Made by a program: the position numbers and the translations under genes. The notes below the pieces were generated by a model. It was not told the origin of the DNA and made no database searches. It saw only the letters and a list, made by a program, of their open reading frames with translations. From sequence record DRR378314_2231: a DNA stretch of 35,402 nucleotides; one strand, written 5' to 3'. Shown here piece after piece: positions 1 to 35,402 of this stretch (positions are counted from its first letter, which is position 1; each line of letters starts with the position of its first letter).

Positions 1-40
1 AAGCGGCAGGTCGCAGGTTCGACTCCTGCCGGGGACGCCA
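1..40 (+). tRNA. 3' part of a tRNA, probably tRNA-Arg (anticodon lies just outside the window)
   Basis: AA (end of anticodon loop), GCGGC (anticodon stem), AGGTC (variable loop), GCAGG-TTCGACT-CCTGC (T arm), CGGGGAC (acceptor strand), G, CCA. The Arg call rests on resemblance to argW-type tRNAs only. Confidence 0.9.
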
Positions 41-46
41 TGCCTA

Positions 47-850
47 TCAATTCCGGGTAAAGGGGATCTTCAATAACCCCCAAAGTTTAGTGGTGAGTTT
101 TGCGTCGCGGTATTCGTGCAGGCCAATATCGACATTGTCGGAACCGGCCTTTGGCTTTGCGGTGAAGCTACTAAAGAGGTGATCCCACCAACTGACACTA
201 AAGCCGTAGTTACTGTTGGTTTCTTCTTTTTCTGTACTGTGGTGAATGCGATGCAGCTCCTGGGTAATGAGCACTTTGCGCACGAGCTTTTCGACCAGTT
301 TGGGCAGAGCCACGTTGCCGTGGTTAAACAAAGAGCAGGCGTTGAGAATAATTTCGAACACAATAACGGCTAACGCCGGAGCGCCCAAAGCAAGAATGGC
401 GGCTGCTTTTATGAAAAAACTCAGCACAATTTCGGCCGGATGAAAACGCAACCCGGTGGTAACGTCGAAGTCCGGGTCGGCATGGTGCACCCGGTGCATT
501 CGCCATAAAAGAGGAATGCGGTGGAACAATCGGTGCTGCCAGTAAATAACGATATCCAGTACGACAATGCTGACTACCATAACCAACCAAAAGGGTATTT
601 CCGTACCCGCCTTGCTCAAGTAATGGAAAAGCCCCCAGCCGTTTTCTGATGCGACAAGCGCCACTCCGGTCAGGCCAACGGGCGCAATAATTCTCAGCAA
701 TACCGTATCGACGGCAACTATGGCGAGGTTTGCCGGCCAGCGCTGTTTACGGCTGTAGCGGGGCTTGCGCTTAGGCGAGGTAAATTCCCACAACACCATA
801 ATAAGCAATACGCCAAGAAAAATACTTAAGCGCCAGACAGTTTCAGACAT
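47..850 (-). CDS. Sterol desaturase / fatty acid hydroxylase family membrane di-iron enzyme
   Basis: His boxes HRLFH, HRVHH, HRIHH, plus FHPAE and NYG motifs; several TM segments. Confidence 0.9.
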   Translation of the reverse strand: MSETVWRLSIFLGVLLIMVLWEFTSPKRKPRYSRKQRWPANLAIVAVDTVLLRIIAPVGLTGVALVASENGWGLFHYLSKAGTEIPFWLVMVVSIVVLDIVIYWQHRLFHRIPLLWRMHRVHHADPDFDVTTGLRFHPAEIVLSFFIKAAAILALGAPALAVIVFEIILNACSLFNHGNVALPKLVEKLVRKVLITQELHRIHHSTEKEETNSNYGFSVSWWDHLFSSFTAKPKAGSDNVDIGLHEYRDAKLTTKLWGLLKIPFTRN

Positions 851-1481
851 CGGTGCCCTCCGGCTTTGCCTTTGGCTGTTTCAGTGTGCGGTAACCGGCA
901 ACAATGCGGGTTATTGCGGTAAGCCAGCAGGCGGCAGCGAATATATAGGCCAGTACGGAAAAGTGCTGTGGCCACAAACAAAACGCCACAAAAGCTAAGA
1001 TGGTTTCAAAACCTTCGGTTAAACCGCCCATATAATGCAGCGACTTATTCGGATACTCCGGGTTTTCAATACCGAGCTTTCCGGCAACGCTGGCAAAAGC
1101 CAGAAAAGTTGAGCCGGTACCCATAAATGTGACTAACAACAAGCCCGCGGCAATGGCGTTCTGCTCGGGCGACGCTAATAAAAAACCAAATACCACAGCA
1201 CTGTAAAAAATGAAGTCCAGCACAATATCAAGAAAACCGCCGGCGTCGGTTAACTGAGTGCGCCGCGCCACCGCCCCGTCCAGACCGTCGCACAGGCGGT
1301 TGAGTAAAATAGCCGTCAGCGCGAGTTCATAGAGTTCAAAGGCTAAAAATGGCACTGCCAGCAAACCGATAATAAAACCCGTTATGGTAACCTGATCAGC
1401 ACTGACGCCAGCACGGACAAGTAAGCGCGCAGGGAGGTCGAGAATTTTTCGGGTTGCCGGAAGTAACTTAGGGTCAAACAT
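843..1481 (-). CDS. ynjF: CDP-alcohol phosphatidyltransferase family protein (YnjF-like)
   Basis: Signature DGLDGAVAR...GGFLDIVLD; GGLTEGFET motif; lies directly downstream of ynjBCD-like genes. Confidence 0.85.
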   Translation of the reverse strand: MFDPKLLPATRKILDLPARLLVRAGVSADQVTITGFIIGLLAVPFLAFELYELALTAILLNRLCDGLDGAVARRTQLTDAGGFLDIVLDFIFYSAVVFGFLLASPEQNAIAAGLLLVTFMGTGSTFLAFASVAGKLGIENPEYPNKSLHYMGGLTEGFETILAFVAFCLWPQHFSVLAYIFAAACWLTAITRIVAGYRTLKQPKAKPEGTDV

Positions 1482-2142
1482 TAGCGACGTCTCCTTTTAC
1501 CTCAGTGCCATGTATTTCAAGCACACGGCCACAGGCATCTGCGCTGTCGTGAGTGACTAATAAGGTTGGCATTTGTTTGTCTTTGAGCTGTGCGAAGGTC
1601 CACTGCCTGACCTCTTCACGCAGGCTGGCGTCTAATGCCGAAAACGGTTCGTCCAGTAACATGGCCTGCGGCTCTGCTAATAACGAACAGATTAAAGCGA
1701 TGCGAGCGTATTGCCCGCCGCTTAAGCTGTCAGGGTAAACCGTCCATTTATCCGTTAGCCCCAGATTGTTCAGCATGGCTATAGCTTTGTCTTTTTGCTG
1801 CTGACGATTTAGTGATGAACGTGGCTTTTGCGCAAAATAGCAGTTCTCTTCAACCGTTAAGTGCGGAAACAAACCGCCTTTTTGAAACATCATGCCCAGT
1901 TGGCGCACAGCAATTGAGCGCTCGCCGATATCTTCGCCGTTTAACCTTAATTCGCCCTGAATATGAAAGTTAGGCAAGGGCTCACCAAGAACCCAGCGCA
2001 GCAAGGTCGACTTACCCACACCACTGGGGCCCATCAGCGTGACAATTTCACCTTTTTCAACCGTCAGTTCATTCAGGCTGAATAAAAGTTCAGTGCCATT
2101 TTTTGTGCGCTTTTTTATTTCAAGGTTACGAATGTTCAGCAT
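1474..2142 (-). CDS. ynjD: ABC transporter ATP-binding protein (YnjD-like)
   Basis: Walker A GPSGVGKST, signature LSGGQ, Walker B LLDEPFSALD, H-loop VTHD. Start moved to ATG 2142 (MLNIRNL) from the ORF-track start at 2247. Confidence 0.85.
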   Translation of the reverse strand: MLNIRNLEIKKRTKNGTELLFSLNELTVEKGEIVTLMGPSGVGKSTLLRWVLGEPLPNFHIQGELRLNGEDIGERSIAVRQLGMMFQKGGLFPHLTVEENCYFAQKPRSSLNRQQQKDKAIAMLNNLGLTDKWTVYPDSLSGGQYARIALICSLLAEPQAMLLDEPFSALDASLREEVRQWTFAQLKDKQMPTLLVTHDSADACGRVLEIHGTEVKGDVANV

Positions 2143-3745
2143 AACTTTTTGTCCCGATGAGTCCGACAGCAATAAACACCACCAGTGGCAGTAGCATTTG
2201 TAACAGCGCATAAAGACTGCCAATACGCCAGTCGCCGCCGCTGGCAATGCTAACGGCTTCGGTGGTTAAAGTGGGCGTTAAGCCCTGCCCCAGCCATTGA
2301 GTTGGCAGGTACTGAGCAATACTGACCGAAAAGGCGACCGCAAAAGCAACGGCTATGGGCTGCTTTAGCATGGGTAGCATAATTCGCCACCAGGCGGCCC
2401 GGTAGCTATAACCCAGGCTTTGAGCCCGGGTTAGCCATTGCTCGTTAAAGCGGGTATAAGCCCCATGCAAAACCAAGTAGGCGTAAGGCAGAGTATAAAC
2501 GGCATGAGACCAGAACACCCACCATGTTTGCCAACCACTACTCAGTTGCCCACCAACTAGCCGTTGCCAACCAAGTACCAAAGGCACCTGCGGAATAAAC
2601 AACGCCACAAGTACAGGCCAGTAAAACGAAGCGGCGGCTTTCTGTCGTTGCCGTTGTAGCAGAGCAATTGCGGCTATCGTGCCTACTAACGCACTGAGCA
2701 GCGCCAGCCATAAACTGTTTAGCGTGGGTTCGGTTAAATAAGCCCACTCGCTTTGCCAGCGCTCAAGGGTCAACTCTGCTGGCCACAAGTTTGGATAAAA
2801 CCAATGTGTCGCTAAGCTCTGCATGGCTAAAACAACAATAACCCCCAACGACAGTACCCCCAGAAGAATCCAGCCATAACGGCTAGCTTTATGTGCGTTG
2901 GGTTTTACGGGGTGGGTTACTTTTTTACCCAGCACGAAGCGACGATACAGAGCATAATGCCGGGCATTCATTAGCAGAAGTACCAAAGCCATAGCCATTA
3001 AAACCCAGGCACCGGTTATTGCCTTAACCTGACTACCGGCAGAGAACTGAAAGCTCCATTCATACACGCGCTGCGCCAGCACACCCGGCGTGTTACTGCC
3101 CACTAACAGCGGAATATCAACAACGGACAATGAGTAAATAATAACTGCCGCCATAGGCAGCGTTAAACGTCGCAATAACTCCGGCGTAACAATGCGCCAC
3201 CAGGCTTGCCGTTCACTGTAACCATAGCTCTGTGCCTGGGTCATCCACGAATTAACGGGCAATTGTTTTAACTGAGCCGATATCATCAGTAGTAAAAATG
3301 GCAGCTCTTTTAAAATTAGAACCACCATCACGGTTAGTAGCGACTTTTCGGGTAATGGCCAGCCAGCTGGAGGTGCCGGGAACATACCGCTGATGCTTTC
3401 GGTTAAACGTATCAGCCAGCCGGACGGGCTCATTAACAACATAAGGCCGACCGCAAAAGCCACATGCGGAATAGACAAAAGTGGAGATAGCAGTTGCTGC
3501 AGGCGAACGTTTTTTAATAATACCGGAGCCATCCACAGCGCTAAATAGCAAGCAACTAGTGGCGCGGCTACGGCGAGTATAAGGCTTGAAGCTATTGAAT
3601 CGTAATCTGCCAGCAGCTCAGTTAAGGCTACTAAGTTGACGCCGGTTTCAGGGTCAAATGACGTAACCAGCAGAAAAAGCACACCACTGCCAACCGGCAG
3701 AATAATGAGCAATAACCAGACAACTATTGATAACGTGCGGACCAT
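2126..3745 (-). CDS. ynjC: ABC transporter permease with two TM domains (YnjC-like)
   Basis: Duplicated permease with two EAA-like loops (AQSYGYSERQAWWRI and AQSLGYSYRAAWWRI), SIPHVAFAVG, QYLPTQWLG. Start probably ATG 3745 (ORF track 3769). Confidence 0.8.
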   Translation of the reverse strand: MVRTLSIVVWLLLIILPVGSGVLFLLVTSFDPETGVNLVALTELLADYDSIASSLILAVAAPLVACYLALWMAPVLLKNVRLQQLLSPLLSIPHVAFAVGLMLLMSPSGWLIRLTESISGMFPAPPAGWPLPEKSLLTVMVVLILKELPFLLLMISAQLKQLPVNSWMTQAQSYGYSERQAWWRIVTPELLRRLTLPMAAVIIYSLSVVDIPLLVGSNTPGVLAQRVYEWSFQFSAGSQVKAITGAWVLMAMALVLLLMNARHYALYRRFVLGKKVTHPVKPNAHKASRYGWILLGVLSLGVIVVLAMQSLATHWFYPNLWPAELTLERWQSEWAYLTEPTLNSLWLALLSALVGTIAAIALLQRQRQKAAASFYWPVLVALFIPQVPLVLGWQRLVGGQLSSGWQTWWVFWSHAVYTLPYAYLVLHGAYTRFNEQWLTRAQSLGYSYRAAWWRIMLPMLKQPIAVAFAVAFSVSIAQYLPTQWLGQGLTPTLTTEAVSIASGGDWRIGSLYALLQMLLPLVVFIAVGLIGTKSYAEHS

Positions 3746-4791
3746 TCCCGCTCCAGGTACTCCTGCCAACTGGCATGAAAGTCGTCGGTTGGTTCCAGTA
3801 GCGAAGAGCCTTTCGCACTTTTAAGAACGGAAGGATCACCCCAGCGATTGGTATCGGCTTTTCGTTGCTGCGCTTTTTCAGACAATAAAAATTCAATAAC
3901 CATTTTCGCGGTTTCGGGGTTATTGGAACTGTTCGGCACCGCCAAATAATGATTATTGGTTATGGCTTTGTCGGACAAAGTATGGCGCTCAACACCCGCA
4001 GGCAACCGCCCCTGATTGACCAGAGTTTTATAATCATTGGGGTTAAAGCTGACTGACATCAGTAACTGACCATTTGCCAGGTACGAAATCTGCTCACCGG
4101 CTGAAGATGGGAAGTTCTCGCCCTGCTGCCATAATAATGGGTGGAGTTTGTCTAAGTAGCGCCATAAAGGCACAGTTAGTTCTTGTGCATTAACGCCATC
4201 CACCGGTTGCTGAAACACACTGCGTTGCTTCGGGTGTAAAGACAACAGCAACGATTTTAATAAGGTAGTGCCATGAAATTCCGGCGGTTTAGGGTAGCTG
4301 ATGCGGCCTTTATTTTTCCGGGCGGCGTTAAGTAGGCTTTCTGCAGTCACTGTTTTCTGGTCGAAAAGCCCGGGTCGGCTAATAAGGTTAAATTGCCCAA
4401 CGCCCCAGGGCACTTCCAGCCCTTCCACAGGTTCGCCGAAGTCAGTTTGCCAGTTAAGCTCCGGGTTAATGTTGTTCATTGCCTTAAGTTCGCCGGCAAT
4501 GGAGCGCAAAACGTCAGCCTCTTTCAGTGCATGAAAGTTTTCACCGTTTATCCAGATAATATCCGCGTTGGAATGGCCGTCTATAATCTGCTTAACCACC
4601 TCGGAGGCATCCGCCACTTTATTATGGCGAAACTGAATGCCCTGCTCTTGCAGTTCTTTTTGCGCCCAACGTAAGTAACTGTTTACTTCCGGCGAGCCAC
4701 CCCAAGCATAAAAGTTAACCACTTCTGCCTTTAAAGGTAAGGCGGAAAAAAGTGTCACTAGCAATAAACTGATGGCAGCAGTAAAACGCAT
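3724..4791 (-). CDS. ynjB: ABC transporter substrate-binding protein (YnjB-like)
   Basis: Signal peptide; VNFYAWGGS, DIIWINGENF, DFGEPVEGLEVPWG, YPKPPEFHG. ATG 4791 has a GGAG RBS (ORF track start 4824). Confidence 0.85.
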   Translation of the reverse strand: MRFTAAISLLLVTLFSALPLKAEVVNFYAWGGSPEVNSYLRWAQKELQEQGIQFRHNKVADASEVVKQIIDGHSNADIIWINGENFHALKEADVLRSIAGELKAMNNINPELNWQTDFGEPVEGLEVPWGVGQFNLISRPGLFDQKTVTAESLLNAARKNKGRISYPKPPEFHGTTLLKSLLLSLHPKQRSVFQQPVDGVNAQELTVPLWRYLDKLHPLLWQQGENFPSSAGEQISYLANGQLLMSVSFNPNDYKTLVNQGRLPAGVERHTLSDKAITNNHYLAVPNSSNNPETAKMVIEFLLSEKAQQRKADTNRWGDPSVLKSAKGSSLLEPTDDFHASWQEYLEREWSARYQ

Positions 4792-4792
4792 T

Positions 4793-6970
4793 TTAACTCC
4801 GGCGCCAGCGATGAAACTTCTCAACCCATGTTAGCAACTTCTGCGGCGCATTGGCGCGCTTCCACTCACCGGCCACATATTTATTCGCCTCCGCCAGGGT
4901 CGGATAACTGTGTATGGTGCCCAGTATTTTATTCAGGCCAATGCCGTATTTCATGGCCAGCACATATTCAGCCAGCAGCTCACCGGCCTGCGGGCCAACA
5001 ATATTCACACCCAATAGTTCATCTTTACCGGGCTTGGTCAGCACTTTCACCCGGCCATAGGCGCTGTCATCGGCAATCGCACGATCCAATTCGCCAATAT
5101 CGTACTCGGTTACTTCGTAAGGTTTATCGGCTTTTTTCGCCTGCTGCTCGGTTAACCCCACATTCGCCACTTGCGGCGAAGTATAGGTAACCCAAGGAAT
5201 GACAGAGTAATCAGCCCGGAAAGTTTTGAAAGGATCAAACAAGGCATTTACCGAGGCATACCAGGCCTGGTGCGAAGCAACATGGGTGAGCTGATAAGGC
5301 CCTGCAACATCGCCACAGGCGTAAATATTAGGGAAGTTGGTTTGCAAAAGCTCATTGGTGCTGACTGTTTTATTGGTTTGCACGCCAAGCTCCTCTAAAC
5401 CAAAGCCCGTTATATTGGGTTGCCGCCCCAGTGCAATTAACACCTTGTCGAAGGGTATCTCAACGTCTTTGCTCTGGTCGGCACTCTGGTCGGCATTCTG
5501 GTCATCAACAGTGTGATCAGCAATAAGCACCGACTCGCCATTGTATTGTTCAAAACGCAACGCTTTGTGGTTTAGCTTAATATCAATGCCTTCTGCCGTT
5601 AAACGCTGCGTTAGCAGTTCTACTGTGTCGGCGTCTTCCGGGCCCATAAGCCGCTCGGCCATTTCCACCTGAGTAACTTGTGAACCTAAACGCTGAAACG
5701 CCTGAGATAACTCACAACCAATAGGCCCGCCCCCCAATACCAATAAGCGTTTAGGCAGTTCATCTAACTCCCATAGGGTGTCTGAGGTTAAATAGTCGAC
5801 CTTATCCAACCCCTCAAAGTTTGGTACCAGAGGCTTAGCGCCGGTGGCAATAATTATGCTGCGGGTGGTGATTCGTTTAGTCTCGCCATTGCTTCTCACT
5901 TCAACTTCCCAGGGCGATACAATGCGCGCATCGCCTTGCTCTACATTCACACCCAATTTGGTGTAACGTTCAACCGAGTCGTGCGGTTCTATCTCTTTTA
6001 TAACCGACTTCACCTGCTGCATAACCTGTTTGAAATCAACCGACACTTCGCCAACATGAACACCCGCACTTGAGGCGTTACGCGCATTATGAGCAAGTTC
6101 GGCCACATGAAGCAGGGCTTTTGAAGGCACACAACCAGTATTCAGGCAGTCACCACCCATTTTGTGCTTTTCAATTAAGGTAACCTTTGCTTTTACCGTC
6201 GCAGCTATGTAAGCACTGACTAACCCTGCTGAACCGGCGCCAATAACCACCAGATTATTGTCAAAAGACTTAGGCTTTTTATAGCCTTTAAAGGCTTTAC
6301 GACGTTTCACAAAGGCCAATACCGCTTTGGCAATTAACGGGAATATGCCCAATAGTACGAAAGCACCGATTAAATCTGCTGAAACTACATCACCCAAGCT
6401 GGATATCTCTGCTAACTGAGTTCCTGCATTTACATACACGGCAGTACCCAGCAGCATACCCACCTGGCTTACCCAGTAAAAAGTCCAGGCTTTTATTTTG
6501 GTCAGACCCATAACCAGATTAATAACAAAGAACGGGAACAGAGGAACCAACCGCAGGCTGAGTAAGTAAAACGCGCCATCGCGCTCCATTCCGCGATTAA
6601 TGGCGGTTAAGCGATCTCCAAATTTTTCCTGAACCCAGTCGTGCAGAATAAAGCGGGCACTTAAAAAGGCCAGAAAGGCACCGAGAGATGCTGCAAAGCT
6701 TGCAAGCAGCAAGCCCCAACCCAGCCCGAATATAGCGCCCGCGCCCAGAGTCAGAATAGTCGCACCGGGCAATGATAACGCCGTGCTAGCCACATAAACA
6801 ACAAAATAAATGGCGAATACCTGAAATGGGTAATCAACAAAAAGCTGATTAAGCTGCTGTTGCTTTTCTTTCAAAACATCAAGAGATAAGTACTGCGTCA
6901 GGTCGAACGCAAACGCACTGATAAATAGTGCAACAATAATCAACAGCAACAACAGCTTTTTCAATGACAT
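4793..6970 (-). CDS. Fusion of a TVP38/TMEM64 (VTT/DedA, SNARE-associated) membrane domain with a pyridine nucleotide-disulfide oxidoreductase (Lpd/MerA-like)
   Basis: N-terminal SLPGA...LRLVPLFPFFVIN VTT motifs; FAD motif GAGSAG, redox disulfide CLNTGCVPSK, GGGPIG, GDVAG, HSYPTLAE. No C-terminal Cys-Cys of MerA. Confidence 0.9.
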   Translation of the reverse strand: MSLKKLLLLLIIVALFISAFAFDLTQYLSLDVLKEKQQQLNQLFVDYPFQVFAIYFVVYVASTALSLPGATILTLGAGAIFGLGWGLLLASFAASLGAFLAFLSARFILHDWVQEKFGDRLTAINRGMERDGAFYLLSLRLVPLFPFFVINLVMGLTKIKAWTFYWVSQVGMLLGTAVYVNAGTQLAEISSLGDVVSADLIGAFVLLGIFPLIAKAVLAFVKRRKAFKGYKKPKSFDNNLVVIGAGSAGLVSAYIAATVKAKVTLIEKHKMGGDCLNTGCVPSKALLHVAELAHNARNASSAGVHVGEVSVDFKQVMQQVKSVIKEIEPHDSVERYTKLGVNVEQGDARIVSPWEVEVRSNGETKRITTRSIIIATGAKPLVPNFEGLDKVDYLTSDTLWELDELPKRLLVLGGGPIGCELSQAFQRLGSQVTQVEMAERLMGPEDADTVELLTQRLTAEGIDIKLNHKALRFEQYNGESVLIADHTVDDQNADQSADQSKDVEIPFDKVLIALGRQPNITGFGLEELGVQTNKTVSTNELLQTNFPNIYACGDVAGPYQLTHVASHQAWYASVNALFDPFKTFRADYSVIPWVTYTSPQVANVGLTEQQAKKADKPYEVTEYDIGELDRAIADDSAYGRVKVLTKPGKDELLGVNIVGPQAGELLAEYVLAMKYGIGLNKILGTIHSYPTLAEANKYVAGEWKRANAPQKLLTWVEKFHRWRRS
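5472..5503. repeat. 12-bp tandem repeat (CTCTGGTCGGCA x2 plus partial TTCTGGTC) inside the oxidoreductase
   Basis: Seen directly; encodes DQNADQSADQS. Confidence 0.85.
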
Positions 6971-6979
6971 GAGCTTTCC

Positions 6980-9304
6980 TTAAAACTTGTAATCAACACT
7001 CAAACGCGTGTGTCTTGGCTGCGACGGAAAGGCCAGGGTTGCACCAAAATAACCGCCTTCAAATACCGGTGACCAGTTGTCCTGATCTGTTACATTAAAC
7101 ACGTCAATACGGGCACTTAACTGTTCGCTAAAGCGATAACGCGCATTCAGGTTTAGCGTATGCTGGTCGCGTATAAATACCGTTTGCAGGTAATCTAACG
7201 GGTAGTGCTTGGTATAGCTTAAATCGCCACCTACCGACCATTCGGACGTTATCCGCCAACCGGCAACTGCTGACGCCTGTACTTCGGGAATGCCCTGTAA
7301 TTGCTTGTTTGACGCAGGAAACGCGGTGAAATTAGGCGAGCCAACACCTGTACCTTCAATAATATCGGAGCGTGAATCATCAAACACATCAGCCACCTGA
7401 CCTGTACCCTGCGATGCCGTAGAGTTGTCATAGTGCGCATCAATATAGCTAGCTGCAAGAGTTAACCAGTAACCGGTTTCGTGCGTTCCTGTGGCTGAAG
7501 AGAAATGCCATTGAGTCTCGAAACCCTCGGTGCGAATACCGCTGTTAGAGCCATCACGGTTGCGTAAGCTTCGCTTCTGGTCAAATACCACAGCATCCGC
7601 GTACCAGCGGGCATCACTTGGCGCGTATTTCACACCCAGTTCATAAAGCGAGTTCTCTGTGGCAAAGTTTTGCGAATCAATTTCACCGTCGGCATTTAAT
7701 ACCGTACCGCCCGCCATCGCGTTAGACGTAGAGTCACTCTCGTAGGCGGTTGCGTAGAATGTCAGATCCGGCGTCCAGTTATACTGCGTTGATAAACTCA
7801 TCGCGGTTAGCCAGTCACTGTAAGTATCGCTTGCCGCCTGAACACCCAGTGGTGGAATTGGGTCTTTTGCGTCCACGTCGTAATAATCGGCTCTGACGCC
7901 CCCGGTAACGCGCCATTTGTCCGTAATATCCAGTTCATGCTGTGCAAAAATGCCCCATTGGTAGCTTTTTGAGTCGGTGGTGTCTGACGTAATAAAATCG
8001 CCCGTGGCATCGCCGTCAATATCGTACTGGCTACCCGGCGATACCCAGAGATCCGGACGCAGCTCAATTAAACGCGCCTTTTGTTCATTGGTTAACGGAA
8101 TACGCCGATTGCTGAGAGGGCCCGTCAAGTCAATAGGGTTATCCGCCTCGGTTGAGAACTGGCTGTAACCCAGTACATCGTTAATTCGTAAGTTAACGCC
8201 TACTACCGTTTTCTTGTTTATGTGCAGCTCGGTGCGGTTTTCAAAGGTGTGAGCGCCATCAATAATTTCAACAAAGCTATTTTGGTTAATGCCTTCGCGG
8301 GTTAAATACTGATAATACGTGCGGTTAACCAACACCATGTCATCGTTCAGCCAATGCTGAAGTTTTGCGTGCAACAAAGTGGTTTCAGCGGTATTGGTGT
8401 CAAGCGGGTCAGTTAACGTGGTACTGCGGTCAATTCGAACCTCTCCGGTTGGGCTGACAACAGCCCCGGCTCCGGGAACCCTCGAACCATTTGGCTGAAC
8501 ACCCTGACCGGTAATGTACAAATTATGGTCTATCAGGTTTTGTGTCGGCCTATTAATGCCTGCGTTGTCTGTCCAGTCAACATCGTAATACTCTATGGAT
8601 ATATCCAACAGCGTGTCGTCGTTAGGCGCAAGCTTATACGCCAGCAAAAGGTCATTGCTGCGGTGCTGATGAAAGTCGTAAAAACTGTCTTCATCAACGT
8701 ACTCTGCGCTTACTCGCAGGCCTTGCTCGCCCTCTTTTAACACCCAATTATGGTCTAGCTGTAACCGGTACTGCTCCCACTCGCCTAATTGGGCTTTCAA
8801 GGTTGAGTCCGACTCAGTCAGACGAGCGGTTTTGGGCTGCAAATTGACAAAACCACCCACGCGTTGTGTGGTGCCCAGCATGACCGGCGGCGCGCCTTTA
8901 ACAACAGCGATACCTTCAATGGCGTTAAACGACATGGGAATACCAAGCCCATTGTTACCGGCCTGACGGCGCATGCCCGCTTCAAATAACTCGCCAAGCT
9001 GGCCGCGGATGGTCGGCAGCGAAGGATTACCAAAACCCGCCGCCGCAAAACTGTTAGGCGCAAAACGCGCAATGTCATGTAAGTCATTAATGGCTGCTTC
9101 TTCCATTAACGAAGCGCTAATAGCCGTGGCGGCACGGGGAATCTCCTGCAAGCTTTCAGCTAAACCAAATAAGCCTTCGGTTGCTTCTTCCGATGGCAGT
9201 ACAACACTTCCGTCATCGCGACCAATAACCTCGATAACTTCCATTGGTTTTTCTTGTGCCACCGCCGTTAACGGTAAGAACCCTAGCCACCACCACTTTT
9301 TCAT
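6980..9304 (-). CDS. TonB-dependent receptor
   Basis: Short signal peptide, TonB-box-like EVIEVIG, plug motifs (PTIRG, VVKGAPP, GGFVNL), C-terminal VFNVTD...VDYKF. Confidence 0.9.
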   Translation of the reverse strand: MKKWWWLGFLPLTAVAQEKPMEVIEVIGRDDGSVVLPSEEATEGLFGLAESLQEIPRAATAISASLMEEAAINDLHDIARFAPNSFAAAGFGNPSLPTIRGQLGELFEAGMRRQAGNNGLGIPMSFNAIEGIAVVKGAPPVMLGTTQRVGGFVNLQPKTARLTESDSTLKAQLGEWEQYRLQLDHNWVLKEGEQGLRVSAEYVDEDSFYDFHQHRSNDLLLAYKLAPNDDTLLDISIEYYDVDWTDNAGINRPTQNLIDHNLYITGQGVQPNGSRVPGAGAVVSPTGEVRIDRSTTLTDPLDTNTAETTLLHAKLQHWLNDDMVLVNRTYYQYLTREGINQNSFVEIIDGAHTFENRTELHINKKTVVGVNLRINDVLGYSQFSTEADNPIDLTGPLSNRRIPLTNEQKARLIELRPDLWVSPGSQYDIDGDATGDFITSDTTDSKSYQWGIFAQHELDITDKWRVTGGVRADYYDVDAKDPIPPLGVQAASDTYSDWLTAMSLSTQYNWTPDLTFYATAYESDSTSNAMAGGTVLNADGEIDSQNFATENSLYELGVKYAPSDARWYADAVVFDQKRSLRNRDGSNSGIRTEGFETQWHFSSATGTHETGYWLTLAASYIDAHYDNSTASQGTGQVADVFDDSRSDIIEGTGVGSPNFTAFPASNKQLQGIPEVQASAVAGWRITSEWSVGGDLSYTKHYPLDYLQTVFIRDQHTLNLNARYRFSEQLSARIDVFNVTDQDNWSPVFEGGYFGATLAFPSQPRHTRLSVDYKF

Positions 9305-9512
9305 TCTTGTATTTCCTTATTAGACCAAATGAGTTATTAAACAAAACTAAAAGCGTTATTTGTTGCGCTAGTCAGTTACGTTTATCGCCAGAAATAAGAT
9401 CGTTCTTCTGAAGGTATTAATCTTCATAAATCAACGGCAAAGGCTCAAAACCTTTACTCTTAAAACGCATCACGCATAATAGTCAGTATTCACTACTTAA
9501 GCCTATAACGGA

Positions 9513-10436
9513 ATGACAAAAACAACAGGAAACCGAACTCAAACAACGGAAGTTCTCAACGAACTGTTAGAACAAGTTGCCCGGGGTACCGAACTGCACT
9601 TTGAATCAGGCCTATGCGGCCACTGGACCTTAATGGCCAAAGAGCCGGGAAAAGTAGCGTTTCATGTTGTCACAAATGGAGACTGCTGGTTTGGTTTACC
9701 GGGTTCTTCGGTCGAACCAATAAAACTAAGTGCGTCAGACATTATTTTCGTTAATAAAGACGTTTCTCACTTTCTGAGTAAGACTCAAATTCCCTCTGAC
9801 ATAAGCGAATCCGATATTCCCAAGTATTGTCAGCGCGACCATGAGCAATCTGGTGTTGTTTGTTACGACGTTAACTCCGCTCCAGGAGCAAATGATACTC
9901 TCTTTCAACTTCTCCCTCCCTGGCTCATTCTAAAACAAGCAGACCAACATCAGCAGCTATCACATATTATTGAATTAATCAGAGCTGAGACAATTAATCA
10001 GTCTCCCGGATACCAAACCGTGATTAGTCGGCTAAGTGACGTTCTCTCCCTGAATCTGCTGCGGCAAGTCATTGATGAGGATGAATCTCTTCGAGGCCCT
10101 TTAGCTGCTCTGAGTGATCGCCAGTTGCGTACAGTCATTATGGCCGTGATTAACGAGCCGGGCGCGGACTGGACTGTAGAACGACTGGCAGAACTCGCTT
10201 ATTTATCAGTCAGTGCGTTTGCAGAAAGGTGTATAAAGAAAACAGGCGTAACCCCCAAAAAACTCGTCGACCAACTCAGGTTACAACGGGCACGCATAAT
10301 GCTAAGTAGCTCGCAGCTATCGATGGACTTGATTGCAGAGCAACTTGGCTATCAATCGGCAACAGCCTTCAGCCGCTTTTTCAAAAAGTATGCGGGTCTC
10401 TCCCCTGCAGAGTACCGCCACCAAACTTACTATTAG
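9513..10436 (+). CDS. AraC-family transcriptional regulator with Cupin_6-type N domain (RclR-like)
   Basis: FHVVTNGDCW cupin segment, WTVERLAELAYLSVSAF and IAEQLGYQSATAFSRFFKKYAGLSPAEYR HTHs; several Cys in the N domain. Confidence 0.9.
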   Translation: MTKTTGNRTQTTEVLNELLEQVARGTELHFESGLCGHWTLMAKEPGKVAFHVVTNGDCWFGLPGSSVEPIKLSASDIIFVNKDVSHFLSKTQIPSDISESDIPKYCQRDHEQSGVVCYDVNSAPGANDTLFQLLPPWLILKQADQHQQLSHIIELIRAETINQSPGYQTVISRLSDVLSLNLLRQVIDEDESLRGPLAALSDRQLRTVIMAVINEPGADWTVERLAELAYLSVSAFAERCIKKTGVTPKKLVDQLRLQRARIMLSSSQLSMDLIAEQLGYQSATAFSRFFKKYAGLSPAEYRHQTYY

Positions 10437-10577
10437 TTAATTCGTCTTAGCACGCAAAAACACCTGTCTTCATGACTAAAACAGCGGGAATTGGTTTAGT
10501 CTACTTTTATTTTTGAGCTTTTATTCTATATTCGTACTCACAACATTAAATACAACTTAAAAGCGCAGGAGTAAAAT

Positions 10578-11117
10578 ATGAGTGACTTTAAACTGCATGA
10601 CAAAGAATCAGCCCCCGAGGAAAGCAAGAAGTTACTAGAAGGCTCTGAAAAAGCTTTCGGTATGATCCCCAATTTGCACGCTGTCATGGCTGAAGCACCC
10701 GGTATTCTGAACGCTTACCAACAAGTGCACGAGCTTTTCGTGAATAGTAGCTTTGACAAAGACGAGTTAACGGTTGTCTGGCAAACCATCAATGTTTTCA
10801 ACGAATGCCATTACTGCATTCCAGCTCATACTGCTATTGCAAAAAATATGGGGGCCGATGATTCTATTACTGACAACATTAAAGCCGGTAAGCCCTTAGG
10901 CGATGACAAATTGGAAGCACTGCGCCAGTTTACTCTAGTCATGCTTGAAAAGCGCGGTAACGCCGACGAAAGTGAGCTTGAGTCTTTTTATAACGCCGGC
11001 TACGGACAGCGTCAGGCCCTTGAGGTTACTTTGGGAATTGCTCAGAAAACGATGAGCAACTTTACAAACCACATTGCAAATACACCTATAGATGAACCAT
11101 TTAAAAAGTTCGCCTAG
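10578..11117 (+). CDS. Carboxymuconolactone decarboxylase / AhpD-like alkylhydroperoxidase
   Basis: FGMIPNL and NECHYCIPAH (CxxC-x3-H) motifs; AGGAG RBS. Confidence 0.9.
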   Translation: MSDFKLHDKESAPEESKKLLEGSEKAFGMIPNLHAVMAEAPGILNAYQQVHELFVNSSFDKDELTVVWQTINVFNECHYCIPAHTAIAKNMGADDSITDNIKAGKPLGDDKLEALRQFTLVMLEKRGNADESELESFYNAGYGQRQALEVTLGIAQKTMSNFTNHIANTPIDEPFKKFA

Positions 11118-11168
11118 CCAGATGCGATGGCACCAGGTGAAACACTAAAACCAACAACGGAAACAACT

Positions 11169-11567
11169 ATGAGTCAGTCACTAGAACAAAAATTTCCGTG
11201 GGCGCTGTTGGCGCTGCGGGTCGGTATTTTTATTGTTATGTTTGTGTGGGCGCTGGATAAGTTTGTGAACCCGGGGCATACCGCCGCAGTGTTCGAAGGC
11301 TTTTATGGAATAAGTGGTTTGTCTTCGACTTTAGCTGCTGTACTGGGCGGACTTCAAGTGGCTCTTTGTCTGGCTTTTATTGCTGGATTATGGAAAACGA
11401 TAACCTACGGTTTAATATTAATTATGCATGCCGTGTCGACTTTTTCCTCATTTCCACAATACCTGGACGCCTTTAACAACCTTTTGTTTTTTGCGGCATG
11501 GCCAATGTTAGCCGCTTGTATCGCACTCTTTATGCTACGCGAGTATGATACCAAACTGAGCCTTTAA
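11169..11567 (+). CDS. DoxX-family membrane protein
   Basis: LLALRVGIF...WALDKF start, four TM segments. Start probably ATG 11169 (ORF track 11127). Confidence 0.75.
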   Translation: MSQSLEQKFPWALLALRVGIFIVMFVWALDKFVNPGHTAAVFEGFYGISGLSSTLAAVLGGLQVALCLAFIAGLWKTITYGLILIMHAVSTFSSFPQYLDAFNNLLFFAAWPMLAACIALFMLREYDTKLSL

Positions 11568-11579
11568 GATGGAGCGACT

Positions 11580-12371
11580 ATGCGAGTCATATTTTTTGTT
11601 CTGGCTATGAGCTGGCAAGTGGCTGCATCCGCGCAGTCATTTGACCCGTCCCATACCGCCTTTACTGATGTTCTGAATGATCATGTTGAGGTGTATGATG
11701 ACGGTTTAAAGTCTGCGGTTAATTATCGCGATTTGGCTAAAAACCGTCAGCCTCTGGACAATTATCTCGCATCGCTGTCTGCAGTTGAGCCCGTACAGTA
11801 TGAAAGCTGGACGCAGGAGCAGCAACTGGCCTTTTTAATCAATGCATACAACGGTTTCACCCTGCAGCTTATTATCGACAATATCGATAAATTTGAGTCC
11901 GGCGAGGCTGATTCTATTCGCAATTTAGGCGGGCTATTTTCCAGCCCATGGGAGAAGTCGTTTTTTACACTACTAAGTGAAAAGCGTACTTTGGATTGGG
12001 TTGAGCACGAAAAAATTCGGGTCGATTTTGACGAGCCCCGCATACATGCCGCTTTAGTCTGCGCAGCAGTAAGCTGCCCTAAGCTGCGCGCGGAAGCCTT
12101 TACTGGTAAGAATCTGGAGGCTCAGCTAGAAAACCAGATGGTCACTTTTTTAAGCGACCGAGATAAAAACGGTATTGATGATAAAGGCATTTATCTGTCG
12201 AAGATTTTTGACTGGTACCGGGAGGATTTTGACGGGCTTCGAAACTACCTGAGAACCTATTCAGGGGCTCTTTCCGATGGTTCAGGTAACGGTGATAATA
12301 TGAACTTCCAGTCTTTAGATATTCGTTTTGTTGATTATAACTGGAAGTTAAATAACTTAGAAAACCGCTAA
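11580..12371 (+). CDS. DUF547 domain exported protein
   Basis: Signal peptide; LAFLINAYN, EPRIHAALVCAAVSCPKL, LSKIFDWYREDF, YNWKLN. Confidence 0.9.
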   Translation: MRVIFFVLAMSWQVAASAQSFDPSHTAFTDVLNDHVEVYDDGLKSAVNYRDLAKNRQPLDNYLASLSAVEPVQYESWTQEQQLAFLINAYNGFTLQLIIDNIDKFESGEADSIRNLGGLFSSPWEKSFFTLLSEKRTLDWVEHEKIRVDFDEPRIHAALVCAAVSCPKLRAEAFTGKNLEAQLENQMVTFLSDRDKNGIDDKGIYLSKIFDWYREDFDGLRNYLRTYSGALSDGSGNGDNMNFQSLDIRFVDYNWKLNNLENR

Positions 12372-12453
12372 AATGTCAAACTGTTAAATTTCCGTTGACC
12401 CAAACCCAATGTGGTGACGTAATAGCAGGCAACATTACTTTAAGGGTGTCTTT

Positions 12454-13176
12454 ATGAAAGCGTTACACGGTTTATTTATTCTTCTGGGTTTATTATCTGT
12501 CGTGCTGCTGGCTATATCAGGGCCTTTATACAAAAGCGGAACAGCCGAGCTAGGCACGGCATTCTTATTACTGCGCTGGGCTGCTTATATTGGTGCGGCA
12601 ACCTTCGTGCTTAACATTATCTGGTACTTTATTCGTCGCCCACAAGGGCTGGTTGCTGGCCTTAGTGGTTTAGCCATTATTGCCGGAGGCTTTGCTTTTT
12701 ATATGCCTTTCAGTCAGTACCTGAAAGCACAGAATGTGCCTGCCATTCACGACATAACAACTGACACACAAAACCCTCCTGAGTTTGTTGCCATAGCCCC
12801 GCTACGTGCAGATGCACCCAACCCGGTTGAATATGCCGGAGAAGGAACCGCCAAACAGCAACAGGAAGCGTATCCTGAGCTGAAAACCTACCAGTCGCTG
12901 GAGTCACCCAATGAACTGTTTTCAGCCGCATTATTAGCCGTTGATAAGATGGGTTGGGAGCTCGTTGAGAGTGTAGAAGCCGAAGGTCGGATAGAAGCGA
13001 CAGCCACCACCACATGGTTCGGTTTTAAAGACGACGTTGTTATACGTATACGAGAAACTGCCGATGGCAGTGAGCTGGATATTCGTAGTAAGTCACGCCT
13101 GGGTCGTAGCGATGTGGGAAAAAATGCGGAGCGAATTCGTGAATTTATGGCTACGTTAACGTCTGAATTACGTTAA
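12454..13176 (+). CDS. DUF1499 domain membrane-anchored protein
   Basis: Three N-terminal TM segments; IHDITTD, WFGFKDDVVIRI, DIRSKSRLGRSDVGKNAERI. Confidence 0.85.
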   Translation: MKALHGLFILLGLLSVVLLAISGPLYKSGTAELGTAFLLLRWAAYIGAATFVLNIIWYFIRRPQGLVAGLSGLAIIAGGFAFYMPFSQYLKAQNVPAIHDITTDTQNPPEFVAIAPLRADAPNPVEYAGEGTAKQQQEAYPELKTYQSLESPNELFSAALLAVDKMGWELVESVEAEGRIEATATTTWFGFKDDVVIRIRETADGSELDIRSKSRLGRSDVGKNAERIREFMATLTSELR

Positions 13177-13189
13177 CGTAGCTAAAAGC

Positions 13190-13217
13190 AAAGAGCTTGG
13201 CGTATGCCAGGCTCTTT
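13190..13217. terminator. Probable bidirectional intrinsic terminator
   Basis: AAAGAGCTTGGC-GTAT-GCCAGGCTCTTT hairpin between convergent genes. Confidence 0.75.
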
Positions 13218-13220
13218 CTG

Positions 13221-13799
13221 CTATGGTGCTTTGCGAATTATAGGTTGACCGTACCCTAGACTTAGCTGCTGCACCACGTGTTCGGGGAAAAACACCTGAG
13301 CCACGCTGGCAACCTCTTTCGTGTTGATATCCACCAGCCGCGCATTAGCCATAACGCCGTCCCGGTGATGAGACAAAGTGCCGACTAACACATGAGTAAT
13401 TGGCATAATTTCATCGAGTTCCAGATAGTCACGAGTTAACGCAAAGTCACCCTTAGGGGTCACCCGAATGAAATCTGTGGCTTTAAAGTCTAATACGTTT
13501 AGCTTGCGGCGGTGCAACTCCTGCACCAGCTGTTCAGACAATACCAAACTTAACGGCGAGCTTTCGTCATATTGACCAGTTACCCCAACTAAATTGGTAA
13601 TACCCACCTTAGCACCACTTAAACGGATACTGGCGTTATCAACTAACTGCTCGGCAAGTTCAGCACTAAACTTGGCACTGTAAGGTTGCGAGTAGGTTTC
13701 GGTTTTCTCACTAACCTGTGTAATTTCTTGTTTAGCCGGTAAAACAGTACAGGCGCCCAGCGATAAAGCAGTAGCAATTACAAAAATGGATGACTTCAT
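13221..13799 (-). CDS. FlgO-family outer-membrane lipoprotein
   Basis: Lipobox LGAC; LSEQLVQEL, DFKATDFIRVTPKGDFALTRDYLEL, VLVGTL, ANARLVD. Start ATG 13799 with an AGAGG RBS (ORF track 13883). Confidence 0.8.
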   Translation of the reverse strand: MKSSIFVIATALSLGACTVLPAKQEITQVSEKTETYSQPYSAKFSAELAEQLVDNASIRLSGAKVGITNLVGVTGQYDESSPLSLVLSEQLVQELHRRKLNVLDFKATDFIRVTPKGDFALTRDYLELDEIMPITHVLVGTLSHHRDGVMANARLVDINTKEVASVAQVFFPEHVVQQLSLGYGQPIIRKAP

Positions 13800-13812
13800 A
13801 ACAGAGCCTCTT

Positions 13813-14379
13813 TTAGTTACGTTGCAAACGGCCATTAACCAACTCTGTTTGTTTATTTGGCCAATACAAATGTTTAGGGACATAGCGATTCGCTGCCGCT
13901 AAGACTTCTTGGTTGCGACGGTCGACAATACGCAAATTAACTATAGTCCCCGCGTCCTTACGAGACAGAGTTCCCACCAGAACCCAGTCAATTTCAGGAT
14001 GTTGTTCAAGCTCATCTACGTCACGGGAAAGCAGCGTAGCCCCCTCTTCCGCGACAGAGATGTAAGATTTGGCACGGAATTCAATCAGGCTTAAATTGCG
14101 CTCCTTAAGATGCGCATAGATGCTCTCACTCAACTGATGGCTTAATTCGTTTAACGAGTCACCCGCTTGCGGCTGCTCAAGCGTTTCCGCTAATACCCAG
14201 CGAGTTACGCCAATATTAGACCCATAGTGAGAATGATTGTCGTGCGAAAGCTGACTCGCGAGCTGCTCGGCTAAATCGTCGCCGATAGCTTCGTGGGGGT
14301 TGTTAGCATGCGCTGTTGCCGAGCCTGAGAACAGCAAAAATGGTAGTAAGAAACAAATAATGAGCACCCGATAAAACAT
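13813..14379 (-). CDS. FlgO-family exported protein (paralog of the downstream gene)
   Basis: Signal peptide; LAEQLASQL, EFRAKSYISVAEEGATLLSRDVDEL, VLVGTLS, VNLRIVD. Confidence 0.75.
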   Translation of the reverse strand: MFYRVLIICFLLPFLLFSGSATAHANNPHEAIGDDLAEQLASQLSHDNHSHYGSNIGVTRWVLAETLEQPQAGDSLNELSHQLSESIYAHLKERNLSLIEFRAKSYISVAEEGATLLSRDVDELEQHPEIDWVLVGTLSRKDAGTIVNLRIVDRRNQEVLAAANRYVPKHLYWPNKQTELVNGRLQRN

Positions 14380-14412
14380 AGCCTGACCTTTAATGATAGA
14401 GCTTATGTGTTG

Positions 14413-14439
14413 TTATCGGCTGGTTTTGGGGAAGGTTTA
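14413..14439 (-). promoter_or_regulatory. Sigma-28 (FliA) promoter
   Basis: Minus strand TAAA-ccttccccaaaacca (15 nt)-GCCGATAA, an exact consensus match, 33 nt upstream of the 14379 ATG. Confidence 0.85.
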
Positions 14440-14485
14440 GAAAATTGAGTTATAGTTTGGACTGAAATCCTCCCGCAAAATTCCA

Positions 14486-15091
14486 CTAACTTCTTCCACC
14501 GTATATAAACCCGCCGTCTATCACATATTGAACCACTTTTTCAGTTAGTTGCTCGAGATCCATTTCTTCGGGTTTTAAATGTATTTCAGGATCTTGTGGA
14601 GCTTCGTAGGCCGACGAGATACCGGTAAATTGCGAGATTGTCCCTGTTTGTGCCTTTTTGTACAAACCTTTGGGATCACGCTGTATACAAACTTCTAATG
14701 GAGTGTCTACAAATACCTCAATAAAGCTCTTGCCTATTAATCTGCGAATATTCTCTCTATCTGATAAAAATGGTGAAATAAATGCAGTACTCAAAATTAA
14801 ACCTGCATCTAAAAGTAACCTACAAACTTCGGAAGTTCTACGAAGGTTTTCAACTCTATCAATATCATTGAATCCCAAGTCTTTGTTCAAACCGTGACGT
14901 AAATTATCGCCGTCAAGCAAATAAGTATGGCACCCCAATTCAAACAACTTACGATCAACCTCGTTTGCAATAGTTGACTTGCCCGCTCCGCTCAAACCTG
15001 TATACCAAATTAAAGCTGGCCGGTGCTGCTTTTGTCTCGCCCGCTCCTCATGCGATACACTTGTTTCGTGCCAAGTAGTATTATTAGTCAT
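14486..15091 (-). CDS. cysC: Adenylyl-sulfate (APS) kinase
   Basis: WYTGLSGAGKSTIA, LLDGDNLRHGL, AFISPF, RDPKGLYKKA, FTGISSAYEAP. Confidence 0.95.
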   Translation of the reverse strand: MTNNTTWHETSVSHEERARQKQHRPALIWYTGLSGAGKSTIANEVDRKLFELGCHTYLLDGDNLRHGLNKDLGFNDIDRVENLRRTSEVCRLLLDAGLILSTAFISPFLSDRENIRRLIGKSFIEVFVDTPLEVCIQRDPKGLYKKAQTGTISQFTGISSAYEAPQDPEIHLKPEEMDLEQLTEKVVQYVIDGGFIYGGRS

Positions 15092-15202
15092 TCTTATTTA
15101 TTCAAGTTAGTAATGGAAAATAAATACATTGTGCGACCAAAGGCTTCTGTCAAATCTCAAAACGCTCATTTATGTAACATTTGTAACGCTAAATCGGTAA
15201 TA

Positions 15203-16621
15203 TTACTTCAGCAAATTTTTGGCTTCCCAATGCGGGAAATATTTACGGATTAACGCATTCAGCTCTAATTCAAACTCACCATACTCCCGCGTTTTCCCCT
15301 CAACTTCGACCGAATCTGACAACGCTTGTTCGATCATACCCGCCCCAACGGTCATATTATTTATGCGATCAATGACAATAAAGGCACCAGTCTTCGGATT
15401 ACTCTGGTAGTCATCGAACATAACTTTTTCAGTAATGCGAACGTCTACTTCACCAATTTCATTAAGCTCCAGTTTGCCGGCCTTATGCTCAGCAAAAGAG
15501 TTCACATCAATACGATGCTGAACTTCCTCAAACTCACCCGTAGTCATTTTACTGTTAAACTTCAGATAGTATTCGCGATGCGTCTGCAGTGCATCTTCAT
15601 TCATCCACACCAACTTCGCGCGAAAGCGACTGGATACGTTCGGCAACGAATCTTTCTTCACTATCATATCGCCGCGACTAATATCTACTTGATCGCTAAG
15701 AGTTAAGGTCACCGCAGCTGGAGCCGATGCTTTTTGATACTCACCATCAAAAGTAACAATTGATTTTATTGTTGAAACTTTACCGGCAGGTAGTATCCAT
15801 ACCGTATCACCAACGGAAATTTCCCCCGTGGTAATCGTACCCGAAAAGCCACGAAACTCTGAATTTGGGCGGTTAACATACTGTACAGGAAAGCGGAAGT
15901 CATTACTCTTCGTCCCACGCTCAATAGGCATGTTTTCCAAATACTCCATTAGCGTAGAACCTCGAAACCACTTAAGATTTTCACTTCGAACGACGACATT
16001 ATCTCCTTTTAAGGCACAAACAGGAGCAAAACGAATATTTGAAATATCTAATGAGCCAGCCATTTCTAGGTAATCGGCCTGAATCTTCTTGTAGGTGTCT
16101 TGCGAATAGCCAACTAGATCCATTTTATTAACAGCAACAATCACATGCTTTATACCAAGCAATGAACAAATAAAACTGTGACGACGTGTTTGGGTCTGCA
16201 CACCCTTGCAGGCATCGATTAGAATGACTGCAACATCGCAGGTTGAAGCACCTGTCGCCATATTACGCGTATACTGCTCGTGACCCGGAGTGTCAGCAAT
16301 AATAAACTTGCGCTTATCAGTCGAAAAGTAACGGTATGCCACGTCAATGGTAATACCTTGCTCGCGCTCAGACTGCAGACCATCAACCAATAACGCCAGA
16401 TCAACTTCATCCCCCTGAGTACCGGACTTTTTAGACTCCTCGGTAATAGCCGCTAACTGGTCTTCGAAAATCATTTTACTATCGTGAAGCAAACGACCAA
16501 TTAGGGTACTTTTGCCATCATCAACGCTGCCACAGGTAATAAAGCGCAACAGTTCTTTGTTCTCTTGCTGCTTTAGGTAGGCTAAAATATCTTGTTCAAT
16601 TAAAGGAGACGCATGGCTCAT
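15203..16621 (-). CDS. cysN: Sulfate adenylyltransferase subunit 1 (GTPase)
   Basis: [58 protein letters not shown]; no fused APS kinase domain. Confidence 0.95.
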
Positions 16622-17532
16622 TAGAAGTAGCCCTCCATTTTTTTCTTTTCCATAGACCCGGCACTGTCGCGGTCAATCACACGCCCCTGACGCTCAGAAG
16701 TCTTGGTTAAAAGCATTTCTTGGATGATTTCCGGCAAGGTTGACGCCTCAGATTCAATAGCACCGGTTAACGGGTAACAACCCAATGTACGGAAGCGCAC
16801 CATTTTCATATCCGCTGTTTCGCCGTTCTCCAGCGGCATGCGGTCATCGTCCACCATAATTAAGGTGCCATCACGTTTGACCACTGGTCGTTCTTTAGCA
16901 AAGTACAATTCAGGAATGTCGATGTTTTCCAGGTAAATGTATTGCCAGATATCCAGCTCAGTCCAGTTAGACAAAGGGAACACGCGAATACTTTCGCCTT
17001 TATTCACTTTACCGTTAAAAATATTCCACAGTTCAGGGCGTTGGTTCTTCGGGTCCCAGCGATGATTTTTATCGCGAAATGAATACACACGCTCTTTCGC
17101 ACGCGATTTTTCTTCGTCACGACGAGCGCCACCAAAAGCTGCATCAAACTGGTATTTATTCAATGCTTGCTTCAGTGCCTGAGTTTTCATCACGTCGGTA
17201 TGCAAGGCACTGCCATGGCTGAAAGGCCCGATACCTTTTTCGAGGCCTTCAGGGTTAATATGCTCTAACAGCTCGAAGCCATGCTTTTTTGCCATGCGGT
17301 CACGAAATTCAATCATTTCGCGAAACTTCCAGGTGGTGTTCACGTGCATCAGTGGGAACGGAATCTTGCCGGGCGCAAAGGCCTTACGCGCCAAATGCAG
17401 CAGTACCGATGAGTCTTTACCCACCGAGTACAACATGACCGGGTTATCAAACTCCGCTGCCACTTCGCGGAAAATATGAATGGATTCATATTCGAGAGCT
17501 TTTAAATGAGTTAACTTTTCTTCTTTAATCAT
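16621..17532 (-). CDS. cysD: Sulfate adenylyltransferase subunit 2
   Basis: [56 protein letters not shown]. Start ATG 17532 after a GGGGGAG RBS; stop overlaps the cysN start. Confidence 0.95.
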
Positions 17533-17589
17533 TGACTCCCCCGCTTTAGTCATATGACAAAACATAAAGCTCTATTTTCACCGGCGTTA

Positions 17590-19041
17590 TCACTTATAGA
17601 ATTTCTGGAATACCTTGGAAAATTCAGGATAGTTTGCCGAAAGGTTAACTGAATTTTGATTGATCGGCTTATGAACCTGACCAACACTTGATGTGAGAAC
17701 TGCCTGATCATTTTTATGAAACGCGAGCATCTTTTTATCATACTCTATATTAAGAAATCCACATACTTCTGTAAGAGTTTGTTCTGGCTTTTTGACTAAA
17801 TCTTCATAGGTAATATGCAATATTCGCTCAGGAAATAGTTCTTTCCAGTGCTCAATCAAACGTAGCTCGTTCTTAATATGAGTAGCTATAGTTTCAGGAT
17901 GCCAACTCCAGCTATAATTAGCTCTAAATGGCGTCTTATAACAAGACCAAGCTATATCTTCGGCATTCCTACTAATATAAATAGCTTTACTTCTTGGCAG
18001 GATCTTAGAAAAAATTCCAAATGAGCGATTTAAAGAAAGTGTTTTATCCACAACTTTCCCATTACCGGAAAAGCTTTCTTCTGTAATATGCTGATAAACT
18101 TGAGACATATAATCAATCGCCATCTGAGCGTCACCATGCCGCTTCATGAATGATGGGAAGTCTACCCTATTTTCTGCGCTCAGATGCATGGTAGCGCCAG
18201 TAAGCGCGTTAGATTCAGCACTGCCTTTAAAAACAGGGTGGGATGCAAGCATTTGCCCCAGGAGAGTTGTTCCACTTCGGGGTAATCCAAGTACCGCCAC
18301 CGGACGGTCATAATCCAATTTTGACGTTGGGATATCGTCTAGAGCGTTACTATTAAAATTCCGAATTATCGCATTAACATCTTGTGTATCTGCCTGAATA
18401 TCAAACGGTTTTAACTGGATGAAAATCTTAGCACCGCGCTGATACATAGCTTCAGATTGCTCGTATTCTCTTCTATCCGCATATGCCTTACCTAGCGCAT
18501 AACTGTATAATGCGAAGTTTCTATCAGTTTGACTCTTAAAAGACTTTTCAGCTTCAACTAACTTGGTGAAAACACCTGTTTGCTCATTAAAATCAGTTAC
18601 TGTTGCAATTGTGTACCAAGTTATACCTAATTGTGGAGAGAGTGCCAAAGCTTTACTAAGGTTTGTCCGAGCTCCGAGCAAATCCCCGGTTTGAGCTTTC
18701 ACTGTACCAACTAAGTGATAAATTGAAGGTACAGGAACATCTCTTTTCGTTAGTGGCTCAATAAGTTTTAATGCCTTTTTGAGATCTCCTGCTTCAGCAT
18801 AAATTCCGGCCCGTTTTACATCGTTATCAACGCTCCTGCCGACCTCAGAACCGAAAAGCTCCGCCGCCTTCGTTGCAATACTTTTTTCACCAATAGTTAA
18901 CGCTAATTGAGCAGTTTTCAACCAAGTAGAGGCAAGTTTCGGTTTTGTTTGTATTAGGTAATTGAGCTGTTGAACAGCTTCACTTCTCCTGCGGCCTTTT
19001 ACTGCTGCTTCGGCATCTTTAAATACTTCCATTCCTTCCAT
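17590..19041 (-). CDS. TPR-repeat sulfotransferase (PAPS-dependent, Sulfotransfer_3-like)
   Basis: N-terminal TPR-like helices (YHLVGTVKAQTGDLLGA, YALGKAYADRREYEQS); 5'-PSB GLPRSGTTLL; 3'-PB RNAEDIAWS; YEDLV. Start probably ATG 19041 with an AGAGG RBS (ORF track 19065). No signal peptide seen. Confidence 0.85.
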   Translation of the reverse strand: MEGMEVFKDAEAAVKGRRRSEAVQQLNYLIQTKPKLASTWLKTAQLALTIGEKSIATKAAELFGSEVGRSVDNDVKRAGIYAEAGDLKKALKLIEPLTKRDVPVPSIYHLVGTVKAQTGDLLGARTNLSKALALSPQLGITWYTIATVTDFNEQTGVFTKLVEAEKSFKSQTDRNFALYSYALGKAYADRREYEQSEAMYQRGAKIFIQLKPFDIQADTQDVNAIIRNFNSNALDDIPTSKLDYDRPVAVLGLPRSGTTLLGQMLASHPVFKGSAESNALTGATMHLSAENRVDFPSFMKRHGDAQMAIDYMSQVYQHITEESFSGNGKVVDKTLSLNRSFGIFSKILPRSKAIYISRNAEDIAWSCYKTPFRANYSWSWHPETIATHIKNELRLIEHWKELFPERILHITYEDLVKKPEQTLTEVCGFLNIEYDKKMLAFHKNDQAVLTSSVGQVHKPINQNSVNLSANYPEFSKVFQKFYK

Positions 19042-19070
19042 TTGATTTACCTCTTTCCTATTCATACTAC

Positions 19071-19105
19071 AAAAAGGCCGGAAACCATTAGGTTTCCGGC
19101 CTTTT
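19071..19105 (-). terminator. Intrinsic terminator after the Oar-like TBDR
   Basis: AAAAGGCCGGAAACC-ATTA-GGTTTCCGGCCTTTT perfect hairpin with a U tract. Confidence 0.9.
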
Positions 19106-19143
19106 ACTATACAATAATTTCTGTATATAAACCTAAGCTAGTC

Positions 19144-22104
19144 TTAAAATTTCACTTCCGCACTCAAACGAACATAGCGAGGAGTTTGGAAACTAGTAGG
19201 CAGTCCGTAAAGTTCACTCGGAGCTCCGGCATAACCGCCATCTGCGCGAGGACCATCATAGATCTCATTAACTTCATTATATTCTCTAGCGGTATCATTA
19301 TTGAACACATTGAATACATCCGCACGGAATATCACATCAGAATCGCCAATTGTCATTGCATAGCGAGCAGTTAGATCTAAATTCCAAGTACTTGGAGTCG
19401 TTCCCTCTGACCCCCGACTTACTAACTCCCCGTCTTTAACAAAAGATTCAGCTTCATAAAGTGAGGCAAAAGCGTCAGTTGGATGGAAGCCGAATGAATT
19501 AAGTGGTCGTCCTGATTCCCAACGGAAGTTAGCCCCAAGACTAAATGCATCAGTTATAGAATAAGCACCCTGAATCTTAACCATATGGCGACGGTCATTT
19601 GGAAGGTTACCATATGCCCCATCAAGTAAGCCAGGTTGGTCAAAGTTAGTGGTCAAACCAGCATCATCCTGACCATTATCCGAGCGCACGAAACCTTCGC
19701 TGTTACCCCAGCTATGAGACCAGGTATAGGTTGCATCAATCATCCAATCATCAGCAAATGCGCGGCTCAATTTAACATCAACAGATCCGTACTTGCGGAT
19801 AGCTTCAGGATAACCTAAGTAACTACCTGGAATAGTGTACTGTTGGTTTTCAAGTGGCCCATCTCCATCAGGATCAGTTGTAATAGTAACATCATTACCT
19901 GGGTTAGTTAGGACATAGTAATGGAAACCAGAACAAAGCGTACAACCACTACCAAACTCTTCTTCTAGGTAATCATTGAAACCTGCATCAATAGCAATAT
20001 CTTCTAATGAAGACTTAAGATCTCGATAAGTACCTTTAATTGCTATAGACCAATTATCGGATAAAATGCGTTCATACCCTAAAATATACTCATCTTGATA
20101 CATTGGGTCGATGTCTGCATTAACTGTCTCCGCAGTACCTTTAAGTGTACCATCGGCATAAACGGCTCCGCCTAATGGAGAAGATTCGTCAACGATTGGA
20201 GTTAAATCATCGTTAATACCTTCAACCGCATAGTCAGTTAGAGTATAAAGCTCATCGCCTGCTAGACGAATGTTAGTATTCGTTGCTACAGGTAAATAAT
20301 AACGGCCGTAGTTCGCAAATATTTTGCTGTTACCATCACCGTTAACATCCCAGCTAACCCCAATACGTGGAGCCCACTGATCCGAAACATCGACAAATTT
20401 ATCACCGGCTTTATTGTAGTTCTCAAACGTCTCATTACGTAAACCAATACGAGCTACGATATCGTTAGTAACGTACCATGTATCTTGCACGTAAAATGCA
20501 TTAGATTTCGTTTCAAACGCACCTTCGTTTACATAAGTATTAAACCGAACTGTGCTACAGCCTGCATTACGAAGATCACCGGCCTGAATAAACTCTGGAT
20601 CACAACCACGATAGAAGTACGCTGTATCATTTACACGACGTGTATCCTCAACCGCTTCCAAGTCTTCATAATCAACACCGGCTCGAATGGTATGGTCAGG
20701 ATGAACATACCAATCAACGTCAATTCTATAAGCAGTACGTTTATCATCTTGAATTGACGGAGTAGTAAGACCAAAAGAAGTAAATTGAATTCCTGAGTCG
20801 TTTTCAAAGACCGCTGCAGCTGGCTCAGTTGTATTTACGTTACTGTAAGTCGCCTCATTAACACCATATAACGCGCTTATAGTTAGATCATCAGTTAAAA
20901 TGCCCGTGTACTGAAAGGCATAAGATGTGCCGCCACGTTCAAGTGCGTATTTTCCTTGAAGGTCTCCGCGTTCATCATCACCAAAGCTATAGCTGTACTT
21001 ATCAGTATCTAAATCACTTGAGTTATCCCAGCCAGTAAATTCAATTATATGATTTTGGGTAATGTACCAATCTAATTTAGCCGCAAAAAGAACATCTGCA
21101 GCTTCACGCTCGTAGTCCAACGTAGCTGTCGAATAATCACTCACACGATCTTTATAGTTAACTAAACCGAAAAAGAATAACTTATCTTCGACTAAAGCAC
21201 CGCTCGCCCAAACATTATAGTTATTTTCACCGATTTCATCGTTGCTGTTCACAATGTAATAAGGACTGCCGTTTTGATCAATTGCGGCTTGTTCTTCAAG
21301 AACAACGTCTGGCCTATTGGCTCTTAATGAGGACGGTTCAAAATACGCGCTCGCACCAGCTTTAAATTCATTAGAGCCTGATTTAGTGGTTGCGTTAATA
21401 ACACCACCTGTAGAACGGCCATACTCAGCTGAATAGCCACCGGTCTTAACCTCGAAAGTGTCGTACATTTCGAAAGGTAATTCAGAACCACCTAAACCAT
21501 TCCGGAAATTAGTTACGTTCAAACCGTTAACGTAATAAACGTTTTCACCAACTGAAGCACCACCAAATGATGTTAAGTTACCAAACGCAGAATCACCCTG
21601 AGTGGTTCCCGGTGCAAGTAAGGCTATAGAGGCTAAGTCACGAGGCACCGGTACTTTGGATAGAAACTCTTGGCCCACGACTAGTTCAGATTCAGATGAT
21701 GACGTATCGATCATTGATATAGCTGAACCAGTAACAGATATTGTTTCCATTTGGTCGCGAGTTACTAGAGTCAAATCTATATTAGTACGAGAACCAATCC
21801 GGACTGAAAGCATATCTTCTTGCAGCGTGCCATAACCCGATTTCGTTGCACGCAGCGAGTATTGTCCTGGAGGTAAAAGAGGAAAACGGTATTGACCATC
21901 AGCACCTGAAGTTACGGTACGAGTCAAACCTGTTTCAAGATTTGTAATAGTAATTTCAACACCTGAGATAACTTCGCCCGAGTTATCAACAGATTGACCT
22001 AAAAGGAAACCTTTGGATTCGTCGGCAATTGCCGGAGAGGCAATACCTAACGAAGCCGCGACTGCCGCCGCTGTAATTGTACTGCGAAATACTGATTTTC
22101 TCAT
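19144..22104 (-). CDS. Oar-like TonB-dependent receptor with an N-terminal carboxypeptidase-regulatory-like domain
   Basis: GQSVDNSG...GQYRFPLLPPGQYSL N domain, TGGYSAEYGRSTGGVINATTKSGSN, WAPRIGVSWD, C-terminal PRYVRLSAEVKF. Confidence 0.92.
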   Translation of the reverse strand: MRKSVFRSTITAAAVAASLGIASPAIADESKGFLLGQSVDNSGEVISGVEITITNLETGLTRTVTSGADGQYRFPLLPPGQYSLRATKSGYGTLQEDMLSVRIGSRTNIDLTLVTRDQMETISVTGSAISMIDTSSSESELVVGQEFLSKVPVPRDLASIALLAPGTTQGDSAFGNLTSFGGASVGENVYYVNGLNVTNFRNGLGGSELPFEMYDTFEVKTGGYSAEYGRSTGGVINATTKSGSNEFKAGASAYFEPSSLRANRPDVVLEEQAAIDQNGSPYYIVNSNDEIGENNYNVWASGALVEDKLFFFGLVNYKDRVSDYSTATLDYEREAADVLFAAKLDWYITQNHIIEFTGWDNSSDLDTDKYSYSFGDDERGDLQGKYALERGGTSYAFQYTGILTDDLTISALYGVNEATYSNVNTTEPAAAVFENDSGIQFTSFGLTTPSIQDDKRTAYRIDVDWYVHPDHTIRAGVDYEDLEAVEDTRRVNDTAYFYRGCDPEFIQAGDLRNAGCSTVRFNTYVNEGAFETKSNAFYVQDTWYVTNDIVARIGLRNETFENYNKAGDKFVDVSDQWAPRIGVSWDVNGDGNSKIFANYGRYYLPVATNTNIRLAGDELYTLTDYAVEGINDDLTPIVDESSPLGGAVYADGTLKGTAETVNADIDPMYQDEYILGYERILSDNWSIAIKGTYRDLKSSLEDIAIDAGFNDYLEEEFGSGCTLCSGFHYYVLTNPGNDVTITTDPDGDGPLENQQYTIPGSYLGYPEAIRKYGSVDVKLSRAFADDWMIDATYTWSHSWGNSEGFVRSDNGQDDAGLTTNFDQPGLLDGAYGNLPNDRRHMVKIQGAYSITDAFSLGANFRWESGRPLNSFGFHPTDAFASLYEAESFVKDGELVSRGSEGTTPSTWNLDLTARYAMTIGDSDVIFRADVFNVFNNDTAREYNEVNEIYDGPRADGGYAGAPSELYGLPTSFQTPRYVRLSAEVKF

Positions 22105-22163
22105 GAGTAAAAACTCCCTGGAACGTTTTTATTATATCGCTTCTTTTACTAGAAGCTGTATAG

Positions 22164-22192
22164 AACTTAACAGGAAGTTAAAACTTTGTAAA
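22164..22192 (-). promoter_or_regulatory. Putative sigma-70 promoter of the Oar-like TBDR
   Basis: TTTACA-17 nt-TAAGTT with an extended -10 TG; near-copy of the element at 30572-30600. Confidence 0.6.
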
Positions 22193-22253
22193 CTTTTAGT
22201 GTTAATTTTGTTTCCTAGATATGAAGTGACAAACATAACCAAATCCCGCGGCA

Positions 22254-23171
22254 CTAAGAACCTTTAACCGCCTGTACACAATTCCCTACAACTCCGGTTT
22301 CAGGAAACTGCACTTGCTGAACTCTAACCTGCTTAAAACCAGCATCTTCAATGCGTTTTTTCAGGTCAGCAGGTTCTCCTAAACTATCTGTGGCTTTTAG
22401 CAGAGTGGTTAGTCGAGCCCGATGCTCAGTTACATTGGCTAAATAATCATCAAATATTTTTTGCGATTCCACTTTTTTCCCTGCCGCTGCTGCTTGCAAG
22501 AGATGCTTGGTGGCGGGAACAAAATTCATAGCATGAAAAGCCGATTGCTGCTGATGCCTTCGAGCAAATTGATTCAACCGTTGCTGAGCCTCTTGTGCGG
22601 CTCTCGGTAAACTCCCTTCTCTCTGTTTAAATAAGGCCTCCTGTAAGACGCTCACCGATTTTTTAAGTTGCTTAATGACAGAGGGAATAAGCTCATAAAC
22701 TTCTAAGCTCTTTTTGTAGATAACGGACTCCTCAGAATGTACCAAAGCAACTAAAGACCCTCCGCGTTTTAGCTGTGATGATAAGTTTATCAATCCTGAA
22801 TCAAGATCCCCATACTCAATGCCAAAGTGTGAAACAAAGACTCCTACTTTCTTATTACCAGATAAGCTAAATTGCTCGTAGTCAGTTTCTCCGGATAACT
22901 TCAAACTCTTATTAGGTGGGTTAATCTGCGCGGAATCAATTCCGGTTACATCGAGCTTTTTTCCTTTTTCTTCCGCGTATTCAGTCAACCACTGCACAAC
23001 AATTCCGTTACCGGTACCAACATCCACGATTGGTTGCTTTACATCAGTTTCATCCATACGTTCAAACCAAAACTTTCTCATTTGGTAGGTTTGTAAACGA
23101 GAGCGGTCATCTAAAAAACTCGCTTTTGCGCCTTTCTGCCAAAAATAAGTCCACGGGTTACGTTGTGTCAT
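22254..23171 (-). CDS. Class I SAM-dependent methyltransferase
   Basis: N-terminal WTYFW, motif I IVDVGTGNG, GID, SHFGIEYG, LKRGG. Confidence 0.75.
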   Translation of the reverse strand: MTQRNPWTYFWQKGAKASFLDDRSRLQTYQMRKFWFERMDETDVKQPIVDVGTGNGIVVQWLTEYAEEKGKKLDVTGIDSAQINPPNKSLKLSGETDYEQFSLSGNKKVGVFVSHFGIEYGDLDSGLINLSSQLKRGGSLVALVHSEESVIYKKSLEVYELIPSVIKQLKKSVSVLQEALFKQREGSLPRAAQEAQQRLNQFARRHQQQSAFHAMNFVPATKHLLQAAAAGKKVESQKIFDDYLANVTEHRARLTTLLKATDSLGEPADLKKRIEDAGFKQVRVQQVQFPETGVVGNCVQAVKGS

Positions 23172-23183
23172 TTTCTTCCCTTT

Positions 23184-24488
23184 TTATTCTTCTGGATAAA
23201 TATCAAAAGCAACCGTCAACCGGTTTTCGCGACTTTGAAAGGGTGTGGTTCCGTGCCAAAAATAAGAGGGGAAAAGCACGATAAGTCCCTCTTCCGGACG
23301 AATAAAGTAATCTGCATACTCCTCTTCCAACAACTCACTTTCGCCAAGCTTAAGCCACCCTTGCCCTTTGTTTGTTAATTCTTTATTTGCTGAAATATAA
23401 TAACAACCGCTTATCCAGCCTTCATTATGATAATGGCTTTTGTGATAGCCGTTGTTACGTAATTTAACCGACCATGACCCGGTAAAGTCAAAGTTTTTGC
23501 CGCTATGCTGTAAAAATGGATGTGCCGGGTCTTTTCCTAAGTTACTGACCCATTGTGCAACATGTTCTTTAATTCCCGTAGCTAAATGTTGAGTAGCCCC
23601 ACTAGAATTTGCAAACAAATGCCCGTCAGTCTGGCTACCATTACGAAGAGATTGCTCTAAAGGGTGCTGAGAGCTGCCATGAAGTTTTTCAAGTTCAAGA
23701 GAAAGCTTATTATGAAAGCTTTGCCTTGTTGAAAACTCAGAGGGGACAGGAAGGAAACTCGCACTAACAAAATGCTCAAAGTCGTACAGCTCTTGATAAC
23801 TGTCACTCAACTCGGCAGCTTTGAAAACCGAAGCGAGTAATGCCCAGTCTCCTTGTTCCGGCTTTTCACTAAGAGCTATTAGTTGACGGGCACTTTGCAA
23901 GGCCTGTTGGTATAGTTTTAACGCAAGTTCACACTTAGCTTTTGTTCGTAACGTTGCAGCAGAGTTATTACCGGAAGTTATCACTTTTTCTATACTTTTT
24001 AGCGCTTGTTCATAGCTTTTAGTTTTAAACTGAATATGCGCCCGCATAATATCAAATTCATTAACGTTTTCATTCGGGTCAAAATTTTCAAGTAAACTGA
24101 GTACATTTGAATAGTCTTCAGCTTGCAATAGTAAACGAGCATAATCATAAACTAAGGCTAGCTGAGGACGTTTTTCGCTAAGTGCTTTTTTATAAAAAGC
24201 TGTCCAATGGGGGTTAGCTAAGCGCCAATTCACCTCGGCCCAAATTCTCTGAGCCCGACGATGGTTAAGGTTCGATACTAAAAAGCGCTCAGCCATTCTA
24301 GAGGATTGTTGCATGAACTCAGGTTTGCCCATACTCGCCAAACACTGAGCCTTCAGTAAATACGCTTTTTCAGCATTAGGGAAGTAACTTAACGCTAAGG
24401 TCAGCTCCTTCTCTGCTTCTTTAAAGCGGTTGCCTTTAACCAGCTCAATAGCAAAATTATAATGTTTAATATAAAGCGATTTCGACAC
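23184..24488 (-). CDS. TPR-repeat protein with a C-terminal putative 2OG-Fe(II) oxygenase domain
   Basis: N-terminal TPR helices; QSLRNGSQT, SWSVKL, HKSHYH (HxH), WISGCYY, LFPSYFWHGT, RLTVAFD. Start probably GTG 24488, because the ORF-track start at 24542 runs through a terminator. Confidence 0.85.
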   Translation of the reverse strand: MSKSLYIKHYNFAIELVKGNRFKEAEKELTLALSYFPNAEKAYLLKAQCLASMGKPEFMQQSSRMAERFLVSNLNHRRAQRIWAEVNWRLANPHWTAFYKKALSEKRPQLALVYDYARLLLQAEDYSNVLSLLENFDPNENVNEFDIMRAHIQFKTKSYEQALKSIEKVITSGNNSAATLRTKAKCELALKLYQQALQSARQLIALSEKPEQGDWALLASVFKAAELSDSYQELYDFEHFVSASFLPVPSEFSTRQSFHNKLSLELEKLHGSSQHPLEQSLRNGSQTDGHLFANSSGATQHLATGIKEHVAQWVSNLGKDPAHPFLQHSGKNFDFTGSWSVKLRNNGYHKSHYHNEGWISGCYYISANKELTNKGQGWLKLGESELLEEEYADYFIRPEEGLIVLFPSYFWHGTTPFQSRENRLTVAFDIYPEE

Positions 24489-24507
24489 AGCAATTACCTT
24501 CAGCCAT

Positions 24508-24534
24508 AAAAAAACCCAGCCGAAGCTGGGTTTT
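24508..24534 (-). terminator. Intrinsic terminator after TBDR 24559-27297
   Basis: Minus strand AAAACCCAGC-TTCG-GCTGGGTTTTTTT. Confidence 0.9.
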
Positions 24535-24558
24535 ATCAACAACTAACGTTGGTAAACC

Positions 24559-27297
24559 TTAGAACTTCATACCTACACGAGCATACCAGTATTGGCCTGC
24601 TGTGTCATAAGATGAGTTCAAAGTATTCATATCGTTATTGTTTGTTACGTATGGAGGTTGTTTATCAAACAAGTTACGAATACCTAAAGTAAAGGTAGTG
24701 CTTTCACCATAGTAATAGTTCGCTTGCATGTCATGATAAACATAAGAGCCAGTTGAGCTGCTCACGTCCTTCGAGTCGTAGTTGATATCGTCAGTGCCTG
24801 ACTGGTAGCGAGCTGTCCAGCTAACATCAGTGTCACCAATTTTATAACCCGCGGTTAAGTTAGTACGTAACTCAGGGAATGCCGCAACACGACCACCGAA
24901 GTTCGTATCTGCACCAAACTTACCGGCTAACTCAAGAGCATCAGCACCAGCTTGAGCGACATAAGTGTAGTCACTCAAATAAGTACCGTCTAGGCGCATA
25001 GTTAATTGACCACCAGCTAAATCACGGTTCCAGTTTACGTCAAAATCAACACCTGAGGTTTCAAATACTGAAATATTCTGAGTATAAGCTAGGACACCAG
25101 CAATATAGCCGTTTGAATCACGATAGTCAGAACCTGACCAAGAAGGTCTGTCAACTGCGTCAGCTCCTAAGATAAGGCCACAAGCTTCGTTCGAGAAATT
25201 CTCGCTATTATAACATTGAGCAACGATAGCACTTGTGCTCGGAGCACCGATACCGTTTTCAATTTCAATGTCATAATAATCGACTGCAATGCTCAGGTTT
25301 TCCAAAAACGCGGGCTGGTAAACCACACCCATAGTGAAGCTGTCAGAAGTTTCTGGTTGCAGATCTTCGTTACCGCCAACCAACGTAGATGATTGGTTGT
25401 TATCTAGAGTAAAGTCCGGTGCAAAACCTTCGCCTGAACAGTTATCGATAACGTTTTGATTACTGCTATCGCCATACTCTACACAAGGGTCTGTGTAAGA
25501 AATGTTAGATTCTTCTTGCGGTGAATAAAGATCACTAATACTTGGGGCACGGAAACCTTCAGCAACAGTTGCACGAACTAACAAGCCGTCCATAGGCACG
25601 TATTCCAGGCCAAACTTCGTTGTGGTCTCACCATCGAGGAAGTCATAGTCTGAATAACGAACCGCTGCGGACAGATCTAACGACTGAACGCCTGGCAGAT
25701 CACGCAGTAATGGCACGTTAAGCTCTAAGTAAGCTTCTTCAACGTCGTAAGAACCTTCAGTTGGTTCTGCCGCAACGCTGTAAATTTGACCAAGAATAGC
25801 GCCGCCATCTGGCTGGTTCTGGTATTCTTCCCAACGTTTTTCAACACCAACAGCCCAAGCTACCGGTCCTGCCGGCAGAGTAAAGCTACCAGTATCACCC
25901 GTTAAGTTCGCCATAAACTGCTTAGTTGTTCCACGCTCAACCGGAGAGTTTGGTACTAGAACATAATCCATTAGTTCCTGGCTTAAAGTGCCGGCTTCAA
26001 ACGGGTTCCAAAGACCAGGACACGCTTCTTCTGCATCGCACAGATCCGGGTCTAAAACAGTTGCGAAACGGTCAGGGTTTGCACGACCATAGTCTACGCT
26101 CGCATCGACAAAACGCGAGTAGTTATATGATACATCCCAAGACCATCCGTTACTTAAATAACCTTCAAAACCAAAAACCATACGGTAGTCAGAGAAATCT
26201 TGAGTAAACGAACGTCCGCCAGTTTCTTCTAAACGACGGTAAATATAGAGATCTTCGCCGATTGGGTTGTCCGGATGCTCGCCAGCAACAGTTGGTCCCC
26301 AGAAAGTTCCCTCTGCAGCCATTAACTGATCTGACTGACGGTTAGTGTAACCCGCTTCCATGAACACGTTTAAGTCACGCGTCAACTCATAGTTTGCTGA
26401 TGCGTTAATTGTGAAGATGTCCTGCGGTGTTACCATATAACTTGCAGGTGCAAAGTTATATGCATCTTGCTGACCGTTGTATGGCCGCACTTCACCAGTT
26501 TCAGGATCAACGACAAAGCTGCTACCTGCATTCGCTGAGTTATATGGTGAGTTATCATCAGCTGCTGACCAAGTACTGTATGGAATGGTTGTTGAACCGC
26601 CTTGAACTATTTGGCCACCTTCTTCACTTAGTGGGATTCGTGAAAAATCACGATCGCCTTGCCAAATAGGATTACGGTTTTGATATTCAAGAGCTAAAAC
26701 GACATTACCTTTGCCGCTTGAAGCACCGATAACACCTGAAAGTTTAGTGGTTTCTCCATCACCTTCACCCGTCAAATCGTATTGAGCTGAGAATTCGGCA
26801 CCTTCAAAATCTTTTTTCGTAATGAAGTTGATAACACCGGCAATGGCATCTGAACCGTAAATGGTCGATGCGCCATCGCGCAAGACCTCAACACGCTCAA
26901 TGTAGGCCATAGGAATTGAGTTTAAGTCACCAGAAGCGTAACGGCGACCGTTCAAAAGGATCAAAGTACGGTCAGAGCCTAAACCACGCAAGTTAGCGGA
27001 CGCATAACCGCCGGAGCCGTTATTGGTGTTAGAGCCGTTGTAACCACCGTTCATTGACGGAATGTTATGTACGAACTTTTCCATCGTTGTGAAGCCTGAT
27101 GATTCGATAGCTTCAGAGTCAAATACAGTGATTGGGCTTGCTGTTTCCATATCAGTACGTTTGATACGAGAACCAGTAACCTGGATACGTTCAACATTGT
27201 CGGCACCGCTATCTTGAGCTGCGACCAACGCTGGAAAGCCTAACGTTGCTGTAACAGCGATAGCTGTTAAGCTTTTACGGAAGGTATTGCTATTCAT
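24559..27297 (-). CDS. TonB-dependent receptor
   Basis: VERIQVTGSRIKR, NLRGLGSDRTLILLNGRR, GASTIYGSDAIAGVINFI, GIRNLFDKQPP, C-terminal RVGMKF. Start ATG 27297 (ORF track 27318). Confidence 0.93.
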   Translation of the reverse strand: MNSNTFRKSLTAIAVTATLGFPALVAAQDSGADNVERIQVTGSRIKRTDMETASPITVFDSEAIESSGFTTMEKFVHNIPSMNGGYNGSNTNNGSGGYASANLRGLGSDRTLILLNGRRYASGDLNSIPMAYIERVEVLRDGASTIYGSDAIAGVINFITKKDFEGAEFSAQYDLTGEGDGETTKLSGVIGASSGKGNVVLALEYQNRNPIWQGDRDFSRIPLSEEGGQIVQGGSTTIPYSTWSAADDNSPYNSANAGSSFVVDPETGEVRPYNGQQDAYNFAPASYMVTPQDIFTINASANYELTRDLNVFMEAGYTNRQSDQLMAAEGTFWGPTVAGEHPDNPIGEDLYIYRRLEETGGRSFTQDFSDYRMVFGFEGYLSNGWSWDVSYNYSRFVDASVDYGRANPDRFATVLDPDLCDAEEACPGLWNPFEAGTLSQELMDYVLVPNSPVERGTTKQFMANLTGDTGSFTLPAGPVAWAVGVEKRWEEYQNQPDGGAILGQIYSVAAEPTEGSYDVEEAYLELNVPLLRDLPGVQSLDLSAAVRYSDYDFLDGETTTKFGLEYVPMDGLLVRATVAEGFRAPSISDLYSPQEESNISYTDPCVEYGDSSNQNVIDNCSGEGFAPDFTLDNNQSSTLVGGNEDLQPETSDSFTMGVVYQPAFLENLSIAVDYYDIEIENGIGAPSTSAIVAQCYNSENFSNEACGLILGADAVDRPSWSGSDYRDSNGYIAGVLAYTQNISVFETSGVDFDVNWNRDLAGGQLTMRLDGTYLSDYTYVAQAGADALELAGKFGADTNFGGRVAAFPELRTNLTAGYKIGDTDVSWTARYQSGTDDINYDSKDVSSSTGSYVYHDMQANYYYGESTTFTLGIRNLFDKQPPYVTNNNDMNTLNSSYDTAGQYWYARVGMKF

Positions 27298-27553
27298 AGA
27301 AATTACTCCCTGGAACATTATTTTTTAGTTGCTTGATTGGCGAAAGCAACCTGAAACCGATGGCAGTTTGACTATTTATTGTTTAGCTGCCCGTTTTCGG
27401 TAACAACCTTTTAACGCTCCGGGATTAAAATTTCAAGTGTTACGCTGACTCTTTTACTAACGTACGCAACCATATGTACAAAAAATAACCATTTGGAGTG
27501 TTTTTAAACCTATTAAGTTAATTTAAAAAACCATTGTTACAAAAAAACAAAAC

Positions 27554-27583
27554 AAAAAAGCCAGCTATAAATAGCTGGCTTTT
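27554..27583 (-). terminator. Intrinsic terminator after TBDR 27609-30512
   Basis: AAAAGCCAGCTAT-AA-ATAGCTGGCTTTT inverted repeat with a U tract on the minus strand. Confidence 0.85.
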
Positions 27584-27608
27584 ACACATAAATATCTAAG
27601 TAGACCGA

Positions 27609-30512
27609 TTACATAAATTCGTAAGAAATACTCGCAAATACATAACGACCTAATGCATCAAAGTAACCTGGATAGGTGTTACCATTACTGCCGTTAGCTC
27701 CTGTTAAATAAGGAGGATCGTTAGCTAAAATGTTATTCACACCAACACTGAACGTCGCACCTTCAGCGAACTGGTAACGACCAGTTAAGTCCAAGTAGTT
27801 TTCCGCATCTATACCGCGTGAAGTACCGGACAGATGATCAACGGCACCTAGAGCACGCCAGTTTGCTGACACAGAGACACCGTCGTTGTTCATCCAGGTC
27901 GCACGCAAGTTGTGCTGCCATTCCGGTCTAGGCGACTCACAAGTGCCACCCCATTTACCGGCGCATTCTGTTACAGCAAGTCCAACCACTGGTTGTGTAT
28001 CAAATTTAGTAAAATACGTACCCACTATGTTGAACTTCAGACGACCCCAGTCGTTATTAAGCTCTTGAGTGAAAGTAGAATTAATGTCGAAACCTGTACG
28101 CTGTTCAAAACCAATGTTCACGTTAGTTTCAACAATACTATCTTCACCTAACCAAAGCGACCCACTGCTTTCACCACGGCTAATTTGGTCACAGAAAGTT
28201 GGGTCACCAGTCTCTAAACAAAGATCAAGTGTGGTCTCTGATGGAACCGTTCCAATAGCATCCTCAACTTTGATATCAAAATAATCTACTGATACATCAA
28301 AGTTACCATCCATAGAACGATATACGAAACCAGCTGAAATGGTATCAGAAGTTTCAGGATCTAGATCAGGGTTACCACCGAAAATTGCATTGTACTGGCC
28401 TGCAGGGCTCTGAGGAATATTACCGTACTGACCAGCTGTCACACCTGAATTTTGACAAGCTTCAAGGCTAGCTTCAGGATTTGTACCTGCACATGGATCG
28501 CTGTCCATGTCATACAAACCTAAGCTTTGCGGATCAAAAAGCTCACGAATGTTAGCATGACGCGCAGCACGCTGGAAACTACCACGTAGTTTAACTGTTT
28601 GATTAACATCCCAACCTACGGCTATTTTGTAAGTATCTGTTGACTGGTCAGTGGTGTAATCTGAATAGCGATAGCCTAAATCAACAACAAGGCTGTCAGC
28701 CCAATCGGCACCGTCTACAACGTAAATTTTCGCTTCACTGAAGAATTCCTCAACACCGAGAGAACCTTCTGTACCGATTGTTGGTCCGCCTTGGCCTGCA
28801 CCATCGCCAGATTCGAAGTTACTATCTGGACGGAAAACCAGTTTTTCTTTACGGCTTGTAATACCAGCTAACAGCTCAACACCACCATAAGACCAAGGTG
28901 TTCTTACGCCATAATCGCCTAAATTACCGATAACATAACCCGTTACATCACGTAAGTTAGTTTCGCCGGTTGCATATAATGGCAGGGTTAAATAGTCCAA
29001 AGCTTCTTGCGAAACATTCGGACCAAAAATATCCCAGGGAACACAGTTTGGATCGACTCCGCTCAATGCTGAACTACAAACCGCTTCACCAGTATCTGGA
29101 TCCGTAGTTACATCTAATGCACGGCCAATATTAGTGATGCTAAAATCATTTTCATAGACAGAGCTTAGCGTTACATTACCAAAGTTAGCTGATAAGTCGT
29201 AACTCCATGTATCGTCAATAAAACCGCGAATACCAAAGACACCACGATATGAAAGATGCTGTAAGTCTTGTTGACGAGGACCACCTTCAACGTTTCGCTT
29301 ACCAATATAAACTTCTTCCCATACATCTGGATCACCTTCAGCCTGCGCCGGTCCACCAGCACCGCAAATAGTGTCTCGTTGTTGCTCTGAGAAAAGGGGG
29401 TTATCACAATTCAAGTCAACTTGCGGGAAAAACGCACCTGATTCGGCAATCTGTGACACACTGCGATCTTTGACATAACCAAGTTCAGTGAAGAATTCAA
29501 TATGGTCATTTATCTCGTACTTACCAAATGCTCCCAGAGTAATACGTTCGTCTGGACGTTGGTAATAGTTTACCGGACCATAGTTATATAAACGACCATC
29601 GTATTCCTCAAATGTGCCGTCACCAATATAGTAATCATACCCACCGGCTGTAAAATCCGTTAAGCGCCCATCAGGAATAGTACCTGAACCGCCACAAAAG
29701 TATTCACCAGTATCGGGGTCACGATCATACGCACAGATACTGTAATCTCTATCATCCTGAGTAACAGCTTTAATGTTGCGAACTGTCGCGTAGGCCGTTA
29801 TATTGCCCTTACCATTGTCAGAGTTTGCGCCAATAATGACAGAGAAATCATTCATATGGCCATCACGACCCGAGCCAGGCGCTAATGGGAAACCGGCTTC
29901 TTCGGCAGCTTGTGCAACACCGTTGTCATTATCGTTATTGTATTGATAAAAGCTGTGTTGATAATCGAGCTTAACGCCTTCGAAATCATCTTTCATGATA
30001 AAGTTAACAACACCAGCAACCGCATCTGAACCATAAGTCGCCGAAGCACCACCGGTCAATAACTCTACGTTTTCAATTAGAGCACTGGGAATTTGGTTTA
30101 AGTCCGGAGAAATACCGCCCACCAACGGCGACCCCATAACCAAACGACGTCCATTCATTAATACCAAAGTTCGTTGAGGCTCTAAACCACGTAACGAAAC
30201 GGTCGCTGTGCCCGTAGCTCCGTTTGAGTCGGTTGACGTTTGACCAGGGAAAACTTGTGGTAAATCATTTACCAAGTCTTCTGCACGAACGTTTCCACTA
30301 AATTCAAACTCTTCTGAAGTAACCTGAGAAATTGGACTTGAGCTAACTACGTTAGCCGATTGTGGGATACGAGAGCCTGTTACCTGAATACGCTCAACCG
30401 ATTCTTCCACCTCTACGTCTGTAGATGCCTGATCTTGTGCCAGAACAGGAAAACTGATCGTTCCTGCCACCGCAGCAGCAATTAAACTTTTGCGAAATTT
30501 AATGTTGTTCAT
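27609..30512 (-). CDS. TonB-dependent receptor (same subfamily as the downstream one)
   Basis: VERIQVTGSRIP, SLRGLEPQRTLVLMNGRR, GASATYGSDAVAGVVNFI, GVNNILANDPP; many loop cysteines; ends SYEFM. Confidence 0.93.
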   Translation of the reverse strand: MNNIKFRKSLIAAAVAGTISFPVLAQDQASTDVEVEESVERIQVTGSRIPQSANVVSSSPISQVTSEEFEFSGNVRAEDLVNDLPQVFPGQTSTDSNGATGTATVSLRGLEPQRTLVLMNGRRLVMGSPLVGGISPDLNQIPSALIENVELLTGGASATYGSDAVAGVVNFIMKDDFEGVKLDYQHSFYQYNNDNDNGVAQAAEEAGFPLAPGSGRDGHMNDFSVIIGANSDNGKGNITAYATVRNIKAVTQDDRDYSICAYDRDPDTGEYFCGGSGTIPDGRLTDFTAGGYDYYIGDGTFEEYDGRLYNYGPVNYYQRPDERITLGAFGKYEINDHIEFFTELGYVKDRSVSQIAESGAFFPQVDLNCDNPLFSEQQRDTICGAGGPAQAEGDPDVWEEVYIGKRNVEGGPRQQDLQHLSYRGVFGIRGFIDDTWSYDLSANFGNVTLSSVYENDFSITNIGRALDVTTDPDTGEAVCSSALSGVDPNCVPWDIFGPNVSQEALDYLTLPLYATGETNLRDVTGYVIGNLGDYGVRTPWSYGGVELLAGITSRKEKLVFRPDSNFESGDGAGQGGPTIGTEGSLGVEEFFSEAKIYVVDGADWADSLVVDLGYRYSDYTTDQSTDTYKIAVGWDVNQTVKLRGSFQRAARHANIRELFDPQSLGLYDMDSDPCAGTNPEASLEACQNSGVTAGQYGNIPQSPAGQYNAIFGGNPDLDPETSDTISAGFVYRSMDGNFDVSVDYFDIKVEDAIGTVPSETTLDLCLETGDPTFCDQISRGESSGSLWLGEDSIVETNVNIGFEQRTGFDINSTFTQELNNDWGRLKFNIVGTYFTKFDTQPVVGLAVTECAGKWGGTCESPRPEWQHNLRATWMNNDGVSVSANWRALGAVDHLSGTSRGIDAENYLDLTGRYQFAEGATFSVGVNNILANDPPYLTGANGSNGNTYPGYFDALGRYVFASISYEFM

Positions 30513-30571
30513 AAGTTAAATCCCCCGGAGATTTATTATTATTGGTTAGAAATTAATCTCTAACAGTTCAC

Positions 30572-30600
30572 AAATTACCAGCAAGTTAACTTTATGTAAA
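30572..30600 (-). promoter_or_regulatory. Putative sigma-70 promoter of TBDR 27609-30512
   Basis: TTTACA-17 nt-TAATTT with an extended -10 TG. Confidence 0.6.
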
Positions 30601-30658
30601 CTAAATGTATATTATTTGTTGATTTAGTTAATATAGACACTGTTTTAAAATATGTTAA

Positions 30659-31306
30659 TTAATTTCGGGAGCTTAACAAAGATAATAGAGAAGCGTTTAA
30701 ATCGGCATCCTGACAGCACTGCGCCAAAAAAAGCTCAGCGCAGGCAACGGTATCGGTCAGGGCATGATGGGCATGGTAATCAGGTAAGTTATAACGTTTA
30801 CGACAGGCACTGAGGGTAAGCTGGCCCCTGTGAATAGGTTGATGAGGATTGCGTTCCAGCTTATACTTCTCAAACGCTAAGGTGTCAAAAATAGCCAAAG
30901 GTTTAAAAGGAATACCGTACTGCGCTTCTATGTGTTTCAGAAAACGCCAGTCCATGCCTTTGTGGTGACAAACTAACACAGCATCATTCAAAGCTCTGCT
31001 CAACATAGCAAAGGTTTGTTTGGGTTCCGAACTGTGCAGAAAGTCTTGCCTAGTTAAACCATGAATGGTCGGGCTCTGGCCAAGTTCAAGCTCCTGTCCG
31101 TGAGCGAAAACATGATACTGGGCATTACCCAGGTGCATCACGGGTGGGTGAATGCTCATCCAGGCAATCGATAAAATCTGATGCTTTTTCGGATCCAGTC
31201 CGGTGCTCTCAATGTCGAGCGCGACATATCGTAAACTTTGCCACGGTTGTTTTAGTTTTTGTCGCCTATCATACCAATTAGCTAGTTTTTGCAGCCATTG
31301 AGACAT
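30659..31306 (-). CDS. DEDDh 3'-5' exonuclease (DNA polymerase III epsilon-like)
   Basis: ALDIESTGLD, IHGLT, FDTL, HHALTD motifs. Confidence 0.88.
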   Translation of the reverse strand: MSQWLQKLANWYDRRQKLKQPWQSLRYVALDIESTGLDPKKHQILSIAWMSIHPPVMHLGNAQYHVFAHGQELELGQSPTIHGLTRQDFLHSSEPKQTFAMLSRALNDAVLVCHHKGMDWRFLKHIEAQYGIPFKPLAIFDTLAFEKYKLERNPHQPIHRGQLTLSACRKRYNLPDYHAHHALTDTVACAELFLAQCCQDADLNASLLSLLSSRN

Positions 31307-31308
31307 AA

Positions 31309-33141
31309 TTAGTACCCTTGCCGGCTAAACTTCAGACCAACGCCTTGTTGCGCTTCTTTTATAATTTTAAAAGCGGTTTTTAACTGACGTCTTGAAAGTG
31401 TGCTCAGCTCGTCCGGGTCTATGGCATTCTTTGGTTTGTCGCTGCCCCATACTTTTAACTGATGGTTCAACCTGAGCTGCGTCAAGAACTCCCAGGCTTC
31501 CAATAGTGACTGGTTATCGCGACGATTTAACAAACGGCTACCTTTTAACGCGTTTAAACGTGCAGCAGTGCCTGGTGACGTAATTCCAGCCTGCAATGAG
31601 TAAATACGTGCTATGTCATTAATTAAAGCAATGCCGTAACGTTTAATATCTATGGTATCGCCGTCATCTGTGTCCTCTGTGCGTAAGCGGTTAAACAAGC
31701 CCAAAGGTACAGCTATCCGATTAACCAGAATAGCTAAATTTCCCAGGAACATCTCGTTCTTCGCTAAGCTCGCAATCTGCTCGCGGTATTCTTGATAAAA
31801 CTTACCCGGACCAACAACCGGCCTGCTGTCAAAAAATATCTGACAATACATGAGTGCCTTCGGTGTCGGGCTTTCAATCCAGCGCCGGAACCGCTCCTTC
31901 CATTGGTCTATAGTCCCCCGACACTCCGGATTGGATGCCATAATATTTCCCGGGCAAGATGGGATACCACACTCATTTAGCCCTTCACAGACGTAATCTC
32001 CTAAACCGGCAAACCAGTCTTTTTGCTTATCGGACAAATCATTACTGAGTAAAAGACCGTTGTCCTGGTCTGAACTTAAGGTTTGATCTTCTCTGCCCTG
32101 TGAGCCAAATGCTAACCAGCTATAAGCGGCTGGTGCAGCACCGTTTTCCTGCTCATACAGCTGTATAAGCTGACGTGTCATGCCGTCAGTAACCGATGCC
32201 ATAAGCCGACCTAAAACAGATGTTTGCTTTACGCGGCTGGCAAAGGTCTGTAGATACTCCGGAAGCTTCTGCGCTTCTTCTATTAATTGAGACTTACTAC
32301 TTGCCTTACGAATAGCGCTAATAAGAAAGACAGGATCGCTACGTTGCTGACGAATCAAGTCGGTTGCCGTTACCATCCCTACTGGTTGGTTCTGGTCATT
32401 CACCACCGGTAAGTGATGAATATTACTGGAGGTCATGGTGGTTAACGCATCCATTAACGAGCGATTTTCGTAAACCGATTCCGGCAGTTGTGTCATTACC
32501 GCCGAAACGCGCACATCCAGCGGTAAGCCTTCAGCCACTACCCGGTTTCTTAAGTCTCTATCCGTTAAAATACCGACCAATTGGGTGTCATCAACGACCA
32601 AAACAGACGATATACCATGGCTAGCCATTAACTTAGCCGCTTCTTGCACTGACGTGCTGCTGGATAAACTAACCGGAGGCATGGACACAACACTGCCAAC
32701 TGTCTGCTCACTCCAGTCACTATCAGTGCCGTCATCACTTTTTTGTTCCGTTAATAAACGTTGACCATGAGCCCTTATAAAGTACTGCTCGAAAGATTTT
32801 GACACATTGCGAAGCCGATCAAACGCCGACTGTGGCAAAACATAAACAATACCGTCTTCTATCGCCTGTAATTTATTAACCACTTCACGGCCTGATAGCA
32901 AAGATGGATAGCCAAATAAATCGCCGCTTTCCAAACGCTCAATCAGTCGCCCGTCGGCCCCTCTTAAATCAAAAACACCTGAGCGCACGATGAACAGAGC
33001 CGGCTTCATATCTTTTAATATATCGTTGCAGTTCTGATCATTCATATAAACCGACTGCAACTGCGATACAGCCCAGCTTCTTTGCTCTTCCGCTAACGTA
33101 TCAAAAGGAGGGCAGTCTTGTAGAAATGAATTAACTTCCAT
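31309..33141 (-). CDS. cNMP-binding / CBS / DUF294 nucleotidyltransferase-like protein
   Basis: cNMP domain (LFIVRSG, GDLFG), CBS pair (GILTDRDLR), FGSQGREDQTLSSDQDNG, CPGNIMASNP, DIKRYG. Start probably ATG 33141. Confidence 0.9.
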   Translation of the reverse strand: MEVNSFLQDCPPFDTLAEEQRSWAVSQLQSVYMNDQNCNDILKDMKPALFIVRSGVFDLRGADGRLIERLESGDLFGYPSLLSGREVVNKLQAIEDGIVYVLPQSAFDRLRNVSKSFEQYFIRAHGQRLLTEQKSDDGTDSDWSEQTVGSVVSMPPVSLSSSTSVQEAAKLMASHGISSVLVVDDTQLVGILTDRDLRNRVVAEGLPLDVRVSAVMTQLPESVYENRSLMDALTTMTSSNIHHLPVVNDQNQPVGMVTATDLIRQQRSDPVFLISAIRKASSKSQLIEEAQKLPEYLQTFASRVKQTSVLGRLMASVTDGMTRQLIQLYEQENGAAPAAYSWLAFGSQGREDQTLSSDQDNGLLLSNDLSDKQKDWFAGLGDYVCEGLNECGIPSCPGNIMASNPECRGTIDQWKERFRRWIESPTPKALMYCQIFFDSRPVVGPGKFYQEYREQIASLAKNEMFLGNLAILVNRIAVPLGLFNRLRTEDTDDGDTIDIKRYGIALINDIARIYSLQAGITSPGTAARLNALKGSRLLNRRDNQSLLEAWEFLTQLRLNHQLKVWGSDKPKNAIDPDELSTLSRRQLKTAFKIIKEAQQGVGLKFSRQGY

Positions 33142-33203
33142 GGCTAATCCTAATTTATAGAGAAGCAAATTTCAGTTTTGTGTATTAACTTGAGTTAGTC
33201 AAT

Positions 33204-33229
33204 AAAAAGCCCAGCACTAGGCTGGGCTT
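33204..33229 (-). terminator. Intrinsic terminator after the symporter
   Basis: AAGCCCAGC-CTAGT-GCTGGGCTTTTT on the minus strand. Confidence 0.85.
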
Positions 33230-33247
33230 CAATTAGGATATATCTCG

Positions 33248-34963
33248 TTAGTGAGACTTAGCTTCACCGGACCCTTTTGGATACCGTATAGACTCAACCA
33301 GTTCCTGAATTTCTTCCGGGGCGTCACCAGTAAACTTATGCACGACAACTGCTACAACAAAGTTGATGATCATGCCTAAGGTACCAATACCCTCAGGGGA
33401 AATTCCGAATAACCAGTTTTCTTGAGTATTCAGTTCGGGAGCGACGAACTTGAAGTACACGATATAACTGAAGGTAAATAGTATACCCACAACCATACCA
33501 GCTATCGCACCTGTGCTGTTCATACGTTTATGGAATACACCCATGATTATCGCAGGGAAGAAGCTTGCTGCGGCTAAGCCGAAGGCAAAAGCGACCACCT
33601 GCGCCACGAAGCCGGGCGGGTATATACCAAAGTAGACTGAGATGACAATTGCCGTCGCAGCTGCAACCCTGGCATATAACAACTCCTGTTTATCCGTTAT
33701 ATTCGGCGCCAAATTTCGTTTCAGTAAGTCGTGCGAAACGGAGGTTGATATAACCAGTAGAAGGCCTGCTGACGTAGAAAGTGCTGCGGCAACACCACCT
33801 GCTGCAACCAAAGCGACAACCCAGGCCGGCAATTCGCCAATTTCAGGATTCGCCAATACCATGATGTCACGGTCAATGGTCATTTCATTGCGTTCATCAC
33901 CTGAGTAAAACATTTTGCCGTCGTTGTTGTTGTCTTCCCACGTGATAAGACCTGTTTTTTCCCAGTTTTTAATCCAGCTTGGGGCGTTATCGTATTCAAC
34001 ACCTTGTAGGTCTGGGCCATTGATGGTGTTGAAAATATTTACTTTAGCAAACGAAGCAATAGTCGGTGCTGTTAAGTAAACCACTGAAATAAATGTCAGA
34101 GCCCAGAAAGCTGAACGGCGTGCATCACGTACTTTCGGTACTGTAAAGAAACGCACGATAACGTGAGGCAGACCAGCGGTACCTACCATCAATGCTGCAG
34201 TAATGAAGAACACATCAACTTTACTTCGCACACCTTCAGTGTATTCGGCGAAACCTAGCTCGGTCGATAATCCATCCAGTCGTTCAAGTAAGAACTGTCC
34301 CGAGCCTGGGACCCCGTCAGCTATTGTGGCGCCAAATCCCGTCTGCGGCAGTACGTGACCGGTCATCATTAAAGACAAGAATACCGCAGGCACTATGTAA
34401 GCAAACATCAATACAATATATTGTGCTACCTGAGTGTAGGTTATCCCTTTCATACCACCCAATACGGTATAAAAGAATACGATTATCGCACCAATGATAA
34501 CGCCGGTTGCGATGTCAACTTCCAGGAAGCGGGAGAATACGACACCAACACCTCGCATTTGCCCTGCAATGTAAGTAAAGCAGATCAAGATGGCACAGAT
34601 AACTGCAATGGTACGTGCCGTTTGAGAATAGTACCGATCACCGATGAAGTCAGGAACAGTAAACTTGCCAAACTTGCGTAAATAAGGAGCAAGACACATA
34701 GCTAATAGAACATAGCCACCAGTCCACCCCATTAGGTAAACAGAGCCATCATAACCAGCAAAGGCTACGATACCCGCCATTGAGATAAAAGAAGCAGCTG
34801 ACATCCAGTCAGCGGCCGTTGCCATCCCGTTCATTACTGGGTTGACACCGCCACTTGCTACATAAAAGTCATTCGTTGAGCCGGCACGTGACCAAATCGC
34901 AATACCTATGTATAGCGCGAAAGTCAGGCCGACGATTATAAAGGTGAGCGTTTGAATATCCAT
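33248..34963 (-). CDS. actP: Sodium:solute symporter, ActP-like (acetate/monocarboxylate permease)
   Basis: NGMATAADWMSAASFISMAG, FGKFTVPDFIGDRYYS, GGMKGITYTQVAQY, GTAGLPHVIVRFFTVP. Confidence 0.85.
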   Translation of the reverse strand: MDIQTLTFIIVGLTFALYIGIAIWSRAGSTNDFYVASGGVNPVMNGMATAADWMSAASFISMAGIVAFAGYDGSVYLMGWTGGYVLLAMCLAPYLRKFGKFTVPDFIGDRYYSQTARTIAVICAILICFTYIAGQMRGVGVVFSRFLEVDIATGVIIGAIIVFFYTVLGGMKGITYTQVAQYIVLMFAYIVPAVFLSLMMTGHVLPQTGFGATIADGVPGSGQFLLERLDGLSTELGFAEYTEGVRSKVDVFFITAALMVGTAGLPHVIVRFFTVPKVRDARRSAFWALTFISVVYLTAPTIASFAKVNIFNTINGPDLQGVEYDNAPSWIKNWEKTGLITWEDNNNDGKMFYSGDERNEMTIDRDIMVLANPEIGELPAWVVALVAAGGVAAALSTSAGLLLVISTSVSHDLLKRNLAPNITDKQELLYARVAAATAIVISVYFGIYPPGFVAQVVAFAFGLAAASFFPAIIMGVFHKRMNSTGAIAGMVVGILFTFSYIVYFKFVAPELNTQENWLFGISPEGIGTLGMIINFVVAVVVHKFTGDAPEEIQELVESIRYPKGSGEAKSH

Positions 34964-34969
34964 AGCGCC

Positions 34970-35236
34970 TTAGTCCTCGTGTACATTGTATTTGTTATCT
35001 AACGCGGCCATGCCTCTCACATAAATGAAGATAAGCACGATGAAAGTCAGAATGGAGCCTTGCTGTGCGAACCAGAATCCCAGCTTGAAGCCGAAGAAAG
35101 TGATTTCGTTAAGCACGTCCACCAATATAATTCCAAAGCCATAGGAAACGACAAACCATACAATTAGCAGCTTGAGCATCAAGCTGAGGTTTTCTTTCCA
35201 ATACGCTTTGGCATGGGATTCGCTTTCGAATGCCAT
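34970..35236 (-). CDS. DUF4212 small membrane partner of the symporter
   Basis: AYWKENL, WFVVSYG, LGFWFAQQGS; sits immediately upstream of the actP-like gene. Confidence 0.88.
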   Translation of the reverse strand: MAFESESHAKAYWKENLSLMLKLLIVWFVVSYGFGIILVDVLNEITFFGFKLGFWFAQQGSILTFIVLIFIYVRGMAALDNKYNVHED

Positions 35237-35311
35237 AACGTCCCCTCCAGTTGTTCAACATTATTGTTTTAGGTCGATAACAAATGTAAATGCAATTGTT
35301 AACAAGGGGAA

Positions 35312-35327
35312 TAGGACTTTGGTCGTA
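35312..35327. promoter_or_regulatory. Palindromic operator, probably CrbR (CrbS/R acetate two-component system) type
   Basis: TAGGAC-TTTG-GTCGTA (TAnGAC-N4-GTCnTA), about 75 nt upstream of the DUF4212-actP operon. The match to CrbR is from memory of the motif. Confidence 0.55.
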
Positions 35328-35353
35328 GCTGATTGAAAGGAGAATTCAGACAT

Positions 35354-35383
35354 AAAAAAAGCCCCCAGCGTAAGCTGAGGGCT
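35354..35383 (-). terminator. Intrinsic terminator of an upstream gene outside the window
   Basis: AGCCCTCAGC-TTAC-GCTGGGGGCTTTTTTT on the minus strand. Confidence 0.8.
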
Positions 35384-35402
35384 GTTTTATTTGTAGTCTG
35401 GA

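Follow-up and report, generated by a model that had tools for sequence, protein, structure and literature searches.

A strain-variable island in an Idiomarina-like bacterium suggests chemical decoration of TonB-dependent receptors before export

Gene content and organization of the locus

The window analyzed here is the whole 35,402-nucleotide stretch of DNA from record DRR378314_2231. It contains a block of nine co-oriented genes on the minus strand. ORF positions, together with Pfam and NCBIfam matches, recovered all nine genes in the content and order described by a first-pass annotation. The features are as follows:

14316..30716, no strand assigned: replaceable island of 16.4 kb; flanks syntenic with the nearest genome (G001), interior different
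14486..15091, minus: cysC, adenylyl-sulfate (APS) kinase, makes PAPS (PF01583, 212 bits; NF003013, 272.8 bits, cut-off 163)
15203..16621, minus: cysN, GTPase subunit of sulfate adenylyltransferase (NF003478, 725 bits, cut-off 590)
16621..17565, minus: cysD, small subunit of sulfate adenylyltransferase (NF009214, 534.8 bits, cut-off 413)
17590..19065, minus: TPR + Sulfotransfer_3 sulfotransferase (PF13469, 103.3 bits)
19144..22104, minus: TBDR-C, Oar-like TonB-dependent receptor (CarboxypepD_reg + Plug + OMP_b-brl_4; signal peptide)
22254..23171, minus: class I SAM methyltransferase-like gene (SAM motif, predicted fold; no Pfam cut-off reached)
23184..24542, minus: TPR + 2OG-FeII_Oxy_5 oxygenase-like enzyme (PF13759, 79.6 bits, cut-off 27)
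24559..27318, minus: TBDR-B, TonB-dependent receptor (Plug + barrel)
27556..27583, minus: intrinsic terminator downstream of TBDR-A (stem of 12 bp, then a T-run)
27609..30512, minus: TBDR-A, TonB-dependent receptor

CysD, CysN and CysC each exceed their NCBIfam cut-offs. The cysD and cysN genes overlap by one base, and 24 bp separate the end of the sulfotransferase gene from the start of cysD. Both 27318 and 27297 are possible start positions for TBDR-B. As a strong terminator is located between TBDR-A and TBDR-B, TBDR-A is predicted to form a separate transcription unit. The regions ahead of the receptor and cys genes were searched for Fur and Pho boxes; the best matches were 8-12/19 and 7-9/14, respectively, values that shuffled sequences equaled (p of at least 0.14). 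The only small intergenic ORF, with 40 codons and a GTG start (22132-22254), was considered as a candidate gene and found to be unsupported.

The Pfam search of the nine genes returned no glycoside hydrolase, sulfatase, inner-membrane transporter, NRPS/PKS or glycosyltransferase domain, in agreement with the earlier observation that genes of polysaccharide utilization and classical biosynthesis are missing. A SusD-like lipoprotein and glycan-degrading enzymes are absent from the nine genes as well, and the block is thus distinct from a polysaccharide utilization locus. The island likewise contains no inner-membrane importer, exporter, precursor peptide or scaffold-synthesis gene.

A strain-variable site in the host genus

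The host is a marine Idiomarina-like bacterium. Both flanks of the island are syntenic with G001 at 93-97% nucleotide identity, and the interior of the site in that genome is occupied by another receptor set of 9.75 kb. G001 is 99% complete, and searches of it for the sulfotransferase, CysD, CysC, PF01507 (cysH-type) and PF01747 (ATP sulfurylase) all came back empty. The site is hypervariable across congeners. The nine genes thus make up an island that varies from strain to strain in this Idiomarina-like genome.

For each cassette, natural congeners that carry it and others that lack it are found at this one chromosomal site.

The TPR-sulfotransferase and its predicted fold

The sulfotransferase is composed of a TPR arm (approximately residues 1-240) and a PAPS-dependent domain resembling tyrosylprotein sulfotransferases (TPSTs; approximately residues 250-491). 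The best natural TPR matches of the arm are the repeats of O-GlcNAc transferase (OGT; E about 1e-20). In an alignment of 23 sequences, the PAPS-binding loop G260-L-P-R-S-G-T-T267 is invariant or nearly so and aligns with the corresponding loop of TPSTs and the CurM sulfotransferase (CurM ST). E284, R366 and S374 are invariant in the same alignment, R366 and S374 forming the 3'-phosphate-binding Arg/Ser motif. E284 lies 21 residues past the P-loop and matches the Glu in the 'GEET' segment of TPSTs, the catalytic base; the C-terminal QVxKPIN segment also aligns with these enzymes. In a profile search, the best PDB sulfotransferase matches were CurM ST (1.8e-17) and TPSTs (6.4e-15 to 1.7e-12). 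The structural model (pLDDT 93.7) returned human TPST2 and TPST1 at the top of the Foldseek results, with TPST2/TPST1 at ranks 1, 2 and 4-7 (E 3.8e-07 to 1.2e-06; TM-score on target 0.58-0.67). By sequence and predicted fold, the enzyme is closest to the tyrosylprotein sulfotransferases. TPR-sulfotransferases were found in 101 of the 121 genomes sampled from the host's family, and also in Sphingomonadales, Caulobacterales and other groups rich in TonB receptors.

The fold bears on whether the enzymes act on another part of the envelope, that is, on LPS, capsule, lipid or exported proteins encoded elsewhere, in which case the receptors would only be travelling along in an island for surface variation. 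The island varies strongly among congeners, as do islands that encode exposed structures, and sulfotransferases are described among the strain-specific O-chain modifiers of Alteromonas (PMC3542563). However, TPSTs rank well ahead of carbohydrate sulfotransferases in the fold search, the island encodes no glycosyltransferase, flippase or polymerase domain, and the receptor-sulfotransferase pair is kept across genera in unrelated genomic contexts. We regard such a target as quite unlikely.

Receptor and PEP-CTERM partners of the sulfotransferases

To describe the neighborhood of the enzyme, 79 homologues were surveyed. Receptor gene starts occur at 2.14 per 10 kb within 1 kb of a sulfotransferase gene versus 0.13-0.29 per 10 kb farther away, a roughly tenfold contrast that places the arrangement beyond chance. 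A TonB receptor is located at most 600 bp away in 28 of the 79 loci, and a homologous PEP-CTERM surface protein in 14, the latter without a receptor in 13; neither partner lies within this distance in 38 loci, part of them on short contigs. Enrichment of the homologues next to TonB receptors, which had been proposed earlier as a check, is confirmed by this survey.

An Oar-like receptor adjoins the sulfotransferase in 9/9 of the closest loci, and the major clades are common to the sulfotransferase and receptor trees. The remaining neighbors vary between receptor-sulfotransferase loci, which leaves the pair as the unit that is conserved, and the two genes are co-directional at some loci and convergent at others. 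TBDR-C, which combines the CarboxypepD_reg and Plug domains, OMP_b-brl_4 barrel and signal peptide of an Oar-like receptor, is the conserved partner of the sulfotransferase. Relatives of TBDR-C occur at the same site without a sulfotransferase in two congeners (46% identity in G032, 38% in G126), which indicates that a receptor of this type can exist unmodified. The PEP-CTERM-linked sulfotransferases fall into one 15-row clade (support 100%) that is nested among clades whose partners are receptors. As the PEP-CTERM protein is not a transporter, the partner of a sulfotransferase need not be one.

Oxygenase, methyltransferase and recurrence of the enzyme block

The closest homologues of the oxygenase have 434 aa, compared with 452 codons in the ORF found here; the start is therefore probably 18 codons inside the ORF, near 24488, which would remove the hydrophobic N-terminus of the long ORF. 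Inspection of the N-termini and these homologue lengths bear out the earlier claim that the tailoring enzymes carry no signal peptides. Against TIGR02466 the oxygenase scores 45.1 bits, under the cut-off of 62.5. Its metal-binding residues are atypical: H367, H370, H372, H430 and R441 are invariant, as is T443, and no classical HxD/E motif was identified in the alignment. The sole PDB relative is the uncharacterized 3BVC (E 0.4).

The neighboring gene had been annotated as a SAM methyltransferase. All of its Pfam matches fall under the cut-off, but a DxGxGNG SAM motif is present, with D50, G54, N55 and G56 invariant and G52 nearly so, and the model (pLDDT 92.4) retrieves Coq5 and other class I methyltransferases as top Foldseek matches (E 2.8e-08). 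On this motif and the predicted fold, the gene at 22254-23171 is a class I SAM methyltransferase. The protein contains an inserted helical bundle but lacks a TPR, and the structures nearest to it are those of small-molecule methyltransferases, Coq5 and BezA among them.

The genomic associations of both enzymes extend beyond the island. In many Proteobacteria, receptors of these subfamilies adjoin genes for the three enzyme types, the TPR-sulfotransferase, the TPR-oxygenase and the class I methyltransferase. In other genera, TBDR-B orthologues precede a TPR-oxygenase gene, a methyltransferase gene or both; the methyltransferase gene is found behind a receptor of the TBDR-B type both in congeners and in Rheinheimera, and members of the TBDR-A subfamily directly precede a TPR-oxygenase in G080 and other genera. 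Among the best 20 TPR-oxygenase loci in the host's family, a receptor is present in 18 (adjacent in 12 of these), a TPR-sulfotransferase in 13 and a methyltransferase homologue in 10; nine loci combine all of these with a receptor. The block of receptor, oxygenase, methyltransferase and sulfotransferase thus recurs in several genera, and in view of this joint recurrence the three receptor-enzyme pairs are not regarded as independent cassettes.

Fusions and gene blocks in other organisms offer a further perspective on the substrate. PF05118 hydroxylases occur in related gene blocks of other genera, and fusion proteins of an Asp/Asn-hydroxylase with a sulfotransferase were found; the fusions hint that a protein may first be hydroxylated and then O-sulfated on the hydroxyl so created, a modification not known to be described in bacteria. 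In one such gene block of another genus (L159), the C-terminus of both a sulfotransferase and an Asp/Asn-hydroxylase-like protein is a SEC-C motif, that of the SecA metal-binding domain. The motif is present in 12 of the best 150 representatives; the SEC-C-bearing sulfotransferase is only 22% identical to the enzyme at 17590-19065, and the cluster with the motif is a single one. The motif CxCx(7-11)C[CH] is absent from the C-termini of the sulfotransferase, oxygenase and methyltransferase of the island. A preprint (bioRxiv 10.1101/613315) describes the SecA metal-binding domain as binding SecB and ribosomes. The SEC-C fusions, as sequence features, point to nascent or SecB-bound proteins as targets.

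These data also bear on ligand tailoring, in which the enzymes would modify a peptide or small molecule that passes through the receptors, either a nutrient or signal taken up from outside or a product that the cell itself makes, secretes and re-imports. TonB receptors are transporters, the nearest folds of the methyltransferase belong to small-molecule enzymes, and at the island site of G001 and G080 an S9 peptidase gene follows a receptor gene. In addition, some lasso-peptide clusters are described in two papers (PMC8498205, PMC10040529) as containing putative sulfotransferase genes. However, the island encodes neither a precursor nor a maturation enzyme, an exporter or an inner-membrane importer, and none of these is conserved beside the receptor-enzyme pairs; moreover, one sulfotransferase clade is paired with a non-transporter, and the SEC-C fusions indicate proteins that are nascent or bound to SecB. 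Sulfating an imported nutrient would also presumably carry a high energy cost. We consider ligand tailoring unlikely. Lasso-peptide import through a receptor and the S9 peptidase was rejected for G001 and G080: acylaminoacyl peptidases are the closest matches of this enzyme, the best 60 PDB matches include no lasso isopeptidase, and no lasso genes were found.

Probable PAPS supply by CysDNC

To assess the role of the sulfate-activation genes, 11 genomes of the genus, each at least 98% complete, were compared. A CysD-type gene is present in 7/7 genomes with Sulfotransfer_3 versus 0/4 without it, these genomes being related and hence non-independent samples. Of the cysD-bearing genomes, only G080 has cysH (1/7), and it also has a sulfite-reductase domain. 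Both cysH and sulfite reductase genes are absent from G001. G121 shows the order cysD-cysN-transporter-cysC without cysH or NIR_SIR, and its sole Sulfotransfer_3 gene comes after a receptor.

This distribution is most likely explained by CysDNC acting as a PAPS supply for sulfation, and the earlier claim of a dedicated supply is upheld by it. We infer that the PAPS made by CysDNC feeds the sulfotransferase and not sulfur assimilation, the distribution of cysH being known from congeners; the strain itself may carry a cysH elsewhere. If there were no system at all, cysDNC would serve ordinary sulfur assimilation, and enzymes and receptors would be neighbors by chance. The cysD and cysN genes share 81-91% identity with their counterparts in congeners and are thus native to the genus, and neither cysD nor cysC was found within 10 kb at any other of the 80 sulfotransferase loci. 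Against chance association stand the perfect co-occurrence of cysD with the sulfotransferase in the genus, the lack of cysH in 6/7 cysD-bearing genomes, the elevated receptor density beside sulfotransferases and the repetition of the enzyme block in several genera; we find this explanation highly improbable.

Substrate and proposed mechanism

The island suggests that bacterial surface receptors may be chemically decorated before export. We hypothesize that the sulfotransferase holds a polypeptide in the cytoplasm by its TPR arm and O-sulfates it, and that the likeliest target would be the unfolded precursor of the neighboring exported protein prior to Sec translocation, here TBDR-C. The oxygenase and methyltransferase may act similarly on TBDR-B or TBDR-A, and the result would be receptors with sulfate, hydroxyl and methyl groups that vary by strain. 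That the enzymes modify neighboring exported receptors in the cytoplasm, with PAPS provided by CysDNC, is in our estimation close to an even call, if slightly short of one. A broader reading is put forward more tentatively, as possible but somewhat doubtful: TonB receptors, and elsewhere PEP-CTERM proteins, would be sulfated, hydroxylated and methylated in the cytoplasm before Sec export by TPR- or SEC-C-targeted enzymes, and swapped cassettes would create strain-specific receptor surfaces that alter ligand or phage recognition. The tuning of ligand or phage recognition conjectured earlier would agree with one observation only, the hypervariable makeup of the island in congeners.

The proposal that a polypeptide, and specifically a neighboring exported protein, is the substrate gains circumstantial support from the TPST-like fold, the PEP-CTERM clade and the SEC-C sister fusions, but no modified residue or acceptor motif was found. 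Tyrosines in acidic context provide no guide, as they account for 12/59 Tyr in TBDR-C, 8/45 in A, 10/54 in B and 4/31 in D. Comparison of 22 sulfotransferase-linked with 6 unlinked receptors yielded 31 columns conserved only in the former, from which no acceptor site could be named; they include T357 and S410 and are scattered, mostly within predicted strands. A complex prediction for the sulfotransferase and TBDR-C residues 1-500, run without supplied alignments and without controls, scored 0.00 against a mark of 0.34, which speaks neither for nor against an interaction. Further points against the proposal are the TBDR-C relatives that lack a sulfotransferase in G032 and G126, the 38 loci with neither partner, the low identity of the SEC-C-bearing enzyme, the lack of a TPR and the small-molecule folds of the methyltransferase, and the atypical metal-binding residues of the oxygenase.

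Comparison with known systems

TPSTs are Golgi membrane enzymes. The island sulfotransferase resembles human TPST1/TPST2 and the tick enzyme (PDB 3AP1, 3AP3, 5WRJ, 8W5Z) in the alignment of the GxPRSGTT loop, the Glu, RxxxxxxS and QVxKPIN; in contrast, it is bacterial and cytoplasmic, has a 240-residue N-terminal TPR arm and shares 17-20% identity with them. RaxST of Xanthomonas oryzae is a cytoplasmic PAPS-dependent sulfotransferase that is not known to carry a TPR arm; it sulfates the ribosomal peptide RaxX and has its own PAPS genes, RaxPQ. The island shares with it a bacterial PAPS-dependent sulfotransferase, probably fed by its own PAPS-synthesis genes, whereas its enzyme has a TPR arm and is partnered with a TonB receptor; a domain and small-ORF search of the island found no RaxX-type precursor gene, peptidase-containing ABC exporter or membrane-fusion protein. 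Rhizobial NodP/NodQ represent a second sulfate-activation set feeding NodH, which sulfates a lipo-chitooligosaccharide. Sulfate-activation genes are probably likewise kept for one sulfotransferase here; unlike the rhizobial case, the genus mostly lacks assimilatory PAPS use.

In the HMW1C-HMW1A, TibC-TibA and Aah-AIDA-I pairs, a cytoplasmic transferase encoded next to an exported adhesin glycosylates it before Sec export. The proposed logic would be analogous, with an enzyme encoded beside its exported outer-membrane substrate, although sulfate, hydroxyl and methyl groups take the place of sugars, the enzyme families are unrelated and the partners are transporters, not adhesins. O-GlcNAc transferase and human Asp/Asn beta-hydroxylase, both of which act on proteins, likewise place a TPR arm before the catalytic domain, a transferase in the former and an oxygenase in the latter; these domains differ from those of the island enzymes, and the island oxygenase belongs to PF13759, not PF05118. 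Fiu-YbiX and PiuA-PiuC are iron-regulated pairs of a TonB receptor and a cytoplasmic Fe/2OG oxygenase whose role is unexplained. The island shares this adjacency of an outer-membrane receptor gene and a gene for a cytoplasmic Fe/2OG oxygenase-like enzyme, but has no detected Fur box and additionally contains TPR arms, a sulfotransferase and PAPS genes.

A literature search found no described receptor-sulfotransferase or receptor-TPR-oxygenase module and no published function, and no covalent modification system for TonB-dependent receptors is described in the literature searched. Gram-negative bacteria take up nutrients mainly through TonB-dependent receptors, which phages and bacteriocins also commonly use as receptors. 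Should the receptor prove to be the substrate, the system would represent a new class of bacterial surface-protein modification, with relevance for the host range of phages and for marine nutrient uptake. As the host lineage mostly lacks assimilatory PAPS use, 35S-sulfate would be expected chiefly in the sulfotransferase product. With few other uses of PAPS and natural congeners with and without the cassettes, the island provides an unusually clean test system.

Gene content of the block

Gene calling on the window placed nine genes in a single orientation on the minus strand (14486-30512). The nine co-oriented genes of the first-pass annotation were each backed by Pfam and NCBIfam, and the lack of hydrolase, sulfatase, inner-membrane transporter, NRPS/PKS and glycosyltransferase domains that it had described was borne out by a Pfam search of the nine.

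cysC, cysN, cysD, minus strand: all exceed curated cut-offs (Pfam, NCBIfam)
Sulfotransferase, minus strand: 491 aa, TPR and Sulfotransfer_3 (Pfam, NCBIfam)
TBDR-C, minus strand: Oar-like receptor with CarboxypepD_reg, Plug and OMP_b-brl_4 (Pfam)
Methyltransferase-like protein, minus strand: 305 aa
Oxygenase, minus strand: TPR and PF13759 (Pfam)
TBDR-A and TBDR-B, minus strand: two additional TonB-dependent receptors (Pfam)

A strong terminator follows TBDR-A, and the other eight genes are spaced at -1 to 149 bp. The methyltransferase reached no Pfam cut-off; its SAM motif is invariant in the homologue alignment, and a fold search with its confidently predicted model (pLDDT 92.4) found class I methyltransferases. 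The oxygenase ORF as called probably starts 18 codons too early, since its closest homologues have 434 aa, and trimming it would remove the sole hydrophobic N-terminus among the enzymes. A polysaccharide utilisation locus was rejected, as its defining features were tested for and not found.

A replaceable island at one chromosomal site

The window organism is probably an Idiomarina, judging from the source names of homologues 94-97% identical. The nearest genome, G001 (a single contig, 99% complete), shares 93-94% nucleotide identity with window 1-14315 and 97% with 30717-35383, and between these flanks carries a different 9.75-kb set: a receptor, a methyltransferase homologue, a receptor, an S9 peptidase and a small orphan gene. 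Further gene combinations occupy the same site in three congeners, bounded by RNase T/DUF294/SSF genes on one side and FlgO genes on the other. In G080, TBDR-C is followed by the sulfotransferase, TBDR-B by the methyltransferase and TBDR-A by a 617-aa TPR-oxygenase, after which come a further receptor and an S9 peptidase. At this site G032 and G126 hold a TBDR-C relative, TBDR-A, TBDR-B with the methyltransferase, and a receptor, without a sulfotransferase. Protein comparison showed far greater divergence in island genes than in the flanks: TBDR-B and the methyltransferase are 69% and 64% identical between the window and G001, versus about 90% for RNase T and FlgO in the flanks.

13221-14379, minus strand: left border, consisting of two FlgO-family genes in tandem; the N-terminal end of the second (14316-14379) lies past the stop of G001 synteny
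30659-34963, minus strand: conserved right border, with an RNase T-like exonuclease, a DUF294 nucleotidyltransferase that also has cNMP-binding and CBS domains, and an SSF symporter
47-9304, minus strand: gene run kept in G001 and G080, with a fatty-acid hydroxylase, a CDP-alcohol phosphatidyltransferase, the ATPase, permease and binding protein of an ABC transporter, a fourth TonB receptor and a 725-aa protein in which a VTT membrane domain is fused to a pyridine-nucleotide-disulfide oxidoreductase

An SSF symporter of the right-border type comes after the receptor-sulfotransferase pair in Pseudidiomarina (L013). The S9 peptidase is acylaminoacyl-peptidase-like and follows a receptor in both G001 (L009:1683-3632) and G080 (L103:13811-15766); the two genes may form a cassette for peptide use.

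The sulfotransferase and its probable PAPS supply

In a PDB search with a profile of 23 homologues, the top-ranking sulfotransferases were CurM ST (1.8e-17) and the tyrosylprotein sulfotransferases (TPSTs; 6.4e-15 to 1.7e-12), with the TPRs of O-GlcNAc transferase as the best natural match to the TPR arm. The isolated domain aligns with TPSTs over residues 13-233 of 251, taking in the GxPRSGTT loop, a Glu 21 residues further, the Arg/Ser motif and a common QVxKPIN segment, and the model (pLDDT 93.7) has human TPST2 and TPST1 as its top fold matches. The catalytic domain is thus a TPST-type sulfotransferase, the family features tested being present; the enzyme is predicted to be cytoplasmic and PAPS-dependent, and sits in a branch in which the characterised enzymes have protein-borne substrates.

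The suggestion of a dedicated PAPS supply is well supported by G001 and the genus genomes, this strain being seen in the window alone. A search of the G001 genome gave no match to CysD, CysC, PF01507 (which covers CysD and CysH alike) or PF01747 (ATP sulfurylase), although these family searches were positive in 14/14 and 5/14 control genomes. The genus survey comprised 13 genomes, 11 of them at least 98% complete. Seven of these 11 carry a Sulfotransfer_3 gene and all seven a CysD-type gene, which is found in 0/4 of those without a sulfotransferase; two genomes of 86-87% completeness, with sulfotransferases and no CysD found, were counted as uninformative. Only G080 among the seven adds a gene of CysH type as well as a sulfite-reductase domain. 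The 2.5-Mb genome of G121 encodes cysD-cysN-(CitMHS/TrkA_C transporter)-cysC (L106:9680-14561), and a genome search found neither cysH nor NIR_SIR; its only Sulfotransfer_3 gene, a 663-aa TPR-sulfotransferase, directly follows an 823-aa receptor. Sulfate activation is apparently kept there for sulfation only. The window cysD and cysN are native to the genus, because their products are 81-91% identical to the congener proteins. They adjoin a sulfotransferase only in the window's strain: neither cysD nor cysC lies within 10 kb in any of the other 80 sulfotransferase loci (best 80 of 512).

Partners of the sulfotransferase

Of 512 confirmed loci from the sulfotransferase-homologue alignment, the best 80 made up the locus sample, with a clear sulfotransferase ORF in 79. 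A receptor lies within 600 bp in 28/79 and is Oar-like in all nine closest loci. The proposed neighbourhood and co-phylogeny surveys both came out in favour of a partnership: receptor starts are about 10 times denser in the first kilobase around the sulfotransferase than further out, and the tree of 22 sulfotransferases has its major clades in common with that of the 22 receptors paired with them. Orientation is co-directional at some loci and convergent at others, and the remaining neighbours are unrelated housekeeping genes, different at each locus. The receptor evolves about threefold more slowly, being 73-75% identical to the copies in Rheinheimera, Pseudidiomarina and G080, versus 40-47% for the sulfotransferase. 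After the Rheinheimera sulfotransferase (L010:11553-13647) lie a small ORF, a RiPP-modification enzyme of the MbnB/TglH/ChrH family (DUF692) and a 253-aa ORF, which together are probably an unrelated cluster for modifying peptides.

In 14/79 loci of this sample, from alpha-, beta- and gammaproteobacteria, the receptor's place is taken by a homologous 380-430-aa protein (jackhmmer E at most 1e-176) with a signal peptide, a PEP-CTERM tail (PF07589 in 3/3 tested) and no further Pfam domain (L042:8585-9784, L028, L032, L033, L035, L041, L049, L052, L053, L055, L058, L059, L064, L069). The sulfotransferases so partnered group in a single clade of 15 rows (100% support) that is nested among clades with receptor partners, and partner type changes 15 times on the tree versus a shuffled mean of 37.6. 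PEP-CTERM protein and TPR-sulfotransferase seem to move as one unit. The idea that the enzymes tailor a transported ligand is hard to reconcile with a partner that is no transporter, and we consider it unlikely.

Recurrent blocks with oxygenase and methyltransferase

TPR-oxygenase loci were surveyed over 7 kb on each side of the 20 best full-length matches in the family. A receptor is present in 18/20 (directly adjacent in 12), a TPR-sulfotransferase in 13/20 and a homologue of the window methyltransferase in 10/20. All occur together in 9/20, and the first-pass view of a single system has better support than that of separate cassettes. A block common to seven loci in four genera (L143:4022-13581, L144, L145, L151, L153, L154, L155) combines receptor, TPR-PF13759 oxygenase and methyltransferase with a PF05118 Asp/Asn beta-hydroxylase, a TPR-sulfotransferase in convergent orientation and a prolyl-hydroxylase-like 2OG oxygenase. 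Receptors in these loci are related to TBDR-A and TBDR-B (up to 1224 bits), and the unit of TBDR-B, oxygenase and methyltransferase is therefore a conserved arrangement.

Two Idiomarina genomes (L142:4711-8818, L146:5376-8806) encode a second TPR-PF13759 oxygenase of 602-606 aa with no adjoining receptor. Its neighbours in L142 are a POT-family peptide transporter on one side and, on the other, a GGDEF gene with monomeric isocitrate dehydrogenase after it; L146 has the confirmed dehydrogenase and a transporter-like ORF, with no GGDEF ORF.

A possible route for modification of exported proteins

We tentatively propose, at slightly under even probability, that a TPR-sulfotransferase fed by CysDNC, together with the oxygenase and methyltransferase, modifies the precursor of the adjoining exported protein in the cytoplasm. 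CysDNC would make PAPS; the sulfotransferase would bind and sulfate the polypeptide, and the other two enzymes would work likewise. An exported envelope protein, receptor or PEP-CTERM, is the immediate partner in 41/79 loci (best 80 of 512). Against the proposal stand the 38/79 with neither, the TBDR-C relatives without a sulfotransferase at the same site, the resemblance of the methyltransferase to a small-molecule enzyme in the fold search, and the sequence comparisons of receptors, in which no acceptor site for sulfation could be named. Action on another envelope target is rather improbable, a little more so than ligand tailoring, and a mere chance neighbourhood of the genes is highly improbable.

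HMW1C, TibC and Aah glycosylate exported adhesins in the cytoplasm, and NodPQ feeds NodH; precursor modification would follow a similar logic, by analogy only. The RaxST/RaxX system was rejected, its defining features having been tested for and not found. A literature search found no description of a receptor-sulfotransferase/TPR-oxygenase module. New here are the PAPS genes inside the island, the series of genomes with and without each gene at a single chromosomal site, the clade partnered with PEP-CTERM proteins and the recurrent four-gene block.

SEC-C motifs in related enzymes

In one of the enzyme clusters surveyed above, from another genus of the same family, two enzymes (L159:10528-12780, minus strand) each end in a SEC-C motif (PF02810, 37.2 and 29.9 bits; cut-off 20.4): a sulfotransferase of 344 aa that lacks TPR and an Asp/Asn-hydroxylase-like cupin of 384 aa. 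The SecA metal-binding domain is described as binding SecB and ribosomes (bioRxiv 10.1101/613315). YecA is named a Sec-pathway chaperone in a preprint and YchJ a transcription factor in a 2026 paper, so the motif is suggestive, not specific. The L159 sulfotransferase shares only 22% identity with that of the window, and this evidence thus concerns the type of system and not the window protein directly. As a query against 1.84 billion representatives it gave 5416 matches, with a SEC-C motif in 12 of the best 150. Fusions among the representatives join a hydroxylase to a sulfotransferase and DUF4915, to two sulfotransferase domains, or to a sulfotransferase and SEC-C, the last combination also being new.
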